Part shown: positions 1 through 64,000 of the stretch, piece by piece
Layout: every line of letters begins with the position of its first letter
Numbering within the stretch: position 1 is the first letter of the stretch
Position numbers and translations under genes: made by a program
Notes under the pieces: model-generated
The model's database searches: none
What the model saw: only the letters and a program-made list of their open reading frames with translations
What the model was told of the DNA's origin: nothing
DNA from: Candidatus Woesearchaeota archaeon
GTDB lineage: Archaea > Nanobdellota > Nanobdellia > Woesearchaeales > JACPBV01
Direction of reading: 5' to 3'
NCBI GenBank assembly: GCA_016180135.1
Contig: JACPBV010000005.1
Coordinates: forward strand, 802 to 64,801
DNA length: 64,000 bases

Positions 1-1067
1 ACCTAAACTTTGAAGATGAAAGGTTATTTGATTTTCCTGCCAGTGAGTTTAACCGGCTTTATGAGGGATTGGTAAGCCTGTATGGAAAAAAGAAAACTTT
101 CTTTCTTGACGAGATTCAGAACGTCGCTCATTTTGAGGCTTTTGTAAGAAGATTATATGAAGAAGGGTTTAAATTCATTATAACCGGCTCCAGCGCCACG
201 CTGTTAAGCAAAGAACTGGGCACCAAACTTGCCGGCAGGCATGTGGATATTGTAGTGCGGCCTTTTTCTTTTCCGGAGTTTCTGGAATTAAAAGGGGTTA
301 AGGCAGGCAAAGAGGCAGTTTACAAGACTGAGACAAGGATAGAACTAAGGAAATATTTTGAAGAATATTTAGTAAAGGGGGGCATGCCTGAATATCTGGC
401 ATATGATGATCAAGAGCTGTTGACCCGTGTTTATGAGGATACGGTCATTAAAGATATAGCGGTGAGGTATAAGGTAAATAATGTGGCAGTTCTGAGGCAG
501 CTTTATTCCTACCTCATAACCAGTTTTGCCAATAAGTTCAGCTATAATTCCCTAAAGAAATTTATCGCCATCAGCAGTGTCAATACTTTTAAAAAGTTTA
601 TATCCTACCTTGAAGAGACTTATTTTGCCAAAACCATCAATAAGTTTGACTATTCTTATAAAAAACAGATAAGGAACGATAAAAAACTTTATGTCGTAGA
701 TAATGGATTTATAGGGGTTCTTTCTAAAAAGATGACCCCGGACAAGGGATGGCTCCTGGAAAATTTGGTTTTCAATTGCCTGAATAAAGATAACGAAGTT
801 TTTTATTATTCCGGTGAAAGAGAATGCGATTTTCTCACAGTTAAAAATAAGGCGGTGATTCAGGCGATACAAGTCTGTGATGAACTGCATCAGGAAAACC
901 GCGGCCGGGAGATAGCAGGACTGGCGGAAGCTATGAAAAAATTCAAGCTTAAAGAGGGGTTGATTTTGACCAATGGCCGGGAAGAAGAGAAAATTCGGTT
1001 GGGCAGGAAGAGGATAGTGGTTAAACCGGCCTGGAGATGGATTTTAGAGGGGGGAAGGCAGTTTTAA
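1..1067 (+). CDS. AAA+ ATPase of COG1373 type (AAA domain + DUF4143), N-terminus cut by window edge
   Basis: The reading frame is open from nt 3 (LNFEDERLFDF...). It has the Walker-B-like FFLDEIQ, then FIITGSSATLL and a C-terminal ECDFL block. Family recalled from memory of COG1373 proteins. Confidence 0.7.
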   Translation, partial: LNFEDERLFDFPASEFNRLYEGLVSLYGKKKTFFLDEIQNVAHFEAFVRRLYEEGFKFIITGSSATLLSKELGTKLAGRHVDIVVRPFSFPEFLELKGVKAGKEAVYKTETRIELRKYFEEYLVKGGMPEYLAYDDQELLTRVYEDTVIKDIAVRYKVNNVAVLRQLYSYLITSFANKFSYNSLKKFIAISSVNTFKKFISYLEETYFAKTINKFDYSYKKQIRNDKKLYVVDNGFIGVLSKKMTPDKGWLLENLVFNCLNKDNEVFYYSGERECDFLTVKNKAVIQAIQVCDELHQENRGREIAGLAEAMKKFKLKEGLILTNGREEEKIRLGRKRIVVKPAWRWILEGGRQF

Positions 1068-1089
1068 GCTCGACTGGATTGTTCTTCTG

Positions 1090-1245
1090 AAGTTGCGGAG
1101 AGAGTGTGAGTGGGGGAGAGAGGAAGAAGGGAGTGGTAGAGATATGGACAGCAGGGGAGGGAGTGTGAGAATGTGAATAGGGGAGCATGGGTGGGTGAAA
1201 AGGAGAGAATTAGGGGGGTGAGGGCAGAAAAAGGGAATTATCCAC
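1090..1245 (+). other. G/A-rich, C-poor tract with many G3-G6 runs
   Basis: The tract 'gagtgggggagagagg...caggggagggag...ataggggagcatgggtgggtg...attaggggggtgagggc' lies between convergent genes. Confidence 0.6.
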
Positions 1246-1305
1246 AAAATAGTAAGATATGAAGGGCAGTAAAACCAACAGGAGGTATTGAGCTAAAGGG
1301 ATTCC

Positions 1306-2109
1306 CTATTTCCACCCGATAAACTTCTTCATGCGCTGGACAAAATCTTCAGCTTCTTTGTAATACCGGTCAAATTCTTCCCCCTTGATTTCAGTCAGTT
1401 CACGGTGGGTTATCATCTTGCTCAGCCGGTAGAAGTTTCTCATGATATGCACATATTTCTCCTCGACAAGCTTGGGCTTCACGAGCTTGTCATGCATCAG
1501 GTCAGCGACATGCTCCGGCGAAGGGGGAATCTCGCCGTGCTTCATCAGCGCAGCATGGGCCGCATCGATCACCGCCCAATACAGGTCAACAGTCGCCTGC
1601 AGCAGATGCCATTTTGAATTGTGCAGCGTGTTAGGCGCCCGGACATAATAGGTCCAGATTGCCTCCTCTGTCGGCCTGATCCTCCCTTTTCTCAGCAGCT
1701 CCTGCATCGGCTCAAAGAATCCGGAATCCATCATCGCAAGCCCGTCGCGCAAAATGTTGATAGCCACAGGATCCCCGTTCCTGAGATAGTCCCAGAACGA
1801 GCTGAAGCGCAAGGTGGTGATATGCAGCCGGGGAGAATTTTTGACGATCAATTTCTGCACGATAATCCTGAATGCCTCAGTCAATTCCTCGGTAAGGTTC
1901 AGCGACAGGTCATCAACCACCAGCAGCATATCAAGGTCGCTGTTGGGCCCTTTTGTCCTCCGCGCAGCGCTCCCAAACAGCACAACTGCCTTAAGGAATT
2001 TTCCGAATTCCTTCAGCGCATCGGCAGTAAACCTATAGCAGATATCAATATCAGTCTTCTTGTAGAGCTCCAGGTTAGGATTTATTTTCCTGTCTAAGGT
2101 AAATCTCAT
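1306..2109 (-). CDS. nucleotidyltransferase (pol-beta/MNT superfamily) fused to a HEPN-like helical domain
   Basis: Contains the GS..D.D motif 'VLFGSAARRTKGPNSDLDMLLVVDD' followed by a helical C-terminal half. I moved the start to the ATG at 2109 (MRFTLDRK) because a TATA-like TTTATATAA lies about 29 nt upstream. Paralogous to the gene at 62192. Confidence 0.7.
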   Translation of the reverse strand: MRFTLDRKINPNLELYKKTDIDICYRFTADALKEFGKFLKAVVLFGSAARRTKGPNSDLDMLLVVDDLSLNLTEELTEAFRIIVQKLIVKNSPRLHITTLRFSSFWDYLRNGDPVAINILRDGLAMMDSGFFEPMQELLRKGRIRPTEEAIWTYYVRAPNTLHNSKWHLLQATVDLYWAVIDAAHAALMKHGEIPPSPEHVADLMHDKLVKPKLVEEKYVHIMRNFYRLSKMITHRELTEIKGEEFDRYYKEAEDFVQRMKKFIGWK

Positions 2110-2137
2110 TTTTCCCCAACGGATCGTAACAACATCG

Positions 2138-2146
2138 TTATATAAA
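2138..2146 (-). promoter_or_regulatory. archaeal TATA box candidate for the 1306-2109 gene
   Basis: TTTATATAA on the minus strand lies 29 nt upstream of ATG 2109. Confidence 0.4.
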
Positions 2147-2203
2147 CCTTTGGCACTATTCAAGAATAACAACCATTAAAAATAACGGCTATTGAGCATA
2201 GGC

Positions 2204-3100
2204 ATGCTGCGGGATTTGCAGGCAATGTTTGGGTCATCGATAAAAGCCATGGAGGTGGCCCTTGTGGCGTATGGCATTAAGCCGGCTGCCAGGATCATGG
2301 TTGCCTCAGGCCGGCTCCCCCAGGTTCAGGGCTGCCTCCTGCAGCAGCAGCTATGCGTTGCAGTATCGGACTTCAAAGTAAAAAAAGAGGATATCTCTCA
2401 AGATCCTGCAAAACCATATTCTGATATCGGAGCAACGCTGCCAAAAGAATCTGCGCAGGAAGGCTGCTTTTTCGTTTATATTGCAAGAGATAAAGAGGAT
2501 TCAGAAAGGGCAAAAAGCCTTGAGAATTCTGGCGATCACGCCGGGTTTGGAAAGATTCTCGGCTATCCTGGCTGCTGCATAAAATTTTTTCAGGGCAATG
2601 CAGATCTCCTCGAAAAGATGCATGGCGACCTGACGCTGCTTTCATTGAAAAATTCCCCAGGATTCCGGTTCCCTCTTGAAAACAATATCTGCGCAAGGCA
2701 TATTGACATTTCGCTCTTAAGCCATTTTCCCTGCTCATTCAGCTGCAAACATTCCCGGGAGATTGCCGCAAAAAATCTCGCGCTTATCAAGAAAGATGAT
2801 GCCCAATGCGCTGCAGAGATTGAGGAAAAACTAAAGTCGGCAGTGATCTATACCCAGTCACAGGGAGTTTTTCTCCTCAGGAACCCGGAGCTAAAAGAAA
2901 ACAGGCTTTATTACAAAGGCCTCATAGGCACCAAAGACAACCAGTTCTGCCAGACGCTGAGATGCTCGGATTTCATTGTTGTCCATGACAAAAACAGGAT
3001 AAATATCCAGGGATTAGAGATGAAAGGTGTTGGTGCGATGGTTTTTTCTGATGATGGGGGGGAGGATGATGCCCCAGGCAAAAGCTCAGATAACATCTAA
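2204..3100 (+). CDS. cysteine-motif protein (GYPGCC, C..SC), possibly archaeal DUF483-like
   Basis: Long ORF, with the first ATG at 2204. The 'FGKILGYPGCCIKFF' and 'HFPCSFSCKHS' motifs suggest the family, but the name is from memory only. Confidence 0.5.
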   Translation: MLRDLQAMFGSSIKAMEVALVAYGIKPAARIMVASGRLPQVQGCLLQQQLCVAVSDFKVKKEDISQDPAKPYSDIGATLPKESAQEGCFFVYIARDKEDSERAKSLENSGDHAGFGKILGYPGCCIKFFQGNADLLEKMHGDLTLLSLKNSPGFRFPLENNICARHIDISLLSHFPCSFSCKHSREIAAKNLALIKKDDAQCAAEIEEKLKSAVIYTQSQGVFLLRNPELKENRLYYKGLIGTKDNQFCQTLRCSDFIVVHDKNRINIQGLEMKGVGAMVFSDDGGEDDAPGKSSDNI

Positions 3101-3172
3101 GCAATCAATTAAGATTTCCCTACACAAAATGCAGCCCTCCTGGCAGGAAGCCCAAGCAGCCTAAACAATCAG

Positions 3173-3793
3173 TTAAGATTTCCCATACACCGTAACCTTG
3201 CAGCCATCAACCGAAACTTCCTGCTCCTTCTTCAAAGTTTCCGGATGGAAATGATGCCCGTAGACAAGCAGCTTCCCCTGCAGTTCCTTCAAAAGCTTCT
3301 CCTCAGTCCCCCTGCCCATCGGCTTGTCAGGGTTGATAAACACCGCATCGTATCCTGAAATATCGTGGTCATGAAAATCGCTGTTGAAGAACTCAGCATT
3401 GCTGATCCCTGCCTGCAGGGCAATCTCCTGCGCTTTTTCATGCAGCTCAGGGGAATATTCGACACCGTGCGCAGTATTGCAGAAAAGCGAAGCCAGAAGC
3501 GTAATCCTCCCGTCCCCGCTCCCAAGGTCAATAAAGCTCCTGAACTTCTGGAGCTTCAGCTTCTGGAACATCTCAAATGCAAGGCTGATGCTTGCAGGCC
3601 CCCAGAATCCTATCTTAGTGTCTTTCACCGGCAGCTGTCCTTTTGCGAGCATGCCTTTAATAAGAGCATCATAAGCATGGCTGATGGAAAAAAATTTGCC
3701 ATCTATAGATTTATCCATTTTCTCCTGCGAAAGTTTCCTCCCTCTGGAGCTGATATTCCCGGCTCCTGCCTTATACGCTCTACGACTCTTCAT
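3173..3793 (-). CDS. class I SAM-dependent methyltransferase
   Basis: Motif I 'FIDLGSGDGRITLL' and a downstream 'AVFINPD' block. The size (206 aa) is typical for the class. Confidence 0.7.
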   Translation of the reverse strand: MKSRRAYKAGAGNISSRGRKLSQEKMDKSIDGKFFSISHAYDALIKGMLAKGQLPVKDTKIGFWGPASISLAFEMFQKLKLQKFRSFIDLGSGDGRITLLASLFCNTAHGVEYSPELHEKAQEIALQAGISNAEFFNSDFHDHDISGYDAVFINPDKPMGRGTEEKLLKELQGKLLVYGHHFHPETLKKEQEVSVDGCKVTVYGKS

Positions 3794-4262
3794 GCTGCTC
3801 TTTCCTCATCTTGTAAGCGACGCCGATTGTTGCCACGATTGACCTGATATCTTCATCTGTCTTTGCAAAATATTTCCTTGCCCTATTAAGCTTTTCCCCC
3901 AGTTCATCAAGCACCGCCTTGCTGACCTCTTCGCCCATCTGCATCGCTTCCTTCAGGCCTTCATAGGCTTCCTGGACAAAATATCGGACATTGCGCTCGT
4001 TAATTTCCTCACGAGCTACAGCTTCCAGCCTTGGCCTTTGAGTCTCCTCCCGGGAAAAAAGCTCGGTGATGTCAACTTCCTTCTGTTCAGGGATCCTGAC
4101 CCTTCCGGCCAATTCCTCAGTCTCAATCTCGTGCTCTGCCTGATTGATGAGCTTATCGGCTTCCTCCTGCTCCCTTTTGCTTTTTTCCTGAAACTCTCTT
4201 AGCTTCCGGACGCGCTCAACGGCAGAGAGTTTCTTCAGGTCTTCAAGTGTTGATTCAGGCAT
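3780..4262 (-). CDS. acidic coiled-coil protein, unknown function
   Basis: A 160-aa ORF that is E/K-rich with heptad-like character. A TATA-like box at 4291-4298 lies about 29 nt upstream of the ATG. Confidence 0.5.
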   Translation of the reverse strand: MPESTLEDLKKLSAVERVRKLREFQEKSKREQEEADKLINQAEHEIETEELAGRVRIPEQKEVDITELFSREETQRPRLEAVAREEINERNVRYFVQEAYEGLKEAMQMGEEVSKAVLDELGEKLNRARKYFAKTDEDIRSIVATIGVAYKMRKEQHEES

Positions 4263-4290
4263 GGCAAAGAGAACAAAATGGTTTATGGAT

Positions 4291-4298
4291 ATATAAAT
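4291..4298 (-). promoter_or_regulatory. archaeal TATA box candidate for the 3780-4262 gene
   Basis: ATTTATAT on the minus strand lies about 29 nt upstream of ATG 4262. Confidence 0.4.
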
Positions 4299-4308
4299 CT
4301 ATTCCAGC

Positions 4309-4486
4309 TGAGTATGGATTAAGCTCCGGCAAGAGCGGCTCTGCCATCCTCAGGTCAAAACTCAACTGTCTAACTGAATCACGCTCGTCGTGGGGGGATG
4401 CCCCCTCGGGGACACAGAGCCCTTGCAAAATCAATCAAGAGTTTTGAAGATGGCAGAGCCGCTCCGAGGGGAGCTTAATCCATACT
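4309..4486. mobile_element. MITE-like palindromic element E1, flanked by a direct repeat
   Basis: Arms 'agtatggattaagctcc..gagcggctctgccatc..tcaaaactc' and 'gagttttga..gatggcagagccgctc..ggagcttaatccatact' pair over about 40 bp. 'ctattccagc' occurs at both 4299-4308 and 4485-4494. Confidence 0.55.
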
Positions 4487-6731
4487 ATTCCAGCGGAACC
4501 TGGCTCCACAGGGTCCAGTCATTTGAGGGAGCATATGCGCCGAAGATATACTGCGGCGGCTCGGTCTGCCCGAAATAGCTGTATTGCACGCTTCCCCAGG
4601 TCTGCGGCGACCTTGGCGCCCCAAAGCCTGCGCCGTAGATCGGGCTCCCCAGATATCTCCAGGTTTTCATCAGCCCGTGGAAATCGCTTAAGTCCGTCGA
4701 GGCGTCAGCTCCCGGCTCCGTCGTTATTGCCTTGTCATAGCCATGCTTCTTCAGCAAACTCATGACTTCTTTGATAGGCGCTGTCCCCTGCCCCGGCGCA
4801 AGATGGTCGTCCCAGTAGCCCATGTTATCGACGAGATGGACATTTCCTATCATCTTGTTCTTCAGAAGGTCCTCAAACTGCTGCAGATACCATTTCTTGA
4901 ATTCCTGCTCGTTCTCCTCCGGCTCTTTTCCGGGGATGTCCTGCCAGTATTTCCTCCACATGTTCATATGCGCGGTGTCAAACGTCGCCTTGACGTGGCG
5001 CTCTGCTATCTTGGCAGCTTCCTCCTTGCTGATCCCTTCAACCTTGTAGGGATTTTTCCCGTATTCCGCATCTTTGCCGCTCGCAGGATAGCCTTCCTGC
5101 TCCCCGTAAAGTATTTTATCCTCAGTAAGCATCTCGACCATCTTTTCCCTGACCTTGCCGATGACCCATTTCAATTCCTGCGGATGGCACCCAAATCTGT
5201 CCGGAAAGATATTTTCGATGGTAAGCGAAATAGGATTGTTGGGGTCCTTGCTCCGTTTCATTGCGTGGATGGCGGCCAGCGCATACATCTGGGAGGTCAC
5301 TTTCTCAAAGCGCTTGATTGGGGCGATAAGATGCTCTTTATTTTCGGCAGTATCCCTTGCTCTCTGCTCCTGGGTGCTTCCCGACAGCCTCTCAAATTCC
5401 AGGCTTGAAACAGCATCCCTGATCTGCTTGTCAATAAGCTCGACAGGATCTTTCACATCCGGAGGTATCAGCCCCCCGGAAACCCTTGCCAGCGAAGGGT
5501 CTTCCTTGAGAAGCTTCCACCGGTCTTCCGGCGGTGTTTTTTTAGCCAGCTCAAGATAATATTCCCTCGCCTTCCTCAGTTTGCTGAGCAGCTCAATCTG
5601 CTCATTGATCCTGTTGGTGAATGAAAGCGCATATCCTCTTGCATAGCCCTCTTCCGTCTCGAGAGTTGCCCGCATGAACATCTCTTCGGGGTAAGCCTTT
5701 TTGTAATAGTAATCCCTGCTTTCCTCCCACCGCTGGCCGGGATGCTCTTTCTCAAACCTTGATTTCTGCCACAGGTTGAAATCCTCAGCCTCCTTCTGGA
5801 AATACCTGAAGTCTTTTGATTCCGTCTTAAACCTTCTCTGCCCCTCATCAAAATCGGGAACCCTTCCCATCACAGGATGATAGACATTCTCCTCTTTGAT
5901 CTTTCTCCCTTCAAGATTGATATAGTCCCCGTCAAAAGTCGGGTTTCCCTGCTCGTCATATTTCGGCCCTTTGATCCACACCCTTCCGCCGTCCTGGTCA
6001 AACCCCCACCCGTCTTTCGCCGCCCGCTTCCAGACAGGGTAGTCGATAGTCCGGTTCTTGTTTACCGTCTCAAATATCCTTGAGTCCCGGTCATCCATGA
6101 CCGTAAAGTTGGCATCAACGATCTCGCTCGGCCTTGTCCTGAACATGTTCCTGCCGCTTGTTGGGTCCCATCCTAAGTTAAGCTTCCTTCCCCCGGTCTC
6201 ATCATCGATCACCATGTCCGTCATCGGCCTCTCCCATTCCCCGGTATGCACGACAACGCTTCCCCCGCCGGCGGTATCTGCCGCAAAGTCGATGGCTGAT
6301 TTTATCTCGGTGACATCCTGCATCGCATTTTCTATGGAAAAATTCCCCCGCTCATCCCTGCCCATCAGCCCCATGATATTGTAGGCAGAATGAGTCGTAA
6401 GCTTCACTTCATTGAGCTTTGCGATCTCCTTGATGGCCTGCCTCTGGTCCTCGCCGAACATCCCCGGCGTCATCGCCCCCCGCTGCCCCTGGTATTTGGC
6501 CGGAAACCCAATCTCAATTGCACCCACACCCATCCTTATCTTGCTGTAGACCCCTGCAACATTCTGCGCAGAAATCCCCATCGGCACGCTCATCCCGACA
6601 TCCTTGACGCTGGGAGGCGCAACGGGAGCATGCTCCTTAGGCATACCCTGCTGATACATATCAGGATCCATAGAATTATGATAAACCGCCATGCTGCCGT
6701 TCTGATAAAGCCGGTTGTTTGAAAATTGCAT
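4485..6731 (-). CDS. xylose-isomerase-like (AP endonuclease 2 family) TIM-barrel protein with a long internal insertion
   Basis: N-terminal blocks are 'GAIEIGFP', 'KLTTHSAY' and 'GGGSVVVHTGEW'. C-terminal blocks are 'LTIENIFP', 'FDTAHMNMW', 'VHLVDNMG..DDHLAPGQG' and 'ITTEPG'. About 300 unrelated residues separate the two halves. Confidence 0.55.
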   Translation of the reverse strand: MQFSNNRLYQNGSMAVYHNSMDPDMYQQGMPKEHAPVAPPSVKDVGMSVPMGISAQNVAGVYSKIRMGVGAIEIGFPAKYQGQRGAMTPGMFGEDQRQAIKEIAKLNEVKLTTHSAYNIMGLMGRDERGNFSIENAMQDVTEIKSAIDFAADTAGGGSVVVHTGEWERPMTDMVIDDETGGRKLNLGWDPTSGRNMFRTRPSEIVDANFTVMDDRDSRIFETVNKNRTIDYPVWKRAAKDGWGFDQDGGRVWIKGPKYDEQGNPTFDGDYINLEGRKIKEENVYHPVMGRVPDFDEGQRRFKTESKDFRYFQKEAEDFNLWQKSRFEKEHPGQRWEESRDYYYKKAYPEEMFMRATLETEEGYARGYALSFTNRINEQIELLSKLRKAREYYLELAKKTPPEDRWKLLKEDPSLARVSGGLIPPDVKDPVELIDKQIRDAVSSLEFERLSGSTQEQRARDTAENKEHLIAPIKRFEKVTSQMYALAAIHAMKRSKDPNNPISLTIENIFPDRFGCHPQELKWVIGKVREKMVEMLTEDKILYGEQEGYPASGKDAEYGKNPYKVEGISKEEAAKIAERHVKATFDTAHMNMWRKYWQDIPGKEPEENEQEFKKWYLQQFEDLLKNKMIGNVHLVDNMGYWDDHLAPGQGTAPIKEVMSLLKKHGYDKAITTEPGADASTDLSDFHGLMKTWRYLGSPIYGAGFGAPRSPQTWGSVQYSYFGQTEPPQYIFGAYAPSNDWTLWSQVPLE

Positions 6732-6842
6732 GATGCCTCTTGGTATTTTCTGATAAGCCTCTAAGCGATATCAAATATATAAGGGATAACTTATATTAAC
6801 TTTGTGATTGTTTAAGGTTATTTCCCCCTATTCACCTGGAAC

Positions 6843-7030
6843 CGAAAAAACCAGCCATAGCAAAAGCACGGCAACAACATCGGCGAGGCGAGGGCGGGGG
6901 CCGCCCTCCGTCCGCAGACCGGAACGCTATCTTAACCCCTCGGGGTGCCCGAGCAGGGCAAAATTTCCATAGGGGAAATTTTGACCGTCGAGCCCTGTGT
7001 TGTTGTTGCCATCCTTCGAAAAGGTTTTCC
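6843..7030 (+). repeat. palindromic structured repeat element E2
   Basis: The core at 6870-7010 runs 'ggcaacaacatcggcgaggcgaggg...cccgagcagggc[hairpin]gaccgtcgagccctgtgttgttgttgcc' and is shared with E4a and E5. Confidence 0.55.
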
Positions 7031-7117
7031 ACAATGAATTGTTTAAATTTTTTCGTCAGCCGTAGTTCATGAATAAAATTATCCCATTTCTTAGTTTTTT
7101 GCCTAAAAATTCTTTAT

Positions 7118-8698
7118 TTACCAATTTAGCATCCCGTGCTGCTTCTTGAAATGATGATAGATTCCCCACATCGTGCCCTTGACGCTCTCCCCCGAGGATT
7201 TCTTTATGCTTTCGACGTGCTCAAGGGCATGCTTATCAACCTTCGGCTTTTTCGGCCTTTTGCCTGATGCGCTGTAGATGCCGAGCATCTCGCCGAACGC
7301 GCCTAAAAACGTTTTCGGCCCCATAAGTGAATGCCCATGGCCGTTGTGGCCGCTGCTCCCGTGGCCCCCGTAATCCCCATTTCCGCCATGACCTCCGTTT
7401 CCATGATGCCCCTCATGTCCGTTATGTCCGCCATGATCACCATTTCCGCCATGTCCCCCCGCTGAACTCCCCCCATGACCATATCTTTCCTTCAGCGCAG
7501 GCATATCCTCTCCTGCTTCCTGGAGGTAGCGCATCAGCTCATCGCCTAATGCATCCATCGCCGCCCTTACTGACTCGTCCACAAATCCCATAAGATAGAT
7601 ATCTTCCTGCTTCCGCATCTCCTTATACAGCTCAATCTCTTTGTCCGTCCATGCATAGCATCTCAATGTGATCTCAACTCTACCGACGTGCAATGGGCCT
7701 TTTTGGTAGCCTTCCTGCACGTAGCTCATCTCCGGTCTTGTCCTAAAATAAAAATGGGGCACGATGACCTGCCATACCTGGACTTCCTCCCCATGGAGCG
7801 TAACTTTTTCCTTGGCTGCCTTCCTTGCTAAGATCTCCACTTCAATCATCGAAGTTTCGAACGCAGAGATGAGATCAGGGCTTTCAAGCTTGTCCTGGTC
7901 CATCGACATCCGCAGCACCGTCTTCAGGTATGGCTTCACCCACCCCATATACATCCTGATGATCTCAAAATGCTGCCGGAGGTATTTCAGCGTGAAAACT
8001 CTCCTGTTCTTCAGCTCCTCAAAGGTTGTTTCCTTCCACGCAAGATAGCTCCTCAGCTTTCTCTTGAGCACTTCCCTGACCTTCCTGTTGAAGTCTGACC
8101 TGTCACGGTCAACAGTAATATCAACATCCTCCTGCTTTTTCGGGTGAGTCGCAAAAAACAGGTCTGGAAGCGTGGTGAACTGCACTTCCCTTGCCATGCC
8201 ATAGACGCTTGCTGGATTTTTTGCTCCCTGCTCCACAAGGTCAACCCAGATTCCTTTCAGGGTGATCTCTGCGCTTTCTGCGCTCACTGAATCTGTATAA
8301 GAATCATGGTAATACCCCATGCGCTCGTCAAGGATCCTCATTTCCCTCACCAGCTGGAAGAGCTCCCGCACCATCTTGCCGATGGTTGCGAGATACTGGC
8401 TGATCCTGTCCTGCTGGATCCCGAGCCTCTGCTGGGAAGCGCCGAAGAAAGCGGAATGCTCAGAAGCCGAGAAGATGTCAGTAATCTTGTCGATATGCGT
8501 GAACGAATGGAACCACCTCAGGTAGTTCAGCATCCAGAAATAGGGCTCTTCTATCGAGAGATTGTAGCCTTCAACCTGGATGCGGTATTTCGCAAGAGGC
8601 TTGGGATAGGTAGTCCGAATCTTCCCTCCGTCCCGGGTCTCGTCAAAATCCTCTTCTCCGTCGCCGATCTGCCTGCGGAAAAAGGCCAAATCTTTCAT
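7118..8698 (-). CDS. hypothetical protein with a His/Gly-rich tract
   Basis: Long ORF. The start is set at ATG 8698 (MKDLAFF) because an AATATATAT box at 8722-8730 lies 24 nt upstream. The H/G-rich run is 'GHGGNGDHGGHNGHEGHHGNGGHGGNGDYGGHG'. I recognised no family. Confidence 0.6.
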   Translation of the reverse strand: MKDLAFFRRQIGDGEEDFDETRDGGKIRTTYPKPLAKYRIQVEGYNLSIEEPYFWMLNYLRWFHSFTHIDKITDIFSASEHSAFFGASQQRLGIQQDRISQYLATIGKMVRELFQLVREMRILDERMGYYHDSYTDSVSAESAEITLKGIWVDLVEQGAKNPASVYGMAREVQFTTLPDLFFATHPKKQEDVDITVDRDRSDFNRKVREVLKRKLRSYLAWKETTFEELKNRRVFTLKYLRQHFEIIRMYMGWVKPYLKTVLRMSMDQDKLESPDLISAFETSMIEVEILARKAAKEKVTLHGEEVQVWQVIVPHFYFRTRPEMSYVQEGYQKGPLHVGRVEITLRCYAWTDKEIELYKEMRKQEDIYLMGFVDESVRAAMDALGDELMRYLQEAGEDMPALKERYGHGGSSAGGHGGNGDHGGHNGHEGHHGNGGHGGNGDYGGHGSSGHNGHGHSLMGPKTFLGAFGEMLGIYSASGKRPKKPKVDKHALEHVESIKKSSGESVKGTMWGIYHHFKKQHGMLNW

Positions 8699-8721
8699 GG
8701 GCACCTCTTTTAATCGCTTGG

Positions 8722-8730
8722 AATATATAT
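8722..8730 (-). promoter_or_regulatory. archaeal TATA box candidate for the 7118-8698 gene
   Basis: ATATATATT on the minus strand lies 24 nt upstream of ATG 8698. Confidence 0.4.
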
Positions 8731-8800
8731 TCAAGTGCTTTCTTTATTAATTTTGCTGCAGAACACTCTGCAAAACACCAGGTGGAAGCAAAAAGTATCC

Positions 8801-9103
8801 TCATGCGCCCTGCAAAACTCTCTCCACATGCTCCTGAGACGTGCCTAAAAGGTTATCTTTAGCCAGGAGATCAAAAAATTCAAAATAACGGAGCCCCGCT
8901 TCCTGAGCAGCTTCCCTGATAGTGGCTTTCCCGTCTTTGTAGGTTTGCAGGGCTTTTTCAAGCTTCATCCTTTGGGAAGCGTAGTCCACAAGATTTTTTA
9001 TTGCCTTGGACCTGCTGATATTCCCCTCATTTGCAACCCTGTTGATAAATTCCAATTCCTCTTCATCAAATCTTACATACACTGCTTCTCCCATAACAGC
9101 CAC
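8801..9103 (-). CDS. UPF0175-family antitoxin-like protein
   Basis: The C-terminal 'ATIREAAQEAGLRYFEFFDLLAKDNLL' resembles UPF0175 (COG2886). It sits directly downstream of, and is tightly coupled to, the DUF3368-like gene. Confidence 0.6.
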   Translation of the reverse strand: MAVMGEAVYVRFDEEELEFINRVANEGNISRSKAIKNLVDYASQRMKLEKALQTYKDGKATIREAAQEAGLRYFEFFDLLAKDNLLGTSQEHVERVLQGA

Positions 9104-9104
9104 C

Positions 9105-9590
9105 TCACCTGATGTTGCCCTTTACTAATTGGATTATGGATTTGTTATACCCCATTCTGAGCAGGAGATCCAGCAACAGCAATGCCTGGTCTCCAGCAAA
9201 AACTTTTTTCTTCCAAAGGGAATGGATGAGCAGTGGCGTGTTGGTAACTCCTATCTGCCCTATAAGGCATACTCTTTCAATTTGCCTGTCTTCCGTCGCT
9301 AATGAGCAGCCGGATTCATGGGCAAGGGCAACAACGCTTGCATCCGCAGGATGAAGTGAAAATTCTTTGATTACTTCATTGATGCCTTTTGCTTTCTGGA
9401 TTTCAATTTGCCCCCTATCAAGGTAATCTGCGACAATCCTTGCATCTTTGTATCCAATCTCCTTCCCTTCCCTAACTTCTTGCGCAATCTCCGGAGTTGT
9501 AATGGCCTTAAACCTTTTTAAAAGAGATGGAAAAAGGCCGAGCCTGCTGATAAACAGGGATGAGCTTGTGTTGATAACTATCATTTCCAT
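9105..9590 (-). CDS. DUF3368 / PIN-like nucleic-acid-binding protein (COG2405), toxin partner of UPF0175
   Basis: 'VINTSSSLFISRLGLFPSLL', 'ADASVVALAHESGCSLATEDRQ' and 'GVTNTPLLI' match the pattern of this family. A 1-nt gap separates it from the UPF0175 gene. Confidence 0.6.
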   Translation of the reverse strand: MEMIVINTSSSLFISRLGLFPSLLKRFKAITTPEIAQEVREGKEIGYKDARIVADYLDRGQIEIQKAKGINEVIKEFSLHPADASVVALAHESGCSLATEDRQIERVCLIGQIGVTNTPLLIHSLWKKKVFAGDQALLLLDLLLRMGYNKSIIQLVKGNIR

Positions 9591-9835
9591 TACTCTTCAA
9601 TACAGATGTAATGGTTTGTAATATATAAATCTTTCGGGTTTGAGGAAAGCAATCAAGGTATCGCCAGTAGGTTAATACCTACAAGTTTAAGGTAGAGAAA
9701 AACAGCGCCAAAAGGGAAGGAAAAATAGATTTATATTCTTTATTACATATTTTATGTTAAATATAATGTTTTTCACAATTAATTATAATATATTATGGTA
9801 GTTATATCATACTATCTAGAATGTATTACGTAAAG

Positions 9836-9843
9836 TTTAAATA
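9836..9843 (+). promoter_or_regulatory. archaeal TATA box candidate for the 9869 gene
   Basis: TTTAAATA lies 25 nt upstream of the ATG, suggesting a leaderless transcript. Confidence 0.45.
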
Positions 9844-9868
9844 GTCCATTGCAGCAGAGCATTGAAGT

Positions 9869-10147
9869 ATGCAGGAGGAGCCCCATCTAAAGCACTTCTA
9901 TCTCTTCACCTATTCATTAGCCCCCCTTTCCCAGAAAGCAAAAGTCAAGGCCATAAGGGGCCTGCTCGGCTACAAAAACAAAAAGCAGAAACTCTATGAG
10001 CATGATGGGCTGCTTCAGGAGCACTCAGGAGAGAAGATTGCCCAGAACGTCCTGCTGCTTCCCGCAGAAAAAGCAGTCCCCTTTGTAGACTATTTCCGGG
10101 AAAACAAGATTCCTTATTCCTTCAAAGAGCTCTGGATGAAAGAGTAA
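9869..10147 (+). CDS. small hypothetical protein
   Basis: A 92-aa ORF with TTTAAATA at 9836-9843, 25 nt upstream of the ATG. No family recognised. Confidence 0.4.
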   Translation: MQEEPHLKHFYLFTYSLAPLSQKAKVKAIRGLLGYKNKKQKLYEHDGLLQEHSGEKIAQNVLLLPAEKAVPFVDYFRENKIPYSFKELWMKE

Positions 10148-10287
10148 GGCAGGAAATAAACGATTTGGATGAGAAAAAGGTTGAGAAAGAAAAGAAGTTG
10201 GGATTAAAGAGTGAATTGGAAAAAAGAAAGAAGTTTGGATGAAAGTGTTAAACAAGAAAGATAAATAAGGTTGGATGAAAGAAGAAC

Positions 10288-13200
10288 ATGGCAAAGAATT
10301 CAATCAAAACAGGGGCAGGAAATAAGCGCACAACAGCAATCCCCCAGATTTGGGGGGATGGTAATCTCCAGAGATTAAGCTTTCTAAAAGGAGAAAGATT
10401 AAGCTTTCTGAAGGCAGAGGGATTAAGCCTTCTGAAGGCGCAAAAATTGGCCGCTATTTTCCTCCTTGCGTTGATCATCACATTCCCCATCTCCTCAACC
10501 ATCGCCTACGCAGAGCTTATCAATCCGGCAATAACAGGCTCAAAGAATATCCCGGGTTTCGTAGAAGCAAACGAAACAATCACCCTTCAGGCCAGAGCCC
10601 GGATTGCAGGAGACGATGATATCACTCCATCCCAGGTTCCCCTTTTTGAGCCATCCGGCCCTAACGTATTGTTCATTCAGGGCTGCGCCGAGGAGCCAAA
10701 CAAGGTTTTCAGGTGCACCTCATTCCTCTCCCCATCTGAAGTTTCCCAAAGAACTCTCTCTGAAAAAGTTTTTTCAATTCCGCTGTATCTCCTCCGCAAC
10801 GACGGCACCCAGGAGGATTCTGAAAATGTGCCGGGAGAAGTGGATGAGCTTCCGCCGGTATTCTCCGGAATCAGCATCTCTCCCCTTCAGGCAGGCTTCG
10901 ATGATCTCACGATAAGCTTTGATGTGACCGACTTCGGCAACAGCATCTCCCAAAACTGCGTTGGGCTGAAATCGCTGGTCGTCTCTTCGGGCTCATTTGT
11001 AAAAGAAATAGGCATTCAGAACCCCAGCTGTTCGTTAGCCTCAGGCGTTTCGATTGACTCGGAGGAGATCATTGACGATAAAGAATTTGACGGCAACATC
11101 ACAGTCACCGTAAAAGCAGCGGACAGGTTCGGGCAGGAGTCTTCCGAAAAGAATTTTAATGTCACTCTAGACAGGATGGAGCCGGAGATTAAGGGGGAGC
11201 AAAGCTTCCAGCTTCTTGACGGGGGCTTACACGAAGTTTTTTATTCAGCCGGTTCTCAGATTGTGGCTTCTGCAAGAGTAAATGTCACAGACAGCTTTCT
11301 TAATATTAGCTCGATAAGGGCAGATTTCTCTTCCCTAAATCCGGGGAATGGAATTAAATCTGCGGCTTGCAGCTTTGATGGTGAGAATGCAAGCTGCAGT
11401 TGGGCTGGAATCCTCGTTGACGTTTCCGCTACAGGAGATTTTCCAATAATTATCAATGCGTCGGATACTCTTGGGAATAATGCAACATTTGAAATTATCT
11501 ACCATATTGGACTGGATACAACTAGGCCTGAAGTCGTTTCCTTTTCGGCAGGATACCAAAAAAGTGATAAGGCGACCTCCCCAATAAATTTCTTTGGTCA
11601 ACGAGAAAATAACATAACCATAACCCTCAAGGAGTCCGGCTCCGGCTTCAGCAAAAAGAATATTGCGCTTGACTTGCGAAATATTAACAGCAACCTTGGA
11701 AGATATGACCCCGACTGGTGCAAAAAGACAAGCCCGGAGTTATGGGAATGTACATGGAACAATACTCAAATCCTCTCAAGTAATGAAAGAGTTTCCGATG
11801 GGCAAAAAGAAATTTTAATTCTTCCCGCCGGTTCAGACGATGTTGGCAATGCCCTGATCGGCGACCTTAGCCAAAATATTACTCTGGACTTATCTAAACC
11901 AGTCCTGACGGGAATTAGATACACGCCAAGCGCACCAAAAGCGCCTGAGCCTTTGATCCTAACATTCACCGCATCAGACTCATCACCTGAGCTTTTCGTT
12001 TATGCCAACACTTCACAGATTAGCTCAAGGGAAATTATCGCCGGGGAATGTGATACAAGCAGTAAGTGCAGGATTGAAATAACCGATTTGTTCACCGCCC
12101 ACATCAATGCAACAGTTTCATTGTTTGCCAGGGATATTGCGGGCAACATTGCAGAAGTCAAATATCCTGTAACCCTTTTTGAGCCGGATGCTGAAACCCA
12201 GCCAAACTTTTTCAGGATTGCGAGTGTCGAGCCAGTTCCTCTTTTCGTCGACAGGAAGGTTGCAAGCCAAATCCCATTGAAGCTCTACATTTATACAAGG
12301 CTTGCTAAGGTTGGAGAGCCAACAATTATCCAAAACTCGGTTGACTGCACTGAGTCTGCGAATTATATTAACGGGGCTGCTTACGTTCCCGGAGCTGGCT
12401 CGGGGCAATCTGCTCTTCCTGAGCTGAACAGGGGTTATTACCTGATGAATGAAGGTACCTTAGAGCCCATTATTGCATTGGAGTCATCGCAGGAAATCGC
12501 AAAACTGGAAAAGGATTTTGTTGAATACCGCTGCAAGTTTAACCTTCAGGTGAGGGACAAGACAAAGGTGTACGCAAAGCCTGAGGTTGAAGAGATCAAG
12601 GTGAGATTTACATTACGGGGGAATTCCCTTGGAGACATTCAGGAAAACCTCCAGAAAAAGATGGAGGGAGTCAACAAAGACATCCAGGAAACAGAGAAAG
12701 ATATACAGGATTTGGAAAAGTGGGTGAATATCTTTGGCATCTACTGCAAAATCTCAAGCATGATGGGTGCTTTGAATTCTGCGATACAGGCGATTAAGGC
12801 AGCACTGCAGCCAGTCTTATCAAGCATTTTCATTGCCTGCGCTACCTGTTGTGCAAAATGTGTTGACTTTGGGGCTGCATGCGCATGCGCAACTGCCACA
12901 ATGGCAACCTGGAAAGGCCTTTGCACATCAAGCTCCCTTCTCCACAAGCTCGTTGACGGATTCTTTTGGCCGGTAGGATTGCCGTTCAGGACATTCACAT
13001 CCCCCTGGACTATTGCCGGCTGGTTCCTCAAAGTAGGCTGCATGATCCTGTATTACTGCGCATTGTCCGACTGGGACCAGATGGTCTCATTGGGGGGTGA
13101 GGTAATAAGGGGAGCGCTGCCAAAGAGTGGGTTGGGGAAAATAGAAGAAAGATATAAAGAGTATAAGGATGATACTACAGTGGAACTTGTCAATGGAGAT

Positions 13201-14202
13201 TATGTCCAGTATAACTCTCAAAAGGATAGGATGGTTGTAATGTCGGGACCAAGTTATGAATTAGAAAGACCTGTCACATACAGTCTTGAATCTACTGCAC
13301 TAATGGATGTTAAACTCGTTGGTCAACCCTATATACCAGTCTCAGATGTTTTGTCGGTAAATGATATACCCGGTGGAGTCTCCTCAAGCTCAAATGCAAA
13401 AGATAGGTTCTTAACGAGATTAGCTAATGGAAATCAGCATAAAGAAGATTCATCTCAAACCATTAACCCCTCAGGTAACCCATCCACATCAAATTCCCAA
13501 CAATCTCCGAAAGCACCAGGCCCAGTCAAAAAAGCCCTTGGGATGGGCGGCAGCAAGTCATTCCTGGGATTGAAGAAGCCATCAACTAAAGACACCTTCC
13601 CGATTCAGTCAACCGATCTTGCAAACTCGTGGAACAAAGACTCAACTTCAAGCGATATCCCTTTCCTGTCAGACAAAAATCTTGCTTTTGACCCATATAA
13701 AAGCATCCATTACGCAGAAGACTCAAGGTGTTATCCTGCAATCATCTACAACAAGAAAAAAGAAAAACAGATCAAATGCCTCTACCGCAACTGCATCCAG
13801 AACCATCTGTCTGCAGGCCAGCCGACAACCATATGCGACTTTGCGTATAAGGAGCGGGAATGCCTCTATGTCCAAAGCGCCCAATACCTGAAGAATGGTT
13901 ACAAGGGATTTTTTGACAACCTCTTCAAAGCCTTGCTGAAATATGCAGTTTTCCTCATCATCGGGCATTGGCTTGCGGAAGGAAAGTGCAAGGTGTATTT
14001 CACGCCGGGAACAGATGCGATCTGCGCAGATCCTCCCCCGAGCGCTGGGGCAACCTACTCTGTCCTCTGCGGCACCATAGGCGCTCTTTTTGCCTACATG
14101 GAGATATCCTCAATCATGCAGTCAAAATTTGGTTTTTCCGATGACAAAACCGAGCTGCAAGGGCCGGACTTTTGCTCCGGAAGCGAGGATGGATTAGGAT
14201 AA
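10288..14202 (+). CDS. giant secreted surface protein A (Ig-like repeats, Cys-rich hydrophobic C-terminal region)
   Basis: A 1304-aa ORF with signal peptide 'KLAAIFLLALIITFPISSTIAYA'. It is homologous from the signal peptide onward to the 26665 protein. The true start is uncertain because the first ~55 codons contain a 3x24-nt repeat. Confidence 0.8.
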   Translation: MAKNSIKTGAGNKRTTAIPQIWGDGNLQRLSFLKGERLSFLKAEGLSLLKAQKLAAIFLLALIITFPISSTIAYAELINPAITGSKNIPGFVEANETITLQARARIAGDDDITPSQVPLFEPSGPNVLFIQGCAEEPNKVFRCTSFLSPSEVSQRTLSEKVFSIPLYLLRNDGTQEDSENVPGEVDELPPVFSGISISPLQAGFDDLTISFDVTDFGNSISQNCVGLKSLVVSSGSFVKEIGIQNPSCSLASGVSIDSEEIIDDKEFDGNITVTVKAADRFGQESSEKNFNVTLDRMEPEIKGEQSFQLLDGGLHEVFYSAGSQIVASARVNVTDSFLNISSIRADFSSLNPGNGIKSAACSFDGENASCSWAGILVDVSATGDFPIIINASDTLGNNATFEIIYHIGLDTTRPEVVSFSAGYQKSDKATSPINFFGQRENNITITLKESGSGFSKKNIALDLRNINSNLGRYDPDWCKKTSPELWECTWNNTQILSSNERVSDGQKEILILPAGSDDVGNALIGDLSQNITLDLSKPVLTGIRYTPSAPKAPEPLILTFTASDSSPELFVYANTSQISSREIIAGECDTSSKCRIEITDLFTAHINATVSLFARDIAGNIAEVKYPVTLFEPDAETQPNFFRIASVEPVPLFVDRKVASQIPLKLYIYTRLAKVGEPTIIQNSVDCTESANYINGAAYVPGAGSGQSALPELNRGYYLMNEGTLEPIIALESSQEIAKLEKDFVEYRCKFNLQVRDKTKVYAKPEVEEIKVRFTLRGNSLGDIQENLQKKMEGVNKDIQETEKDIQDLEKWVNIFGIYCKISSMMGALNSAIQAIKAALQPVLSSIFIACATCCAKCVDFGAACACATATMATWKGLCTSSSLLHKLVDGFFWPVGLPFRTFTSPWTIAGWFLKVGCMILYYCALSDWDQMVSLGGEVIRGALPKSGLGKIEERYKEYKDDTTVELVNGDYVQYNSQKDRMVVMSGPSYELERPVTYSLESTALMDVKLVGQPYIPVSDVLSVNDIPGGVSSSSNAKDRFLTRLANGNQHKEDSSQTINPSGNPSTSNSQQSPKAPGPVKKALGMGGSKSFLGLKKPSTKDTFPIQSTDLANSWNKDSTSSDIPFLSDKNLAFDPYKSIHYAEDSRCYPAIIYNKKKEKQIKCLYRNCIQNHLSAGQPTTICDFAYKERECLYVQSAQYLKNGYKGFFDNLFKALLKYAVFLIIGHWLAEGKCKVYFTPGTDAICADPPPSAGATYSVLCGTIGALFAYMEISSIMQSKFGFSDDKTELQGPDFCSGSEDGLG
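10373..10444 (+). repeat. tandem repeat, 3 x 24 nt, in the annotated 5' end of giant gene A
   Basis: 'gattaagctttctaaaaggagaaa', 'gattaagctttctgaaggcagagg' and 'gattaagccttctgaaggcgcaaa' encode RLSFLKGE/RLSFLKAE/GLSLLKAQ. Confidence 0.8.
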
Positions 14203-14302
14203 AAAATAAAATTCCACCCCCAGCAAAGCTGCGGGGTATGAACCAATTTTGAGTAATCAAAAATCGGCAGTACATTCGTTTCAATTGAGATTTGGTAAAG
14301 GG

Positions 14303-15652
14303 ATGCAAAGAAAGGTCAAGATGATTAAAGGAATAAAACCAAAAAGGTTGTCTCCATCTTTAGTGCTCTTGCTCATCATAGCCACAGCTTTTGCAAGGCA
14401 GGACCTTTCGGGGTTTAATCCGGCTGTCGGAGGCTGGTATCAGGTTTCTCCCCAAGAGATTGATTTCTGCAAAAGGTATGGCGGCTCAGAAGATGCTGGG
14501 ATAAATCAGGATTCCCGATCATCAATCCCCATTGCATTATCCCAGATTACGCTCACACTTCAGGCCAAAAGAACCTCAACCTTGGCTAACGGGCAAAGAA
14601 ACGACCTCTATGAGGTAAGCTACTACATTGAGCCGGTGAGCGGTGAAGTGGACTTTGAGGTTCAGCTTCTTGGAGAGTTTACCCCCCCTTTAGATATACC
14701 TAATGGAAGAGGGAGGGCAAAAAGCACAGAGCCGGGGATGGGATTTTATGCTAACTACCATACGGAAGTTTACTCCTCAGCAAAAATTAAATTTGGCAAT
14801 GACTTCATTGAGGTGCCCGTTATCTCTTCAGGAAGGTCTTCTGTTGAACAGGCTCTTGCAGACCAAAAGCTTGCCGCTTCTGTCAGCTCTCAGGAAGGCA
14901 CCTCTCCAAAAGGAATTTCGGTGTCAGGCTTCGACCAATGCATCGAGGATTTCTCATGTGAGTATTATTTCCTGTTCTTGCCGGTAGGGGCGGAATGGCG
15001 TAATCAGGATGTTTTTAATGCACTCGCATACCAGCGGATGCTGTTCTTTAAAGACATATCAAAGTTTAAAAGCAGGAAAGCAGGGGCTGTTTTTGCGCCA
15101 ATTTCGTTCGCATCTGAAAACTGTAACCTTATTAACATCGAGGAAAATTTCCAAAAGCGTGAAATGCACGACAGGATACAGGCGTGCGCTGATAAATATG
15201 CAAGAAGCCTTGGGATAGGATATGAGCGTGCTGTGGGCTTATCTGGCTCTGAAAGTGTTGAAGGAGCCTTTAATGGATATGCCTATTTCACATCGAAAGC
15301 CGCATTTGCCAGGAGGGGCGGTCCCCCCCATGGAGACATAACTTCAGTTGTAGCCCATGAATGGGGGCACACGTATCAGCTATGTGATGAATATAAATAT
15401 CAAACATACTCCAGCCAAGAAAACGAGATAACATGCAAGAACGATTGGCCGACCGAATGCCCGAAGGCTGATTCCTGCTCTGGCCCCCATTGTTATAAAG
15501 AGCTGTGCCGTGGCAATTTCCCGGTCTTTAGGGATTATTCAGGCCCCCCTCTCCCATCAGTCTGCAGGATGGAGGCCAAATATTCAGTAATGGGGGTCGG
15601 AGATGGCGTATGCGGCTTTGATAAAACAGGAGGCTATGAAGCGTTAGGGTGA
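14303..15652 (+). CDS. secreted zinc metalloprotease-like protein (HEXXH)
   Basis: Contains 'VVAHEWGHTYQLCDEY', an N-terminal signal anchor 'LSPSLVLLLIIATAFA' and a Cys-rich C-terminus. The first ATG in frame is at 14303. Confidence 0.7.
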   Translation: MQRKVKMIKGIKPKRLSPSLVLLLIIATAFARQDLSGFNPAVGGWYQVSPQEIDFCKRYGGSEDAGINQDSRSSIPIALSQITLTLQAKRTSTLANGQRNDLYEVSYYIEPVSGEVDFEVQLLGEFTPPLDIPNGRGRAKSTEPGMGFYANYHTEVYSSAKIKFGNDFIEVPVISSGRSSVEQALADQKLAASVSSQEGTSPKGISVSGFDQCIEDFSCEYYFLFLPVGAEWRNQDVFNALAYQRMLFFKDISKFKSRKAGAVFAPISFASENCNLINIEENFQKREMHDRIQACADKYARSLGIGYERAVGLSGSESVEGAFNGYAYFTSKAAFARRGGPPHGDITSVVAHEWGHTYQLCDEYKYQTYSSQENEITCKNDWPTECPKADSCSGPHCYKELCRGNFPVFRDYSGPPLPSVCRMEAKYSVMGVGDGVCGFDKTGGYEALG

Positions 15653-16659
15653 AAATAAAGATGAAATTAAAAATGTTTTTTGGTGTTGGCGCCTTTTTAT
15701 TATTTTTCATTTCTCAAGCGTCAGCTTTGACCATCTGCGAATATGGCCTTGAGATTTCCAAAACGAACGATGTGAATCTGCTTAATATCAACACTTTTCC
15801 CGGAATTGAAGAACCGGATCTTTCGCCCTCCTCAAAATACCAGTTTATCATAAAAAACTCGGAAGATGAGGCAGTTTACCTGAGAGGGATACCCGTATTC
15901 TTCGGTATCCTTGACGCTGATGAGGAGGTGGATGCTATCCCTGTATCAGTGAGGGTCCCTTGCAGCGAAGATGCTGAAAGGCTTGATATAACCTTGGGCG
16001 GAAAGCCAATCTTTTCTTCCGATATTGCCAATCTCCTCTGCAATAAAGACACCGTATGCAATGGGTTTGAAACCTCATTACGATGCTCAGACTGCCCGCA
16101 GTCCTCTTCAGATGGGTGGTGCGACAGGATCAAAGATAACAGATGTGACCCTGATTGCCGGGGAGTTGATATTGACTGCGGCATTGTGGATTCATTTGTT
16201 GCATTAGAAACTTCAGGACCTCTTGCGCTTCAGGGCGAAACCGCTGACAAGCAGAAAAGGCCTGAAGAGCCTTCTGTCGACGGAAGCCTAGGAGAAAAGT
16301 TACCCATCCAATCGCTTCAAAAAACGAGGAGTGAGAAAAACCAGCAGGAATTATTGTTGGATGAGGCACTCATAGGTGAATTATGCAATAAAAATGGCAT
16401 TTGCGATGAAAACGAGGACAGCCAAACTTGCCCTATTGAATGCCCCCCGTCCGATGGGCAGATTGAGCAGCATGATAAAACGGGTGCAGAGGAAATAATA
16501 ACAGGGGTTGCGCCCCAGGCTGAATCTGGAGATAATGCTTCATTTTTCAGGAATCGGAAACCATTGCTGGCGGGACTCATCTTATTGGTAACTGCAATCC
16601 TTGTTATTGGGATTGCCATTCGTTTCATCCGCAGGAGGAGAAGCTATGAGTTTCCATAA
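15649..16659 (+). CDS. Cys-rich secreted protein with a C-terminal membrane anchor
   Basis: It has a signal peptide and two 'C.K.(G/T).C(D/N)...(S/T)..C..(D/E)C' modules reminiscent of Myxococcus-type cysteine-rich repeats. The C-terminal TM is 'LLAGLILLVTAILVIGIAI' followed by RRRR. Confidence 0.6.
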   Translation: MKIKMKLKMFFGVGAFLLFFISQASALTICEYGLEISKTNDVNLLNINTFPGIEEPDLSPSSKYQFIIKNSEDEAVYLRGIPVFFGILDADEEVDAIPVSVRVPCSEDAERLDITLGGKPIFSSDIANLLCNKDTVCNGFETSLRCSDCPQSSSDGWCDRIKDNRCDPDCRGVDIDCGIVDSFVALETSGPLALQGETADKQKRPEEPSVDGSLGEKLPIQSLQKTRSEKNQQELLLDEALIGELCNKNGICDENEDSQTCPIECPPSDGQIEQHDKTGAEEIITGVAPQAESGDNASFFRNRKPLLAGLILLVTAILVIGIAIRFIRRRRSYEFP

Positions 16660-17464
16660 CTTTGGATTGTGGCTTAAGGGCCTTTCTATAGTGAAGAGCT
16701 TTTCAGCTATAGGCAGGGAAAGCCTTCTCTTGATGCTTTTTGAGATAATAAAAGTCTTTGCGGCAGTTGCCATTTTCCTTCTCCTCAGCATGAGCCTCCG
16801 TTCCGGTTTCCATAGCATCGGAATTTCAGATGATCTTATGGAAGATGCTCTCAATAATTTAGGAGTGCCATCCTATCAGGAAAAATTCATTCAGGAAAAA
16901 GTTCCCGAGCCATCCACATTTAAAAACAGGTTTTATTTCCTTATTTTTAATACCGGATTAAAGATAGTTGGCTCGCTTCTCACCCTTATGGCGATAAGCT
17001 CGGCGCTCAACGCATGGGGATGGTGCATTATCCAGAAAAAGAGATGCTCATGGAAATTTATTCTCAGGTATATGGGGCTGATGGCACTTTGGGTATTTTC
17101 CTGGCTGGCTGGTTTTCTTGCGATAACGCTCAACCTGAAGCCAAATCTCATCCCCTGGGCCGCTCCGATAATGCTTTTCCTCTTTATTTTCTTTTCTTTT
17201 ATCCTATTCCCTACATTTGCTATACGGGGAAATATTTTCGCATCCCTGAAACAGGCCTTTGCTCTTGGAATTAGAAAATTCCATATTTTTTTTGGAAATA
17301 TTCTTTGGGCATATATTGTTTATCAGATAGGATTAATCCTGGTAATCTCCCAATCATCCTTCCAGCGCATAATCCTGTATCTTGTTCCATTAATGATTAT
17401 CCTGGGATTTGTTTGGGTAAAATATTTCAGCCTCGAGGTTTTAAAAAATGCGGCAAACAGGTAA
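16646..17464 (+). CDS. polytopic membrane protein, paralog of 38394 and 58865
   Basis: Multiple hydrophobic helices. It shares the block 'IRGNIFASLKQAFALGIRKFH' with 'LRAIREGLAEGIRLHH' in the 38394 protein. It overlaps both neighbours. Confidence 0.6.
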   Translation: MSFHNFGLWLKGLSIVKSFSAIGRESLLLMLFEIIKVFAAVAIFLLLSMSLRSGFHSIGISDDLMEDALNNLGVPSYQEKFIQEKVPEPSTFKNRFYFLIFNTGLKIVGSLLTLMAISSALNAWGWCIIQKKRCSWKFILRYMGLMALWVFSWLAGFLAITLNLKPNLIPWAAPIMLFLFIFFSFILFPTFAIRGNIFASLKQAFALGIRKFHIFFGNILWAYIVYQIGLILVISQSSFQRIILYLVPLMIILGFVWVKYFSLEVLKNAANR

Positions 17465-20453
17465 GAAGGGGCAGGTTTCCCTCTTTATTATTGTAGGATT
17501 GGTCCTCTTGATAGGAGTTTCTATGATCATCCTCTACCAAAATATCAATGAGAAAAAGATTACGCCGGAGGTTGGCAAGGCATCATCATCAGAAGTCCCC
17601 CAATGGGCTGTGCCAGTCAAAGACCTTATGGAAAGCTGCATTGCCTCAATTGCCATTGACGGGCTCAGGAAGATAGGGCAGCATGGGGGATACATCAACC
17701 CAAGAGATTCATTCCTCTCAGGCAGGGCATTTACCTTTGATGATAACCCGACAGAATCGGATTTCTTCCAGCCTTCTGCATTATCCTCCAGCCAGATTGC
17801 TTACTGGTGGTATCTCAAGAGCCCAAATGCATGCATTGACTGCGACCTTTCAACAAATAAGCCAACTCTTGACGAAATAGCGGTCCAGATAAGCAAATAC
17901 GTCAACCAGCGGCTGCACAATTGCACAAAATATATGGAAGATTTTGAGAAACAGGGTTTTGAAGTGGATATTGGAGCCCTGACAACTGCAACATCAATCC
18001 CGGAAAAGGGTGTCGATATTAAGGTGGAAAATCCAATCACTCTAAAAAAAGAAGGAACAACTGCAACAATACCGGAGTTTTCTGTCCACCTTGATCTCAA
18101 TCTTAAAGACATATTTGAGCTCGCCCTGAAGATTATCTTGTTTCAGGCCGATGAGATGGCATTGGAACAGGTGGTGACAACGTTGATCAGCCTTAAAGCT
18201 GGAACTCCAGATTCCTCCCGAATCCCTCCGATGTTTGCCTCTGACAGCAAATCAACCCAGGTGACATGGATCCCGTCAAAGGTTGAAAAGAACTTGAAAG
18301 AAGACATGCTTGCCAGCTATATCCCCTTGATTCAGGTTGACAAGACAAGGGGGGCGAAAAAAATTGCAGTCGCAAACACTCTGGAACAGGGGTTGTATGA
18401 CCTTATCTTTTGGGATGTCCCTATTTTGGGGAATGATGACATCAAAATCAACATGGAGTATAATCCCAAACAAGAAATCTATTTTGATATTACGCCCCAA
18501 AGAGCCGGAATTCTGAAGCCGGAATCTGCCACAAGGGATTCTCCACTGGGAATCACACCTTCAAGAACATTAAACATTTACAATTTCTACTATGACCTCT
18601 CCTTTCCCGTTGTCCTCACCCTTTGGGACAATAATTCTTTGAAGCAGAGCGGAATCCCTGGCTACATTTTCCAGGTTGCGATGGAAGGGAACATCCGGGA
18701 TAACAAAGATCTGCTTCAGTGGCATGAAGGCTCCGGCTCAGTCCAAATTGACAGCAGCAATCTCCAGTTCACCGGAAATATCGGCTCTGCCACTGCCGGA
18801 ACATGTGTCCCTGCTGGAAGCAAATTTCAATGCACCCTTGATGGAAGAGAATATCCAAGAGAGGACCTCTGCACCATCGGATGCAAAATTGACTCTTCAG
18901 TCCAGGGAGATTTTCCCAGCCTGCCATCGCTGGAATGCGATCCGGGCCAGAAAATTTCAGGAGAGCATACGATAAATTTGAAAGATAAAAAGACCAAAGA
19001 GCCAATCGAGGGCGCTTCTATCAGCTATACTTGCGGAAATTCCAGAATTTGTCGCCTTGGCACAACCGACGCTGCTGGCACATTCAAAGGTAAATCTCAA
19101 ATCTGTATAGGTGATGGGATTATTACTGCCGAAAAACCGGATTATATGGCTGCCACCATGGCGGGAATGACAGTAATGCCTGGACAAAGCGTTTCCATCA
19201 ATCTCCAATCGAGAACTTTTGCTGAAAAAGAAGTTGAGGTGGTGTTTATAAACATTTCAAATATGTTTAGGGTAAAAAGGCTGTTAAGCTCTCTCCTCAC
19301 TACAGCGGCATTTTCTATCTACGATGAGGCTGCCTTGAGAGAAAATAACGCCAACAAATTCAACAACGACATCCTTCCTTACATAATGAGAAGCCAGGGG
19401 ATTCTGCCAGCTCTTTTCTTTGAAGCCAATGGCCAGATTGCCAATAAAGTTTGCTATTGTCAGGACATTGCAGGAAAAAAAGATTACAACTGCTTCCAAT
19501 GCCTCCCCGACAATATAAACCCAGCCTTGCTTTCCCAGAAAGACATCCAAAATATTAGGGATTATTTTAAGCTCCCCAATAGTGCAGTATATATTAAGCC
19601 AAGAAGATTTCCAACAGAGCCTATTGTAGAGTATTCTTATTTTCCAGTCCTCTATGGTGCACATTTGAAAATCCTTAGGTTCTTCCATTACAGTGATATG
19701 GATCCGAGGAAAGTCGCCGAATCACTTGGGGAGGTTTATAGTGCATTGCACGAGGTAAACAGCTATATTAAGCAAGTTATGGCAGATCCGAATCTAATTG
19801 GGGAAATCATTGAAAAAAAGTCAAATGGACAAAAAAGGGGATTTACAGGAGATATTCTCCCATCCCAGGAGATTATTGGCCAGATTTCAGCATTAGACCG
19901 GAAAATTCAGCATGAGTTCAGCAATCTTCAGGCAAGATCAAATACAGAAAAAAACCAGGCCTCCAATATTCAGGATTACAGGGCAGCTGCAAAACCTTTT
20001 TCGGGGCCGTTTGAAGGAGTGATCCAGCTCAACAGAATTAAAGAAAGTCCCTCCGAAGGAAATCTTCCACTTCCCTCAGCAATTGTGGGCGATAGTGAAA
20101 ACACCAGGCTTTCCCTTATGCCAGGAAAATATGAAGCCACTATCAATGTTCAGCGGAAAAACCCGGCAGTAATCAGCAGGAATAATCTCCTTGATACGAT
20201 TCGGCTTCCCAGCGGAAGCAATTTCATCGCGGGCCAGGATGTTGAGTATAATCTCCTCGGTGGTGCGCAAATTAGCCAAAGCAATGGGTACTGGAACATT
20301 GGAGAAGATGAACTTGATGGAAGCAGTAAAATAAGATTTTATGCATTTATCACTGACATCCCCGAAAATGCTGAAGATTTCTCGGAAATGGGCAATATTG
20401 GAGATTACTCAAAAAGATATAGATTATATATTGAGCCGGAATTTCTACCATAA
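17448..20453 (+). CDS. large protein with a class III (prepilin-like) signal peptide, module A
   Basis: The N-terminus is 'MRQTGKKGQVSLFIIVGLVLLIGV'. It aligns with the 24539 and 39398 proteins at 'YWWYLKS' and 'FYYDLSFPVVLTLWD'. Confidence 0.8.
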   Translation: MRQTGKKGQVSLFIIVGLVLLIGVSMIILYQNINEKKITPEVGKASSSEVPQWAVPVKDLMESCIASIAIDGLRKIGQHGGYINPRDSFLSGRAFTFDDNPTESDFFQPSALSSSQIAYWWYLKSPNACIDCDLSTNKPTLDEIAVQISKYVNQRLHNCTKYMEDFEKQGFEVDIGALTTATSIPEKGVDIKVENPITLKKEGTTATIPEFSVHLDLNLKDIFELALKIILFQADEMALEQVVTTLISLKAGTPDSSRIPPMFASDSKSTQVTWIPSKVEKNLKEDMLASYIPLIQVDKTRGAKKIAVANTLEQGLYDLIFWDVPILGNDDIKINMEYNPKQEIYFDITPQRAGILKPESATRDSPLGITPSRTLNIYNFYYDLSFPVVLTLWDNNSLKQSGIPGYIFQVAMEGNIRDNKDLLQWHEGSGSVQIDSSNLQFTGNIGSATAGTCVPAGSKFQCTLDGREYPREDLCTIGCKIDSSVQGDFPSLPSLECDPGQKISGEHTINLKDKKTKEPIEGASISYTCGNSRICRLGTTDAAGTFKGKSQICIGDGIITAEKPDYMAATMAGMTVMPGQSVSINLQSRTFAEKEVEVVFINISNMFRVKRLLSSLLTTAAFSIYDEAALRENNANKFNNDILPYIMRSQGILPALFFEANGQIANKVCYCQDIAGKKDYNCFQCLPDNINPALLSQKDIQNIRDYFKLPNSAVYIKPRRFPTEPIVEYSYFPVLYGAHLKILRFFHYSDMDPRKVAESLGEVYSALHEVNSYIKQVMADPNLIGEIIEKKSNGQKRGFTGDILPSQEIIGQISALDRKIQHEFSNLQARSNTEKNQASNIQDYRAAAKPFSGPFEGVIQLNRIKESPSEGNLPLPSAIVGDSENTRLSLMPGKYEATINVQRKNPAVISRNNLLDTIRLPSGSNFIAGQDVEYNLLGGAQISQSNGYWNIGEDELDGSSKIRFYAFITDIPENAEDFSEMGNIGDYSKRYRLYIEPEFLP

Positions 20454-20459
20454 TATGCT

Positions 20460-20525
20460 CCGGTATGTCCTAAGGTTATGCCCGGTATGTCCTAAGGTTA
20501 TGCCCGGTATGTCCTAAGGTTATGA
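20460..20525 (+). repeat. tandem repeat, 3 x 22 nt
   Basis: 'ccggtatgtcctaaggttatgc' repeats perfectly with a 22-nt period, starting 7 nt after the stop of the 17448 gene. Confidence 0.85.
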
Positions 20526-20562
20526 TCCCATATACTCCAATATAATCCAATATAAGTGGCGT

Positions 20563-21861
20563 TTAAGATTCAACTGATGATCCAAAATCCATATTTTTAA
20601 TGTATTCCCTAAACTCCTCCTCTGTCTCAAAGCCCAGCGCAGTCACATTGAACTGCGAAGCATTGATATTTCCGGGATCAAACGTGGAAAGCTGCGAAAG
20701 GGAATCGCAGGACTGCTTCAGGTATCTGTTGGCAAGCTTCCCGCACACGGTGTAATCCCCCTTCGTCACAAACTCCATATAGCACTGGTCCCTTCTGGTT
20801 TCTTTCACGACCTTCTCGCAGATTTTCGCATCCAGCCTGCCGATGGCAAAATCAAAAAAGCAGTCATCCTTGCTCCGCTCGTCAACAACAGGATCGCAGC
20901 CTTCAAGCTTTCCTGACTGGACTGCAGCCTTCGTGAAGCAGGTGTTCTGATACGTCAGTATCTCAATGTCCCTGCACATCCTGGCTGCTTTCTCATAATC
21001 CCTTTTGGCGATATCGCCGATGATATCTATTTTTTCGAAGATTGATTTTTCCCCAAAGGCATCCTCTTCAGCATCGGGGGGAGCATTGGAGGGAGCATCG
21101 CAGTCAGACAGGCAGGTTTCATAATTCTCTGCGGAACTGCAGATCCCGTCCCCGCAGCACGGGTCAATGACCTCATGCCTGCAGCTGAATCCAGTTTCCC
21201 TGCCGCAAGTATCCCTGGTGCATTTGTTCTGGTCATCGCATGTTGCCGGGCACTGCTCCTCAGCGATATTCCTGATCTGCTCCTGCACGCTCTCGATATT
21301 GAAGTTTGCGGTGCTGGTGGACTTTCCGTCAGGATGGAGCGCAGAGACTTTCACATAATAGCTCCCGGGCAAAGCATCCCCGGATAAGGGCAATGTTTTT
21401 TCCCCGGAAAATTTGTCCTTGAGCGCAACTTTCTCCGACCCTGAGCCGATAAGCTCATCCCGAAGGCTGAACAGCTCAAATTTGACCTCGGTGTCTATCA
21501 AAACCCCTTTTTCAGGATTATCGAGGGAATAAAGCACTTTGACAGCATCGCCCGGCTCGAAGCTTGTTCTTGAAAGCGACGCCTTGATGCCTAAGACAAT
21601 CGGCCCTGCCCCCGGAGTTGCAATGAGATAAACCGTAAACCCGCTGCCAAGGAGCAGAACAAAAACAATGGCGATGGCAACAGCCGCCTTTTCTCTGTTA
21701 ACCGGCTTTACCTGCGCAGCAGGCCTGCTGAGCTCCTGATAAGCCCCATCAACAGCCTGGGCAGGATAATGGTATCTGAGCAGATAGTCCCGGATCTGCT
21801 GCCAGCTGTAGCCGGCCCGCAGTTCTTCCCTGATATAGCTGATGAGCGAAGGCGGCGCCAT
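20563..21861 (-). CDS. single-pass membrane protein with an Ig-like and Cys-rich ectodomain
   Basis: It has a cytoplasmic N-terminal helical domain and the TM 'AVAIAIVFVLLLGSGFTVYLIA'. The ectodomain carries a 'CCGDGICSSAENYETCLSDC' module. Confidence 0.65.
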   Translation of the reverse strand: MAPPSLISYIREELRAGYSWQQIRDYLLRYHYPAQAVDGAYQELSRPAAQVKPVNREKAAVAIAIVFVLLLGSGFTVYLIATPGAGPIVLGIKASLSRTSFEPGDAVKVLYSLDNPEKGVLIDTEVKFELFSLRDELIGSGSEKVALKDKFSGEKTLPLSGDALPGSYYVKVSALHPDGKSTSTANFNIESVQEQIRNIAEEQCPATCDDQNKCTRDTCGRETGFSCRHEVIDPCCGDGICSSAENYETCLSDCDAPSNAPPDAEEDAFGEKSIFEKIDIIGDIAKRDYEKAARMCRDIEILTYQNTCFTKAAVQSGKLEGCDPVVDERSKDDCFFDFAIGRLDAKICEKVVKETRRDQCYMEFVTKGDYTVCGKLANRYLKQSCDSLSQLSTFDPGNINASQFNVTALGFETEEEFREYIKNMDFGSSVES

Positions 21862-21862
21862 G

Positions 21863-22033
21863 CTATTTCACCCCTCCCTTCCCACTGCCCATACCAAGCT
21901 CTTTCCTGATGTAGCTTTCCATCTTTGCAGACATATTGATGCAATGCTCTTTGCAATAGTTCCTGAATTCTCCGAACAGTTCTGCATCTATCGTGAAGTT
22001 GAAGCGTTCTTTGGTGATTTTATTTTTTTGCAT
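21863..22033 (-). CDS. ribbon-helix-helix (CopG-like) protein
   Basis: 'ITKERFNFTIDAELFGEFRNYCKEHCINMSAKMESYI' fits a beta-strand plus two-helix pattern. The ORF could extend to 22138, but that extension is made of a 15-nt tandem repeat. Confidence 0.55.
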   Translation of the reverse strand: MQKNKITKERFNFTIDAELFGEFRNYCKEHCINMSAKMESYIRKELGMGSGKGGVK

Positions 22034-22078
22034 TTTAGCCTTGGACAGTTTAGCCTTGGGCAGTTTAGCCTTGGGGTG
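22034..22078. repeat. tandem repeat, 3 x 15 nt
   Basis: 'tttagccttgg(a/g)ca(g)' repeats with a 15-nt period, immediately upstream (minus strand) of the RHH gene ATG at 22033. Confidence 0.75.
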
Positions 22079-22187
22079 TGCAGCCAAAAGCAGGAATACA
22101 CACTTGTAAGTATAAATTAGTATAAATGTATATTCCATTATTTAAAGGTTTTGTATTCTGGCATCAGAGAAAAAGTAGGTATTCAGC

Positions 22188-22222
22188 ATGGCAGAGCCGC
22201 TCCGAGGGGAGCTTAATTCATA
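22188..22222 (+). repeat. solo copy of the right arm of element E1
   Basis: 'atggcagagccgctccgaggggagcttaattcata' matches 4450-4484 at 34 of 35 positions. I saw no matching left arm nearby. Confidence 0.6.
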
Positions 22223-22238
22223 CGAGAAAAAGAAAAGC

Positions 22239-22246
22239 TTTTATAG
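22239..22246 (+). promoter_or_regulatory. archaeal TATA box candidate for the 22276 gene
   Basis: TTTTATAG lies 30 nt upstream of the ATG. Confidence 0.35.
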
Positions 22247-22275
22247 CACCCTGGGCAGAACCCCATTGAAGCATT

Positions 22276-23298
22276 ATGGGAGAACTGTCAAAAAGACTGA
22301 AAAATATATATCGGAATCTTGCTGCATTCTCAGAAATCACCCAAAGGAAATTGATTTTGAAACTTTCCCTCGACAGGCTGTCCAAAAAAAGCTCAACCGG
22401 CTTCCATCAGCAGATTCTCCGCCCTGTTTCCCTTCTTCAGGAAACTCTGGAAAGGAACAGCCAGGCTTACAAAGATTTGGAGGAAGCCCTGACATTTATG
22501 AATAAAAACGGCAGAAAAGTCCAAAATCTTTTTTTCCGTGCGGAATCTCTTGCAAAAACCAGAGGCTCAAAAGGGCTTTACGCCGATGCAATCTCACTGT
22601 GGGAAGCGCTTGGCAAAGTTGAGCCTTTGCTGAGAAACGACGGCTTTTTCGGGAGAAATAAGATATATCGGATTAACCGGAATCTTCTGGAAGCCCTGAA
22701 AGCAAAAAACCTTGAAGGCATCAAGTCTTCCCTTGCAGAAGAAATAAGCCTGCTCCAAAACCTTGATCCCATCCTCCTGAAGATTCTCCCCAAAGCTGTC
22801 CATCTGGAGGATTATTCTCCGCATATCCCGGCAAAAGTCAGGGGAAAAATTCGTCAATTTTTTGGCAGAGCTTCTCCCGCGCTTCTCAGGCTTGTCGGAT
22901 GCATCATGATTTCGCTGTTGGTCATGCAGGCGCAGCCAATTCATGCGGAAGATGCAGCCGTTGCATCAGGCGCAGCCGCAGCATCTGCCGGAACACCTCT
23001 GCCGCCAGGCTCAGCATTTGAGAACGCAAAAAAGATTCTTCTCGAGGCCTTTAAGAAAAATGATCTCCCGCTTGGGCAAAAGAATGCAAGAAAAATCTTT
23101 GAATTCTCATTTAAGGGGCAAAAGCACTACCTCATCTTTACGACCGCCCCAAATCCGACAATGGCGCTTCGTGGGGCAAAAGCGTGGGTAGAGCAAAGGA
23201 TAGAAAAAGACGGCACATCGATGAAAGTGTCGCCAGTTTTTACCGCAACTGCACCTGACGGAACCGAGTTAAACTTTGGCGTTGTATCTCCTTATTAG
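22276..23298 (+). CDS. hypothetical protein with an internal hydrophobic segment
   Basis: A 340-aa ORF. A TATA-like TTTTATAG at 22239-22246 lies 30 nt upstream. No family recognised. Confidence 0.5.
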   Translation: MGELSKRLKNIYRNLAAFSEITQRKLILKLSLDRLSKKSSTGFHQQILRPVSLLQETLERNSQAYKDLEEALTFMNKNGRKVQNLFFRAESLAKTRGSKGLYADAISLWEALGKVEPLLRNDGFFGRNKIYRINRNLLEALKAKNLEGIKSSLAEEISLLQNLDPILLKILPKAVHLEDYSPHIPAKVRGKIRQFFGRASPALLRLVGCIMISLLVMQAQPIHAEDAAVASGAAAASAGTPLPPGSAFENAKKILLEAFKKNDLPLGQKNARKIFEFSFKGQKHYLIFTTAPNPTMALRGAKAWVEQRIEKDGTSMKVSPVFTATAPDGTELNFGVVSPY

Positions 23299-23399
23299 CC
23301 GGATATATTAACCTTCGAAGTTGTATCTTCTGATTAGCCAGAGTTTAGAAGTATTTAGACTGCCTTTTTACAGCAAGGTAAAAACTATTTGGTATCTGT

Positions 23400-24041
23400 T
23401 CAATACGCCACCGAGTGCAGCGTTTTCTGCGCAGCATTCCGGTAATTCTCAAGCAGCTCTCCCCTTAATCCTGAAGGCGCTTTGTTCTTAAGAAGCCTCG
23501 GTGTTCCTATAGTCCATGCATGAACTTCATCCAGAACAACTTTTTGGTTGTATCCCTTTGAAATCATCTCGCTCTTCAGGCTGCCGATGTCATACCTCTT
23601 CAGGATCCTAAGGACTTTTTTCCTATAGCCCGGAACAGTATAGAACAGCGCATGGGCCAATTCGTGCCTCAGCGTGTCCCTGCTGACCCTCCGTGATGCT
23701 GCAACGATATAAAAATCCTTCCTGCTCCTCGGAAAAGCATGCTCCTGGAAAAGATTCAGTACTTTCTTCTCCGCCCTGCTCAGTGGATTGAATTTTCCCT
23801 TGAAGAATGGCAGCAGGATCCTTCCCGGAAAGTTGAAGGCATCCCAGTCATGGTAATAGGAAAAAGAGCCGTGCTGCTCAGCATACCATTTCCTGAACTG
23901 CGGAAGTGAAAAAGTCTTGCCCCTGAACTTGGGGGATTCATAATATTCTTCAAAGCGGAGCATTGTCTTAGAAGCCTCTTTGCTCGACTTGAATTTTAGC
24001 AGGTAGATGCAGTGGTTTATCTTAGTTTTCGTGATATCCAT
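23400..24041 (-). CDS. putative zincin-like metallopeptidase (HEXXH)
   Basis: Contains 'LRHELAHALFY' with a downstream 'EVHAW'. It is a 213-aa cytoplasmic-looking protein. Confidence 0.55.
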   Translation of the reverse strand: MDITKTKINHCIYLLKFKSSKEASKTMLRFEEYYESPKFRGKTFSLPQFRKWYAEQHGSFSYYHDWDAFNFPGRILLPFFKGKFNPLSRAEKKVLNLFQEHAFPRSRKDFYIVAASRRVSRDTLRHELAHALFYTVPGYRKKVLRILKRYDIGSLKSEMISKGYNQKVVLDEVHAWTIGTPRLLKNKAPSGLRGELLENYRNAAQKTLHSVAY

Positions 24042-24300
24042 ACCGACCCCCTAATGCGCTTTGGTTGAAAATCTTTATTTAAATTCTTTTCGTTTTTACA
24101 CCAGAAAAGCCATTATTATGGCTAAATCAAGTATAATCATTGATTTTTACTCATAGATTTGAGTCAAACAACCAAAGCTTATACTTTAAATATCCTTTAA
24201 TTATCCATTATTAAGCATAAATTTCCTCATTTTTATCCAAAAGCTTTATATACAAAGACTTTAAAAGTACTTAATTTAGTATAAACCAGGTCTTAAAAAC

Positions 24301-24465
24301 ATGAGCAAACAAATCAGGATCACTATATCCAATGAGATAGATGACCTGCTTTCTAAGATTGCCAAAAAGCTCGGCAAGAAGAAATCCATGCTTGCAAGGG
24401 AGCTGATGGAGCAGAAGATGTATGACCTCAATGTGATGCAGAAAGAGCTGGAGAATCTGAAATGA
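24301..24465 (+). CDS. ribbon-helix-helix (CopG-like) small protein, not in the supplied ORF track
   Basis: My own translation gives MSKQIRITISNEIDDLLSKIAKKLGKKKSMLARELMEQKMYDLNVMQKELENLK (54 aa). The RHH pattern is clear, and it lies just upstream of module B. Confidence 0.5.
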   Translation: MSKQIRITISNEIDDLLSKIAKKLGKKKSMLARELMEQKMYDLNVMQKELENLK

Positions 24466-24538
24466 TAAGGGAACAGAAGTATTTGGGGGTAAGAGAGAAA
24501 AAAGCATTGCCGCAGCATAGAAGTACGGAGAATCTGAA

Positions 24539-26668
24539 ATGAACAGCCACATTTTGTTTAATGGAAAAAGGGGCCAGCTTACTTTATTCATCGTCATCGG
24601 AGCTGTTCTTCTTATTGGCGGGGCGATTTATTTTTCAGCCCGTGAGCAGGCTGCAAGGCAGGAACTGCAGCCATTTACCCAGTCGCTCATCCAGGAAGTC
24701 CCGTCAGAATTCGCCCCCGTCCAGGCTTTTGTGGACAGATGCCTCGGCCAGACTGCAAGGGAAGGCCTTCAGATCCTGGGCGAGCATGCAGGATTCATCA
24801 GCCTTTTGGAGAACAACATCAACGCACGGGATGATGCGACAAATGCAGACGCAGTCCCTCTGGCCAGAGGCTCTGAATATGCGATACCTTATTGGTGGTA
24901 TCTTAAGTCCGGCAATGGCTGCGCAGCGAATTGCGAGTTTTCTATGGTTCCGGGAAATAAGCTGTTCCTGAGGAAAACGCCGGGAAAAGCCTCTATTGAA
25001 GGCCAGCTGGAAGAATATATCAACGCAAACATCAATGACTGCCTTGCGGATTTCCGGGAGATAAAAGCCCAGGGCTTCAATGTCTCGCCAAAAAGATCAC
25101 CAAGGTCAGCTGTCACTATTTATCTTGGGCAGATGGGCATCAGGCTGGACTTCCCGCTTGAGGTAACCAAAGAGGCAGCAAGAGAGCTCTCAGATTTCTT
25201 GATATCCTTGCCTCTGGATTTCGCAAAAGTATACAACACCGCCTCAAGGCTTGCTGCGATGCAGGCAGATATGAAATTCCTCGAAAAGCACACATTGAAC
25301 CTGATCACTGCTTTTTCCGGGCTTGACAGGAACAAATTGCCGCCATTTGCTGACGTAAGGCCTTCCTTCGGGCCAAAAGTCACCTGGTCAGAATCCCAGT
25401 CCATGGAGCGCTTTAAGAATAATGTTCTTCCCCCCAACATCCAGCTGCTGAAAGTCTTTGGCGCTAAAAATTACGAGCCCTACCCTTTTTTCACAGACCC
25501 TCTGCTGGATTCGCTCTACAACCGGGGCATGCTTATCCCCGGAACAGCAAACTACAGCAGCCTTGAGATAACGTTTGAATACAACCCTTTCTGGAACATC
25601 TACTTTGATATTGACTGCAACGGAGACAGCTGCGAGCCGGAAACATTCCAGGAGAACTTCATCACAGGGATTATCCTCCAGCAGTATAACTTTGTCTATG
25701 ACATCTCTTTTCCCGTCAAGGTCACCATCAGGGATACCGAAGCATTCAACGGCGAAGGGTATCTTTTTACATTCTTCCTCGAAGCAAACATACGGCAGAA
25801 CGATCCGATGCCGTCCGCCTATTCAAGGATTGAGGCGCTGCAGCCGTCGGGAAATTCGCAGTTCTGCGATTCAGACAAAAAAACCTCAGGAGAGATAACG
25901 ATTGAAGCAAAGGATTCTGTCAGCGAACAGCCGATACCTGAAGTTCAGGTCATAATCTCAACAGGGACAGAAAACTGCCTGATAGGAACGACAGATGAAG
26001 AAGGAAAGCTTGTATCCCAATTCCCTGTCGCTTTCGGCCCCGTCGTGAGCTTCACAAAACCGGGCTTTATCGGCTACTCCCAGAGAATTGAGCCGAGAGT
26101 TGACAAAAAGCAGTTTCTCAGCATTGCGCTCAACCCCAAGGTCGCCAAAAGCTTTGAGATCCAGAAACGCCTGAGGACAAGGCAGCCCGGGCAGAAAGAC
26201 TGGGAGATCGGCAGCATCGCAAACCTGTCCAGATACGAAGAGGCAACAATCATTTTGACAAGACTAAGCGGCTTGCAGGAGCAGGATTACACAACCGGAA
26301 GCGCGTATGTTGTGAACCTGACCGAACTTCCAACGATAGATATTGCTCCCGGGAAGTATGAAGTCCGCATCATGCTCCTTGACAGCAGGAACCTCTCAAT
26401 TCCCCAGAAAAAGATCAAAGTCAAAGATGAAAGCTTCACCCTGCCGGAGATCGGCCTTGGCGAGGGCTTCAAGACAGGCGGCGCATTGTATAATTTCACC
26501 TTCACCAAATATAATCTGCAGAAGGATAAGCTTGTCTTTTACGTATTGAATCCGGACATCCTGGCTATCCCTGAGCCGCAGAGGACTTTAGATGACCTTG
26601 ATGAGCTGACAAATGTTGACCAGGCTTCAGCAAGATACTGGGAAAAGCTGACCCAGGGGATACGATGA
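24539..26668 (+). CDS. large protein with a class III (prepilin-like) signal peptide, module B
   Basis: The N-terminus contains 'GKRGQLTLFIVIGAVLLIGG'. It shares 'YWWYLKS' and 'FVYDISFPVKVTIRD' with its paralogs. An ATGA overlap links it to the next gene. Confidence 0.8.
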   Translation: MNSHILFNGKRGQLTLFIVIGAVLLIGGAIYFSAREQAARQELQPFTQSLIQEVPSEFAPVQAFVDRCLGQTAREGLQILGEHAGFISLLENNINARDDATNADAVPLARGSEYAIPYWWYLKSGNGCAANCEFSMVPGNKLFLRKTPGKASIEGQLEEYINANINDCLADFREIKAQGFNVSPKRSPRSAVTIYLGQMGIRLDFPLEVTKEAARELSDFLISLPLDFAKVYNTASRLAAMQADMKFLEKHTLNLITAFSGLDRNKLPPFADVRPSFGPKVTWSESQSMERFKNNVLPPNIQLLKVFGAKNYEPYPFFTDPLLDSLYNRGMLIPGTANYSSLEITFEYNPFWNIYFDIDCNGDSCEPETFQENFITGIILQQYNFVYDISFPVKVTIRDTEAFNGEGYLFTFFLEANIRQNDPMPSAYSRIEALQPSGNSQFCDSDKKTSGEITIEAKDSVSEQPIPEVQVIISTGTENCLIGTTDEEGKLVSQFPVAFGPVVSFTKPGFIGYSQRIEPRVDKKQFLSIALNPKVAKSFEIQKRLRTRQPGQKDWEIGSIANLSRYEEATIILTRLSGLQEQDYTTGSAYVVNLTELPTIDIAPGKYEVRIMLLDSRNLSIPQKKIKVKDESFTLPEIGLGEGFKTGGALYNFTFTKYNLQKDKLVFYVLNPDILAIPEPQRTLDDLDELTNVDQASARYWEKLTQGIR

Positions 26669-29600
26669 CAGCAAAAAACAAAACAGCACAGGCGCTCTTC
26701 CTCATCACCTTAGTATTGACCCTGCCGTTCTACTCATCCCTGGCGTATGCCTCCCTGAGCAGCCCTTCCGTCAAAGGGGCAGACGGCTTTCCCGGATTTG
26801 TCCGGGGAAATGAGCAGTTTCAGATAAATGTGACAGCCTTCATTGCGCCCAATGAGGTGATAACCCCCAACCAGCTGTCAACAGTTGACGTAAACGGCCC
26901 GCCATTTGACAGCTGCCTCGACATCGGCTCCGGGAATTTCCAGTGCATCAAAGCTTTTGATGCTTCAACCCTGTCGCAAAACCCTTTCACTTTAAACATA
27001 AAGCTCTTCAGAGACGGCGGGTCGCAGGAATCAAACTTATTGGTAAACGGCATTATTGACCAGCTTCCTCCGATAATAAATACATTTGCGATAACCCCCC
27101 AAAAAACATCGTCAGGAAATATCTCGCTGCAGTGGTCTGTCACCGACGTTTCCCACTCCCCAGCTGCCCTCACCCAATGCACCGGCATCAAGAAGGTCGA
27201 ATTTTCATCATCTGAACGGGGAGTGTTCCGCTCAATACCGCTCAACAGCTTCCCGGTCTGCGGGCGGAGCAGGACAGAGAGCATTCCTGTTAGCCTCATC
27301 ACCGGAAGTGATGGGAACATCTCAGTTACCCTGAGGGTTTTTGACGGGGTAAATCTGCAGTCAGCCCAGGAGAGCACCTTCGTGTTTGACACAACTCCCC
27401 CATCCATCGTCGTTGATTCGCTGAAGATTGTTGACAATGCAGGAAATGACCTCAGCTTCCTGACAAACATTTCAGCCCTCTCCTCGATAAAGTTCAAGAT
27501 AAACGCCAATGACCTCAATGTGAGTTCCGTCTCTGCAGACATCTCTTCCCTCAGCACCGATCCCCCTGCTGATTTCAGGAAAAAGCCGGTTGGCTGCATC
27601 AGGTCTGCCTTCGATGAATTTAACTGCTCGATTGCAGGCATACCGGTGAGCATCAGCCAGTCCCTTAATGCCCAGATAATTGTCAACGCATCTGATGCTT
27701 TAGGGAATAAGCAGACAGCGCAGTTGGCAAAGCAGCTGAATTTTGACAATCTTGGCCCGGTTGTTGCCTCCATAACGACAGATTTCCGGAATGCGGCAGA
27801 TGGAAGGAGCTTCGCAGGAAAAAAGACAAATTTCTTTGTCACCCTGGCTGAAGGGGGCGTGGGCGTTGATAAAAATGATGTCAGGCTCGATTTAAGCTCT
27901 GTCAACAGCGCGCTTGCATCTGCATCGCCCGATGAATGTGTTTCTTCCGGAAATGAGATAACCTGCGTCTTTGCAAATATCACCCCAACAGCTTCTGACG
28001 GCGTCAGGCCGATCAGGGTTCTTTCCTCTTCCCGGGACAGGCTTGGGAATCCTGTATCTGGAGCTTTGGAAGAGAATATAACCATAGACACCACCCTGCC
28101 AAAGATTGAGAAGTTTTCCGCCAAAGCGCTGGCAACAGGAACCTCAACGACCTTCCCGCCGTTCCTGAAGACAGGAGATGCGTTTGCCTTTGAGGTGAAT
28201 GTGACGGAGAAAAATGATTTTACGATAAAAGCTGATTTTTCAAACATTGTGACGACAATGCAGGAGCCCGTTGCAGGACAGTGCTCAGTGGCCGCTGTGA
28301 TTTCAGGCCTTGCAGGGCTTGGTGGAAATGTTTCCGTCTGCGCATGGAACACAAACCCTATAGATGTTCAGGGCCCGATAAATTCAAACATCCTCATCAA
28401 TGTGACTGACGCTGCCGGAAACAGCAAGATTGGCTTTGCCAACTTTACCGTCCTCCAGTTTGATGATGCCGAGGTTGTCAACCACTGGACGTCAAGAGTG
28501 GAATGCTCTCCGTCGTTGGTGGACAGGCAGATAACGCCGCTGATCAACGCCAAAGTCTACTGCCAGGTAAGGCTGCAGCCCCTAAGCAATGACCAGGAAG
28601 TGCTGGACATAAAGCTGAATCCCTCCCAGTGCGAGAGCGTTGCCAAAGATTCTTTAGATTTTGTAGATCCAGAAGGGTTTGAGCTGACGAACGGCAACAG
28701 GGGAGCGACTGAGCCTTTCGTCTCTTTCCGGCTTGCAAAAGGCGAGATGGAGATTGACCGATTGGAGTTCAGATGCCCGCTGGAGATCATAACAAGAGCA
28801 GGCCAAACAATCAACAAGAACCCCGAAGTAGAGGAAGTAACGCTGCAGGCAGGGTTCTACAACAATCCTTTAGGCCAATTTGGCGATGAAGTGAAGAAAG
28901 AGATAAAGGATGCCAAGGATATTGCGAATAATATCGGGTTTAAGATTGTGGGGTATTTGAAAGAAATCGTAAAATATGCCACGATGATTTGTAATTTGAT
29001 AGCTACAGTAGAAAAATTATGGTGGGCAATCCATAGTTTTACCAAAGGGATGACCACTGCTCACCTTGCCGCTGTTGGTCCTGCAGAAGTTGCCTTGGGC
29101 CAATATGCTTACCAAGGATGTGTTCAAGATCAATTTATTCAGAAATATAATGAAAATCTCTATACGGGATTTAGTTCATTCTGCAAATATGTAAACTGCC
29201 AATACAGCCCGGCTTCCCCTCAGGATCCTTCCAAAGGGGGCCAGATTACCAGTGAAAAGACAAAAATGGGCAAGATTCATGACTTTTTCAATTCCTGGCA
29301 GACCAAAGGAAATAACTTCTTTGGCAAAATAAGCCCTGCGACAGAAACAACGACAACCATCTCCCTTTTAGGCACTAATCTTATAGGCAGAAAAGGCACC
29401 GATAGTAAATTCCGTGACTGCAAAACAATTGAGGAATGCTCAGGTAAGCAGCCAAGCCAGTATATGAATGCGAGAGACAATCTTGGAGTTGCCCTTATGA
29501 CAGGCTGCATCCCGGGAATTATTAACGGGTTGGATAATATTCGCCAATTGTTCTGCCTCAAAGCTGACTGCCTCCAGGATAATGCAAGAAACAATGTTCC

Positions 29601-29949
29601 AATAAAGGAGTGCAATGACCAGTTCTGGTATGCAACATGCAAATATATCATTGGCGAGGTATTTTCATTTTTCCCGCCGTTCGCGTTTTTTTTCAGATAT
29701 GTAGGATACATCACAGAGGCATTGAGCGACCCCATAACGGCAGTATTCACCTTGTTAAACATCTTTTTCCAGCCATGCCAGGTTGAGTGCAAGCCAGATA
29801 AAGGTGGTTCTGTTGGATGGGTGCAATGGAGTTGGTTTTGCGGGAGCCTTCAGGTAGCAACCTACATCGGTGAGATTATCAACGACGTCCAGGGAATTAT
29901 TGATACTTTCAAAGATGAAAAGATAGATTACTGCGAGAGGATTGATTGA
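26665..29949 (+). CDS. giant secreted surface protein B (Ig-like repeats, Cys-rich C-terminal region)
   Basis: A 1094-aa ORF with signal peptide 'ALFLITLVLTLPFYSSLAYA'. It aligns with the 10288 protein. Confidence 0.8.
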   Translation: MTAKNKTAQALFLITLVLTLPFYSSLAYASLSSPSVKGADGFPGFVRGNEQFQINVTAFIAPNEVITPNQLSTVDVNGPPFDSCLDIGSGNFQCIKAFDASTLSQNPFTLNIKLFRDGGSQESNLLVNGIIDQLPPIINTFAITPQKTSSGNISLQWSVTDVSHSPAALTQCTGIKKVEFSSSERGVFRSIPLNSFPVCGRSRTESIPVSLITGSDGNISVTLRVFDGVNLQSAQESTFVFDTTPPSIVVDSLKIVDNAGNDLSFLTNISALSSIKFKINANDLNVSSVSADISSLSTDPPADFRKKPVGCIRSAFDEFNCSIAGIPVSISQSLNAQIIVNASDALGNKQTAQLAKQLNFDNLGPVVASITTDFRNAADGRSFAGKKTNFFVTLAEGGVGVDKNDVRLDLSSVNSALASASPDECVSSGNEITCVFANITPTASDGVRPIRVLSSSRDRLGNPVSGALEENITIDTTLPKIEKFSAKALATGTSTTFPPFLKTGDAFAFEVNVTEKNDFTIKADFSNIVTTMQEPVAGQCSVAAVISGLAGLGGNVSVCAWNTNPIDVQGPINSNILINVTDAAGNSKIGFANFTVLQFDDAEVVNHWTSRVECSPSLVDRQITPLINAKVYCQVRLQPLSNDQEVLDIKLNPSQCESVAKDSLDFVDPEGFELTNGNRGATEPFVSFRLAKGEMEIDRLEFRCPLEIITRAGQTINKNPEVEEVTLQAGFYNNPLGQFGDEVKKEIKDAKDIANNIGFKIVGYLKEIVKYATMICNLIATVEKLWWAIHSFTKGMTTAHLAAVGPAEVALGQYAYQGCVQDQFIQKYNENLYTGFSSFCKYVNCQYSPASPQDPSKGGQITSEKTKMGKIHDFFNSWQTKGNNFFGKISPATETTTTISLLGTNLIGRKGTDSKFRDCKTIEECSGKQPSQYMNARDNLGVALMTGCIPGIINGLDNIRQLFCLKADCLQDNARNNVPIKECNDQFWYATCKYIIGEVFSFFPPFAFFFRYVGYITEALSDPITAVFTLLNIFFQPCQVECKPDKGGSVGWVQWSWFCGSLQVATYIGEIINDVQGIIDTFKDEKIDYCERID

Positions 29950-30988
29950 AATGGTTAAATCAGCCAAATCAGTAAAGCTCCCAGGAATCGCAGCAGTGTC
30001 AGCAGGGATTCTCAACGAAATAAAAGGAATTATCTCGAATGCCCGCCATCGGGCGTTCAATGCATTGAACCGGGAAATGCTTACTGCTTATTTCGAAGTT
30101 GGCAGGAAGATATTTGAAGAAGAGCAGAAAGGGGAGAAAAGAGCAGGGTATGGTGAAAAGCTTATTGAAAACTTGTCTGTGGAATTGATTAAAGAGTTTG
30201 GAAAAGGATTTAGTATAACTGCTTTGAAGAATATGAGGATGTTCTTTACTGTTTATAAAGATAAGATTGGTCAGCCAGTGACTGACGAATTCTTCAGGCT
30301 GTCATGGACCCATTATTGTGAACTAATCAAGATTAAAGATGAGATAAAGAGGGGATATTTTGAAAAATACGCCATATCTGAAAACTTAAGCGTAAGGGCC
30401 TTAAAAAGGCAGATGTATTCTCTCCATTATGAAAGGCTGTTGATGAGTAAAGATAAAAAAGCTTTGATAAAGTATGAAAAAAGAGGGAATATCCCTGCAA
30501 CAACAGAGGAGCTTATCAAAGACCCTTATGTCCTTGAATTTCTTGATCTAGGCGAGAAAAAAGCTTATACTGAAAAAGATATTGAGGCCAGGATATTGGA
30601 TGACTTGCAAAAGTTTTTGCTGGAACTGGGGCAGGGATTCAGTTTTGTTGCGAGGCAAAAGAGGTTTACCATTGACAACGATCATTTTTACATTGATTTG
30701 CTTTTTTATAATATTTATTTAAAATGCTATGTGGTGATTGAGTTAAAAGTCGGCAAATTTAGGCATGAGGATGCAGGGCAGATGAACTTTTACCTAAATT
30801 ATGTCAAAGAAGAGTTGAATAAAGAAAAGGATAATGATCCTGTCGGCATAATACTATGCACTGAAAAAGACAAAGTGCAGGTAGAATTTGCATTATCCGG
30901 CATCTCCAATAAGCTCTACGTTTCAAAATATAAATTATACCTTCCGAGCAGGGAAGAATTAGAGAAGGAAATAAAGAGGCTGCTTTAA
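29942..30988 (+). CDS. DUF1016 / YhcG-family PDDEXK nuclease domain protein, copy 1
   Basis: Contains 'IDLLFYNIYLKCYVVIELKVGKFRHEDAGQMNFYLNYV', the typical YhcG core. It overlaps the stop of the upstream giant gene by 8 nt. Confidence 0.8.
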   Translation: MIEMVKSAKSVKLPGIAAVSAGILNEIKGIISNARHRAFNALNREMLTAYFEVGRKIFEEEQKGEKRAGYGEKLIENLSVELIKEFGKGFSITALKNMRMFFTVYKDKIGQPVTDEFFRLSWTHYCELIKIKDEIKRGYFEKYAISENLSVRALKRQMYSLHYERLLMSKDKKALIKYEKRGNIPATTEELIKDPYVLEFLDLGEKKAYTEKDIEARILDDLQKFLLELGQGFSFVARQKRFTIDNDHFYIDLLFYNIYLKCYVVIELKVGKFRHEDAGQMNFYLNYVKEELNKEKDNDPVGIILCTEKDKVQVEFALSGISNKLYVSKYKLYLPSREELEKEIKRLL

Positions 30989-31037
30989 CATGCCCCGCCG
31001 CACAAAAGGCCACAGGCATACCCCAGGCATGCAGAAC

Positions 31038-31220
31038 ATGAAAACAAACAAATCAGCCAGGATTTCAGGAATCGTAATATTGTTTGCAGTTATAAGCCTG
31101 TTTGTGTTTGCCTTCTTCACAGCCCAGCTCCCGGAAGGCATGAAGCCGCTGGTTGAGGTCAGCATGAACGGTCCTGAGTCGGTGACGGGAGCGGCGGTTG
31201 GGGTGACGGGGATAAAATGA
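31038..31220 (+). pseudogene. 5' fragment copy of the 32536 surface gene (signal-anchor segment only), or a small expressed membrane peptide
   Basis: 'MKTNKSARISGIVILFAVISLFVFAFFTAQLPEGMKPLVEVSMNGPESVTGAAVGVTG' parallels residues 1-69 of the 32536 protein. It ends in an ATGA overlap with the next gene. Confidence 0.5.
31050..31212 (+). repeat. direct repeat copy 1 of the 5' coding segment of gene D
   Basis: Aligns with 32557-32719 without gaps, at about 88 percent identity by eye. Confidence 0.8.
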
Positions 31221-32539
31221 ATAAAAAGACATTCAAAGAAACAGAACTCCTGGAATTAAAAAAATCAACCTCTGAGTTAAAGGAAGCTATAATCTCCATG
31301 GCCTCTATCTTAAACAAGCATCAGAAAGGAGAAATCTACTTTGGCATAAAGAATAACGGCGAAATTGCAGGCCAGGATATCTCAGGAAAAACAATAAGAG
31401 AAGTGTCTAAATCTGTTTCGGATAATATTGAGCCTAAAATTTATCCTAAAATCAAAGATGTCTTAATTGATGGCAGGAAATGCGTGCATGTTGAATTTAA
31501 TGGCAATGATATCCCTTACTATGCATTCGGGAGGGCCTACATGAGAGTGGGTGATGAGGACAAGAAAGTAAGCGCCAAAGAATTGGAGAAAATGATTGTA
31601 GAAAAAAATAAAGATGAGTTAGCATGGGACAAAGCAGTATGCAAAGGCGCAAAAACAAGTGATATAAGCCTGCAAAAACTGAAAGTATTCCTCAAACAGG
31701 CAGCCTTGAAATTTGATTCCGCAGAAAATTCGCTTAAGAAGCTTAACCTGATAAAGGGCAGCAGCCTTATCAATTCGGCGCTGATACTATTCGCAAAAAA
31801 TCCTGAGAAATTTTTCCCAAATGCAAAATTGCGATGTGCCGTTTTTGGCACAGACGATGCCTCTTTTATCATTGATATGCAGGAATTTGAAGGTGATTTG
31901 TTCTATCTGATTGAAAAGGCGCAGGAGTACATACTTAAAAATATACACATAGGTATGAGGATTGATGGATTGTACAGGGTTGATGTTCCGGAGATAGACA
32001 AAGAAGCATTTAGGGAGGCAATAGTTAACGCTTTTTGCCATAGGGATTACCACAACTATGACTCCGTAAATATTGCAATATTCAGGGGCAGGATGGAGAT
32101 AAGGAGCCCGGGGTTATTGTATGGGGGGCTTACCATAGAAAAGATCATATCAGGAGCCGTTTCTGAGAGGCGGAATGAAATAATCGCAGAAATGTTTCAT
32201 AAAGTCCATTTTGTCGAAAAGTGGGGAAGGGGGATTAATTTGATTCTTTCCAAGGAGCCGGATGCTGATTTTAAGGAATCAGGCAGGCATTTCGTTGTAG
32301 TTTTCAAGAGGAAAGAAAAAAGCTACGAAGTGAAAAGTTCGGAGAAGAGTTCGGAGAAAAGTTCGGTGAAGATTTTAGAGTTGATAAGGGAAAATCAGAG
32401 TATAACCGTCCGGGAAATTGCAAAAGAATTGAACATAACTGCAAGGGCAGTGGAAAAGAGCATCTCAAAATTAAAGCTAAAAGGCTTGCTTAAAAGAATC
32501 GGCCCGGACAAAGGGGGGCGCTGGGAGATCATCAAATGA
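31217..32539 (+). CDS. COG2865-type protein (AlbA_2/Schlafen-like DNA-binding domain + HATPase_c_4-like domain + winged HTH)
   Basis: Contains 'ETELLELKKS', 'GEIYFGIKNNGEIAG', 'NAFCHRDY', 'EIRSPGLL' and 'VEKWGRGINLI'. The C-terminal HTH is 'SITVREIAKELNITARAVEKSISKLK'. Confidence 0.8.
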   Translation: MNKKTFKETELLELKKSTSELKEAIISMASILNKHQKGEIYFGIKNNGEIAGQDISGKTIREVSKSVSDNIEPKIYPKIKDVLIDGRKCVHVEFNGNDIPYYAFGRAYMRVGDEDKKVSAKELEKMIVEKNKDELAWDKAVCKGAKTSDISLQKLKVFLKQAALKFDSAENSLKKLNLIKGSSLINSALILFAKNPEKFFPNAKLRCAVFGTDDASFIIDMQEFEGDLFYLIEKAQEYILKNIHIGMRIDGLYRVDVPEIDKEAFREAIVNAFCHRDYHNYDSVNIAIFRGRMEIRSPGLLYGGLTIEKIISGAVSERRNEIIAEMFHKVHFVEKWGRGINLILSKEPDADFKESGRHFVVVFKRKEKSYEVKSSEKSSEKSSVKILELIRENQSITVREIAKELNITARAVEKSISKLKLKGLLKRIGPDKGGRWEIIK

Positions 32540-35500
32540 AAAAGCTCAACAATTTCAAATCAGCAAAGATGTCAGGAATCGCAATAGTGTTTGCAGTGAT
32601 AAGCCTGTTTGTGTTTGCCTTCTTTACCGCACAGCTCCCGGAAGGGATGAAGCCGCTGGTTAAGGTTAGCATGAACGGGCCTGAGTCAGTGACTGGGGCA
32701 GTGGTTGGAGTCACGGGGATGGCAGTAGAAACTTATACTCTTCCTACAAAAGAGGGGGTGGGTAAAAGTAAAGATATTGCACCTGGCAAGTATTACATTG
32801 AAAGCAAAGGCAGTATAGGTGAAACCAAACCTGCTCAGGTTCTCTTTGATTATACAGGCACCTTAACCCCCGGCACCTACACAGTTGTGCAGCGAAGCTC
32901 GGATGGAAGGGAATTTACAGCAAAAGATATTAAAGTTGAAGATGGAAATAAAATCACCGTTATTAGGACAGGTAGAGGAGATTGGGTAGAGGGGGGAGAT
33001 GGGTCATCAACATACAAATCGAGCACTATAATGCTCGATAAGAAGGGTAAAGTAACAACAGATCCGGTTTTAATGGTTAGCCTTCTCCAAATCCCGGAAA
33101 GTATAGGGCCAAAAACAAACAAAGAGATAACAGAAAATAATCCCCAAATATTAACCTCAAAAGAAGATTTTTCCAGCCGCAATGCGGTTTATTTTAAAGA
33201 TGATGGCAATAAAATAGATGCCCCCACTAATAGTGGGACAAGTAAGGGTACTTATTACGGAACCAGCATATTCAAGTTTGATGGGCAAGATTACTATGTG
33301 ACAACAAAATATGAGGATGGTGAGGATAACAACAAAGCAGTGAGATATATTAGCGAAAACCCCCCTTCTCCAGCAACTGGATGGGGAACAGAGATAAAAG
33401 GATATGATGCCAAGACAGGCATCGGTAGATTAGATTCCAATGTTGGCAGTTTGAAAAAAGGGAAAGTTGATGTTTCTTGGCGGGGCTTTGACAACGGTGT
33501 GCCAACTAAATTTTCAAATATAAATTCCAACACAATGCAGTCTAACAATAATGGATTATACCTTAGTAGTAAGGAAGGCAGCCTATGGAGCGCAAATCAG
33601 CCATCAAATCCAGAATCGGGGGATATTTCTTACGGAACTTCCATTTATACTAAAGATGGACAAGAGTATTATGTTACTCAGAAGTATAAGTATGTAGTTA
33701 GTGGAAAAAGTGAAAGTTGGGAAGCCGTCAAAGATGAGGTTTACCTTGCAAAAACACCTCCAAACAATAAGGATGAAATAGAAAAAGGCGCGAGAGGAAC
33801 AATCGAAGGCAACAATATCAAGATTACCGCCGCAGGTGAAGGATTAAAGGTTGGTGATGACTTTGATGTAAGGCCTCAAAATTCTAAATATGGTGCAACA
33901 GAAAAAGAGGAAGATGCTCTTAGGCGTGAGTTTAAAGGTACTAATGAGGAATTTGCAGCGATGCTATCTTCCCTCGAAAGTTCGACTGCAATAGGCGCAA
34001 CATCAACTTCTTCCGCCGCATCAAGTTCTGCAGGGACCAAAGAAGTAAGAAGACCAATCTTCTTCAGGGGAAAATGGTTTGTTTTTGACTTTTCAGGTAA
34101 AAAGCCCATAGAGTTTCCTGATGACGAGGAAGCCAAAAATTATGCCGCAAAGATTAACAAAGCTATAGAACGAGGACTTAAACCCTCAGAATTCACCTCC
34201 GATAAAGAGGGAAAAAATGATTTATTTGCAAGTTCTTCAGGAACGCTTCTTTCTTACGACGACTCGAAAAAAGATTTCTCTAATCCCCCCGCTGGTACGG
34301 AATTTTGGAAAAAGGAAACACTTGGGGCAAACCTCGAGGTAAACGTAAGGCACGCCAATGTTGGCGGCGCACCATCTGGCGAAATTTATGGCGCCATTGG
34401 TAAGTTTAATATTGATATTCCAGCGCTCCAAAGCATCAAAAAGAACGTTAAACCGGGAACTACCGTTACCTTTGATAAAAATACAAAAACTTTTTCATTC
34501 ATTAATCCAAAAGAACAATCTGTGCAGGAAATATTTTCTGCCAGTTATAATGTTGAACCTGATACTGCCCACCCCAATACGCCGCCAAAAGTTACAGGAA
34601 CTAGGACTCAAACAACCACAGTAGATTATTACTTTGACCAATATGGGAGCCAAATAACCCGTGCAGCACATATCAAATTGGCCTATGAAGGTAATCCTGG
34701 CCAGGAAATTAAAGTGCCCGAATCAAACATTTTTTCGAGGAACGAAATATTCAAGGGAATTACGGTTTTAAACAATCTAGATATTAAACAGCAACGGACT
34801 GAGTTTGTTTTTACTCCCGAAAGTGATGGAACGCAAACCATCTCTGGATTCAAAACAACGTCATTTGCGTATGACTCCAATAAGGGAACTTTAGCAGGAA
34901 TAGTGCTTTCTACAGGGGAATTAAATAATCAAGTTCAGGAAACGGTGGTTTATGATATGGAAAAAGGAACTGTTACGAAAACAAAGGAACGGGGTATTGA
35001 ATCTGTCTATCTTGTGCCTACGCCTACCGAGGATATTAATAGTCTTAATGGTCTCGAAGAAGAAGCTGCACGGGTCGGCAACCGTGAGCACAACCGTAAA
35101 GCTTTTGCAGATTGGGAACTTAAGCTCACCCAATACCGGGGCTTATCTGGGTTTTCTCAGCTTTTCTTCGATGATGAAACTCTTGCAAAATGGCGTGAAA
35201 ATGTAGATAAATACTTTGCCAAATATTTAGGCCAAGACTATTTTGAATCTTATATCTGCTCACTCGCAATAGACAAAGAATCCGGACCTGGCACACTCTC
35301 GATGGAAACCCCAAATGGATTATATGACATCATCGCCCACATCGAAGGCACAAGGTCAGAGCCAATAAATCGCCCAGACGGCACAACAGAATTCGTCTAC
35401 AAATTCACCTACAATATCAGGAATCCAGAAGGCTCGCCCCATAAGAACTTATTATTCAACATTGCGCTCTACAGCGCTCAGGGAAAGAGATACCTTTACC

Positions 35501-35799
35501 CAAGATCCCTCGCTGTAAAAGAAGGGAAGCATTTCATCAGGGGCTTAGTCCTTAATGAAGCCAATGCAGACAAAGACTTTGAAAGAGGCCCTGTCGTCAA
35601 AGTCTCCCAAAACTTATACGGAAAGCTCTGCATCGAATTCGGCCAAACAATAACCAACGCTGAAGGGGACGAAGAATCGCAGGTCTGCAACACTATTACT
35701 GCATTTACCGGAACAGGAACTGAGTTTGAGGAGCGCACATCGGAAGAAGCCAAGCAAACACCTCAGGGCCCGAAGGACTTCAGCGAGGGGGAGATATGA
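32536..35799 (+). CDS. large membrane-anchored surface protein D
   Basis: A 1087-aa ORF with an N-terminal signal anchor. It has repeated 'YGTSI(F/Y)..DGQ(D/E)YYVT' segments. Its C-terminal region, with 'YFESYICSL', is related to the other giant proteins. Confidence 0.8.
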   Translation: MKKLNNFKSAKMSGIAIVFAVISLFVFAFFTAQLPEGMKPLVKVSMNGPESVTGAVVGVTGMAVETYTLPTKEGVGKSKDIAPGKYYIESKGSIGETKPAQVLFDYTGTLTPGTYTVVQRSSDGREFTAKDIKVEDGNKITVIRTGRGDWVEGGDGSSTYKSSTIMLDKKGKVTTDPVLMVSLLQIPESIGPKTNKEITENNPQILTSKEDFSSRNAVYFKDDGNKIDAPTNSGTSKGTYYGTSIFKFDGQDYYVTTKYEDGEDNNKAVRYISENPPSPATGWGTEIKGYDAKTGIGRLDSNVGSLKKGKVDVSWRGFDNGVPTKFSNINSNTMQSNNNGLYLSSKEGSLWSANQPSNPESGDISYGTSIYTKDGQEYYVTQKYKYVVSGKSESWEAVKDEVYLAKTPPNNKDEIEKGARGTIEGNNIKITAAGEGLKVGDDFDVRPQNSKYGATEKEEDALRREFKGTNEEFAAMLSSLESSTAIGATSTSSAASSSAGTKEVRRPIFFRGKWFVFDFSGKKPIEFPDDEEAKNYAAKINKAIERGLKPSEFTSDKEGKNDLFASSSGTLLSYDDSKKDFSNPPAGTEFWKKETLGANLEVNVRHANVGGAPSGEIYGAIGKFNIDIPALQSIKKNVKPGTTVTFDKNTKTFSFINPKEQSVQEIFSASYNVEPDTAHPNTPPKVTGTRTQTTTVDYYFDQYGSQITRAAHIKLAYEGNPGQEIKVPESNIFSRNEIFKGITVLNNLDIKQQRTEFVFTPESDGTQTISGFKTTSFAYDSNKGTLAGIVLSTGELNNQVQETVVYDMEKGTVTKTKERGIESVYLVPTPTEDINSLNGLEEEAARVGNREHNRKAFADWELKLTQYRGLSGFSQLFFDDETLAKWRENVDKYFAKYLGQDYFESYICSLAIDKESGPGTLSMETPNGLYDIIAHIEGTRSEPINRPDGTTEFVYKFTYNIRNPEGSPHKNLLFNIALYSAQGKRYLYPRSLAVKEGKHFIRGLVLNEANADKDFERGPVVKVSQNLYGKLCIEFGQTITNAEGDEESQVCNTITAFTGTGTEFEERTSEEAKQTPQGPKDFSEGEI
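32557..32719 (+). repeat. direct repeat copy 2 (inside intact gene D)
   Basis: Aligns with 31050-31212. Confidence 0.8.
35329..35799 (+). repeat. direct repeat copy 1 of the 3' coding segment of gene D
   Basis: Aligns with 36906-37469, except for the 93-nt insertion in copy 2. Confidence 0.85.
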
Positions 35800-36794
35800 A
35801 AAAAGAGATTGAAAGCCAACGAAGTGAATTAATTAATAAAATCTCAGAAATTGTCAAGAGAGCCAAAGATGAATTAGCTAAAACGATAAATACAAAGATG
35901 GTCGCTGCTTATTGGGCCATCGGCAGATATATTGTTGAGCATGAGCAAACGGGCAAAGAAAGAGCTGAATATGGCTCTGAACTTATGAGTGCCTTATCGA
36001 AAGAGCTTTCCTTAAGGTTTGGAAGAGGATTTTCCCGTTCAAATCTTCAGAATATGCGGCTTTTGTATTTGGCATATCCAAAAAGCCAGACACTGTCTGG
36101 CAAATTGAGCTGGAGCCATTATTGCCTGTTGATTTCTCTTGAAGAAAGGGCAAAAAGAGATTTTTATGAAAAAGAAACCCTGCAAAACAATTACTCATTC
36201 AGGGAGCTCAAAAGGCAGATAAGCTCAGCATTATATGAGCGGCTGGCATTGAGCAGGGATAAACATGGGGTTTTGCAGCTGTCCAAAAAAGGCAATGTTA
36301 TCACGAGTGCTGAAGATATGATAAAAGATCCATACGTGCTTGAATTTCTAGGGCTGCCGGAGTCTGAGAAGCTTTCTGAAAAGGGGTTAGAGGGATCTAT
36401 AATAAAGCACTTAAGGGATTTTCTCCTTGAGCTTGGCAGAGGATTTGGCTTTTTTGGCAGGCAGTATCGGATCACCATGAACAATGAGCACCATTATGTC
36501 GACCTCGTGTTCTACCATGTTGAATTAAAGTGCTTCGTATTAATTGACTTGAAAGTGAGAGAATTCAGGCATGAAGACGCCGGGCAGATGAATTTCTACC
36601 TCAATTATTTTAGGAATGAGGTAAACAGCAGGGATGATAACCAGCCAATCGGAATCATTTTATGCCTTGAAAAGAATAAAGTTTATGTTGATTATGTATT
36701 GGGCGGATTAAGCAATAAAATATTCGCATCCAAATACCAGCTGAAGCTGCCGACACCAAAAGAGCTTGCAGAAGAGGTCAAAAAGGAAATGTAG
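35796..36794 (+). CDS. DUF1016 / YhcG-family PDDEXK nuclease domain protein, copy 2
   Basis: Contains 'VDLVFYHVELKCFVLIDLKVREFRHEDAGQMNFYLNYF'. By eye it is roughly 45 percent identical to copy 1. An ATGA overlap links it to the stop of gene D. Confidence 0.8.
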   Translation: MKKEIESQRSELINKISEIVKRAKDELAKTINTKMVAAYWAIGRYIVEHEQTGKERAEYGSELMSALSKELSLRFGRGFSRSNLQNMRLLYLAYPKSQTLSGKLSWSHYCLLISLEERAKRDFYEKETLQNNYSFRELKRQISSALYERLALSRDKHGVLQLSKKGNVITSAEDMIKDPYVLEFLGLPESEKLSEKGLEGSIIKHLRDFLLELGRGFGFFGRQYRITMNNEHHYVDLVFYHVELKCFVLIDLKVREFRHEDAGQMNFYLNYFRNEVNSRDDNQPIGIILCLEKNKVYVDYVLGGLSNKIFASKYQLKLPTPKELAEEVKKEM

Positions 36795-36905
36795 TATACC
36801 CGATAACCAAGAAAAATCAATTAATAGATTAATGGAAAAAAAATGCGCCATAAAACACTGAAGTCGGGACAAAAAACCATGGCAACCCACAACACTCCCT
36901 TCCCC

Positions 36906-37469
36906 ATCATCGCCCACATCGAAGGCACGCGCTCAGAGCCAATAAGACGCCCCGACGGAACCACCGAATTCGTTTACAAATTCACCTACAATATCAGGAA
37001 TCCGGAAGGCTCGCCTCATAAGGACTTATTATTCAACATTGCGCTCTACAGCGCTCAGGGAAAGAGATATAGCAAAAGACGCAAATATTCAGATAATAAT
37101 GCCCGTCTTTTGCTTATTAATAACGGACAACTATGGTTAAATAATTATTGTCCGTTATTATACCTCTACCCAAGATCCCTCGGTGTAAAAGAAGGGAAGC
37201 ATTTCATCAGGGGATTAGTCCTTAATGAAGCCAATGCAGACAAAGACTTTGAAAGAGGCCCTGTCGTCAAAGTTTCCCAAAACTTATACAGCAAGCTCTG
37301 CATCGAATTCGGCCAAACAATAACCAACGCTGAGGGAGACGAAGAATCGCAGGTCTGCAACACTATTACTGCATTTACCGGAACAGGAACCGAGTTTGAA
37401 GAGCGCACATCGGAAGAAGCCAAGCAAACACCCCAGGGCCCGAAGGACTTAAACGAGGGGGAGATTTAG
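36906..37469 (+). repeat. direct repeat copy 2 (orphan)
   Basis: Aligns with 35329-35799. Confidence 0.85.
37070..37162 (+). other. 93-nt in-frame insertion made of two hairpins
   Basis: Absent from copy 1. It contains 'gcaaaagacg...cgtcttttgc' and 'taataacggacaa...ttgtccgttatta', and 'ata' occurs at both junctions. Confidence 0.55.
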
Positions 37470-37470
37470 G

Positions 37471-37959
37471 ATGGAAGTCAAAAAGGCCGGAGAGAAATCC
37501 AAGAGAAAAATCCTTATTGACTTGGACGTGATAACCGTCGCCTTGTGGAACAAGAAAAAAGAGATTGTTTCATTTATTGAAAGGGTAAAAGAAGGTGAAT
37601 TTGAGGTTTACACCCCCTATAGCCTCATGGATTTGGTTGAGCAATGGAGAGATGCAAGATTAAGAAACAATATCAAAGAGTTCTATGCCCTTTACTCAAC
37701 GGAGATTGTTTCGCTCCAGCGCTTGAAGAATCTCATTGAAGAGAGAGCTATCAATGAAACCGCTTTAATTGAGGTTTTAAAAACAAAGGAGATTAAGGAA
37801 GAAGATATTCTTTTGGTTGTCGTTACCGCCCTGATGAATCTCGATTTCTTAGTAACCCTTAACAGGAAGCACTTAAAAAACAAGGAGGAGGTCATAAATG
37901 CCATACTATCCAATCATGGGCTTAAAAAAGTTAAGATTATCTCGCCAGAAGAGGTTTAG
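37471..37959 (+). CDS. PIN-like domain protein (weak)
   Basis: 'ILIDLDVITVAL' near the N-terminus and 'LDFLVTLNRKHL' near the C-terminus resemble PIN acidic blocks. The start lies 1 nt after the upstream stop. Confidence 0.45.
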   Translation: MEVKKAGEKSKRKILIDLDVITVALWNKKKEIVSFIERVKEGEFEVYTPYSLMDLVEQWRDARLRNNIKEFYALYSTEIVSLQRLKNLIEERAINETALIEVLKTKEIKEEDILLVVVTALMNLDFLVTLNRKHLKNKEEVINAILSNHGLKKVKIISPEEV

Positions 37960-38393
37960 TTTTCCTCAGTTTAGCGAGGTCGGAAAGGAACTTATCAGTA
38001 AGCCCTTTTTTTATTTCATCAGCCAGAGCAATAGGGTCAACATCCGCAGGAATAATGGGTTTCAGCTTCATAAAAAGAAAGGAGAGAAGGGATTATTTAA
38101 ATCTTCCGCTAAAACAATGCGCCTTAGTAATGACGCCAGCTCAGAGCCCATCCAAAGGCCGGACGGAATGGACACGCTCAAAAGAGATCATGCCGCATCA
38201 TGGCAAAAGCAGGGCAGGATGACCGCATGCAAAAGCACCCCCACTGCCTCCAAAGAGCAGGATGGGATGGCCGCATACAAAAGTATCACCGGCAGCCGTC
38301 AAAGGCCGGACAGAATGGATGCATCCAATTTCCACCCCGCCGCCAGTCAGGATGAGGAGAAAATGTTTGCATTGAATGGGGCTATAGCATAGC

Positions 38394-39212
38394 ATGAAAC
38401 CGATCAAAACAATAAAAAGAAAAAGCTCCTGGGGTGAAGCTCTCGGAGAATATTTCCGGGATCACGGAAAAGCCGCTTTCAAAGCAGCAAAAGCCTCGAT
38501 GAACACCCGCACCCTGATGGCGGCAGGATACGCCGCAATATTATTCTCAGCCACGCTCCTTGCATTCTTTTTTGCGAAGCTTGCCCTGGTTCCAAAACTG
38601 GAAGCGCTTGACTCGATCAGCCTTGACCGCATCCAGGAAAAGGCAGAGGGTGAATTGGCGGAGATTGCCGGAATAGCGAAAGGATTCATCGCAGCCCTTA
38701 TAGCAGTCGTTATAGCAGCATCAGCGCTCTGGGCTCTGCTCTTTGGCCTAATCGAGGGAAGCCTCATCAGAGGATTTACCGGCTCGGATGTTCCCCTGAA
38801 AAGATATGCCCTCCTTGGGCTTGTTTGGGCCCCCGCCTGGCTGGCCATATTCTTCCTCCTCATTTTTGGGGGCAGGTCGGAAACACTCCTCACAGGATTG
38901 ATCATGCTGGCGCTGGCCTTCATCCACTTCAGCACGACAGTCTTTTGCCGCTTTTCGGCAACGAACAGGTTAAGGGCAATAAGGGAAGGCCTTGCCGAAG
39001 GAATAAGGCTTCACCATTATCTCCTGCCCTACATTTCCCTATACTTTATATACCGCCTCGGCAAATATCTCTTTGATTGGGCATTAATCCTGAGCAAAGC
39101 TCAGCCAGGGATTGTCCTGCTTGGGACCGGAATGGTTTTGATGCTGCTGTTCATCGGATTTGCGCAGGCATTCCAGATCAACACTCTCCTGCAGGCCAAA
39201 CAAGCCAGATAG
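38394..39212 (+). CDS. polytopic membrane protein, paralog of 16646 and 58865
   Basis: It has five or more hydrophobic helices and the shared 'LRAIREGLAEGIRLHHYL' block. It lies directly upstream of the prepilin-like gene of module C. Confidence 0.6.
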   Translation: MKPIKTIKRKSSWGEALGEYFRDHGKAAFKAAKASMNTRTLMAAGYAAILFSATLLAFFFAKLALVPKLEALDSISLDRIQEKAEGELAEIAGIAKGFIAALIAVVIAASALWALLFGLIEGSLIRGFTGSDVPLKRYALLGLVWAPAWLAIFFLLIFGGRSETLLTGLIMLALAFIHFSTTVFCRFSATNRLRAIREGLAEGIRLHHYLLPYISLYFIYRLGKYLFDWALILSKAQPGIVLLGTGMVLMLLFIGFAQAFQINTLLQAKQAR

Positions 39213-39345
39213 TCAGGCAAAGAAGCAGAATAGGGAAAGTTGGGACCAATCAAGCCCCTCAGGCCAAACAAGGTTGGCAAACAGGCAAACAAGCGGAATA
39301 GGGAAAGTTGGGACCAATCAAGCCCCTCAGGCCAAACAAGCCTGA
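39192..39345 (+). repeat. tandem repeat with a 68-nt period (about 2.3 units), including two perfect 45-nt copies
   Basis: 'gaatagggaaagttgggaccaatcaagcccctcaggccaaacaag' occurs at 39228-39272 and 39296-39340. 'caggccaaacaag' also occurs at 39192, inside the end of the upstream gene. Confidence 0.8.
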
Positions 39346-39397
39346 CAAGCAGGACAGATAGGTTATTGGCAGGAAACATTGCCCGGAAACATCTACC

Positions 39398-41500
39398 ATG
39401 AAAAAAAGAGGGCAGATAACGGTTTTTATAGTGATAGGCTTATTGATACTCTTCACCTTCTACCTCCTCTCACGTGAAAAAAGAGAATCTATCGAAGATA
39501 CAGAGATTATTCAGCCGGAACTGATCCCTGTCCAGCAGTTCGTGGAAAGCTGCTCGAAAGAGCTCGCAAAGGAAGCCCTGTTCCTCATCGGCGCAAACGG
39601 CGGCTATATCTATTTCCCCGAATGGATCGACCGGGTTCCGGGAAGATCGCTCCAGAACTCTCCCAACAGGGATATCAGGAATCCGCTGTGGTGGTTCGAC
39701 GGAACGCTTGCAATTCCGCCGCTGGCCCAGATCGAGCAGGACATGGCAAGGTTCATCCAGGACAGGATGCCACGCTGCCTGAACAACTTCTCGGCATTCA
39801 ACAGGACTTATGCAATCGAGGAGCTCGGAGACTTAAAAACTGCAGTCATCCTCGGAGATGACCAGCGGCTGAAAGATGATGTCACTGTCAGAACCCAATA
39901 TCCTATAAAAGTCAAAGACAGGTTCAACACCACGCTCGCAGAGCTCCAGAAATTTGTTATTACACTTCCTATACGGTTCCAGCGCACCTACAATCTTGCA
40001 AAGCTTATCATGGAGAGGGAAAAGAAAGACTTTTTCATCGAGGAAAAGGCCATTGACCTCATCAACATGGACCCAAAGACCCCGACAACAGGGTTTGAGT
40101 TCACCTGCAAGAAAAAAATCTGGCAGACAGCTCAGGTAGAAGACCGGATAAAGAAGCTCCTTGAAGTGAACCTAAACCATCTCAAGGTCAAAGGCACAAA
40201 GTTCGACCCTGATGCTATCCTGCCCTACCTCGGCGATACTGTCCCTGATTTCCGTGGGAAGCTCACCGCCCAGCAGATCAAAGAAGCCTCTCAGGCCGGC
40301 AGCCCTTCAGCCACACGGGACAATGAAAAAGATTTCTCCTACCTGAACAAAGCGCTTTCTGACACGTATAAGGATTCATATTATTACGCCCATTATGTCT
40401 GGGACCTCGCAAGGGATCCCGAGCCATACCGGAACTTCAGGACAAATTTCCAGTTCGACAGGTCATGGCCGTTTTTGCTGAAAGCCAGCCCGTCGAAAGG
40501 CCCCATCATGGAGACTAATGCGATGAAGGGCTCCAAATTCCTCTCGGCATTCTGCCTCCACACATGGCATTTCACCTACAGCATGGAATTCCCGGTAAAA
40601 GTGACGCTCGTCGATGAAAAGGCAGAAAAGAACGATGGATACACCTTCAGTTTTGCATTCCAGGCAAAACTCACCAAGAACTACCCCGACCCTACTGCGC
40701 AGGATTTCACAACCATGCTCAGGCGTGATATCTACACTTCAGATGAATACTGCGCTGACATCACTGCAGAAAACCCGGTGATGGTGCTTATCGCCAGAGA
40801 CCTCATCACCGATGAGGATATCAGCAAAGTGAATATGACCTTCACCTGCGGCAGATACGCCTGCGATATCGGCCAGACAAAGCCGGACTTCACCAATAGA
40901 GGAGCGCCTTCATTGAAGAAGCAGCTTCCTCAGTGCACCAACGGAATCCTCAGAGGCTCAAAGGCAAACTATGAAGATGCCCAGCGATTCATCAACACCG
41001 AGATAGAGCGCATCTACACTCTGCCGATGCAGCCGGTAAAATATTTCAATATTTCAGTCAGAAAGCACATGCTCAAAGATATAGGGGACAGCGGCTCCGG
41101 GATTGACTTTGCCGGAGAGCGCCTGCTCGGGAACGGCGAGGAAGCGTTAGTCATGGTGAGATATCCCCCGAAAAAGTTTGAGTCCTTTGCAATATACGAT
41201 AGGTTTCCCGTCAGCCTTGATGACCCGATACAATCCTCATTGAAGCTCCTCGCCAAAGAAGACATAGAATATGAAGTAGAGGTTTACCTTTCCAGCAACA
41301 AGACCATCACCGGCGGCTATATTGCCAACTGGACAGCGTCAAAAGACCAGATAAAGCTCGGTGAAAACATCACCTTCCACATCGCAGAGCAGCCCCATAA
41401 GGTCGGCGAGGAGTTCAAAGAAAGCGACGACATCGCAATTTTGTTTTTCGGGGCATTGCCTGCAATATCAGAGAAGCTCCCGCCGCCTGAGATAAAGTAG
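39398..41500 (+). CDS. large protein with a class III (prepilin-like) signal peptide, module C
   Basis: The N-terminus is 'MKKRGQITVFIVIGLLILFTF'. Conserved blocks are 'IPVQQFVESC', 'GGYIYFP' and 'FTYSMEFPVKVTLVD'. Confidence 0.8.
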   Translation: MKKRGQITVFIVIGLLILFTFYLLSREKRESIEDTEIIQPELIPVQQFVESCSKELAKEALFLIGANGGYIYFPEWIDRVPGRSLQNSPNRDIRNPLWWFDGTLAIPPLAQIEQDMARFIQDRMPRCLNNFSAFNRTYAIEELGDLKTAVILGDDQRLKDDVTVRTQYPIKVKDRFNTTLAELQKFVITLPIRFQRTYNLAKLIMEREKKDFFIEEKAIDLINMDPKTPTTGFEFTCKKKIWQTAQVEDRIKKLLEVNLNHLKVKGTKFDPDAILPYLGDTVPDFRGKLTAQQIKEASQAGSPSATRDNEKDFSYLNKALSDTYKDSYYYAHYVWDLARDPEPYRNFRTNFQFDRSWPFLLKASPSKGPIMETNAMKGSKFLSAFCLHTWHFTYSMEFPVKVTLVDEKAEKNDGYTFSFAFQAKLTKNYPDPTAQDFTTMLRRDIYTSDEYCADITAENPVMVLIARDLITDEDISKVNMTFTCGRYACDIGQTKPDFTNRGAPSLKKQLPQCTNGILRGSKANYEDAQRFINTEIERIYTLPMQPVKYFNISVRKHMLKDIGDSGSGIDFAGERLLGNGEEALVMVRYPPKKFESFAIYDRFPVSLDDPIQSSLKLLAKEDIEYEVEVYLSSNKTITGGYIANWTASKDQIKLGENITFHIAEQPHKVGEEFKESDDIAILFFGALPAISEKLPPPEIK

Positions 41501-41680
41501 GCCTGGAGATGCAATAAGTCAGAAGATAGGATAGGAGATATGGGAAGTTAGGAGATAAAAAGTATAGGAAAAAAAATAAAGCAGTATTGAAACGGCTAAT
41601 AGAGGTTATGCGCAAAGTAATCAGTTGCAGGAGTTAGGAAAAACCAATCAAGAAAGAGCAGCTGAAATAATCTGCAAAAG

Positions 41681-41796
41681 AAAATCCCAACAACAAAGGG
41701 CTCGACGGTCAAAATTCCTTTCAGGAATTTTGCCCTGCTCGGGGGTTTCCGAAGGAACAACCCTCCCCCTCGCCTCGCCGATGTTGTTGGGATTTT
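41681..41796 (-). repeat. palindromic structured repeat element E4a (inverted relative to E2/E5)
   Basis: Closing stem is 'aaaatcccaacaaca'/'tgttgttgggatttt'. The interior is near-identical to E5 apart from compensatory stem changes. Confidence 0.6.
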
Positions 41797-41816
41797 CGAG
41801 GGAGAGGATGTTCATC

Positions 41817-41931
41817 GAAAAAATCCAGCCATGGCGGAGACGGGACGGGGGTCGCCCCCTCGGGGTGTCTCGTAGGGCATTTTGCCAAAAGCAAAATGAC
41901 CGTCTCCCGCCTTGGCTGGCTGGATTTTTTC
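41817..41931 (+). repeat. palindromic structured repeat element E4b (divergent member)
   Basis: The 15-bp closing stem is 'gaaaaaatccagcca'/'tggctggattttttc', with a second stem 'ggcggagacgg'/'ccgtctcccgcc'. It shares 'gccccctcggggtg' and 'gggc[hairpin]tgaccgtc' with the other copies. Confidence 0.55.
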
Positions 41932-41972
41932 ATGCTGGACGGAGCATACAACAAACTTCAAGAAACCCCATC

Positions 41973-41980
41973 TTTAAATA
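41973..41980 (+). promoter_or_regulatory. archaeal TATA box candidate for giant gene C, implying a ~85-105 nt repeat-containing leader
   Basis: TTTAAATA lies just after element E4b. The next long ORF starts at 42093/42111. Confidence 0.4.
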
Positions 41981-41989
41981 TCCCAATAA

Positions 41990-42102
41990 GGCAAATAGGC
42001 AAATAGGCAAATAAGCAGGACAGCTGGATAAAATAAAAATGCAGGAGTGAAGATAAAAAAGGTGCAGGAGTGAAGATAAGAAAGATGCAGGAATGATGAT
42101 AA
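41990..42102 (+). repeat. two short tandem arrays in the leader of giant gene C (3 x 8 nt 'ggcaaata', 3 x 23 nt 'tgcaggagtgaagataa...')
   Basis: The 8-nt units are at 41990, 41998 and 42006. The 23-nt units are at 42040, 42063 and 42086, and the last overlaps the ATG at 42093. Confidence 0.7.
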
Positions 42103-45100
42103 TAACCAAAATGGCCAAAATCACCGCAGTCCAGAGCATTGCCATATTCCTCATAGAGATTATGCTCTTCATGCCTTTTGCTTTTGTTGACGCCCTTACC
42201 ATCTCAGAAGTCAAGGTCGAGAACATCAGGACAACCGGCGCTTCGATAACCTGGAAGACTGACGAGCTTGCTGATTCGACGGTAGAATTCGGGAAGACAA
42301 ATTCATTGGGCCAGCAGGAGCGCTCCGACAGGCTGGTAAAAGCCCACATCGCCAACCTCAATGGGCTTGATCCTAACGCTTCTTACTTTTTCAAAGTCTC
42401 CTCAGCAGGTGTTTCAGTCTCAACTGAGGTCCAGCCCCCGACTGCTGCTGACGACAATGCAGGAAAGCTTTACCAGTTCAACACCCTCCGCCAGCAGCCG
42501 ATGTTCATCAATGCGACGGTGCCTGCGAAGCTGAATTCGGGCCATACCCTCTCAATCCCCGGAAAGACGCTTGTGTTTGCGCTGGTGCAGTTATTCATCA
42601 ACAGCACGCTCCGTGAGGAAAGGGTAGCTGACAAGGATGGAAACTTTGTGTTTCCAGGTATTACGCTCGGAGAAAACACCCATAAGATTCGGATAACATC
42701 AAGGCGTGAAAGCGAATTTGCGGAAAAGCAATTCTCAATAGTTGTCGATACCAAAGCTCCTGAGCTTGAGCTGAAGGATTTCCCCGAATCGACAAGCAGC
42801 TCAGAATTTTTCATCGCAGGAACTGTATCCGAAAATGTAACCTTAAAATTTCAGGTAAGCCTCGCAAGGCCCGACAAAAACCCGCCATCAAAGATCAGGA
42901 ACCTCAATGCCTCAATCACAGGCCAGAATGCAGTGAAGATTTCCTGGGCGCAGTCAAAGCTTGCGAACGGGACTTTGACTCCTGACTTTGCAAGGTATAT
43001 TGTCCTGAGGGATGAGATCCCTATCTTCTCGACCGACGATATCTCAGGAAATGAAACCACAGATGCCAGGGCAAATGCCAACCGCTCCTACACCTATCAG
43101 GTGATTGCGATGGACATTTTCGGCAATATCGGCGAAGGCGAGGAAAAGGCCCTAAGCATCGGGCCTGAAGGAAGGCAGGACATCCCCAATATTGAGGCTA
43201 TTGATGTCTTTGAGAATCTCAAAAGCTTCCAGAAAAGTGTGACGGCAAAAGGAAAGTTCAACGAGAGTATCATGCTGGATGAGCAGGACCAGTTCTACAA
43301 TATCCAGGTGCTTGCCATTGACGGCGCTGACAACCAGGTTTCTGTCACCAAAGAGATTCTTCTTGACCAGACTCCCCCCACAATCCAGGTCCTGTCCCCT
43401 GTCCCTGGGCAGTCAATTTTCGAGAACTTTGCCGACGAGGTGGTCATACGGGGTGCGACTGAGCCTGGCGCAAGAGTTTATTTGTTTGTCAACAGGCATC
43501 CTTTTGCAGAATTCTCTCAGAAAGGCGATATAGCAGGAATCCCCAATGAGATAGAAAACCTTCCTGAAGCTGACCTTCAGGCGGACTGTGAATTCAAAGT
43601 ATTGGGATTGGACAGGTGCAGGAAGCATGCTGACTACCAGGCAATTGCAGACGAAGAGGGATTTTTTGAGATTGAGGATGTTGACCTGACGAGCGTCTTT
43701 GCCGGAGCTATCAGGATACGGCAGAAGAACTTTACTACATTCTTTCCTGATGAGCTTGCAACCCTTGAAGGCATAAAAGATTCCAGCCAGGCAAGAGTCT
43801 TTATCATTGCGCAGGACATCGCAGGCAAAAGAGCGCATCAGGCGTTTGGATATAAAGTTGAGACCTGCTTTTCAGGAAATTTTACCTTCTCAGCAAGGCC
43901 TTTGGTGCAATACCAGTCCCCAACATTCCTGAGCGTTGAAAGGCTCAGAGAAGGCTCTGAGCAGATCTTCTTTTATTTCAATTTCTCCTACAACGGCCAG
44001 GCGCAGAGGGCTTTCATCCAGAGCCTTGACATCCAGAAAGCATGCGGAGAGTTTTTAGGCGATCCGGAGCAGAGCGCCCGCTACAATATTTCCTGCGAAG
44101 TATTGGGTCCATGCCTTGCAAGAATGAATCCGGACAGGACAACTGCCTATGTCACATGCCAGCTCGACAGGCTTGAAGTGCTTGACAATGCCAATATCAC
44201 TGACCTTGAGAAATTCCTGAAGGGAGTGGCAAAGGAAGTTGCTTTTCCCCTGAAGCTGACATTGAATTATGAGGAAGAGTTCCCTCCAGCGCCCGTATCA
44301 AATATCCCTCCTGCAGCGATACCTCAGCCGGGAGTGGTTATTGAGCCGGCTGCAGCGGTGCCGCAGGCGCCAAACACGCTGCCAAACAGAAACACCGGCC
44401 TCCAGCAGACTTTCTGCGAAGAAGTGACCTATGTTTTAGACGCCTCTTTCATCAACCCAAAAGACGTGCTCCCTGACTGGCTGCTGTATGATTTCGTTGA
44501 CATCCTCAACAAAACCCTGACAACCCTGAATGAATGGCTTGAGAAGATCCGTGAGATCCTCGAATGGCTTGCCATCTCCTGCGTCGTTGCATTCCTGCTG
44601 AAATTTGTCATCCAGATCTACAGGAGGATAACTTGCCATTATGACAGGTTCTACAAAAAGATTTCAGGCAGCATCGGTGAAACCTCAAAATCGGGGAAGG
44701 ACGACTGCCAGAAATGCATTGAGCAGGAAAAAACTGAAAGAGAGTCTCTTGCCTCCAGCATGACTGCATCAGGAAAGAAACTTTATACCGCTGATGACAA
44801 ATATTACCAGGCTTCTGTTGAGAACCTGATTGCGGGAAAACAGGACATCCAGGACAGGTTGAGCAATAAATGCCTTAAGGCCTGTTACCCGACCTGCTCC
44901 GGCGCTTGGAAGGCAGAAGAGATGCTTTACAATGCCTACAGGTTTGCCTGTGACCGTGTTTTTGGCCACGCATCCCCTTCGGGCTGGACTAAAGACAAAA
45001 GTGATGAAGATCTGAAAAAGAAGCTCAATCTGGGAGTCGGCTGCACCCAGGACCAAAGCGTCAGGGGCAGGCCGGTAAGGGCTCAGAAATGCAGGGAATT

Positions 45101-48100
45101 AGAGCTGAAGTATTCCCTGATCGGAAAATCCTTTACTGAAGATGACACCTGCGTGGAAATTGAAGAGCCAAAGGGAACATCAGCAAGCTTTGGAGGGACA
45201 CTCTATAAGATTGGAAACCCCTATGATTCCAACAGGGGGGTCTATGAGATGACTGCTGTAACAAACCCCTCAAAGGTAGAAGGGGAGTATATTGTCAAGC
45301 AGAACGAAAAGAATTATCTTTACAAGAGGAAAGAAACCTGTGAGGAAGTCTGCGGCGCAAAGGGAAGGGAGCCTCCGGCAAAAATAGTAGGAAAGCCAAA
45401 AGATCCCCCACCGGCACCATCAGGAAAAGCCGGAGAGATTGACGCAGGGAAAAAATCCCAGAGCTTCTGCATGCTTGCCAGCGACTGCTATAATCTTCAG
45501 AAAGAGGGGCAGGATAAGAAAAGCGCCGGTTCAATAATTAAGACTATTGATGATCCAAAGAAAGGGGGGCCTGTCCCGGTTACTGTGGACGAAGCAAGGC
45601 TTGAAGGCTACACGAGCGACTGCTGGGAGGGCTATGCGCCATTCTACATTTCTGGAAAGCCTGAAGAACGAGTGGAATGCTGCTGCATTAATCCTGCAGT
45701 AGGCCAGATGTCTGATTATTACGTTCAAAGTGATGTGGAAAGCAAGTCAGATGAAGACGCCAAAGCCTCGGATATTGGAGACATGAAATGGTCCTACCGC
45801 TACTGGAAGACAAACTGGAGGGCACCTTCAGGGGCAACTGCTTACAACCCAAACAGATACATTGCCGGAAGGGATTTTACTGCATGCTTCGGCCAGAACC
45901 ATATCATCTATGACGGCTTAAGCGGAAGAGGGAATCTCCTTATCATTGATCCCATCAAGCAGCATATTGCCGCATTCCAGTGCCTTGCTGTCTCACAGAT
46001 TTACAACAGGCTAACGCTGCTCAAGAACATCCTGACTTCATTGCAGACATGCTTATTGCAGATACGCACGACGGGAAAAGCCGATGCGGGAGTCTGCAAG
46101 GAACTGTTCTCTCAGTTCATCTGCTCGTTCCTCTGGAAAATCATAACGTGGGTCACCGACGGATGTTTGCCGTTCGGAGCCGGATTTGACCTCTCAAAGT
46201 CCGATAATGCATTTGCAGAGGCATTGGGCGTCGGGCTTAAGGGAGTCACTGATTCAATAGCAGACTCCCAGACGGAGATTGCGCAGGAATATGGGAATGC
46301 GAAGATCAACAATCTTCTGGGAGCTGGCCAGGAAGCTGTCTTCCGGAAAGTATGCCTGCTGGCATTCGGCTATGACTGGGAAATAGGATTAGATGATATC
46401 ATTGATGCTGCCTATGATGTTCCTTTTGCGACTCTGGTTCAGGCAGTTTTGCCGGCAAGGGAATACCTCAACTTTGATCCGATCGCAAGGCAGTCGGTGT
46501 ATGAATACCGGTCTTCATGGCTCATCAATCCCGGCTGCGATCTGGCCGGCTACCGAGTTGACTTATCCTGCGTCACGAGGGATGACATGCTCCAGTTCCC
46601 CGACGTCAAAGGCACTCCAGGAGGCATCAACTGCGGCAAGCAGGGAGATCCTTTCGGCAGCAACTGCGACTGTCTCAATGCGCAGGTCCCTCCGACAGCT
46701 CCTGCCGGCGGCCAGACTCCCTACTCAGGCGGCGGCCCGGCAGATTTCTTTTACGAGGACAGGTCCACCCTCAGCCAGAATCAATACATCGAAGTTGACT
46801 CATCGCAGATTGACAGAAAGATCAGGACATCCCCATTTAGGTATGACCATCTCAAATTTACCCTCTTTCCGGACCAGAACTATATCAGGAACGGGGGAAA
46901 TGTGAAAAACTGCTTCCCCGAAGGGCATGAGAACGGCGTGTTTTATTTCCCGATCGTCGACTATACTGCAAGGGACATCACCGGCTGTGTGGTAACGACA
47001 GACGGAAGGTTCACCTGCGATTCATCCACCGCATTTTTCTTTGACCAGGGCAATGCAAACATCCAGCAGATAACCCTGAAAAATCAGGCATTTACCATAG
47101 CCCAGAACCTCCAGCCCCAGACAGCAACATACTATGCCGGAAGCAGCGAGAACATCGAAGGCGAAGTCACCTATTTCTCCGACGGAAAATCCCCGCAATG
47201 CCTGGTCGTGAGGCTGCTGGACCCCGCAGGAAATATCCTTGAAACCAACCAGCTCAACGTCCAGACCTTAAGCCCCGACCTTTCAGCATCCAATGCCCCC
47301 TACGGAACAGCAAGCACGCCGGGAGTAAAAACAGCGCCGTTCAGGGTGAACAGGCAGATAACTTCAGAGGATATCGGCGGCCAGGGCGGCTTTTTCAAGA
47401 TTTTCTATATCCAGAACGCATTAGAACAATCTGCTGCCGGGTTTACTGTAGTTGATAAAACAAACGCCCAGGAGGGGACAGGCTCTTTGGCTTTTACTGA
47501 CAGTAACGCAAATAATGTTGTTCCGGATCCTGGAGACCAGTATGTTATTGGAACAGGAGGAGCTGTGACGCTGGCTGCCAGCGACTGCGAAAGCACCGGA
47601 TGCACAATAAGGCTTCCGGTAGGAGTCACCCTTAAAGCAAGCGGGCTGCAAAAAACTCCGAAAGGCGATTATGCTTACACATTCGATTCAAAGAGAGTTG
47701 CTCCCACAACAGTAGCCGGCGGCGCAACAAAATTCTTCCTGCACCTTGACTTAAGGCACCCGAACAAGGCAAACAACGACTGCCAGACCGTAGCTGGAAA
47801 ATCCTACGACAATACTAACATCATCGTTTCCGGTGGATTGTCGCAATCGATAAACATTCCTATCGAAGTCCTGCCGGGTGCAAGAACCGAAAACAATAAG
47901 AAATGCGAACCCAGATTTGAGGCAGACATTATCGAGTTTGAAGCTCTCGGCGTAAAAAAGCAGTTAAGCGCAGCTCCCGGTAATGATATGACAAACATCT
48001 GCGCCTGCAGCAGTGCAGTTCAGCCCAACTGCCCCCAAAAGTCAGCTGCCGGAGAATATTACAAATATTGTTATGGAACGTGCAGGGAATATCCGAAGTG

Positions 48101-48650
48101 CAATACGGGAATTGATCTGACCAATAGTCAATGCGTCTGTAATCCGCAAACTGCTCCAGGGAATTATGATTGCGGAACTTTGCCTTCTGGTGATGCAATA
48201 ACAGCTGGACTACCAGTAGCAGAAAGGAAGTTTTGCAATGAAAATGGTGGGGCGAGAAGTTGCGGAGCGACACAAACTAATATTCCACAACAACCAACTC
48301 CCCAACCCCCTACCAAGGGGTCTTTAAGCATAAGTTTAGGTGGTAAATCAATACCTGATAATGCAAGGACAGAAATAGAAAAGCAAAGGTTGGTTAACGG
48401 CATTATTGTAGTTCCACAAAATTTCCCCAACCTAAAAGGAATTTCAGTTGATACTCTATTTGGCAACATTAATACCGCAATACTCTCAAATTTAGGATCA
48501 CGATGGGAGCTAACCCCCATTACATTGTCCGAAAAAGCAAATAATGCAATTCTTCCTATTGATGAAACAATAGTCATAAAGATAGATTCAGGATCAAACA
48601 TAATTGAAGAAAGGAGGGATATTAAGATTATCCAACCAACCACAACTTAA
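42093..48650 (+). CDS. giant secreted surface protein C (FN3-like and Ig-like domains, Cys-rich regions)
   Basis: A 2185-aa ORF with signal peptide 'IAIFLIEIMLFMPFAFVDA'. FN3-like segments are 'ISEVKVENIRTTGASITWKTD...YFFKVSS' and 'IRNLNASITGQNAVKISW...YTYQVIAMD'. The TM-like 'WLAISCVVAFLLKFVIQIY' sits mid-protein. Confidence 0.85.
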   Translation: MMIITKMAKITAVQSIAIFLIEIMLFMPFAFVDALTISEVKVENIRTTGASITWKTDELADSTVEFGKTNSLGQQERSDRLVKAHIANLNGLDPNASYFFKVSSAGVSVSTEVQPPTAADDNAGKLYQFNTLRQQPMFINATVPAKLNSGHTLSIPGKTLVFALVQLFINSTLREERVADKDGNFVFPGITLGENTHKIRITSRRESEFAEKQFSIVVDTKAPELELKDFPESTSSSEFFIAGTVSENVTLKFQVSLARPDKNPPSKIRNLNASITGQNAVKISWAQSKLANGTLTPDFARYIVLRDEIPIFSTDDISGNETTDARANANRSYTYQVIAMDIFGNIGEGEEKALSIGPEGRQDIPNIEAIDVFENLKSFQKSVTAKGKFNESIMLDEQDQFYNIQVLAIDGADNQVSVTKEILLDQTPPTIQVLSPVPGQSIFENFADEVVIRGATEPGARVYLFVNRHPFAEFSQKGDIAGIPNEIENLPEADLQADCEFKVLGLDRCRKHADYQAIADEEGFFEIEDVDLTSVFAGAIRIRQKNFTTFFPDELATLEGIKDSSQARVFIIAQDIAGKRAHQAFGYKVETCFSGNFTFSARPLVQYQSPTFLSVERLREGSEQIFFYFNFSYNGQAQRAFIQSLDIQKACGEFLGDPEQSARYNISCEVLGPCLARMNPDRTTAYVTCQLDRLEVLDNANITDLEKFLKGVAKEVAFPLKLTLNYEEEFPPAPVSNIPPAAIPQPGVVIEPAAAVPQAPNTLPNRNTGLQQTFCEEVTYVLDASFINPKDVLPDWLLYDFVDILNKTLTTLNEWLEKIREILEWLAISCVVAFLLKFVIQIYRRITCHYDRFYKKISGSIGETSKSGKDDCQKCIEQEKTERESLASSMTASGKKLYTADDKYYQASVENLIAGKQDIQDRLSNKCLKACYPTCSGAWKAEEMLYNAYRFACDRVFGHASPSGWTKDKSDEDLKKKLNLGVGCTQDQSVRGRPVRAQKCRELELKYSLIGKSFTEDDTCVEIEEPKGTSASFGGTLYKIGNPYDSNRGVYEMTAVTNPSKVEGEYIVKQNEKNYLYKRKETCEEVCGAKGREPPAKIVGKPKDPPPAPSGKAGEIDAGKKSQSFCMLASDCYNLQKEGQDKKSAGSIIKTIDDPKKGGPVPVTVDEARLEGYTSDCWEGYAPFYISGKPEERVECCCINPAVGQMSDYYVQSDVESKSDEDAKASDIGDMKWSYRYWKTNWRAPSGATAYNPNRYIAGRDFTACFGQNHIIYDGLSGRGNLLIIDPIKQHIAAFQCLAVSQIYNRLTLLKNILTSLQTCLLQIRTTGKADAGVCKELFSQFICSFLWKIITWVTDGCLPFGAGFDLSKSDNAFAEALGVGLKGVTDSIADSQTEIAQEYGNAKINNLLGAGQEAVFRKVCLLAFGYDWEIGLDDIIDAAYDVPFATLVQAVLPAREYLNFDPIARQSVYEYRSSWLINPGCDLAGYRVDLSCVTRDDMLQFPDVKGTPGGINCGKQGDPFGSNCDCLNAQVPPTAPAGGQTPYSGGGPADFFYEDRSTLSQNQYIEVDSSQIDRKIRTSPFRYDHLKFTLFPDQNYIRNGGNVKNCFPEGHENGVFYFPIVDYTARDITGCVVTTDGRFTCDSSTAFFFDQGNANIQQITLKNQAFTIAQNLQPQTATYYAGSSENIEGEVTYFSDGKSPQCLVVRLLDPAGNILETNQLNVQTLSPDLSASNAPYGTASTPGVKTAPFRVNRQITSEDIGGQGGFFKIFYIQNALEQSAAGFTVVDKTNAQEGTGSLAFTDSNANNVVPDPGDQYVIGTGGAVTLAASDCESTGCTIRLPVGVTLKASGLQKTPKGDYAYTFDSKRVAPTTVAGGATKFFLHLDLRHPNKANNDCQTVAGKSYDNTNIIVSGGLSQSINIPIEVLPGARTENNKKCEPRFEADIIEFEALGVKKQLSAAPGNDMTNICACSSAVQPNCPQKSAAGEYYKYCYGTCREYPKCNTGIDLTNSQCVCNPQTAPGNYDCGTLPSGDAITAGLPVAERKFCNENGGARSCGATQTNIPQQPTPQPPTKGSLSISLGGKSIPDNARTEIEKQRLVNGIIVVPQNFPNLKGISVDTLFGNINTAILSNLGSRWELTPITLSEKANNAILPIDETIVIKIDSGSNIIEERRDIKIIQPTTT

Positions 48651-49447
48651 TCAAGTCCATTTTCAAAATTATTTTTTTCGAGAATAACTCCTGCCCTTTC
48701 CGAGCCGAGCTCTCTTGCCTTTTCAAAAGCAAATCTTGAAGATTTCTTATAACCTTCGATAAAACAATTTTCCCCAACTCTGAACCAAAGGTCTGCGATC
48801 ATTTCTTTCTTTTCAACAAGAGGGATGGCTTTCTTAAAATAAGAAATCGCCTCTAGCCTTCTGTATTGTTTTTCTGCAACATCCCCAGCCATCTCATACA
48901 TCCTACCACTCTTCTCATGCTTTGTCAAGCCTTGTTCAAGAATTTCCGCAGCAAGATCAAGCTTGCCCGCATCCTGCAGAGCACGTGCCTTTCCCAGATA
49001 ATAGCCCTCCGTTTGGTTTTCAACATCTTTTTCAGTTATGCCATAAGTTGATAAGTTTAAGGCCACCGATGCCAGCACAGCATCAGGAGAATTATTTGCA
49101 GCAAACTGACCGCCAGGAGGGCCAATAAGCATAATCAATTGTCCCCCTGCGCTTTCAACCGATATTCCGGCATCCTGGCGCAGGACACTAGTGGATACTC
49201 TCCTGTTGCCCGGCAGGATGAGTGACCCATCAGGCATCCGAGTGTAAGTTCCACCGTCTCTTCCCCTGAACGTAACCGGCCCGCTTTCTGCATAGCCGGA
49301 ACCAAAAGAAAATAAAGTTACAAGAGCCGTTAAAGGCAGTAAAGCAGCAAGAGGAAAATACCCATGACCTTTCTGAGGTAAAGAAGGTTCAGCCTGCAGA
49401 TTAAAGGGGTTAGAGTTTAACGCCTCGTCCAGACTTTCCACCGCCAT
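48647..49447 (-). CDS. membrane-anchored TPR-like repeat protein
   Basis: It has the N-terminal TM 'FPLAALLPLTALVTLFSF'. The C-terminal helical repeats include 'YYLGKARALQDAGKLDLAAEILEQGL...AISYFKKAIPL'. Confidence 0.5.
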   Translation of the reverse strand: MAVESLDEALNSNPFNLQAEPSLPQKGHGYFPLAALLPLTALVTLFSFGSGYAESGPVTFRGRDGGTYTRMPDGSLILPGNRRVSTSVLRQDAGISVESAGGQLIMLIGPPGGQFAANNSPDAVLASVALNLSTYGITEKDVENQTEGYYLGKARALQDAGKLDLAAEILEQGLTKHEKSGRMYEMAGDVAEKQYRRLEAISYFKKAIPLVEKKEMIADLWFRVGENCFIEGYKKSSRFAFEKARELGSERAGVILEKNNFENGLD

Positions 49448-49545
49448 TTCACCACCTATTAATGCTAACTTCTATAAAAATCTTGCGGTGGAAATCAGCA
49501 AAAAAAAGATGCACTATGGATGCTTCAGAATAAGCAAGGCAGAGT

Positions 49546-49920
49546 TTAAGCCGCTTCCCGGGTTATAGTCTTTACTTTATCAAAATCTTTATCAAAAGAG
49601 ATGATTGTGGAGATATCATGCCTTTTCATCACCTCAATATGCAGCTTATCATTGATTGATAGGGGAGCATTGCTTTTTATGGCGTTGAAGAAATCACCTA
49701 TAGAAACATCATATACAGTTATGTTGGCAAGCAATTCCCTGAAAAGTTCAAAAAGGTTCTCAATACCTTTTTTTTGCAATTTGTGATAGGCTTCGGCCAA
49801 AGCAAGGACTGAGGTCGCATACTCTTCCTTATTGAACTCACTTACCAGCTTTTTTACAGCCGGATCAGACCAGCTGTCGATAATGATGTTAGCATCCACA
49901 AACTTAGTCATAGAGGTCAT
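49546..49920 (-). CDS. vapC: PIN-domain toxin VapC
   Basis: Contains 'FVDANIIID', 'LALAEAY' and 'ISFDKDFDKV', the conserved acidic PIN positions. It overlaps the upstream AbrB-type gene. Confidence 0.75.
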   Translation of the reverse strand: MTSMTKFVDANIIIDSWSDPAVKKLVSEFNKEEYATSVLALAEAYHKLQKKGIENLFELFRELLANITVYDVSIGDFFNAIKSNAPLSINDKLHIEVMKRHDISTIISFDKDFDKVKTITREAA

Positions 49921-50143
49921 CCCTGACAGCTTCTTCCCTCGTAAAGTGGATCTTTTTCCTTTTCATTTCGGCATCAACAGCCGTCCAGGCCTCCATAAGG
50001 GGCTTCACTTTCAGAGGCTCAATTACTATCCTGCCGTTTTTCATTTCCATAACTACGCTGTTGCCTGGAGTGATCCCAAGCTCCTCCCTCCAGTTTTTTG
50101 GAAGAGAGATATTTCCTGTCACAGTTACATGGGCAATTGACAT
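49904..50143 (-). CDS. vapB: AbrB/SpoVT-type antitoxin VapB
   Basis: 'ISLPKNWREELGITPGNSVVMEMKNGRIVIEP' is a typical swapped-hairpin AbrB motif. Confidence 0.75.
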   Translation of the reverse strand: MSIAHVTVTGNISLPKNWREELGITPGNSVVMEMKNGRIVIEPLKVKPLMEAWTAVDAEMKRKKIHFTREEAVRDDLYD

Positions 50144-50238
50144 TTTAGATATCAGATATGAGATAAGCTATATAAACTTTTCGGATTCCTGTATGCAGTT
50201 AATAAAAACAAAAGGTTTATATATCAGTTATAAATATT

Positions 50239-51048
50239 ATGACTCCTATAACAGATATAACTTACTTACAAGCAGAATTAAACAAACCTGACAAAATGGG
50301 TAAAAGGCCAAGTGTCATTAAACCGGACTCAAGGGAGAATAAAACCACCATCCAGGTAACTAAAGATATAAAAGATACTTTGGCCGGGATAGGATCAAAA
50401 GGAGAGAGCTACAATCAAATAATTGAAAAGCTGATCACAAATTTCGAAAAGCATGCCAGCCAATCTAAAGGCCCCGTTGGACCGATTGAAGCAATGCCTT
50501 CTTCTGGGCAGATAAAGATCGGTAAAAATGTGATGCTGTCAAAATATGAGAGGATAACGATATCCATAAAAGATGCATCCAACGCAGAAGATCCATCTTG
50601 GCATGGTGGCCCGCCAATAACCCTTGAAGCCGCATATAACAAGCCATTCAAAAAAGAGGAGGATCTCTATCAGATCGATTTAAAGATAAATAAGGTGATT
50701 TTTGACAATGAGATATACAGCCCCAAGGAATTTTTTGGGGTTTTGCAAAAAGATATGGTGTATTGCAAAGAATTTGTATATTACTACCTGAGGTCTATTG
50801 TAGAGGTCCTAAAGATAGAATTTAAGAAATCAAATTATTTTTTTGGCAGTTATGGGGACTACTTTGATTTGTCCAGATGGAGGACTCTTTTCCTGAATTC
50901 CAGGCTTAGCCCGGAAATCCTTTCCGCCGATGTTGAGAGTGTGCTGTCAGACCTGAACAATGAAAGAACAAATAGCAGATTATTGGAAGATGTCAGGGGC
51001 TCATATTACAGAAAAATAAAGGGAAACGGGAGCATCGAGGCAGTATGA
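50239..51048 (+). CDS. hypothetical protein with an RHH-like N-terminal segment
   Basis: 'TTIQVTKDIKDTLAGIGSKGESYNQIIEKLI' is RHH-like. A TATA-like GTTTATATAT lies about 20 nt upstream. An ATGA overlap links it to the next gene. Confidence 0.5.
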   Translation: MTPITDITYLQAELNKPDKMGKRPSVIKPDSRENKTTIQVTKDIKDTLAGIGSKGESYNQIIEKLITNFEKHASQSKGPVGPIEAMPSSGQIKIGKNVMLSKYERITISIKDASNAEDPSWHGGPPITLEAAYNKPFKKEEDLYQIDLKINKVIFDNEIYSPKEFFGVLQKDMVYCKEFVYYYLRSIVEVLKIEFKKSNYFFGSYGDYFDLSRWRTLFLNSRLSPEILSADVESVLSDLNNERTNSRLLEDVRGSYYRKIKGNGSIEAV

Positions 51049-51617
51049 CTGGCGGGCTGAAATTTTTGCATGAGTTTTTCACAAAAAAGAAATATGATGC
51101 CGGCGGAATGACGATAACGCTTGATGAGAGGCCTGCTTTTGACATCAGTTCTGAAGATTACCGGTTCAGGGTTGTTATTGCAGAAGTAGTGGATGAAGTT
51201 GATATTTATTATAGGGATATGGCTATCGAAGACCATCACCAGCAGGCTAAGCATCAGAGGCCCCATCTGCAGTTTAAACTGCACGCAGATGGAGTGGGGC
51301 ATATCCATATTTTTTTGCCGATCAGCGATGCTAAAGACTACAGAAAATATATCTTAAGCTTTTTAGATATCATCGGTTCAGTCCTGGTTGCGATGGACAA
51401 TGAGAAAAAAGAATTGCAGCATAAATTTATGATATCGGGCAGCTTTGATAAGATAAAAGGCATGGGCGATAATATTAAACGGGTTGTTTATGACAGCTAT
51501 AAAAAAGGGGAATTGACGCTGGTAACGCTTGACAAAGAGATAAAAGTGATTGAGGGCGATTACTTAAAAAAGATCAAGGATATACCTCAAATAGCCCCTT
51601 TTTTTGAGAGAGTATAG
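51045..51617 (+). CDS. hypothetical protein
   Basis: A 190-aa ORF translationally coupled to 50239-51048. No family recognised. Confidence 0.5.
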   Translation: MTGGLKFLHEFFTKKKYDAGGMTITLDERPAFDISSEDYRFRVVIAEVVDEVDIYYRDMAIEDHHQQAKHQRPHLQFKLHADGVGHIHIFLPISDAKDYRKYILSFLDIIGSVLVAMDNEKKELQHKFMISGSFDKIKGMGDNIKRVVYDSYKKGELTLVTLDKEIKVIEGDYLKKIKDIPQIAPFFERV

Positions 51618-51690
51618 GCTTTTTTTCTGCAGGTAAAAAATATTTATGTAAAGCAGGGTGAATATCCGAGAGATACCACCTACCGCCTCT

Positions 51691-51786
51691 CTTTATGAAT
51701 GGGGCAAAAGATTTGTCTTGTTGAATATGCTGCCTCTGTCGGATGGAGAGGAGACTTTATGAATGGGGCAAAAGATTTGTCTTGTT
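51691..51786 (+). repeat. direct repeat, 2 x 32 nt with a 64-nt period
   Basis: 'ctttatgaatggggcaaaagatttgtcttgtt' occurs at 51691-51722 and 51755-51786, between convergent genes. Confidence 0.8.
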
Positions 51787-51826
51787 TAAAATATCTAAAG
51801 GGACATTGTTTGCCAAAAACTGCCCC

Positions 51827-53824
51827 TTACGGCAGAGAAAACTCACTTCCGTCAAACTTCCAGTTCACATCCTGGTTCACATGCATCCAATACCCTATGC
51901 CTGGCTCGAAGAATTTCAGAGAATTCGCAGTCTCATTCCTCCTTTTGTCAAAGCTTATCCATGCACCATTCTGGTAGGATGCTGCCGAATCAAAAGAGCT
52001 GTTCACCCCCTGCAAAGCATGGGAAGCATTTGCTCTTAGTGCCGACGGATAGCTGATGAGGTTCCATCCCTTCAGGAGGGAAAAGCCTATCGGGTAAGTG
52101 AAGCTCAGGCCGTCGAGAGAAAGGTTTCCGGGAGTGTTGAGCTTTATCCAGAATCCCTGCAGCGGATCCAGAGTGCTGAAGGTGAAATTAGTCCGGTTCT
52201 TGAAGAAGAGATATCTTTTATCCGAGCTGTTGTAAGAAAAGACTGAAGACACGTTCAATCCCGAAGTGATAGCCGCAAAGGAATAGTTGGTGAGGTTCAC
52301 CGGCAATGATATCAGGCTCCATGCAGAGGGCAATACTGCCGCAAAAGTGATAGAGCCGTTGGTGACATTGAGCAGGAAGATGTTGTTGGTCTCGTTCGCC
52401 TCATCGACAAGGTTGTCAAAATCAGCGATGATGAAGAAGCTCGAATCCTGCGAAGAATTTGCCTTCAGGCTGATGCTTTTGGATTCTCCCGGCGCAAGGA
52501 TATCGATGATATGCTCGTCCAGCTGGGTCAGGTTGCTTGAAAATGCTGCCACGGAAAAGGAAAATGCATTTGCATCCCCGCCGTTGGAAGCCTCAAAGGT
52601 GATATGCGTCGCATTGGTCCTCGGGTTATTGACTGCGATGTCAGCAAAAGGCGGCTGCTCAAAATCCGCAAACGTATAAGGCTTAGTGGTATAAGCTTCC
52701 CCGGCAGCATCCAACGTGATATTGCCCTGCTCCAAAAGAAGCGACTTTATTTTGTAAGGCCCGTTCAGCTTGCTCAGGAATACCATCGTCCCGTTGACAG
52801 GGAATGCAGCCTTTTGCAGCCCTGAAGCCAGGCTGAAGCTTTTCTTCTCTGAAAGGACAAATCCATTGAACGGGTCAACAAGGTCAAATGAAATGTTATA
52901 ATTCCCAGCCCCTTCAACAAGGAGAGATATGTTGAATTCCAAAAGGTCAGTCTGGTTATTGCCGTTGAGATCAGCAGTTCCCTCCTCAAAGCTGTCAGCA
53001 AAAAGCGTCTGCCCTGCTTCCAGTTCATCCAGCCCGTATGAGGTGTTCAATCCGAGCTCGAAAAGATAATTCACCCCGTCCCTGATGATCAGCTGGTAGA
53101 CTGTGCCGTTTTCCAGCCGTAACTTCTTCAGCTGGGAGCCGTTGATGCTGACGGAAAAAGAGTTCTGCCCCGCAGCGAGGGAAACAAGCTTTTTTGTTCC
53201 CAGCGAGCTGTTTCCGCCCTTGATCTGCATGCTTAGGTTAAAATCCCCGGTTAAGGTAGTGTTGATAGTCCCGTTGACCTGCAGGAATTCCGCCCTGCCG
53301 TTGGCATTAGTGTCCAAAAGCCCAAAAGAATCCGCAGAGGCAGAGAAAGCCGGCTGGACAAAATCAGCGCTGTCGTAATCAAAGGAATGCGCATTCTGGC
53401 GCTGGTAGACTGTAAGAAAATCCTTTTGCACCGTAAGCGAGAGATTATATGCCCCGTCAGTAAGCAGCGTAGCCTCATAAGCCAGCGTAACATTATTGCT
53501 CCCTGACTGAATGCTGTAAAACTCGGTAACAGTAGTGATCCATCTGCCGTCCTTGTAAAGGTCGCCGGTAAAAGAATAGTTGCCGGCCTGATTGTTGGTA
53601 AGAATATGGATTAACAGCTGCTCATAGCTGGCGTTTCCCTCGGTGTCGTTTGCCCCCACCGTGAAATTGGTTATATTCATCTCAGGACCGGTGTAAGAGA
53701 AGTCGTAAGATGAGAGAAGGTCGGGGAGGGAGAGGGAGTAAACTGAGGGGATAAAATATGTGAGAAGGAGCAGAGATGTAAATACTATTATGTTAGGGTA
53801 GTTATTTTTTTGATTATTTATCAT
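51827..53824 (-). CDS. secreted, sequon-rich surface (S-layer-like) glycoprotein candidate
   Basis: Its signal anchor is 'NIIVFTSLLLLTYFIPSVYS'. By eye it carries roughly thirty N-x-S/T sequons spread across 665 aa. Confidence 0.7.
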   Translation of the reverse strand: MINNQKNNYPNIIVFTSLLLLTYFIPSVYSLSLPDLLSSYDFSYTGPEMNITNFTVGANDTEGNASYEQLLIHILTNNQAGNYSFTGDLYKDGRWITTVTEFYSIQSGSNNVTLAYEATLLTDGAYNLSLTVQKDFLTVYQRQNAHSFDYDSADFVQPAFSASADSFGLLDTNANGRAEFLQVNGTINTTLTGDFNLSMQIKGGNSSLGTKKLVSLAAGQNSFSVSINGSQLKKLRLENGTVYQLIIRDGVNYLFELGLNTSYGLDELEAGQTLFADSFEEGTADLNGNNQTDLLEFNISLLVEGAGNYNISFDLVDPFNGFVLSEKKSFSLASGLQKAAFPVNGTMVFLSKLNGPYKIKSLLLEQGNITLDAAGEAYTTKPYTFADFEQPPFADIAVNNPRTNATHITFEASNGGDANAFSFSVAAFSSNLTQLDEHIIDILAPGESKSISLKANSSQDSSFFIIADFDNLVDEANETNNIFLLNVTNGSITFAAVLPSAWSLISLPVNLTNYSFAAITSGLNVSSVFSYNSSDKRYLFFKNRTNFTFSTLDPLQGFWIKLNTPGNLSLDGLSFTYPIGFSLLKGWNLISYPSALRANASHALQGVNSSFDSAASYQNGAWISFDKRRNETANSLKFFEPGIGYWMHVNQDVNWKFDGSEFSLP

Positions 53825-53844
53825 ATATTCCGCCTCAAATTTAA

Positions 53845-54162
53845 CTATAATCCTTTAATTGGTTTTGCAGACCAAATTATTAAAGTGATAAAAACTATTG
53901 ATAAAATTATGAAAATGGAGAGTAGTATAATCATTAAGGTTTTTGCAACTGTTATGTTTCTTCTATAAAAAAAAGAGGTGATTAATCCAAATAATCCATA
54001 AAACAGTCCCAAGGTTAAACCTCCTGAAAACAAAAAAACTCCCAGGGGGTTTCCGCTTTTATTTGAGATAATTAAAAAGATACTCCATTGAAAAAAACCA
54101 ACAAGTAATGGATAAACAAATGATTTTGTTTTGTTATTCATAAGGTTTTCAAGCATATGCAT
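53845..54162 (-). CDS. small membrane protein
   Basis: A 105-aa ORF with three hydrophobic helices. It sits between two co-directional secreted-protein genes. Confidence 0.45.
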   Translation of the reverse strand: MHMLENLMNNKTKSFVYPLLVGFFQWSIFLIISNKSGNPLGVFLFSGGLTLGLFYGLFGLITSFFYRRNITVAKTLMIILLSIFIILSIVFITLIIWSAKPIKGL

Positions 54163-54166
54163 AATC

Positions 54167-57100
54167 TCATCCCCCGATTATTTTTGAACTGTTAACCAAG
54201 TTCAAGTTTCTTTCAAGAAACCCAAACTCTTGTTTGTTAAGAAGTTTTATTATTAAATCTTTTGAACTATCTTTATCTTCAATACCCTTGTGTGTTGCAA
54301 AAACTTTTAACAAGGTTTTATTTGCATTAACTTGGTCATAAATTTGGATTGCATCTATCTTTGTAACAATTCCATCACTTCCTTCCAAACCTGACCCAAA
54401 CAATATTGCAAAATTGTCTAATTCAAGATTTTTTCCAGGTTGACCATCTTCCTTGTTTTGGATAAAAGCGAAATAATTACTTAAAAGATTAAAAGAGATA
54501 AAGTTTCCTTCTCCTGTTAAAATTCTTCCGAGTTGACAAGAAATGTCAAAACCACAATCTTGGATAATAGTATCTCTCACTTTTTCAAGAGTTACATGGC
54601 GGACACTTTTATTGTTTAAGTTGGCTAAAGTGTTACTCCCATGATTATCGACTAATTCGGAAAATATCGAGCTCCCATTAAACGCCCCAGGACACCCCAC
54701 CCCCACAAACGTCTCCACTTTGTTGGCATCAAACTCTCCCTTTTCAAGCGACGATAAAACACTCCTGCACCCATTGCTGAACCCAACATACTGCAGCTTT
54801 GATTTATTCGTCGAAGAGATGACTTTGTTCAGCAGGGCAGGAACATACTCATCCGTCAGCGTTGAAAAGTTATAATTCGGGCAGTCATCCGTCTCTTTTC
54901 CTGCGCAGTCCGTATCAGGACCGCCGGTTATCTCGATCAGCCAGGTATCTTTGCCTTCTTCACTTGCCAATTCAACCCCGAAGTCTTTCCACGAATCTAA
55001 ATTGGACCAAAGGCCGTGCCCCAGCACAACCGGCAGCCCCGCCTCATCCCTAAACGCAGTAAAATTCTCAGAATATGCCGGCTTCAAATGCAGCAATCGT
55101 AAATTAACCCCATTCACCGTCGCATTTACCTGATCCTCATCCTGCATGTCGTCCTCAAGCGCCCTCTTCACAAGACTTGCAAAAGCAGTTGAATTCTGCT
55201 TGTAAAACGCCTTATTAAAAGAATTATGAAGAAAATCAAAGACGCCGATAGCAGGCACATACTCCTCGCCGAGAAACATGGCAGCTTCCCTGCTGATGAA
55301 CTTTTCCTTGTTGGCAGCAAACTCCTTTGCGCCGGCGATAAACCCTTCGATGTCATTTGCCTCGATCGCAACCTTCTGCTTCCCGTTCACATTTTTGCTT
55401 CCGACAACTGCGCAATAGGGCTTATTGCAGAACTTGTCCTGGAACCTCAGCCCGCCGCCCTGGAACCCCCATCCATTCTCTTCAAGCGCGCTAAAATGCC
55501 AGACGATCAGAGGATTGTGCCGTGCGACAAGGATCTCCACATCTGCATCGTCAGAAGCAGTTACAAATTCCGCGCCGGGGATGTTCCCCTTCAAAAATTT
55601 AGCAATCTCGATGTCAGCGACATCAGGGGGCACATCGGAGCGTAAATAATACTTAGTCAGGCCGAAAAAAAGCTTTGAGGCAATGTTGTCTATCCTGCCA
55701 ACTTCATTAAGATTATTATCTGGGTCTAGGATAACTGTAATTTCGTGCCCCCTCTCAACATCCCAGCTTGTGGAGAGCTCTCTTGAGCTGTTTGCATAAA
55801 TCCTAAAGCCAAATGTTTCAGTCTTTTCTTTGATGAGCTGGCCGCTGAATTTGTCAATAAATTTAGCTTTCAGGCCGTTCACATCAGACGCTCCATTATT
55901 GGCTGCCTTAAACACTATTGTCAGGTTTCCCCCGGAATTAAAGGTGAGATTGGAGATTGAGATATCATTCAGACATCCAATTTGGCAGGATCCCCCGCAG
56001 TCAATGCTTTCCTCGTTTCCATTCTTCACATTATCAGAACAGCTGCCTTCCCTTTGTAATTTGATAAGGTAAACATTATAGTTTCCCCCCCCGAAAGGGC
56101 CGGAGCTAATATACCCGGCAACAATAAACCCACCGTCGTCGGTTTGATGGGCAGAAGTTCCAACAGAAAAACTGTTGTTGATGCTCCGAAAAGTCTTGTT
56201 CCACTGCAAACTTCCATTGAGAGTCACCTTTACAAGGTAAACATCTTCATTGGTGTTTCCAGCAACGATATACCCTCCATCGCTGGCCTGCAAAACTGAC
56301 CGCCCAGCATCATCAAAATTAACCCCAAACGACTTGTTCCACTGAGTCTTCCCACTAGCATTGACTTTCAGGAGATAAACCTGTTGGCCCGCTGCTTGAC
56401 CCAGTGCGCTGATAGGATAAATCTCCCCCGCAACGATATATCCGCCATCGCTGGTCTGCTTGACAGAGTACCCATAGTCCTCTCTCTCCCCCCCAATCGT
56501 TTTACTCCACTGCAGTTTCCCCGCAGAATCTGTTTTTATTAGGTAAACATCCTTATCTTCACCGGGAATGTATCCAGCAATGATATACCCCCCATCATTG
56601 GTTTGTTGGACTGAGTACCCGGAATCATGGTTTCCTGGGTCTCCAAATGTTCTGTTCCACTGAATCGTACCATCAGAATTAGTCTTTATGAGGTAAGCAT
56701 CTCCACTATACGGGCTAAGGGTGTTATTAACACTCCCCGTGATGATATACCCCCCGTCATTTGTCTGCTGGACAGAGTATCCATAATCATAATTTGATCC
56801 CCCAAAGGTTTTGTTCCACTGCGCTTTTCCGTCAGGATCGGTTTTCAGGAGGTAAACATCAGAGTTTCCTGCGCCGAAAGACGAAGTTCCTCCCGCAACG
56901 ATATATCCGCCATCATTGGTTTGCTGGACAGAGTATCCATAATCATAATTTGATCCCCCGAAGGTTTTGTTCCACTGCATCTTTCCGTCAGGATCGGTTT
57001 TCAGGAGGTAGACATCAAAGTTTCCTGCGCCGAAAGACGAAGTTTCTCCGGCAACGATATACCCTCCATCGCTGGCCTGCTGGACAGAGTACCCATAATC

Positions 57101-57232
57101 ATTTCCTGAGCCTCCGAAGGTTTTGTTCCATTCAGCATCTGGTGATTGCACCTGGATGGAGGCAGAACTCACAACTGCATAGACACCGGAGTTTATCATT
57201 ATCAGAGAAAGAACAAAGATTACCCAGGACAA
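54167..57232 (-). CDS. secreted beta-propeller-repeat protein with a C-terminal alpha/beta-hydrolase (lipase-like) domain
   Basis: It has about seven 52-aa repeats of 'WNKTFGGS..D.GYSVQQT.DGGYI.AG...' after a signal peptide. The hydrolase blocks are 'PVVLGHGLWS' and the nucleophile elbow 'YVGFSNGC'. Confidence 0.8.
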   Translation of the reverse strand: MSWVIFVLSLIMINSGVYAVVSSASIQVQSPDAEWNKTFGGSGNDYGYSVQQASDGGYIVAGETSSFGAGNFDVYLLKTDPDGKMQWNKTFGGSNYDYGYSVQQTNDGGYIVAGGTSSFGAGNSDVYLLKTDPDGKAQWNKTFGGSNYDYGYSVQQTNDGGYIITGSVNNTLSPYSGDAYLIKTNSDGTIQWNRTFGDPGNHDSGYSVQQTNDGGYIIAGYIPGEDKDVYLIKTDSAGKLQWSKTIGGEREDYGYSVKQTSDGGYIVAGEIYPISALGQAAGQQVYLLKVNASGKTQWNKSFGVNFDDAGRSVLQASDGGYIVAGNTNEDVYLVKVTLNGSLQWNKTFRSINNSFSVGTSAHQTDDGGFIVAGYISSGPFGGGNYNVYLIKLQREGSCSDNVKNGNEESIDCGGSCQIGCLNDISISNLTFNSGGNLTIVFKAANNGASDVNGLKAKFIDKFSGQLIKEKTETFGFRIYANSSRELSTSWDVERGHEITVILDPDNNLNEVGRIDNIASKLFFGLTKYYLRSDVPPDVADIEIAKFLKGNIPGAEFVTASDDADVEILVARHNPLIVWHFSALEENGWGFQGGGLRFQDKFCNKPYCAVVGSKNVNGKQKVAIEANDIEGFIAGAKEFAANKEKFISREAAMFLGEEYVPAIGVFDFLHNSFNKAFYKQNSTAFASLVKRALEDDMQDEDQVNATVNGVNLRLLHLKPAYSENFTAFRDEAGLPVVLGHGLWSNLDSWKDFGVELASEEGKDTWLIEITGGPDTDCAGKETDDCPNYNFSTLTDEYVPALLNKVISSTNKSKLQYVGFSNGCRSVLSSLEKGEFDANKVETFVGVGCPGAFNGSSIFSELVDNHGSNTLANLNNKSVRHVTLEKVRDTIIQDCGFDISCQLGRILTGEGNFISFNLLSNYFAFIQNKEDGQPGKNLELDNFAILFGSGLEGSDGIVTKIDAIQIYDQVNANKTLLKVFATHKGIEDKDSSKDLIIKLLNKQEFGFLERNLNLVNSSKIIGG
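56060..57130 (-). repeat. coding tandem repeats with a 156-nt (52-aa) period in the beta-propeller region
   Basis: 'gctggacagagta(t/c)ccataatc' recurs at 56767, 56923 and 57079. The two units following 56767 and 56923 are about 93 percent identical at DNA level by eye. Confidence 0.8.
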
Positions 57233-57309
57233 TGCCTTAACCCCAATAGTATAAAGTGCTTTGATATTACATCACAGGCATATAAATTCAAAGGTGTTTA
57301 TAAACATTA

Positions 57310-58494
57310 TTAGGGAAATCCGCCCACGTTGCCCCTAAGCGATCTAGTGTTGGGAATTTGTTGTTGAGCAGCTGCAAGGGTTATATTCTCCATAAAAAAG
57401 GGAATGCCCTTAATTTTTTCCTGGCACGATTCACTTAACCCATTATTTAGGCGGTAAACCACTTTTCGCTCCTTGGTACCGAGAATTGGAAAGCCCCACA
57501 TAAGGAGAGGGTCGTTTTCAAACCTGAAGTCATAAGAGTCCTGGCCTTGCCCCCTGTTGGTTTCCAGCCTTGTCAATTCACCTTCCATGGCGCCTTCATC
57601 GTCCTGGTCATTTTCCCTCCTGAGCTTTTCAACACACTCTTTAGGCAGAAACTCTATATAGACAAACTCTTCAATCTCCCCCTCATTTGTCCTGAATTTA
57701 AGCTCAACAACAGTTTTGTCATGCACCGAAATGACCCTTTTAACCCCCACATTATCTTTCACCCGCTTTAATTTTCGGTCCTTACACCTTCCTTTGATAT
57801 ATTCAGTTATGCCGCTCTTGTCGCCTTCAGCCCCTGAGACGCCAGGACCGGCGAAATCTTCCTCAGTAGTACAATCATCAAGAGGAACTGCTTCAGTAAC
57901 CATCGTATCAACATCCGCCGGCGTTGGCTGAACCGCAGCCTCCCTCGCCCCGCAGTCAAACCTCTTGTCCTTATGCCTCAGCTTAACCCGGGTTGCGTTC
58001 TCTTCAAGGAACATCTCCATCCTGCCGTTAACAACCTTAAAGCACTGGAAGTATGGGAATTCAATGCTGATATTCCCCCCGAAGGCTGCCTTCTGGATGA
58101 TGCCCTTGACAGAAAAGAACATATTTTTCCCAGTCCTGGGGCTGTTCATATCCAGCGGATTTATGGGCTGAAGCGAATCCCAGAGCAGAGGCATATCCAC
58201 AAAGACGCTTCTCACAAATTCATCGGAAGTATCCGCATTGTCTGTATCAACAAAATACACCCTGTCAACTCCGCAGGGGATCTGGAATGATTTTTCAAAC
58301 ACGCTCCCTTCGCTCCCGACAGCCTTCTCGACAGCCGCCTTGAAGTCCTGCTCAAACACCAGAGACTGCGCAAGGCAGTTCTGCGCATTGACTTTTGTGA
58401 AAGAAGAATATCCAAAGATGAGAATCGCAGACGCAACGATCAGCGCAGTCATATAAAGCAGCCAGTGCGTGCTCATCTCCCCCCTTTTGCCCAT
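57310..58494 (-). CDS. secreted/anchored protein with a possible prepilin-like N-terminus
   Basis: The N-terminus is 'MGKRGEMSTHWLLYMTALIVASAILIFGY'. It is divergently paired with a membrane-protein paralog at 58865. Confidence 0.6.
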   Translation of the reverse strand: MGKRGEMSTHWLLYMTALIVASAILIFGYSSFTKVNAQNCLAQSLVFEQDFKAAVEKAVGSEGSVFEKSFQIPCGVDRVYFVDTDNADTSDEFVRSVFVDMPLLWDSLQPINPLDMNSPRTGKNMFFSVKGIIQKAAFGGNISIEFPYFQCFKVVNGRMEMFLEENATRVKLRHKDKRFDCGAREAAVQPTPADVDTMVTEAVPLDDCTTEEDFAGPGVSGAEGDKSGITEYIKGRCKDRKLKRVKDNVGVKRVISVHDKTVVELKFRTNEGEIEEFVYIEFLPKECVEKLRRENDQDDEGAMEGELTRLETNRGQGQDSYDFRFENDPLLMWGFPILGTKERKVVYRLNNGLSESCQEKIKGIPFFMENITLAAAQQQIPNTRSLRGNVGGFP

Positions 58495-58610
58495 ACCGCC
58501 TCCTGAAGCGGCGGATTATATTAATATTGCGGTATTCCGGCTCGATTCAAAAGAACGCAATATCTTAACCCTTTGAAGCCTATCAGAGAATCTTAAGAGG
58601 TTATATCTGT

Positions 58611-58732
58611 TTGAAAATTTCAACAACGTCGGCGAGGCGAGGGGGAGGGATGGCTCCTACGGAGTCCCCGAGCAGGGCAAAATTTTCACAGAGAAAATTT
58701 TGACCGTCGAGCCCTGTGTTGTTGAAATTTTC
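58611..58732 (+). repeat. palindromic structured repeat element E5
   Basis: A perfect 16-bp closing stem 'tgaaaatttcaacaac'/'gttgttgaaattttca' encloses the conserved core. Confidence 0.6.
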
Positions 58733-58797
58733 AGATGCACTGCCCCAATTAATAAAACTCAGATTTTTCAGATGCGCTTCACCAATTAATAAAACTC
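58727..58797 (+). repeat. tandem duplication, 2 x ~35 nt
   Basis: 'ttttcagatgcactgccccaattaataaaactca' is followed by 'tttttcagatgcgcttcaccaattaataaaactca'. The first unit starts inside the right arm of E5. Confidence 0.75.
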
Positions 58798-58830
58798 ATA
58801 TTCATCCAAAATGCCCCGGTTTGAAACAAC

Positions 58831-58838
58831 ATTTAAAT
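58831..58838 (+). promoter_or_regulatory. archaeal TATA box candidate for the 58865 gene
   Basis: TTTAAATA lies 26 nt upstream of the ATG. Confidence 0.45.
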
Positions 58839-58864
58839 AGTCCCTCCCCAAAAAAAGAAAGAGT

Positions 58865-59665
58865 ATGTTCCTAGTAAAAATCATCAGGCAGTCTTTCCGG
58901 ATCATGCTCGGAAGCAAAAAGAAAACATTTGCCATTCTGGGGCTTCAGCTTCTCTACGGAATCCTCCTTTCAGCCATCATCTTCACCACCCTCATTCCTG
59001 CGACGGAGGAAGCAAGGAAGGCTCTTGACGTCTTTGACAACGCTCAGGAGAATCTTCCCGGCGCCCCGGAAGAAAACGCCCTCCCTTCAGAGCAGGCGTT
59101 GGCCATCTATCAAAGCGCAGCAAGGATGGCATCCTACCTGAAGGATGCCGGAGTTTATTCAGCGGCAGTATTTATGGTGTTTAGCTCCCTGCTCTGGGGA
59201 TTTTCCCTTTCTCTCGCCAACAGGCTCCCGGTGAAAAGGCTGATACAGCCGGCATTCACTATTTTCATCCTTTCGGGAATTGTGATATTCCTGGCAGAAA
59301 CCGTCATTGCAGGATACATGAGATCTGCGTTTAAGCTGATTGACCAGGGCTCATTCACCCCCGTTTTTGCTCTCGCAGGAACTCTCCTCCTGTTTGGCTA
59401 TTTCGGCGCAGTCGCATTCTCCCTTGCCTGCAAAAGGCCAAAAGATTTTTTTCCGGCGTTTATTTCAGCTGCTTTTGGAAAAGCCCACCGCCTCATTCCG
59501 GTCTTCCTGACAAGCTTTCTCTTCATCTCCGCTGCGGCAGCGCTGATAATTTTGACAGCAGAAGCCAACCTTATCATTGCGCTAATCCCTTTTCTGATAT
59601 TGATTGCAGTTCAGGCTGCCGCAAGATTGTTTATGGTCGTTGCAGTGAAAGAAGCAGCAAAATAA
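58865..59665 (+). CDS. polytopic membrane protein, paralog of 16646 and 38394
   Basis: TTTAAATA at 58831-58838 lies 26 nt upstream of the ATG. The topology is similar to the paralogs, and it carries the 'FISAAFGKAHRLIPVF' block. Confidence 0.6.
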   Translation: MFLVKIIRQSFRIMLGSKKKTFAILGLQLLYGILLSAIIFTTLIPATEEARKALDVFDNAQENLPGAPEENALPSEQALAIYQSAARMASYLKDAGVYSAAVFMVFSSLLWGFSLSLANRLPVKRLIQPAFTIFILSGIVIFLAETVIAGYMRSAFKLIDQGSFTPVFALAGTLLLFGYFGAVAFSLACKRPKDFFPAFISAAFGKAHRLIPVFLTSFLFISAAAALIILTAEANLIIALIPFLILIAVQAAARLFMVVAVKEAAK

Positions 59666-59713
59666 GCCGAAAGAATTCATAAATTGGGGTTTGATAGGGC
59701 AACCTCAAGGGGA

Positions 59714-60943
59714 TTACTCGCCGCCACCATCTCCGCCTGAAGAGCCGTCTCCCCCTGATGCGCTGCCCCTGCCTGAAGATTCTCCGCCGGAATATCTTTC
59801 TCCGCCAGAATCGCCTTCACTTCCAGAAAAGCCCCCATCATCAACTCCGCCTTCACCGCCTGAAGAGTCTCCCTCACCCAACTCACTTTCCATATAATTC
59901 CCTTTAAGTTCATACTCCCCTTTATCTTGAAAAAGAGCATACTCGCCATCTGCAGAGCTTTCAGATCTATCGGAATGCCTTTCAGCATAAAAATCATCAA
60001 AATCATCAAAAGAGCGATCTTCATCAAGGATGTCGTCAAGGCTTTCGGTATTCATTACCGGCTTCCTTGTTTTATAGACTTTATAATACCTTTTGACGGT
60101 AGCCACATCATCCCTTTTTGCCGCTAAGACCTTTTGGTAGCGCATTTTCTCTGACGGCACCCGGGAATCCTCAGCCAATTTCTCAAGTGCATCAACAACA
60201 TGGTTTTTAGTAGCTCTCTCTTCCTCAACCCTTTTCGAAAGCCTGTTCACTACCGGCCTTTTGTCAAACGACTTCCTGTAGATGTGCGAGAATTCTTCAG
60301 CAAGCGATTCAAAGACCATATCCATATTGTCTGCGCTATAATGCTTCCCGATGCTCTCAAGCATCTGGTAAAAATCATAATTTGCGACGATGACAATCTT
60401 CCCTTCATATTGCTTTGCTTCGGGGCCAAACTTCTCGCTTAGGCCTGAAGGCATCCTTCCGACGCCCATGATCCCCGAATCGGGAGCCTTGCTGACCATC
60501 ACATAGTCTATATTCTCAAAGTCGCAGCCTTTTTCCGCAAAAATACGGGAGATTTCCCCGCCGAGATCAGATTTCATAAATGCCCGCATGAACAGCTTAT
60601 AACTGCCTTCCTTTGAAGAAAACTTCCCGATGTCCCTCATATTCATCTGCCCAAAGGCATAAGCCATCGTAGTCCCTGAATTTCCCGCCCCCCTCTGGTC
60701 AAACTTGCCGTTGACAGGGATCATCAGCGAGACAGAATCTGCAGGCTCAACATACTCAATATTGATGCCTTTGGGCGCCAGCCATTCCCCGAATTCTTTG
60801 CCGTTGTCCTCCCTGAGCCAATTTCGCCCGTATCGGGATTCATACTCCCTGTCTTCTGCAGCATCAATAGGATTGATCCGCTCCGGTATGCTGAGCCCCT
60901 TCCATAAAGGCCCACCCTGAGAATCCCCTGCAAAGTCAACCAT
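59714..60943 (-). CDS. hypothetical protein with an acidic Gly/Ser-rich C-terminal tail
   Basis: A 409-aa ORF. The tail is 'GEGDSSGGEGGVDDGGFSGSEGDSGGERYSGGESSG...'. No family recognised. Confidence 0.55.
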   Translation of the reverse strand: MVDFAGDSQGGPLWKGLSIPERINPIDAAEDREYESRYGRNWLREDNGKEFGEWLAPKGINIEYVEPADSVSLMIPVNGKFDQRGAGNSGTTMAYAFGQMNMRDIGKFSSKEGSYKLFMRAFMKSDLGGEISRIFAEKGCDFENIDYVMVSKAPDSGIMGVGRMPSGLSEKFGPEAKQYEGKIVIVANYDFYQMLESIGKHYSADNMDMVFESLAEEFSHIYRKSFDKRPVVNRLSKRVEEERATKNHVVDALEKLAEDSRVPSEKMRYQKVLAAKRDDVATVKRYYKVYKTRKPVMNTESLDDILDEDRSFDDFDDFYAERHSDRSESSADGEYALFQDKGEYELKGNYMESELGEGDSSGGEGGVDDGGFSGSEGDSGGERYSGGESSGRGSASGGDGSSGGDGGGE

Positions 60944-61228
60944 ATACTACTAGTTAGTGATTAATCTATATAAAGGTTTCGGAATTTTGGGGTGGAAAAG
61001 CATGGTTTTAGCAGCAGAAATTGACCGGGATATATTTTCCCATGAACTTAGAATACAGGAATGGAAACTACTTATAGCAAAGACAGCAACAAAGAACAAA
61101 CATCCAAATCGAATTTATGCAATCTTGCTCAAAATCAGAAAAAATAATAGAAGATTTCTATTAATACACTCGCCAAGATATTGCAAGGATGGATACTTAG
61201 GAATTTAAAGTTAAAGGGTTTAAAAAAA

Positions 61229-61915
61229 CTATGCTACTTTCCTGTCCTCATCGTGGTAAACGGGCTTTCTCAGCCTGTCGCTATGTTGAGCCCTTTGGTC
61301 GACCAGAGTCTGGTTCTGATATAAGCCCTGCATGTGTTCCAGCACTTTTGAAGGGTCCGCAAGGTTATTGATTTCAGCGGCGGCATTTTCAGCAAACCTC
61401 TTTCCCCCGCTAGTTTCATAAAGTTTTGTAATAACTTTTTGGGCACCCCTAAGGTCTTCATAAGCTAAATTGGCTAACGTTGCCGGGTGGTGGCCTACCA
61501 TCTCCCCATGCACCCTGGCTGATAATTGCCGGGATAACCTAAGAAGGATATCTGGTTGAATGGAACCCCCTTCATAGTTGGAAAGGATGTCTTTGATGAC
61601 ATGCTTGGGAAGGCTATACCTGTTTAGAAGCTCTTCCTCAGAAATATTTGCCCCCCTTGCCCCAATGGCATCCCGAATCATACTTGCGACTTCGTCAGAA
61701 TGAAGAAATTTAACGATAGTATCAATTGTTTTTTTATTAACCTTCTTACCAACAAGCTTTTTTTCATTAAGAATCTTTGCAGAAAGCTCGGCAGAATACT
61801 TCTCCGATATTTCATAGGCTTCCTCAAATTCTTTGACTATATCTGGCCCTCCACCATGCCCTTTCTCCTCACCATGCTTTCTAAATGGGACAACGTTTGA
61901 ATGATTTCCAGACAT
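61229..61915 (-). CDS. hypothetical protein
   Basis: A 228-aa ORF with no overlapping alternative. No family recognised. Confidence 0.5.
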   Translation of the reverse strand: MSGNHSNVVPFRKHGEEKGHGGGPDIVKEFEEAYEISEKYSAELSAKILNEKKLVGKKVNKKTIDTIVKFLHSDEVASMIRDAIGARGANISEEELLNRYSLPKHVIKDILSNYEGGSIQPDILLRLSRQLSARVHGEMVGHHPATLANLAYEDLRGAQKVITKLYETSGGKRFAENAAAEINNLADPSKVLEHMQGLYQNQTLVDQRAQHSDRLRKPVYHDEDRKVA

Positions 61916-62154
61916 TTTTCTTCACCTTAGTATTAATTTTTCTAAAAACACTTTAGATACTGCCCCCATATAAATCTTTCGCTTTTTTTCCCCTTTCCCC
62001 GGCCGGCAAAAACAAATGCAAAAAGCAGGAGATTTACCGACGGAAAGAAACAGCCGCCCAAAAGGCTCGAAAGATAAAAAACGCAAACATCGTATTATTT
62101 TCACCACCCATCAATAATTACTCTTTATCAAAAAAGCAAACTTTATAAACTCAC

Positions 62155-62162
62155 TTTAAAAT
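62155..62162 (+). promoter_or_regulatory. archaeal TATA box candidate for the 62192 gene
   Basis: TTTAAAAT lies 30 nt upstream of the ATG. Confidence 0.35.
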
Positions 62163-62191
62163 ACGCCCAGTAAAAGCTTTTATTTCCCATC

Positions 62192-64000
62192 ATGGCAAAG
62201 AAACAGGATAAAAAGAATGGAAATGACAAGGCTCCTTCTCAAAGCTATAAATCCTATAAGGCTCATGCAGGAGATGCAAAAGTTCATGCGGGAGATGTAA
62301 AAGCTCAAACGGAAGATGCAAAGCCCCAAGGCGTAGACACCAAGCTTCCTGCAGGCCCGATGCAGCCTCTTCAGCAGGCCCAGCCTTCCCCTCTTCAGGC
62401 TCCTCCCTCTCCCGGATCCCCGCAGGGCATGCCCCAGCTTCCGCCATTGACAAAAGAGCAGGAAGAAAAGCTGAAAGAGATCAAGGCAAAGCTTGAAAAG
62501 TTCCAGAAGAAGATTGTTGAGAAGTTCGACAAATATATCATGGGTGTCGCTCTTCTCCCGCCTCCGAGGCCGAAAGAAGGCGAAAAGCCGGATACCGAAA
62601 AGATTTCAGTCCTTGTTCTTGTTGATGACACTGACTCAAAGAAGATGTCCAAGCAGGAGCTGAAGCAGAAGCTTCTTTCTATCGTTGACAAGCTTGCCCA
62701 GGAGATTGACCCAAGGATCATCCCTGAAGTTGTTATCTTAAGCGAGCTCTGGCAGAACTGCTATGACGCAAAGTATGATATGCTCCAGCTGATATCGATG
62801 TCCGCTCCGGTTTTTGACAACGGGATGCTTGGCGCAATAAAGATTGCAGAGATCCATAAAACGATGGTCCTGAGAAAATTCGAGAAGTACATCGTCTCCT
62901 ATGTTATGGCAGGCTCCCTAATCCAGGGCAGGGCGACAAAATCTTCTGACATTGATGTCTGGATCGTCATTGATGACACCGACGTCAAGAGGATGACCCG
63001 TGCAGAACTGAAAGACAAGCTCCGCGCGATTATCATCGGCATGGGGATAGAGGCAGGAGAGCTCACTGGGATCAAGAACAAGCTCAATATCCAGGTCTAT
63101 ATCCTCACTGACTTCTGGGATTCCCTGAAGGAAGCAAACCCCATCATCTTCACCTTGCTGAGAGACGGCGTCCCCTTCTACGACCGCGGCATTTTCATGC
63201 CCTGGAAGCAGCTGCTGAGGATGGGCAAGATCAAGCCCTCAGCTGAAGCGATTGATATGTTCATGGCGTCCGGCGAGCAGATGCTGACAAGAGTCAAGAA
63301 TGAGCTGAAAAATATCGGGATGGAAGATATTTATTATGCCATCCTTACCCCGTCGCAGGCTGCATTGATGCTGTATGGCATCCCGCCGCCGGCTCCAAAA
63401 GAGACTGCTGAGCTGATGCGCGAGGTTTTTGTCAAAAAGGAAAAGCTTCTTGAGGAGAAATTCATAGAAACCCTCGACAGGGTTGTCACCATCAGGAAAG
63501 AGATTGAGCATGGAGTGAAGAAAGACCTTTCCGGCAAGGAGGTTGATGAGCTCCTGGAAAACGCGGATAAGTACCTCAAGAGGATCAAGCGCCTGTTCAC
63601 CCAGATCGAGAAGATCCGCGAGGGGAAGGACATGCTCGAAGTTTATGATTCTATCATCACCATCATCCGGGATGTCCTCAGGCTTGAAGGCGTTGAACGC
63701 GTGCATGACGAGGAGGTCATCAAGTTTTTCGAGCATGAATTGGTCAGCGAAGGGAAGATTCCGGCAAAATTCCTCAGGATGCTGAATGAGATCATGAAAG
63801 CAAAGAAAGACTATGAAGATGGAAAGCTCACACAGCCGGAAGTGGACAAGCTGAAAAGAGATTCATCCCAGTTGGTCAAGTTCCTGGTTGAATATATGCA
63901 GAGAAAGCGGGGAAGGGAGCTCGAGCGCGCAAAGATACGTGTCAAGCACGGCGAGCGGTACGGCGAGATTCTCCTCCTGGACGACACTGCGTTCATCATC
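62192..64000 (+). CDS. tandem nucleotidyltransferase-domain protein with HEPN-like helical regions, 3' end cut by window edge (not in the ORF track)
   Basis: My own translation starts at ATG 62192 and stays open to nt 64000 (603 codons). Contains 'ISVLVLVDDTD' and 'MAGSLIQGRATKSSDIDVWIVIDDTD'. The C-terminal helices parallel the 1306-2109 protein. Confidence 0.75.
   Translation, partial: MAKKQDKKNGNDKAPSQSYKSYKAHAGDAKVHAGDVKAQTEDAKPQGVDTKLPAGPMQPLQQAQPSPLQAPPSPGSPQGMPQLPPLTKEQEEKLKEIKAKLEKFQKKIVEKFDKYIMGVALLPPPRPKEGEKPDTEKISVLVLVDDTDSKKMSKQELKQKLLSIVDKLAQEIDPRIIPEVVILSELWQNCYDAKYDMLQLISMSAPVFDNGMLGAIKIAEIHKTMVLRKFEKYIVSYVMAGSLIQGRATKSSDIDVWIVIDDTDVKRMTRAELKDKLRAIIIGMGIEAGELTGIKNKLNIQVYILTDFWDSLKEANPIIFTLLRDGVPFYDRGIFMPWKQLLRMGKIKPSAEAIDMFMASGEQMLTRVKNELKNIGMEDIYYAILTPSQAALMLYGIPPPAPKETAELMREVFVKKEKLLEEKFIETLDRVVTIRKEIEHGVKKDLSGKEVDELLENADKYLKRIKRLFTQIEKIREGKDMLEVYDSIITIIRDVLRLEGVERVHDEEVIKFFEHELVSEGKIPAKFLRMLNEIMKAKKDYEDGKLTQPEVDKLKRDSSQLVKFLVEYMQRKRGRELERAKIRVKHGERYGEILLLDDTAFII

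Follow-up and report, generated by a model that had tools for sequence, protein, structure and literature searches.

A conserved, uncharacterised super-locus of cell-envelope genes with prepilin-type signal proteins in Woesearchaeota

Gene content and order

Positions 10288-48650 of the window, the whole 64,000-nucleotide stretch of DNA analysed, hold a single super-locus rather than separate modules (Table 1). It is a conserved, uncharacterised set of about a dozen cell-envelope genes of tiny DPANN (Woesearchaeota) archaea, and the earlier view that the DNA belongs to a small archaeon of this kind is supported, the window being part of a Candidatus Woesearchaeota MAG. The genes are laid out as Y_A-U-(T)-M_A-X_A / W / R-X1-Y_B-Z-M-X2-G, an order recurring on about 30 Woesearchaeota/Nanoarchaeota contigs; in the canonical form, Y_A-U-M_A-X_A is followed by an oppositely oriented W and by R-X1-Y_B-Z-M-X2-G. 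The full string YUMXWXYZMXG was found in two loci (L015 and L025), and about 25 further Woesearchaeota/Nanoarchaeota contigs carry it truncated. Synteny and adjacency counts across loci (X to Y 25, Y to Z 14, Z to M 13, M to X 21, X to G 11, U to M 9, R to X 8) show that the genes travel as a unit well beyond the source genome, as the initial annotation had proposed to check. Start and stop codons of neighbouring genes overlap by 4-17 nt, suggesting co-translation; the start of Y_B overlaps the end of X1 by 4 nt and is translationally coupled to it, and the T start overlaps the U stop by the same distance. In relatives, Pfam matches of flanking ORFs place the super-locus among housekeeping genes (MetRS, TIM, ribosomal L1). 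Known catalytic or assembly domains are absent from the locus proteins, and searches of Pfam, NCBIfam and PDB returned matches to generic domains at most, in line with the earlier statement that these genes belong to no characterised family.

Table 1. Features of the super-locus and its insertions (positions in the window)
Feature	Coordinates	Strand	Assignment
Y_A	10288-14202	+	Sec-exported giant protein; Ig-like repeats, coiled coil, Cys-rich C-terminal domain
U	14249-15652	+	Secreted protein; N-terminal domain resembles the conserved Z C-terminal domain
T	15649-16659	+	Signal peptide and C-terminal TM anchor; variable member of cassette A
M_A	16646-17464	+	Polytopic (5-6 TM) membrane protein, M family
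X_A	17448-20453	+	Class III-signal (prepilin-like) modular surface protein, orthologous group X_A
W	20563-21861	-	Cytoplasmic N-domain of ~55 aa, one TM, Cys-rich (18 Cys) ectodomain
R	24301-24465	+	54-aa ORF, ribbon-helix-helix-like by inspection, immediately upstream of X1
X1	24539-26668	+	Class III-signal modular surface protein
Y_B	26665-29949	+	Sec-exported; Ig-like repeats, coiled coil, Cys-rich C-terminal domain
Insertion 1	29942-32539	+	Outside the system; YhcG/DUF1016 nuclease fused to a Z-start remnant (Pfam)
Z	32536-35799	+	1087 aa, N-terminally anchored or secreted, conserved C-terminal domain
Insertion 2	35796-38392	+	Outside the system; second YhcG/DUF1016 gene, PIN-like ORF, further fragment
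M (M_C)	38394-39212	+	Polytopic M-family membrane protein, 5 TM segments; foreign-only HMM
X2	39398-41500	+	Class III-signal modular surface protein, orthologous group X2
G	42093-48650	+	2185-aa Sec-signal protein with N-terminal fn3

Every ORF listed in the initial annotation is present at its coordinates, and most of the sequence motifs quoted there occur in the proteins; its division into three modules has to be redrawn. Modules B (X1 and Y_B) and C (M, X2 and G) are one conserved operon, split here by two candidate-defence cassettes comprising two YhcG/PDC-S02 genes and a Schlafen-like gene. The second gene of Insertion 1 has a Schlafen-AlbA2/HATPase_c_4/wHTH architecture (Pfam), and PADLOC assigned this insertion to PDC-S02 (E 5e-132). 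The 5' end of Z is duplicated at 29965-30009 and 31049-31213, Insertion 2 carries a duplicated Z 3' fragment (36843-37469), and Insertion 1 is absent from the loci of relatives. A further "partial set" falls away: 57310-58494 against the X profile and 58865-59665 against the M profile gave hhalign probabilities of 0.4% and 1.2%, respectively, with no HMM match, and neither is homologous.

A duplicated four-gene cassette

The repeated unit consists of four genes, Y, a U/Z-domain protein, M and X, and occurs twice, with X1, G, W and R in addition. U and the C-terminal domain of Z are probably homologous, judging from profile alignment (hhalign E 3.5e-4, probability 37%, 118 columns), which yields two Y-(U/Z)-M-X cassettes. 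The paralogy of the three X proteins claimed earlier was confirmed by pairwise comparison (X_A against X1, E 2e-46; X1 against X2, 9e-28; X_A against X2, 1.6e-14) and by an HMM built from foreign homologues only, which matches all three at E <= 1.5e-88 (X_A 2.5e-143, X2 1.5e-88). Y_A and Y_B are likewise paralogous (E 4e-63, 27% identity across 845 aa). For M the BLAST pair is weak (E 8e-5), but a profile HMM built from four foreign M sequences recovers both copies (38394-39212 at 2e-17, 16601/16646-17464 at 5e-8). X proteins form three separate orthologue groups: the best match falls in the protein's own positional class in 46/46 cases, that of X_A being a positional X_A orthologue, and identity is 36-41% inside a class, falling to 24-29% when different classes are compared. 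It follows that this duplication is old and that no X copy is redundant. X2 is 43% identical to 18692-20647 of a related locus, L004.

The remaining genes keep their places with varying fidelity. X directly follows M in 21 of 30 scorable cases, and in the other nine no family gene lies within 400 nt; the M family matched nothing in Pfam or PDB. U invariably stands just upstream of M_A, with U-family ORFs before M in 9 loci, and Y_A orthologues precede U-M-X_A in L013, L015, L025 and L035. Z fills the slot between Y_B and M, its C-terminus being 44% identical to L004 15143-17947. T, with TM segments at aa 3-21 and 306-324, has a homologue in L004 only (E 2e-7). W is conserved between both cassettes (36% identity to L004 7324-8550), and in L007-L012 and L027 the interval between X_A and R/X1 contains strong matches to it (E 1e-81 to 1e-158), in about ten further loci weaker ones (1e-11 to 1e-22); a Dicty_CTDC repeat in W scored below threshold. 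Homologues of R, also 54 aa, lie directly 5' of X1 in 8 loci and are called as genes in L001, L003 and L004. The fold of R is a tentative assignment, since its Pfam match is not significant, and R is possibly a regulator of the operon.

The true start of Y_A probably lies near 10426, because the signal peptide sits at ORF aa ~54-75. Y_A gave weak Big_13/Big_3_3 matches and has a hydrophobic Cys-rich segment by hydropathy. Fifteen of the 28 invariant columns in the Y family alignment are Cys. A periodic (~110-120 aa) D-x3-P / DxxGN pattern is real and confined to Y; DxTxP Ig-domain starts, attributed earlier to all giant proteins, occur in strict form once or twice per giant protein. The Y profile weakly matched the R28 Rib domain (E 0.01), and the Y structure model has a pLDDT of 38. 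G, named "fn3 domain-containing protein" at NCBI (fn3 match E 2.8e-4), contains additional fn3/Ig-like domains, a hydrophobic internal helix at aa 822-840, a long C-terminal region and 58 Cys over its full length, and is 39% identical to the N-terminus of G in L004. Its earlier grouping with Y as a paralogue could not be demonstrated: BLAST gave E 1e-3 over 149 aa, and hhalign of the Cys-rich C-terminal region gave E 1.6e-3 (probability 16%).

Signal motif and predicted fold of the X family

The X family comprises 9,403 clusters at 50% identity and carries a near-invariant class III (prepilin, EppA-type) signal, [KR][KR]G/Q-x-T-x-F-I-I-I-G, where the slash follows the conserved Gly. Of 165 long X-family sequences, 101 have the motif, mostly with a leader of 4-8 aa and [KR][KR] ahead of G; G at -1 is fixed by the search pattern itself, and the other positions are conserved at Q+1 in 100/101, T+3 in 95/101, F+5 in 92/101 and G+9 in 96/101. 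X_A begins MRQTGKKG/QVSLFIIVG and X2 MKKRG/QITVFIVIG. A prepilin-type N-terminus on proteins of ~700-1000 aa, as described in the initial annotation, is thus borne out, and its conservation far exceeds what a plain membrane anchor needs. The X signal matches the rule for EppA substrates, in which Gly is the last residue of a 5-13 aa leader and Gln follows at +1 (PMC3875500). The EppA-processed DUF361-type pilins of Methanococcus maripaludis (EpdA-C, MMP1685 and others) share with X the short basic leader to Gly, Gln+1, Ser/Thr at +3 and a following ~20-aa hydrophobic helix. Unlike them, X has Phe instead of Glu at +5, which counts against a pilin-based reading, matches neither PF04021 nor any other Pfam pilin model at its N-terminus, and, once mature, is 650-1000 aa long, comprising beta-sandwich domains and a new alpha/beta head.

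It is very unlikely, in our view, that KKGQxTxF directs membrane insertion or topology, or binds M, instead of being a peptidase site, which would make X an ordinary type II membrane protein that resembles pilins by convergence. The missing pilin matches, Phe at +5, the absence of a peptidase from the window and the listed flank families, and the position of M immediately before X_A and X2, as would suit a helix-helix partner, speak for this reading. It is opposed by the near-invariance of G-1 (set by the search pattern), Q+1 and T+3 behind a 4-8 aa basic leader across ~100 divergent sequences, an architecture exactly that of EppA substrates (PMC3875500) and unusual for simple anchors.

The AF2 model of X1 (pLDDT 84) predicts an N-terminal helix at 9-43, a new alpha/beta domain (aa ~56-445), and CnaB/transthyretin-like beta-sandwiches (aa ~450-670). 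In Foldseek, the beta-sandwich part matched the TIE protein, SpaA, BcpA, CnaB2 and carboxypeptidase regulatory domains. CnaB domains of Gram-positive sortase-pilus/MSCRAMM adhesins (SpaA, BcpA, SpaC, the B. anthracis TIE protein) match the C-terminal beta-sandwiches of X at E 1.6e-7 to 1e-3 (CnaB2 8bdw, TM 0.57 over 96 columns); a global TM of ~0.1 indicates that a generic stalk fold alone is in common. Unlike sortase substrates, X has no C-terminal membrane-spanning tail, and its head domain matched no counterpart in these adhesins. Foldseek yielded no structural match of the head pointing to a ligand, which counts against adhesion.

Candidate roles in the cell envelope

As stated earlier, the window holds no assembly machinery: no window ORF has an ATPase, peptidase or secretin Pfam match, and prepilin peptidase, assembly ATPase, platform protein and small major pilin are all absent from it. 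Pilus ATPase, platform and peptidase genes are also missing from the annotated flanks of three relatives, and no pilus machinery appears among the 25 Pfam families listed, from a total of 38 that matched the 57 ORFs flanking 17 other loci. M. maripaludis pilin genes, too, lie scattered, far from their ATPase (PMC3875500); the X locus differs in that EppA, ATPase and platform genes are all unlinked to it in the window and listed flanks.

These observations bear on whether X_A, X1 and X2 are true minor pilins of a tip or priming complex, put in place by type IV filament machinery whose genes lie elsewhere, with Y and G as tip adhesins in the manner of PilY1 with minor pilins or of the Streptococcus sanguinis modular pilins. 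We regard this as quite unlikely, given the lack of a small major pilin in the window and of ATPase, platform protein and peptidase in the relatives' flanks examined, a mature X far larger than known archaeal pilins, and a dedicated polytopic M that has neither a counterpart in known pilus systems nor T2SSF similarity. It draws support from the EppA-type class III signal and the three non-redundant pilin-like paralogues, and from archaeal type IV filaments: System 1 is reported in DPANN, and several filament loci encode large Ig-rich, adhesin-like proteins alongside class III signal proteins (bioRxiv 10.64898/2026.04.22.720090). Going by their description, the proteins of arCOG05616 and arCOG07037 are similar to those seen here, giant Ig/fn3-rich secreted proteins next to class III signal proteins; they adjoin ATPase and platform genes, both of which the X locus lacks. 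Bacteria also possess modular pilins with bulky adhesive modules (PMC8179133). PilB/PilC of S. sanguinis, for example, resemble X in concept (pilin N-terminus plus adhesive module); these are bacterial and lie within a complete pilus locus, in contrast to the X locus without linked machinery.

Large surface proteins with such signals need not form filaments. The substrate-binding proteins of the Sulfolobus bindosome are large, non-filamentous, carry a class III signal and are held at the cell surface, and X resembles them in this use of a prepilin-type signal on a large non-pilin protein. In the X locus, by contrast, there is neither a solute-binding-protein Pfam domain nor an ABC transporter gene.

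Alternatively, the locus could encode a core envelope scaffold of Woesearchaeales instead of an adhesin, an S-layer-like sheet in which Y and G form an outer Ig-domain lattice and X, M, W and T its anchors. Synteny kept across many lineages, the very large X family and several membrane-anchored partners are in its favour, and strong conservation beside MetRS, TIM and ribosomal L1 would likewise suit a core envelope role rather than a host-specific adhesin; the 36-41% identity within orthologue groups suggests moderate purifying selection, not fast diversification. Among PDB entries, the Y profile scores best against the D. radiodurans HPI S-layer protein, in its Ig-like region (E 3e-4); this weak match is limited to a 44-residue Ig-domain motif. 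Archaeal S-layers are known from one or two genes, against about eleven here, and the locus has no lattice-forming or PGF-CTERM/archaeosortase signal. To our knowledge, a prepilin-type signal on three retained paralogues is not among known S-layer features. We consider a scaffold unlikely.

The reading we favour, with a probability of roughly 0.55 as a whole, is that the super-locus arose through ancient duplication of the Y-(U/Z)-M-X cassette, is vertically inherited in Woesearchaeales-type DPANN, and builds a membrane-anchored, multi-subunit adhesion or cell-contact structure; the pilus machinery missing from the window and the relatives' flanks counts against it. The three X paralogues would be made with a class III signal and cut past the conserved Gly, leaving Gln+1, by a PibD/EppA-type peptidase encoded elsewhere. 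Their ~20-residue hydrophobic N-terminal helix would retain X either within the membrane or as part of a short, pilin-like bundle of helices, beside the polytopic partner M, with the CnaB/transthyretin-like domains serving as a stalk and the aromatic-rich alpha/beta domain as a putative binding head. Sec-exported, Ig/fn3-rich Y and G, together with Z/U, may dock on this X-M base and reach outward. We infer that X, M, Y, G and Z/U would jointly form the structure, and a role in adhesion or host contact of these archaea is plausible.

Gene order and distribution of the locus

Homologous loci were fetched from relatives and annotated with family HMMs, yielding the canonical order Y_A - U - M_A - X_A > < W ... 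R > X1 - Y_B - Z - M - X2 - G, where X denotes large modular surface proteins with a class III (prepilin-type) signal, Y Sec-exported repeat proteins, and M polytopic membrane proteins. Co-occurrence of these genes, proposed from a single genome, extends to relatives, with the complete string YUMXWXYZMXG in L015 and L025 and truncated forms in ~25 more contigs. Adjacencies counted across loci were X->Y 25, M->X 21, Y->Z 14, Z->M 13, X->G 11, U->M 9, R->X 8 and Y->U 6, and gene junctions overlap by 4-17 nt. All ORFs named in the initial annotation exist in the window; since the window shows exactly the canonical order, the "module B" and "module C" that it kept apart are one operon. Its additional "partial set" dissolved upon profile comparison: the ORF at 57310-58494 aligns with X at an hhalign probability of 0.4% and the one at 58865-59665 with M at 1.2%, neither being matched by the respective family HMM. 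As the N-terminal domain of U aligns with the conserved C-terminal domain of Z (hhalign E 3.5e-4, probability 37%), a cassette of four genes, Y-(U/Z)-M-X, is the most likely repeated unit; it would be present twice, with X1, G, W and the little ORF R in addition.

Genes, insertions and repeated elements of the window, with further genes nearby
Feature	Coordinates	Description
Y_A	10288-14202	Sec-exported repeat protein, 1304 aa
U	14249-15652	
T	15649-16659	
M_A	16646-17464	polytopic membrane protein
X_A	17448-20453	class III-signal protein, 1001 aa
W	20563-21861 (-)	
R	24301-24465	54-aa ORF
X1	24539-26668	class III-signal protein, 709 aa
Y_B	26665-29949	Sec-exported repeat protein, 1094 aa
Insertion between Y_B and M	29942-32539 and 35796-38392	YhcG/DUF1016 x2, Schlafen-AlbA2/HATPase_c_4/wHTH gene, PIN-like ORF
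Repeats of Z 5' end	29965-30009 and 31049-31213	
Z	32536-35799	
Repeat of Z 3' end	36905-37459	92-96% nt identity
M	38394-39212	polytopic membrane protein
X2	39398-41500	class III-signal protein, 700 aa
G	42093-48650	2185 aa
Intergenic palindromic family, ~120-150 nt	6864-7016, 41680-41797 (reverse orientation), 58612-58733	
More divergent copies of this family	41817-41931 and 4311-4486	
AAA_14/DUF4143 ATPase	69-1067	PADLOC candidate PDC-S01, E 6e-88
PIN gene and UPF0175/RHH-like partner	9105-9590 and 8801-9103	toxin-antitoxin-like
Second PIN gene	49546-49920	toxin-antitoxin-like
Secreted-protein group outside the conserved locus	51827-57232 (-)	665-aa CARDB-domain protein; 105-aa three-TM protein; 1021-aa protein with DUF5122 beta-propeller repeats

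Pattern scanning of the GTDB species, at one genome each and seeded with 15 closer sequences, identified 29 loci, all in Woesearchaeota/Nanoarchaeota MAGs. Several MAG records (L008, L009, L012, L014, L016/L005, L017, L022, L028, L032 and L033; GenBank TPA) are titled "uncultured Methanosarcinales archaeon", a label that is probably a placeholder or error, because their gene order equals that of Woesearchaeota-labelled contigs. A viral or mobile-element origin of the locus was rejected, as one pattern scan of IMG/VR found no relative and the flanks in relatives consist of housekeeping genes (MetRS, TIM, ZIP transporter, ribosomal L1 and others).

Within the window, the operon carries YhcG, Schlafen and PIN cassettes that are missing from the loci of relatives. 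The two YhcG/DUF1016 PDDEXK nucleases, 47% identical to each other, match PADLOC PDC-S02 (E ~1e-132 and 1e-138), and the cassettes are candidate defence genes. Around them lie duplicated parts of the Z 5' and 3' ends, and the GC content of the stretch is 0.39-0.42 compared with 0.45-0.51 in its neighbours; intact Z also lies inside this low-GC stretch. The X2-G spacer is unusually long, 592 nt compared with a 4-nt overlap in L004, and is filled by two palindromic elements of ~115-120 nt each, one grouping with the copies at 6864-7016 and 58612-58733 and the other more divergent. Members of this family carry inverted arms of 16 nt at their ends (GAAAATyyCAACAAC / GTTGTTGrrATTTTC) and share the core CCGAGCAGGGCAAAATT ... 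TTTTGACCGTCGAGCCC. For the region 41680-41965, folding gives a z of about -6 on either strand. Rfam contains no match to it, and Rfam and tRNA searches of the whole window yielded no RNA genes; the family looks like a MITE-like element or a structured RNA. The contig region is overall rich in envelope genes, and the toxin-antitoxin-like genes lie on either side of the locus.

The X family and its class III signal

All-against-all BLASTP of the window proteome relates the three large X proteins at E 2e-46, 9e-28 and 1.6e-14, and an HMM built from foreign homologues only matches all three at E <= 1.5e-88, so that the paralogy first noticed from the sequence holds. An exhaustive profile search over 1.84 billion cluster representatives returned 9,403 clusters at E <= 1e-3 and 1,895 at E <= 1e-30, with family size given as clusters at 50% identity. 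The best match of an X protein belongs to its own positional class (X_A, X1 or X2) in 46/46 cases, at 36-41% identity within and 24-29% between classes; judged from sequence, the paralogues are old and non-redundant.

The X N-terminus is near-invariant in family alignments. A class III motif, the leader type cut by A24 peptidases (PibD/FlaK/EppA), is present in 101 of 165 long family members, mostly with a leader of 4-8 aa and K/R at -2 and -1; Gly at the cut site was demanded by the search pattern and is not an independent count. Among these 101 sequences, Gln occupies +1 in 100, Thr +3 in 95, Phe +5 in 92 and Gly +9 in 96. All three window proteins match a FlaFind-style pattern and display the features of archaeal type IV pilin-like proteins, a short positively charged leader ending in Gly/Ala at -1 and, after the cut site, a hydrophobic N-terminal helix of ~20 residues (hydropathy segments 10-28, 14-32 and 7-25). 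This N-terminus fits the class III signal of EppA substrates, a leader of 5-13 aa ending in Gly and followed by Gln at +1 (PMC3875500). With DUF361 / PF04021 pilins (Q-x-S-x-E-x-x-x-L), X shares Gln+1 and Thr/Ser+3, whereas their Glu at +5 is replaced by Phe, with Gly at +9. PF04021 does not match X even at E <= 10, which places X outside the DUF361 family, and no Pfam pilin model matches the X N-termini. A rival and less likely reading takes X as an uncleaved signal-anchor protein; the near-invariant Gln+1 and Thr+3 behind a short basic leader speak against it.

An AF2 model of X1 (pLDDT 84) comprises a helix at residues 9-43 and a flexible linker, followed by an alpha/beta head domain (~56-445) and beta-sandwich domains (~450-670). 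Most residues that are invariant in the family lie in the head, with aromatic ones and Cys frequent among them (C68, W119, W283, Y387, P392, F410, N421). Foldseek searches against the PDB matched the beta-sandwich part alone, the matches including the B. anthracis TIE protein (E 1.6e-7), SpaC, SpaA, BcpA, CnaB2 and carboxypeptidase regulatory domains; BFVD contains similar beta-sandwich arrays, and a CarboxypepD_reg match in X_A is below threshold. Neither PDB nor BFVD gave an informative match to the head or one pointing to function. A thioester domain, an idea taken from the TIE-protein match, was set aside for the head, as the globular part has no invariant Gln. Judged from the X1 model, X shares CnaA/CnaB-type beta-sandwich domains with sortase-assembled Gram-positive pilins and MSCRAMM adhesins. 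Those proteins carry a C-terminal LPXTG sorting signal with a membrane-spanning tail; X has no such tail, its hydropathy analysis revealing an N-terminal hydrophobic segment only, and no window ORF has a Pfam match to sortase.

The class III signal also raises the less likely, rival possibility of a true pilus-tip complex. An assembly ATPase, a platform protein, an A24 peptidase, a secretin and a small pilin are all missing from the window, as the initial annotation had stated for ATPase, peptidase and secretin. Neither the peptidase nor an assembly ATPase and platform protein was seen in the examined flanks of relatives, where pilus components are not among the 25 most frequent of 38 matched Pfam families (57 flank ORFs, 17 loci). 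The lack of such machinery at the locus does not decide the question, since the pilin genes of M. maripaludis are scattered (PMC3875500).

Partner proteins

Y_A and Y_B are paralogues, as initially proposed (BLASTP E 4e-63, 27% identity across 845 aa). They carry a Sec-type signal (AYA|S), ~730 beta-rich residues and a C-terminal domain with many invariant Cys. The repeated DxTxP motif formerly ascribed to all giant proteins was not recovered: strict DxTxP occurs 1-2 times per protein, and a periodic D-x3-P/DxxGN pattern is confined to Y. Ig-like repeats in Y have weak sequence support (Big_13/Big_3_3 hints). A rival and less likely reading of the locus as a structural envelope or S-layer-like scaffold can draw on the D. 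radiodurans HPI protein, whose Ig-like region is matched by the Y profile at E 3e-4 over 44 residues only; the profile also matches the R28 Rib domain (E 0.01), and Pfam S-layer families have no match in locus proteins. A long helix at residues 742-797 of Y_B is predicted with low confidence (pLDDT 38; AF2, 4-row alignment). Y homologues were drawn from the fetched loci because word-indexed searches returned almost none, full-length Y finding itself alone and the C-terminal profile two fragments. The annotated start of Y_A probably lies too far upstream (10288-10430): the signal peptide and the part that aligns with Y_B start only around ORF residue 47-50, behind a tandem LSFLKGE/LSFLKAE/LSLLKAQ repeat.

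Pairwise similarity between the two membrane proteins is weak (BLASTP E 8e-5), and an HMM from four foreign M proteins matches both M (2e-17) and M_A (16601/16646-17464; 5e-8), substantiating their proposed kinship. M has 5-6 TM segments, with Trp145 as its sole near-invariant residue and no conserved acidic or catalytic residue, including Asp, in the alignment. Its profile matched only a designed TM protein in the PDB, and 0/25 family members matched any Pfam family. Two assignments were rejected, prepilin peptidase (A24), as both catalytic Asp (one in GxGD) and a Peptidase_A24 match are missing, and type IV filament platform protein (PilC/TadC/ArlJ), as none of the 25 members matches T2SSF.

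G starts with a signal peptide and has fn3 and Ig-like domains as well as a long C-terminal region; a hydrophobic helix lies inside the protein at aa 822-840, and its Cys total 58. It had been grouped with the giant Y proteins, a kinship we do not uphold given the weak signals (BLAST E 1e-3; Cys-rich region hhalign E 1.6e-3, probability 16%). The Sec signal peptides of Y (26665-26760) and G (42093-42210) are more alike than expected over the first ~35 residues (hhalign E 0.005), sharing A-x-F-[LM]-I-x-[LI]-x-L-x-x-P-F, which may reflect a common export or recognition feature. W consists of a ~55-aa cytoplasmic N-domain, one TM segment and a Cys-rich ectodomain, and R, kept upstream of X1, appears ribbon-helix-helix-like by eye, with no support from Pfam. 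Searches of Pfam, NCBIfam and PDB (sequence and profile) gave nothing above threshold for X, Y, Z, M, W, U, T and G, confirming that they fall into no characterised family. NCBI lists the proteins, HYU14_00790 to HYU14_00895 of a Candidatus Woesearchaeota MAG, as "hypothetical proteins", the sole domain name being fn3 on G.

A candidate contact complex of DPANN archaea

The best-supported reading is that the locus encodes several proteins of one conserved surface complex anchored in the membrane. Each X would provide a stalk and a binding head, M would be their membrane partner, and Y, G and Z/U would be exported Ig-rich components. The role of this complex is most likely adhesion or cell contact; the steps of cleavage, assembly and adhesion that would lead from sequence to function are those we infer. 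The initial observation thus stands for the ORFs and paralogies and falls for the partial set, the module split and DxTxP, with its interpretation supported in part.

DPANN archaea rely on contact with other cells, Woesearchaeota are very abundant, and cytoplasmic bridges or feeding pores have been seen in DPANN-host pairs. To our knowledge, the contact-mediating molecules are not known for nearly all DPANN lineages, Woesearchaeota included. A bolder and rather improbable proposal is a DPANN-specific host-contact machine, beyond a passive adhesin, with Y and G acting on the host envelope. The three X proteins and their M partners would form its membrane base, with Y and G thrust toward the host, and the coiled coil, hydrophobic segment and Cys-rich C-terminal modules would insert into or remodel the host envelope. 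If true, this machine would be a surface nanomachine without a characterised homologue and a candidate basis for the bridges or feeding pores.

For the surface complex itself, the locus offers a defined, widely conserved 11-12-gene envelope set, whose signature family is annotated merely as "hypothetical". Targets include the three X orthologue groups, Y, Z/U, M, G, W and the putative regulator R, and the families are candidates for new Pfam/arCOG entries. With X, the range of prepilin-type signals grows to include modular proteins of very large size whose genes lie away from any pilus machinery. We conclude that the locus is a real, widespread DPANN envelope system, which takes up a theme already known, the pairing of prepilin-signal proteins and Ig-rich adhesins.

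Follow-up and report, generated by a model that had tools for sequence, protein, structure and literature searches.

The gene at 10288-14202 raises the question of how a giant secreted protein ends: what is the cysteine-rich and seemingly membrane-like region at the C-terminus of its product, protein A? We analysed the window, the whole 64,000-nt stretch of DNA, which also encodes the proteins B, C and D (Table 1). A preliminary description, centred on the span 12688-14202 (A residues 801-1304), held that all four proteins share a strongly hydrophobic, cysteine-dense C-terminal region, perhaps a membrane-inserting or disulfide-locked module. Its observation as a whole was confirmed in part, and its interpretation as a whole was supported in part.

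Table 1. Positions of the genes and module parts in the window
Feature	Position (nt)	Strand	Remarks
Gene A	10288..14202	+	1304 aa; Sec-type signal peptide (AYA/E), Ig-like stalk, C-terminal module
A module block 1	12565..13116	+	aa 760-943; AF2 pLDDT >90; HMM co-occurrence with block 2
A block 1 hairpin tip	12823..12897	+	aa 846-870; six Cys; 'SSIFIACATCCAKCVDFGAACAC' stretch
A linker	13117..13674	+	aa 944-1129; variable, Cys-free, low-complexity, predicted disordered
A module block 2	13675..14202	+	aa 1130-1304; seven invariant Cys
SMALL-family secreted protein (cassette A)	14249..15652	+	
MEMB, polytopic membrane protein of cassette A	16646..17464	+	
PARTNER of A	17448..20453	+	1001 aa; class III (prepilin-like) leader
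PARTNER of B	24539..26668	+	709 aa; prepilin-like leader; stop overlaps start of B
Protein B gene	26665..29949	+	module at 28807..29949
Module of B	28807..29949	+	aa 715-1094; divergent member of A family; 15 Cys
Protein D gene	32536..35799	+	between cassettes B and C, in insertion; outside A/B family
Cassette C	38394..41500	+	MEMB 38394-39212; prepilin-like PARTNER 39398-41500
Protein C gene	42093-48650		2185 aa
Protein C long helix	44475..44666	+	aa 795-858; includes TM-like stretch 822-840, invariant C830
Protein C core	45939..46160	+	aa 1283-1356; 'IDPIKQHIAAFQC..IYN...C...G...C........C'

All six strings quoted in the preliminary description were located in the proteins to which it assigned them, and those of A, B and C map to one aligned core motif. 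The HMM of the C-terminal regions that it had proposed as a check was built, and A and B aligned as a common domain. The profile of block 2 matched A with E 2.8e-65 and B with E 9.1e-47; the HMM of block 1, the block that precedes block 2 within the protein, scored 246 bits for A and 116 bits for B, and the two proteins are paralogues over their entire length. From these matches, the C-terminal ends of A and B are assigned to a single module, homologous in both and about 380-545 residues long. The block 2 profile also matched 1190 cluster representatives (559 of them with E no higher than 1e-10), nearly always at the very C-terminal end of proteins of 1000-1500 aa, and 130 of 151 relatives had block 1 together with block 2. 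Among 301 sampled genomes of the phylum, 165 contained the module, with one to two copies each and all in the same order. Searches of A, B, C, D and the partners against Pfam, NCBIfam and PDB sequences revealed nothing above threshold, and literature searches found no description of the A/B module.

The family core of block 2 is 'DPYKSIHYA-x2-C-x-C..IYN..K..QI.C....C......G.....C........C' with an additional tail Cys, and seven Cys columns are invariant. In A this core is 'DPYKSIHYA..C..IYN...C....C...G....C........C', and the tail ends with 'G.DFC'. Block 1 is characterized by a long helix with Cys, 'FIWPxG' and 'KYxCMIYSC', and the linker between the blocks is much shorter in most relatives than in A. 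The hairpin-tip Cys cluster of A ('IACATCCAKCVDFGAACAC') is lineage-specific and variable, with no Cys at that place in 65 of 95 relatives (68%). Cys content reached 7.1% in A block 1, 5.2% in A block 2, 3.9% in the B tail and 3.7% in C residues 590-1710, compared with a genome-wide median of 1.0% and a 95th percentile of 3.4%. The claimed enrichment thus held for A, B and C but not for D, whose 1087 residues include 3 Cys (tail 1.4%). D showed no match to the module profiles, and BLASTP of D against C gave nothing significant in the tails; we consider D unrelated to A, B and C, and the string quoted for it spurious.

Protein C occupies an intermediate place. BLASTP of C against A or B gave nothing significant in the tails, and the full profiles of block 1 and block 2 did not match protein C as a whole. 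When profiles of 126 and 46 sequences were compared by hhalign, the core of C aligned with the block 2 core at E 4.3e-4 over 71 columns with a probability of 34%, while thin profiles had earlier given E 0.1-0.8. The A-family HMM matched C-family members at HMM positions 3-62, and of 106 domain hits of the C-motif HMM in the A family, 93 fell in the expected register. In the A model and the C model alike, the first core Cys is followed by a helix of 28 residues, the C model being of low confidence (mean pLDDT 61). The C core is therefore probably a distant homologue of the core of block 2, with homology not fully proven. What C may share is limited to a core of ~70 residues, and the segment quoted for it, at 1294-1353 of 2185, is central and not C-terminal as had been described. 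C would keep the same core helix-turn-helix with matched Cys spacing, the linker being replaced by a large beta-rich, Cys-rich insert.

The long helix of C is probably the counterpart of the long helix of A and not a conserved transmembrane segment. C-family relatives contain FN3 at the N-terminus and SLT, VanY or amidase_2 domains (murein hydrolases) at the extreme C-terminus; since both ends are extracellular, the one hydrophobic helix cannot make a single passage through the membrane. Considering these C-terminal extracellular enzymes and a C-family median of +4.4 kcal/mol, the stretch 822-840 was rejected as a true transmembrane segment. The Cys count is even in 95 of 97 C-family members. 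Lineage-specific giant extracellular proteins of up to 3000 aa were described in 2021 (PMC8204110), and these are like the relatives of protein C that have C-terminal SLT, VanY or amidase_2 domains. However, protein C of the window has no murein hydrolase domain, and that report contains no description of a Cys-stapled helical module or of the A/B family.

The module of A was modelled by AF2 from a 34-sequence alignment. The model is all-helical, with pLDDT >90 in both blocks and a pTM of 0.60. Block 1 consists of a helix of 74 residues (784-857), a hairpin turn and the helices 861-893, 906-922 and 929-943, and it carries C820, C879, C918 and C924; block 2 is a four-helix unit (1149-1176, 1181-1196, 1208-1238 and 1253-1277). 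Foldseek comparison of both models with PDB and of the A model with BFVD revealed long-helix noise only (E >0.4).

Disulfide pairs were read from the covariation of Cys presence and absence across 95 relatives. Cys 820 and 918 were both absent in nine sequences, Cys 924 and 1148 in six, and the residues of columns 927 and 1146 in 37, and no sequence lacked one member only of any of these pairs; Cys 879 and 1246 were both absent in 23 sequences and one of them in three. The phi values of these four covarying pairs were 0.92-1.0, and three of the four connect block 1 to block 2. Because Cys presence and absence covaries in four pairs, the disulfide-locked half of the preliminary interpretation is supported, with blocks 1 and 2 stapled together by predicted bonds; the membrane-inserting half is not supported, with a hydrophobicity below transmembrane grade in most relatives. 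With such stapling disulfides, the module would be a folded bundle located outside the cytoplasm, and we regard it as a predicted extracellular domain. The Cys count is odd in 84 of the 95 module members (88%), whereas 74 of 81 N-terminal stalks have an even count.

The neighbouring genes indicate a possible role. In all 16 extra loci, which come from different genera, and in L010 and L012, the giant adjoins a prepilin-like PARTNER, and MEMB is usually also present beside them; the gene orders are GIANT-SMALL-MEMB-PARTNER or PARTNER-GIANT. The PARTNER proteins have 600-1000 aa. We found no pilus motor gene in the locus; prepilin peptidase, ATPase and platform protein are encoded in the genome, unlinked to the locus. 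All seven genomes that have an A-type locus also have SMALL, and none of the nine that have only a B-type locus do. In this window, SMALL is composed of an N-terminal domain with the single invariant Cys74, fused to a Cys-rich extension that carries a HEWGH metalloprotease motif, and mature SMALL has exactly one invariant Cys.

The function of the module, judged indirectly from this gene context, is most likely that of a docking or assembly domain, possibly one linked covalently to its partner. As the best explanation on the whole, held with slightly better than even confidence, we propose an extracellular helical end bundle that docks the giants to the products of neighbouring genes. In A and B, the final 380-545 residues would form an extracellular all-alpha bundle, its two blocks folded together across the variable linker. 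The giant would have no membrane anchor of its own after removal of the N-terminal signal peptide, and the Ig-like stalk may be docked by the bundle, as its base, onto PARTNER, which has a pilin-type N-terminal helix, onto MEMB and, in A-type loci, also onto SMALL. We might speculate further that one invariant module Cys has no partner inside the protein and forms a disulfide with the single invariant Cys of SMALL. As an explanation of the unpaired Cys family-wide, SMALL was rejected: B-type giants are odd in Cys and their genomes are without SMALL, so this disulfide cannot account for the whole family. Cys parity was also counted in the PARTNER and MEMB proteins in search of a partner for this Cys, but the counts there are blurred by ORF starts and truncated loci.

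An odd Cys count in A-type and B-type giants, irrespective of SMALL, would also agree with a module that is mainly an oligomerisation domain, either a coiled-coil stalk base or an S-layer-like lattice contact, in which the unpaired Cys links giant chains. The very long helices are in line with this, and tetrabrachion-type archaeal stalks offer a precedent. However, the helices are predicted to form an intramolecular bundle with intrachain disulfides, and the strict gene linkage to partner proteins favours hetero-complexes, so that we consider such a role unlikely.

The membrane-likeness was evaluated on the Hessa insertion scale with 19-mers, using a cut-off of 2 kcal/mol for the scan of A and 1.5 kcal/mol for the relatives. 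In A, the N-terminal signal peptide alone fell below 2 kcal/mol. The most hydrophobic 19-mer had a median apparent insertion energy in the 95 relatives of +3.9 kcal/mol in block 1 and +4.7 kcal/mol in block 2, and values below 1.5 kcal/mol were found in 16% and 5% of them, respectively; with such medians, the wording "strongly hydrophobic" was overstated. The C-terminal region of B contained no segment above the Kyte-Doolittle threshold of 1.6. A hairpin tip of transmembrane grade is present in a minority of relatives, about 16% (e.g. P0010, P0014 and P0009). Both A ('...ELQGPDFCSGSEDGLG') and B ('...DEKIDYCERID') have polar ends. The statement that the region is not a standard anchor or sorting type stands, given these polar last 30 residues, the lack of matches in Pfam, NCBIfam and PDB and the lack of a fold match in PDB or BFVD. 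For a PGF-CTERM/archaeosortase signal, there was no terminal hydrophobic helix in A or B and no match in Pfam or NCBIfam, and the module is not PGF-CTERM-like since the last 30 residues are polar; for a simple C-terminal transmembrane anchor, the Hessa scans of A and the relatives revealed no conserved terminal segment of transmembrane grade. Tails acting as membrane anchors or inserters were set aside, as most relatives do not reach a hydrophobicity of transmembrane grade.

It could still be supposed that the two moderately hydrophobic helical hairpins of A (838-880 and 1208-1277) cross or enter the membrane of the archaeon itself and keep the giant on the cell, considering Kyte-Doolittle peaks of 1.5-1.7 in these helices, the transmembrane-grade tips of some relatives (P0010, -1.8 kcal/mol; P0014, -1.5 kcal/mol) and the lack of any other anchor in the protein once the signal peptide is cleaved. 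But the family medians and the small fractions below 1.5 kcal/mol speak against it, as do the polar tips in B and many relatives, the tip being the least conserved part with a length of 13 to 125 residues, the stapling Cys pairs within the very helices supposed to be membrane-embedded, and the hydrophobic helix of the C family, flanked by extracellular domains at both ends. We regard such self-anchoring as rather improbable.

Woesearchaeota and related archaea are ultra-small, abundant and uncultured, and a life attached to other cells is assumed for them; the source archaeon is tiny and probably symbiotic. The module might be directed at a host, as an inserter, pore-former or fusogen whose long coiled helix drives a hydrophobic tip into the membrane of the partner cell. 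The helix of ~74 residues, a tip that in A and some relatives is hydrophobic and has many small residues, the lineage-specific family and the known episymbiosis of DPANN archaea would fit this idea, which nevertheless appears very unlikely: the tip varies in sequence, length and hydrophobicity, a module at the protein end is expected to face the partner proteins of the producer, no fold match was found to ClyA, Hbl, YaxAB or viral fusion proteins (PDB and BFVD, all E >0.9), and multiple disulfide staples would hamper the large refolding that such devices need.

Membrane contacts or cytoplasmic bridges have been observed between DPANN archaea and their hosts. Equally far-fetched, in our estimate, is that the module is the working end of the DPANN cell contact, with the long helix and its variable, hydrophobic, Cys-bearing hairpin tip pushed against or into the host membrane and the unpaired invariant Cys acting as a reversible covalent link, to SMALL or a host thiol, that controls the step. 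If true, it would be the first candidate molecular device for these contacts or bridges. A compositional artefact of Cys-rich, low-complexity tails with no shared module, as the spurious string of D and the low-complexity, poorly conserved tip cluster of A could suggest, is refuted for A and B and deserves next to no credence, considering the profile match of B (E 9e-47), the 559 representatives at E 1e-10 or better, the invariant Cys columns with covarying pairs, and the confident fold prediction.

The analysis thus defines a large domain family absent from databases, with a confident fold prediction, a disulfide map derived from evolution alone, strictly conserved neighbouring genes and an unusual family-wide unpaired Cys. 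A real family (A, B and, remotely, C) is separated from the look-alike D, and the wrong lead of tails as membrane anchors or inserters is removed. With about 350 residues, predicted Cys pairs and predicted binding partners, the module is a compact target for heterologous expression without cultivation.

Several known systems resemble the docking bundle that we propose. Alpha-helical pore-forming toxins (ClyA, Hbl/Nhe and YaxAB/XaxAB) likewise have a long helical bundle with a more hydrophobic hairpin at one end, but they gave no Foldseek match, and the module tip is unconserved and its bundle locked by several disulfides. In the twin CX9C/CX3C (CHCH-type) hairpins, antiparallel helices are held by disulfides between Cys within the helices. 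The A/B module has helix-embedded Cys and disulfide-held antiparallel helices too, whereas its spacings C-x4-C and C-x8-C are unequal, it has ~350 residues and is extracellular and archaeal, as predicted here, and no sequence match to CHCH-type hairpins was found.

Tetrabrachion of Staphylothermus marinus is an S-layer stalk whose distal part is beta-rich and whose proximal part is long and helical, and a protease is bound to the stalk; it forms a parallel four-stranded coiled coil with a C-terminal transmembrane anchor. It is also an archaeal giant surface protein, and here a protease-like HEWGH domain occurs on the adjacent SMALL. However, an intramolecular bundle is predicted here, with no transmembrane tail.

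In the PilY1/minor-pilin tip complexes of bacterial type IV pili, and in GspK-I-J of type II secretion, the pilins are small and PilY1 docks through a C-terminal beta-propeller, whereas the partners here have 600-1000 aa and the A/B module is all-alpha and disulfide-stapled; the Pfam search and Foldseek revealed no sequence or fold similarity to PilY1. The resemblance would be functional only, as the gene context suggests: there as here, a large secreted adhesin-like protein is encoded beside proteins with a pilin-type N-terminal helix, and the large protein would be expected to dock on these by its C-terminal domain.

Proteins A and B both end in a widespread helical domain of two blocks, here called the module. 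The preliminary description had assigned one cysteine-rich, strongly hydrophobic C-terminal region to four giant proteins, A to D; the strings it quoted were all found in those proteins, and its span corresponds to residues 801-1304 of A. The common domain is real for A and B: they are paralogues across 845 residues (E 2e-64) with an extra weak match in the tail, eight close relatives aligned through to the C-terminal end, and B matched the block 2 HMM at E 9e-47.

Coordinates and composition of the giant proteins, the module and neighbouring features
Feature	Position	Size	Remarks
Protein A	window 10288-14202	1304 aa	
Protein B	window 26665-29949	1094 aa	
Protein C	window 42093-48650	2185 aa	
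Protein D	window 32536-35799	1087 aa	3 Cys in entire protein
Small secreted protein (SMALL) after A	window 14249-15652		fused to Cys-rich C-terminal extension with HEWGH zinc-protease motif
Block between cassettes B and C	window 29942-38392	8.4 kb	gene D, two DUF1016/YhcG nuclease genes, AlbA_2/HATPase_c_4 gene, small ORFs
Module block 1	A 760-943		Cys 7.1%
Block 1 helices (AlphaFold2)	A 784-857, 861-893, 906-922, 929-943	first, 74 residues	
Variable linker	A 944-1129		Cys-free; far shorter in most relatives
Module block 2	A 1130-1304		Cys 5.2%; core DPYKSIHYA..C.C.PA.IYN.KK..QI.C....C......G.....C........C
Block 2 helices (AlphaFold2)	A 1149-1176, 1181-1196, 1208-1238, 1253-1277		
B tail			Cys 3.9%
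Part of C	C 590-1710		Cys 3.7%
D tail			Cys 1.4%

In an exhaustive HMM search, the block 2 profile matched 559 cluster representatives at E <=1e-10, and 1190 when the limit was relaxed to E <=1e-3; in almost all cases the match occupied the very C-terminal end of a protein of 1000-1500 aa. Block 1 was found in 130 of the 151 retrieved sequences. The module was carried in one or two copies by 165 of 301 genomes sampled from the phylum, all from the same order as the source genome (1.5 Mb, 44 contigs, 88% complete); named relatives of the window proteins came from Woesearchaeota/Nanoarchaeota, which are DPANN archaea. No match was found in Pfam, NCBIfam or PDB sequences. AlphaFold2, given residues 760-1304 of A and an alignment of 34 rows, predicted both blocks as all helical (pLDDT >90, pTM 0.60) and the linker between helices 929-943 and 1149-1176 as disordered, with SSIFIACATCCAKCVDFGAACAC, the stretch stressed in the preliminary description, at the tip of the first helical hairpin. 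With Foldseek, this model had no neighbour either in PDB, where the best E was 5.2, or among viral models, where it was 0.9.

Cysteine pairing was inferred from joint gain and loss in an alignment of 95 modules, where the cysteine columns were gained and lost pairwise. Both members of pair 820-918 (A numbering) were absent in nine sequences and of pair 924-1148 in six; for columns 927 and 1146, where A has Ser at both, the number was 37, and in none of these three pairs was one member absent alone. Pair 879-1246 was absent in 23 sequences, with only one member absent in three; the other pairs thus number three of four in total. Since three of these pairs connect the two blocks, block 1 and block 2 probably pack together, an argument independent of AlphaFold, and the paired gain and loss indicates folding in an oxidising, extracytoplasmic place. 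The covariation thus supports the suggestion of a disulfide-locked module, in which paired cysteines are predicted to link block 1 with block 2. The six-cysteine tip cluster of A is a lineage-specific extra: 65 of the 95 relatives have no cysteine there, and the tip varies from 13 to 125 residues.

Seven further cysteines are invariant (1164, 1169, 1183, 1192, 1234, 1261 and 1296). The module count was odd in 84/95 members, whereas it was even in the N-terminal Ig-like part (74/81) and in the C family (95/97), so one invariant module cysteine appears to have no partner inside the protein.

Against the background of source-genome ORFs of 200 aa or more (median 1.0% Cys, 95th percentile 3.4%), the claimed cysteine enrichment is real for A, B and C but false for D. 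In both Kyte-Doolittle and Hessa scans the hydrophobicity was weaker than claimed: Kyte-Doolittle peaks reached only 1.5-1.7 in A, and none exceeded 1.6 in the B tail. On the Hessa insertion scale (cut-off 2 kcal/mol), the N-terminal signal peptide alone fell below 2 kcal/mol in A. Among the 95 relatives, the best 19-mer had a median of +3.9 kcal/mol in block 1 and +4.7 kcal/mol in block 2, with signal peptides at +0.9 kcal/mol. The module contains no consistent transmembrane-grade segment. Self-anchoring of the module and its insertion into a host membrane both fit the family-wide data less well than docking on partner proteins.

The giant gene is strictly linked to partner genes. At two loci fetched through homologues and at 16/16 further loci in different genera, it adjoins the gene of a protein (PARTNER) that measures 600-1000 aa and carries a class III (prepilin-like) leader, and a polytopic membrane protein of about 265 aa (MEMB) is usually also there. 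Two gene orders occur: A exemplifies GIANT-SMALL-MEMB-PARTNER, and B exemplifies PARTNER-GIANT, in which the stop codon of the first gene overlaps the start codon of the second. A prepilin peptidase, a type IV filament ATPase and a platform protein are encoded on other contigs. At locus L017 (4509-7532 (-), genome G048) MEMB and PARTNER form a single 1007-aa ORF, which may be a natural fusion or an ORF-calling artefact; if the fusion is true, the two act together and the "prepilin" helix can be an internal membrane helix.

SMALL has about 170 aa; in the mature part a single cysteine, that of WE.E.C.KWGG, is invariant. All 7 genomes having an A-type locus encode SMALL, against none of the 9 that have only a B-type locus. 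The extension of the window's SMALL matched M6 peptidase models weakly (Pfam E 0.05, NCBIfam E 3.6e-4), and SMALL looks like an adaptor with variable cargo. At locus L014 a member of this family carries a fused extension of 650 aa, which contains 36 Cys. For A-type systems, a disulfide between SMALL and the unpaired module cysteine is an attractive idea; it is ruled out as an explanation for B-type giants, whose genomes lack SMALL yet whose cysteine count is also odd.

From the AxA-type signal and the absence of any other anchor, we infer that the giant is wholly secreted. The stapled helical bundle would be its base, docking on the membrane-anchored partner set, and we might speculate on a covalent link via the unpaired cysteine. 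Homo-oligomerisation through the module also accounts less well for the family-wide data than this docking.

Protein C has a large, well conserved family (>156 relatives, 40-72% identity over residues 1150-1560) with about 33 invariant cysteines between residues 592 and 1703. BLASTP did not detect similarity between C and either A or B. The best hhalign match of the A profile sits exactly on the C segment quoted in the preliminary description, and richer profiles gave E 4.3e-4 (probability 34%, 71 columns). Dozens of C relatives were matched by the A HMM, in every case at positions 3-62 of the model, and a C-motif HMM searched against A-family sequences gave 93/106 domain matches in the expected register (best E 6.7e-6). 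In the low-confidence C model (pLDDT 61), a 64-residue helix and more helices precede a beta-rich insert, after which the first core cysteine is followed directly by a helix of 28 residues, as in A. Homology with the A/B core is likely but unproven, and the core is central in C, not C-terminal as claimed.

The transmembrane-like helix 822-840 of C was rejected as a membrane-crossing segment: its hydrophobicity is not conserved (family median +4.4 kcal/mol), and relatives terminate in SLT, VanY or amidase_2 domains, which should place both protein ends outside the cell, so that a single hydrophobic helix cannot cross once. The last 200-480 residues (window 46800-48650, C ~1570-2185) are the most variable part of the family. 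They are murein hydrolases in several relatives (P0094, P0110, P0118 and P0135: SLT plus VanY, VanY alone, or amidase_2), which suggests an exchangeable "warhead" for enzymatic action or binding, sometimes directed against bacterial cell walls. In C itself these residues contain no recognisable domain.

Protein D matched none of the profiles used and does not share the region. As B-like and C-like cassettes (a giant gene with its partner genes) are contiguous in other genomes (L020, L022, L023), the block with D and the flanking nuclease genes looks like an insertion.

The 5' end annotated for ORF A includes a tandem repeat (window 10372-10439) with a unit of 24 nt, 2.8 copies and 86% matches, which codes for LSFLKGERLSFLKAEGLSLLKA. 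Homologues begin about 45 codons downstream of the annotated start, and an in-frame TTG is at 10447; the gene may begin downstream of its annotated start, or may possess a leader that contains the repeat. At window 58865-59665 and 54167-58494 (-), a third MEMB copy and, divergent from it, a 394-aa and a 1021-aa ORF, the latter with a weak DUF5122 beta-propeller match, may mark a fourth, different cassette. Many further giant secreted Cys-rich proteins are encoded outside the window on contigs C24, C40, C18, C44 and C42; two examples measure 2021 and 2033 aa and contain 152 and 131 Cys, respectively. A fourth PARTNER homologue (C18:20521-22071) adjoins a protein of 1595 aa that contains 100 Cys.

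According to a survey from 2026, type IV filament systems of archaea are few in DPANN; the A/B-type module is not described there. Giant extracellular SLT-domain proteins that are Woesearchaeota- and Pacearchaeota-specific have been described (Castelle et al. 2021, PMC8204110), and some C-family relatives fit this type.

Follow-up and report, generated by a model that had tools for sequence, protein, structure and literature searches.

The proteins A, B, and C encoded on this Candidatus Woesearchaeota contig are paralogs and belong, by sequence comparison, to a very large, undescribed family of cell-surface proteins whose N-termini are most probably class III (prepilin-type) signals.

Three paralogs of a large DPANN family

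The window, a 64,000-nucleotide stretch of the contig, comes from a tiny, probably symbiotic archaeon of the Woesearchaeota, an assignment that agrees with 100% hits to HYU14_00840 and HYU14_00950. Its three family genes (Table 1) have exactly the reading frames and N-termini quoted by an earlier sequence-only reading, which was placed at 17448-20453, a range that covers A only. A and B share 27% identity (BLASTP E 8e-48), B and C share 23% (E 3e-29), and A and C match at E 1.9e-14; given these E-values, the likeness is common descent rather than chance. The family counts 9,403 representatives (50% identity clusters) at E<=1e-3 and 1,895 at E<=1e-30, has no match in Pfam or NCBIfam, and its named sources are all Nanoarchaeota/Woesearchaeota (DPANN) genomes. 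Lengths run continuously from ~250 to ~1000 aa, and the short members of ~250 aa are the N-terminal module alone, equal to residues 3-246 of the long form (hhalign probability 100%, E 1.8e-40).

In all three paralogs the leader is short and basic, has K/R at -2 and ends in a small residue (-1), and a hydrophobic helix of ~20 residues starts at +1, so that the basic stretch, (K/R)G, and Q at +1 described earlier are present in each. In A, Q9 and the hydrophobic helix (H-domain Q9 to ~Y30) lead into an alpha/beta head; beyond it come an insert rich in Cys, a beta-sandwich with the sequence LGTTDAAG, and a long extension at the C-terminus. In B, a helix spanning residues 9-43 (H-domain Q13-F32) is joined by a conserved EVPxEFxPV linker to the head (~56-430), which is followed by about three beta-sandwich domains (445-672) and C-terminal helices. 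C has Q6 and its helix (H-domain Q6 to ~L24), the head of A and B with a ~50-residue insert, and diverged beta-sandwich domains. The mature lengths predicted for A, B, and C are 993, 697, and 695 aa (earlier estimate, ~680-980 aa), and the globular region proposed to be common to the paralogs is real, at ~56-430 in B. The proposed shared 'GTTDxxG' segment is found in A and B (IGTTDEEG), where it lies within a CarboxypepD_reg/CnaB-like beta-sandwich (weak Pfam match of A residues 513-587, E 0.002), but has diverged to IGQTKPDF in C. The AlphaFold model of B contains an N-terminal helix ahead of a large head, but a low-confidence linker lies between them and the helix does not pack against a sheet of pilin type; for the head, PDB and BFVD gave no structural match, and Foldseek gave none to a pilin. 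The beta-sandwich region matches SlaB (8qox_B, Foldseek E 6.9e-6), a match between generic beta-sandwiches with low TM-scores.

The hallmark of the family is a basic leader of 4-12 residues (mostly 4-7 before Q) followed by the almost invariant motif [KR][KR]-[G/A/S]↓Q-x-T-x-F-I-I-x-G, in which the arrow marks the putative cut. Among 166 representatives with pairwise identity below 50%, 152 obey the class III rules. In these 152, K/R occupies -3 in 86% and -2 in 97%, position -1 is G (67%), A (24%), or S (8%), and T at +3, F at +5, and G at +9 reach 91%, 89%, and 93%; Q at +1, found in 95% of all 166 sequences, is conserved on par with the core residues of the fold. A six-frame motif scan of the window recovered such N-termini on real genes only in A, B, C, and the protein at 57310, previously named as a weaker candidate. 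The latter is an orphan with no homolog among 5.8 billion proteins, which leaves no conservation by which to judge its leader; a 311-aa pilin-like protein from a DPANN pilin-like gene cluster has a similar N-terminus.

Table 1 Features of the window (arrows, predicted cut sites)
Feature	Position (strand)	Length	Details
Paralog A	17448..20453 (+)	1001 aa	N-terminus MRQTGKKG↓QVSLFIIVGLVLLIGV
Putative class III signal of A	17448..17537 (+)		codons 1-8, leader; predicted cut G8/Q9
Paralog B	24539..26668 (+)	709 aa	N-terminus MNSHILFNGKRG↓QLTLFIVIGAVLLIGG
Putative class III signal of B	24539..24634 (+)		codons 1-12, leader; predicted cut G12/Q13
Paralog C	39398..41500 (+)	700 aa	N-terminus MKKRG↓QITVFIVIGLLILFTF
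Putative class III signal of C	39398..39469 (+)		codons 1-5, leader; predicted cut G5/Q6
Weaker candidate	57310..58494 (-)	394 aa	N-terminus MGKRG↓EMSTHWLLY...
Paralog of B partner	10288..14202 (+)	1304 aa	31 Cys; upstream, in A sub-cluster
Secreted Cys-rich protein	14249..15652 (+)	467 aa	A sub-cluster
Anchored protein	15649..16659 (+)	336 aa	signal peptide and C-terminal membrane anchor; A sub-cluster
Polytopic membrane protein	16601..17464 (+)	287 aa	~6 TM; end overlaps A start
Single-pass protein	20563..21861 (-)	432 aa	conserved
Small cytoplasmic ORF	24301..24465 (+)	54 aa	conserved; just upstream of B
Partner of B	26665..29949 (+)	1094 aa	secreted; 29 Cys; Sec-type signal peptide
First insertion	29942..32539 (+)		into conserved operon
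Secreted protein	32536..35799 (+)	1087 aa
Second insertion	35796..37469 (+)
Polytopic membrane protein	38394..39212 (+)	272 aa	5-6 TM; upstream of C
Partner of C	42093..48650 (+)	2185 aa	giant; secreted; 58 Cys

A conserved locus with large secreted partners

In Woesearchaeales, the three paralogs occupy a conserved locus of ~30 kb whose synteny is kept in 13 independent loci. A-type orthologs (714-1029 aa) occur in L006, L008, and L014, and C-type orthologs (613-671 aa) in L001, L003, L004, L007, L009, L010, and L088. Of the testable family genes, 81% are closely followed by one for a large secreted protein: an ORF of at least 400 aa lies within 400 nt in 57/70, and 54 of these 57 ORFs begin with a hydrophobic segment. 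The large partners are often Cys-rich, carry a regular Sec signal, lack a membrane anchor, and yielded no DUF2341/PilY domain. The stop codon of B overlaps the start of its partner gene (ATGA), whose product has a classic AxA-type signal (LAYA↓S) and whose orthologs lie immediately downstream of B-type genes in 11 loci. The partner's paralog at 10288 (BLASTP E 5e-63) has an ortholog upstream of the A-type gene in L014. The giant partner of C shows a weak fn3 match at its N-terminus and has orthologs immediately downstream of C-type genes in L001, L003, L004, L007, L009, and L088.

L006 and L008 each have an ortholog of the Cys-rich protein at 14249 upstream of their A-type gene, and the anchored protein at 15649 weakly matches L001 2285-3127. 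The polytopic protein that overlaps A was considered as an A24 peptidase and rejected by every test run. The product of the 20563 gene crosses the membrane once, with its N-domain in the cytoplasm and 18 Cys in its extracellular portion. In all syntenic loci this gene separates the A-type from the B-type gene; its orthologs are 36-44% identical in L001, L005-L009, and L013 and 26-29% identical in L012 and L014. Copies of the 54-aa ORF (74-83% identity) directly precede B-type genes in 10 loci, and its product, which has weak Pfam matches only, is possibly a ribbon-helix-helix-type regulator. In L001 (17950-18690) and L009, orthologs of the 38394 gene adjoin C-type genes, the L001 copy stopping 1 nt short of its C-type neighbour.

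The third gene of the conserved operon has its ortholog in the C-terminal ~400 residues of the 32536 protein. Two segments have inserted into this operon. The first, absent from syntenic loci and flanked by a direct repeat (31049-31213 / 32556-32720), encodes by Pfam a DUF1016/YhcG nuclease (29942-30988) and a Schlafen AlbA_2/HATPase_c_4/HTH protein (31217-32539). The second contains a DUF1016/YhcG gene (35796-36794) and a second copy of the 3' end of the 32536 gene (36843-37469; 77% identical at the aa level), with direct repeats at 35328-35789 / 36905-37459 (92-96% identity).

In some DPANN loci, family genes form operons with 2-4 small pilin-like genes that have the same KG↓Q leader, and these operons also encode a non-pilin partner of >1000 aa. 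Those of L016 and L093 combine 3-4 small pilin-like genes (KG↓Q or KG↓F), a family gene (645/676 aa), and a partner of 1197-1305 aa; L028 and L036 are arranged similarly. L004, a Woesearchaeote locus with synteny to the window, contains two pilin-like genes (198 and 208 aa) 4-7 kb upstream of its B-type gene, and in the window itself no small pilin genes were found near A, B, or C. Small, non-homologous proteins (112-312 aa) in the family loci have nothing but the [KR]G↓Q site in common with the family, suggesting that one enzyme processes both.

Reading the N-terminal leader

The class III reading of the leaders is partly supported. Archaeal pilins are typically some 100-200 aa long. Sulfolobus sugar-binding proteins and proteases are earlier examples of large non-pilin proteins with class III signals (PMC2910488, PMC3387779), so the size alone of A, B, and C is not unprecedented. 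Cleavage of archaeal class III signals is decided by residues -2, -1, and +1, a positive -2 being archaea-specific and E at +5 optional (PMC3387779). The sites of A, B, and C read KGQV, KGQL, and KGQI, which are the EppA processing sites listed for Methanococcus maripaludis Epd pilins, where Q at +1 is required (PMC4371748). The suggestion of an EppA-type substrate agrees with the sites, but the family has F at +5 rather than the E typical of EppA substrates, which counts against the class III reading, and no gene for an A24 prepilin peptidase, FlaI/PilB ATPase, or FlaJ platform was found in the window. PibD cuts haloarchaeal archaellins, too, at RG↓Q, and Q at +1 thus need not imply EppA. The rules hold across the family and Q is conserved, but curated class III/pilin N-terminal models gave no match to A, B, or C, isolated N-termini included (best score PF13400 Tad, E 0.04-0.1). 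The same models miss obviously pilin-like small proteins of the family loci, so this negative is weak. The other secreted proteins in the A/B/C operon have ordinary Sec signals instead. No secretion-ATPase Walker A motif was present in 1.04 Mb from 135 family loci. One study reported flaK, flaI, and flaJ for most Woesearchaeota MAGs (PMC11606122), and TFF system 1, with a dedicated EppA-type peptidase, is reported in DPANN (bioRxiv 10.64898/2026.04.22.720090); in a groundwater study, DPANN genomes were said to miss type IV pilus components (10.1101/2020.05.14.094862).

We give roughly even chances to the explanation in whole, that is, a class III leader, a retained helix, an outward head, and a docked secreted partner. 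Each protein would be made with the basic leader and N-terminal motif of the family and inserted into the membrane. An aspartyl peptidase of the FlaK/PibD/EppA type, whose gene would lie elsewhere in the genome, would then remove the leader at the cytoplasmic face, leaving Q as residue 1 of a ~21-residue hydrophobic helix. This helix would hold the protein in the membrane or bundle with other such helices, in some lineages those of the small pilin-like proteins encoded next door, while the conserved linker, the alpha/beta head, and up to three beta-sandwich domains would extend outward. We infer that the family protein docks its large secreted partner at the cell surface or presents it there, much as, in bacterial pili, a large minor pilin does together with a PilY1-type protein. 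The family and its huge secreted partners may build the cell's contact apparatus, with a role at the cell envelope or in host contact.

It is rather doubtful, if well worth weighing, that the N-termini are instead uncleaved signal anchors of type II topology and the proteins membrane stalks for the secreted partners, by analogy with a two-component S-layer in which SlaB holds SlaA. The Q-x-T-x-F-x-x-x-G stripe would then serve helix-helix packing, either of the proteins among themselves or with the polytopic neighbours of A and C, and the basic residues would merely follow the positive-inside rule. Consistent with this are the lack of peptidase and pilus machinery in the window and of the ATPase motif in the related loci, the translational coupling of polytopic membrane protein genes to A-type and C-type genes, the placement of conserved +1, +5, +9, and +13 on one helical face, the linker between helix and head, the unanchored partners, and the SlaB match, although SlaB is anchored by a C-terminal helix and the TM-scores are low. 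However, a signal anchor needs neither a small residue (G/A/S, 99%) immediately ahead of the invariant Q nor a fixed leader length, here almost always 4-8 residues. B-type genes and the ~250-aa short forms share the motif with no adjoining polytopic membrane protein, and the [KR]G↓Q site alone is common to unrelated small pilin-like proteins in family loci.

The notion of adhesin or tip subunits carried on a pilin stem would make the proteins true type IV pilus subunits, extracted and polymerised by FlaI/FlaJ-type machinery as tip or decorating adhesins, which we consider unlikely. It fits the DPANN operons with small pilin-like genes, of which those of L016 and L093 (and, similarly, L028 and L036) mirror the bacterial minor-pilin/PilY1 module, as well as the pilin-like genes of L004, and bacteria have modular pilins with large grafted domains (PMC8179133). 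Against it stand the missing pilus ATPase and platform genes in the window, the missing assembly ATPase motif near any of the 135 loci, the absence of small pilin genes near A, B, and C, and the head, in which no pilin fold was detected; moreover, three paralogs per genome, each with a giant partner, in an order-wide locus suggest a fixed envelope complex rather than a pilus accessory. That signal peptidase I cuts ordinary Sec signal peptides after the hydrophobic stretch and releases soluble proteins is very improbable: a basic n-region and a hydrophobic stretch are indeed present in A, B, and C, but the stretch is at least 20 residues long, with the helix running on to about residue 43, and is followed by charged residues (for example SAREQAAR and SREKRES) rather than an A-x-A-type site such as the operon neighbours show. 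Conservation, too, peaks at its start and not at its end.

Relation to known systems

The EppA-processed pilins (Methanococcus maripaludis EpdA-E; DUF361/PF04021 'Class III signal peptide') resemble the family in their short basic leader, KG↓Q cut site followed by V, L, or I, conserved Q at +1, hydrophobic helix from +1, and conserved +1/+3/+5/+9 register (QxSxExxxL in DUF361; PMC2910488). In contrast, the family has F (89%) instead of E at +5 and G instead of L at +9, its proteins measure 250-1000 aa and give no PF04021 match, and its locus lacks EppA and Epd assembly genes. The Sulfolobus bindosome proteins GlcS and AraS are large extracellular non-pilin class III substrates cut by PibD (PMC2910488, PMC3387779; 10.64898/2026.04.22.720090). 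Like those of the family, their genes lie apart from the ones for assembly ATPase and peptidase, and the retained hydrophobic N-terminal helix is believed to keep the proteins at the surface, as proposed here. Unlike them, A, B, and C have no substrate-binding-protein domain, no ABC transporter genes lie in the window, the head lacks PDB/BFVD matches, the genes are paired with those for large secreted partners, and positions +1 to +9 are almost invariant, a conservation not reported for bindosome proteins.

The bacterial minor-pilin/PilY1 priming tip, T2SS GspK, and modular pilins such as Streptococcus sanguinis PilB likewise graft a prepilin-type N-terminus on a large extracellular module, and the L016 and L093 operons repeat the set of small pilin-like genes, a large pilin-like gene, and a Sec-signal partner of >1000 aa; PilY-like large proteins have been proposed in archaeal loci (Makarova et al. 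2016). The family differs in its leader, which is of archaeal type (K/R at -2) and lacks F1/E5, in a head with no detected pilin fold, in partners with no DUF2341/PilY domain, and, in the window's own lineage, in a locus with no small pilin genes. In the Sulfolobales S-layer, the SlaB anchor is a C-terminal helix and there is one anchor/partner set, versus three per genome here; as in the family, the gene for a membrane-anchored beta-sandwich stalk accompanies that of a far larger partner without an anchor, SlaA.

Three paralogs and a near-invariant N-terminal stretch

The N-termini of the large surface proteins A, B and C and their reading frames agree exactly with those described in the sequence-only reading, which had proposed class III, type IV prepilin-like signals for them and a role as tip or adhesin subunits on a pilin stem. 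B corresponds to HYU14_00840, and the product of a fourth, weaker candidate gene at 57310 to HYU14_00950 (both 100% identical at NCBI and both on a 68.8-kb contig of a Candidatus Woesearchaeota (DPANN) MAG). BLASTP comparisons (A with B, E 8e-48; B with C, E 3e-29; A with C, E 1.9e-14) indicate that the three are paralogs, and their N-termini are therefore alike by inheritance rather than coincidence. Given this shared ancestry, what needs explaining is the strict retention of the N-terminal stretch. The leader before the putative cut site (written here as a slash, with −1 before it and +1 after) is short and positively charged, with 8 residues in A, 12 in B and 5 in C. It is followed by about 20 hydrophobic residues from +1, with hydropathy windows of 2.5–3.0 across residues 7–32. 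No Pfam or NCBIfam family matches A, B or C above threshold, the sole signal being a weak CarboxypepD_reg match in A at residues 513–587, the "GTTD" segment; substrate-binding-protein and ABC transporter families are absent from the three proteins and from the neighbouring genes.

An initial homology search returned 23 relatives, all unnamed or "hypothetical", and every named source was a woesearchaeote. In a profile search of 1.84 billion cluster representatives the family grows to 9,403 proteins at E ≤ 1e-3, 6,812 at E ≤ 1e-10 and 1,895 at E ≤ 1e-30, where some of the weakest matches may reflect generic beta-sandwich domains alone. Motif statistics were taken from 166 retrieved members, mutually less than 50% identical. 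The motif is present in 152 of them, and the remaining 14 are mostly gene calls that start within the helix, or minor variants. Among the 152, in which Q at +1 defines a match, K/R occupies −3 in 86% and −2 in 97%, and −1 is G (67%), A (24%) or S (8%). Position +3 is T in 91% and S in 7%, +5 is F in 89% and Y in 8% but never E, and +9 is G in 93%; the commonest leader length before Q is 4–7 residues. Across the 166 aligned rows Q is found at +1 in 95%, is invariant where the N-terminus is intact, and is as conserved as the invariant Cys, Trp and Pro of the fold. The conserved positions +1, +5, +9 and +13 share one helix face.

A profile built on the N-terminal 44 residues returned five truncated fragments and missed known full-length members. 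A DNA-level scan of JGI metagenomes with a degenerate pattern coding KKGQxTxFIIxG found at least 120 loci, compared with a chance expectation that we estimate at about 0.02. With the N-terminus removed, 111 of the 120 motif ORFs among the matches listed still match the family profile. The lengths of these listed ORFs are bimodal, many being complete at about 245–320 aa and many others reaching about 600–890 aa. The short forms correspond to residues 3–246 of the long ones (hhalign probability 100%, E 1.8e-40), and the family is therefore modular, with a core of leader, helix and subdomain to which heads and beta-sandwiches are added.

Locus organisation and co-encoded partners

Coordinates of the genes and other features discussed. 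Positions refer to the window unless another locus is named.
Feature	Position	Strand	Description
A	17448-20453	+	1001 aa
B	24539-26668	+	709 aa
C	39398-41500	+	700 aa
Partner, A sub-cluster	10288-14202		large secreted protein
Partner of B	26665-29949		large secreted protein
Partner of C	42093-48650		large secreted protein
54-aa ORF	24301-24465	+	just 5' of B; MSKQIRITISNEIDDLLSKIAKKLGKKKSMLARELMEQKMYDLNVMQKELENLK
Cys-rich protein	20563-21861	-	432 aa
Polytopic membrane proteins	16601-17464, 38394-39212, 58865-59665
Insertion regions	29942-32539, 35796-37469		within the surface-protein operon
Direct repeat pair	31049-31213 / 32556-32720		88%
Direct repeat pair	35328-35789 / 36905-37459		92-96%
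Duplicated 3' gene fragment	36843-37469
PIN-domain genes	9105-9590, 49546-49920	-
UPF0175/DUF6290-type gene	8801-9103	-	small; paired with PIN gene 9105-9590
CARDB and DUF5122 genes	51827-57232	-	665-aa and 1021-aa secreted proteins
57310 candidate	57310-58494	-	KRG/EMST, then hydrophobic helix
L016 partner	346-4263	-	1304 aa; metagenome contig Ga0209541_10007477, directly after a 645-aa family member
L004 pilin-sized proteins	3147-3773, 5628-6233	+	208 and 198-201 aa

The order of the genes around A, B and C is kept in 13 independent Nanoarchaeota/Woesearchaeota MAG loci. It starts with a partner paralog, and smaller secreted and membrane proteins separate this from the A-type gene; next come a single-pass Cys-rich protein of 395–438 aa on the opposite strand, a 54-aa ORF and the B-type gene. 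A secreted protein of 1000–1113 aa, a protein of 700–1070 aa and a polytopic membrane protein of 246–290 aa then lead to the C-type gene, and a giant protein of 1955–2185 aa follows it. The partners have the usual type of Sec signal peptide and are themselves unanchored, and the start codon of the B partner overlaps the B stop codon. For 70 family genes of the sampled loci, 1.5 kb or more of downstream sequence is available. An ORF of 400 aa or longer (median 786 aa) lies within 400 nt downstream of 57 of them, and 54 of these 57 ORFs have a hydrophobic N-terminus. A-type genes, which have their partner on the upstream side, account for most of the exceptions. The locus is unlikely to be viral or mobile in origin, since its synteny holds in 13 cellular MAG loci and its flanks carry housekeeping genes; the only locus genes of insertion origin are DUF1016 and Schlafen genes. 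In this MAG two DUF1016/YhcG PDDEXK nuclease genes and one Schlafen AlbA_2/HATPase_c_4/HTH gene break the operon. These insertions are bordered by direct repeats of the interrupted host gene, leave a duplicated 3' gene fragment behind and lie in regions of lower G+C (39–42%).

Several smaller genes accompany this arrangement. Copies of the 54-aa ORF stand directly 5' of B-type genes in 10 other loci at 74–83% identity, far better kept than B itself (33–53%). The ORF has no membrane segment, and its only Pfam matches, to HTH/DUF6290 models, are weak, for which reason its reading as a small ribbon-helix-helix/HTH-type regulator stays a guess. The 432-aa protein between the A-type and B-type genes has about 58 residues in its cytoplasmic N-domain, a single membrane helix and 18 Cys in its extracellular part, and gives a borderline Dicty_CTDC repeat match (26.5 bits against a cut-off of 27); identity is 36–44% in the closer loci and 26–29% in L012 and L014, two related loci. 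Two PIN-domain genes, one of them paired with a UPF0175/DUF6290-type gene, probably belong to toxin-antitoxin modules flanking the surface-protein region. Four syntenic loci on GTDB contigs (L006, L007, L010 and L013, on CAZSRD01, CAZNZT01, CAZFPU01 and CAZTWQ01) encode proteins 35–46% identical to B under the TPA title "uncultured Methanosarcinales archaeon". This label is probably wrong because their locus order is that of Woesearchaeota/Nanoarchaeia MAGs.

In some other genomes and metagenomes the family gene is found beside genes for small pilin-like proteins. In two such loci, L016 and L093, it stands in fourth or fifth place in an operon that opens with three or four small proteins of 139–312 aa with class III-like N-termini (MDKKG/QSEIIG, MTNKG/QLETG, MNKKG/QVDQIF and MNKKG/FAVMFSW) and closes with a homologous partner of 1197–1305 aa; L028 and L036 are arranged similarly. 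The small proteins have no homology to the family beyond the [KR]G/Q site, and the sharing of this site alone by non-homologous proteins is expected if a common peptidase recognises them all. At the end of the L016 partner is an SLT lytic transglycosylase domain (Pfam E 2.6e-8; 33.9 bits, cut-off 21.3), a module that its L093 homolog lacks. That an archaeal surface complex should carry a domain for cleaving peptidoglycan hints that the hosts or prey are bacteria. L004, a woesearchaeal locus syntenic with the window, encodes two pilin-sized proteins 4–7 kb upstream of its B-type gene, with the leaders MRRNKKG/ALELSITAIVVLII and MNKKG/LELPINMIVLLII. Class III-like leaders without Q at +1 thus stand alongside the KG/Q type in one lineage, which could mean two peptidases or one permissive enzyme.

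The 57310 protein fits, at its N-terminus, a loose pattern that we take to be FlaFind-like. It is an orphan among 5.8 billion proteins, and its resemblance to the MSKRG/EFNFVWLF start of a 311-aa pilin-like protein of the L036 cluster (pairwise E 0.004) is limited to the N-terminus; its earlier grading as a weaker candidate is borne out. Like A and C, its gene adjoins that of a membrane protein, here with 6 TM helices. Beside it, genes for a 665-aa CARDB-domain protein and a 1021-aa protein with DUF5122 beta-propeller repeats, both secreted, enclose one for a 105-aa protein with 3 TM helices and possibly form another surface-protein cluster.

Signal criteria and predicted structure

Cleavage of archaeal class III signals is determined by positions −2, −1 and +1, with a positive charge at −2 as the hallmark and E at +5 optional (PMC3387779). 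The family combines a short basic leader with K/R at −2 and a small residue at −1. The proposed class III signals therefore obey the leader, −2/−1 and helix rules, but the curated models are silent on them: PF04021 (Class_IIIsignal), PF07790 (Pilin_N), PF07963 (N_methyl) and TIGR02537 give zero matches at E ≤ 10 with whole proteins or isolated N-termini. This negative weighs little for DPANN because small proteins of the related loci that are plainly pilin-like escape these libraries too. The suggested likeness to EppA substrates holds for Q at +1, and the sites of A, B and C (KGQV, KGQL and KGQI) are the same tetrapeptides as those given for the M. maripaludis Epd pilins cut by EppA (PMC4371748). 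The family also shares the conserved register of the DUF361 motif, QxSxExxxL (PMC2910488), but not its residues, with T+3/F+5/G+9 in place of S+3/E+5/L+9. Because positions +5 and +9 differ and PF04021 finds no match, we do not place the family in EppA/DUF361.

Machinery for such processing is not encoded nearby. By Pfam, neither the window nor the families recorded for three syntenic loci include Epd-type (TFF system 1) or EppA genes. The 64-kb window has no A24 peptidase, pilus ATPase or platform protein, and the secretion-ATPase Walker A motif (G..GSGK[ST][ST]) is absent throughout the 1.04 Mb of 135 related loci. The three polytopic membrane proteins encoded beside A, C and the 57310 gene were rejected as hidden prepilin peptidases; they contain neither a GxGD-type motif nor a Peptidase_A24 match at E ≤ 10. 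The literature on class III and pilus genes in DPANN is mixed. One study reports flaK, flaI and flaJ for the majority of its Woesearchaeota MAGs (PMC11606122), and a 2026 preprint describes an EppA-type TFF system 1 in DPANN (10.64898/2026.04.22.720090), whereas a groundwater study describes DPANN without type IV pilus components (10.1101/2020.05.14.094862).

The AlphaFold2 model of B, computed on a 24-sequence alignment (mean pLDDT 84.4), consists of an N-terminal helix (9–43), a low-confidence stretch (41–55) that includes the conserved EVPxEFxPV, an alpha/beta head (about 56–430), roughly three beta-sandwich domains (445–672) and two C-terminal helices. A helix does precede the head, as a pilin-like spine would, but the low-confidence linker separates the two, and the continuous helix of about 50 residues packed on an antiparallel beta-sheet that marks pilins is not formed. 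Foldseek matches of full-length B in the PDB are confined to the beta-sandwiches, with low TM-scores throughout, and include CnaB-type/Gram-positive pilin domains, carboxypeptidase regulatory domains and SlaB (8qox_B, E 6.9e-6). Modelled alone, the head is predicted confidently (pLDDT 86.0, pTM 0.86), and Foldseek finds nothing for it under E 0.09 in the PDB or under 0.036 in BFVD. Profile searches of PDB sequences with the family were empty, and sequence searches of the PDB with the partner proteins gave nothing meaningful. Since neither structure nor profile searches find a match, the head has no recognisable pilin fold, and its predicted structure may be a new fold. With no pilin fold and no nearby machinery, the family is not placed with the structural type IV pilins.

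Alternative readings and known systems

The most economical reading is that the N-terminus would act as a class III-type signal, whose leader would be removed by a peptidase coded elsewhere; the retained hydrophobic helix would then anchor or bundle the protein, leaving its extracellular part to dock the co-encoded giant partner. We judge the chances that A, B and C bear a processed signal of this type to be about even. The chief competing reading is that of a signal anchor that stays uncleaved and packs through its conserved stripe. Such an anchor accounts for the missing machinery, yet it leaves unexplained the strict small residue before the invariant Q, the short leader and the sharing of the same site with unrelated small proteins, and we regard it as somewhat unlikely. 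The full version in which the proteins are polymerised pilus tip subunits is clearly doubtful; a co-encoded assembly ATPase and platform protein are missing from the window, as is an ATPase motif from the 135 loci. Cleavage by signal peptidase I is very improbable.

Much of archaeal diversity belongs to the DPANN, which apparently live attached to other cells. To our knowledge, the molecules of this contact are almost entirely unknown, and they are obscure because the surface proteins lack recognisable domains. Our literature searches turned up no account of this family or locus for Woesearchaeota or DPANN. Large non-pilin proteins with class III signals have precedents; the novelty here is that several features come together: family size, a near-invariant and distinct signal variant (QxTxFIIxG), a head without PDB or BFVD match, obligate pairing with giant secreted partners, and a locus of about 30 kb kept across Woesearchaeales. 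Thousands of clusters, a near-invariant N-terminus, an unmatched but confidently modelled head and a fixed partner link make the family a concrete, testable entry, and together these features are a good lead into DPANN surface biology. Should the leader prove to be a class III signal, the reach of prepilin-type processing would widen to take in large surface proteins as a major new class, and KG/QxTxF would be a simple tag by which to find genes for the envelope and host contact in uncultured archaea. Should it stay uncleaved, the motif nonetheless marks a conserved interface for membrane assembly whose structure is worth solving.

A more inclusive interpretation, which we hold tentatively, is that the family and its obligate giant partners constitute an undescribed surface apparatus that is widespread in DPANN. 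By analogy, the class III-processed module would fill the role of bacterial minor pilins and PilY1, either priming or capping a short pilus-like stem or acting without a filament or a dedicated ATPase nearby. Its Cys-rich effectors of 1000–2200 aa would be shown to the host cell, with a lytic transglycosylase domain on the partner in at least one lineage (L016). If so, the three Woesearchaeales-wide sets of paralog and partner would be the core of the host-contact machinery of episymbionts.

Among known systems, the SlaB/SlaA anchor-and-canopy pair is the looser match. Beta-sandwiches and large co-encoded partners are found in the family as well, but SlaB is anchored by a C-terminal transmembrane segment, whereas the sole membrane helix of the family is N-terminal. 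The family also resembles the Sulfolobus bindosome proteins, large non-pilin class III substrates coded away from their machinery. A further resemblance is to the bacterial minor-pilin/PilY1 module, in which one operon unites small pilins, a large pilin-like protein and a non-pilin protein of more than 1000 aa.
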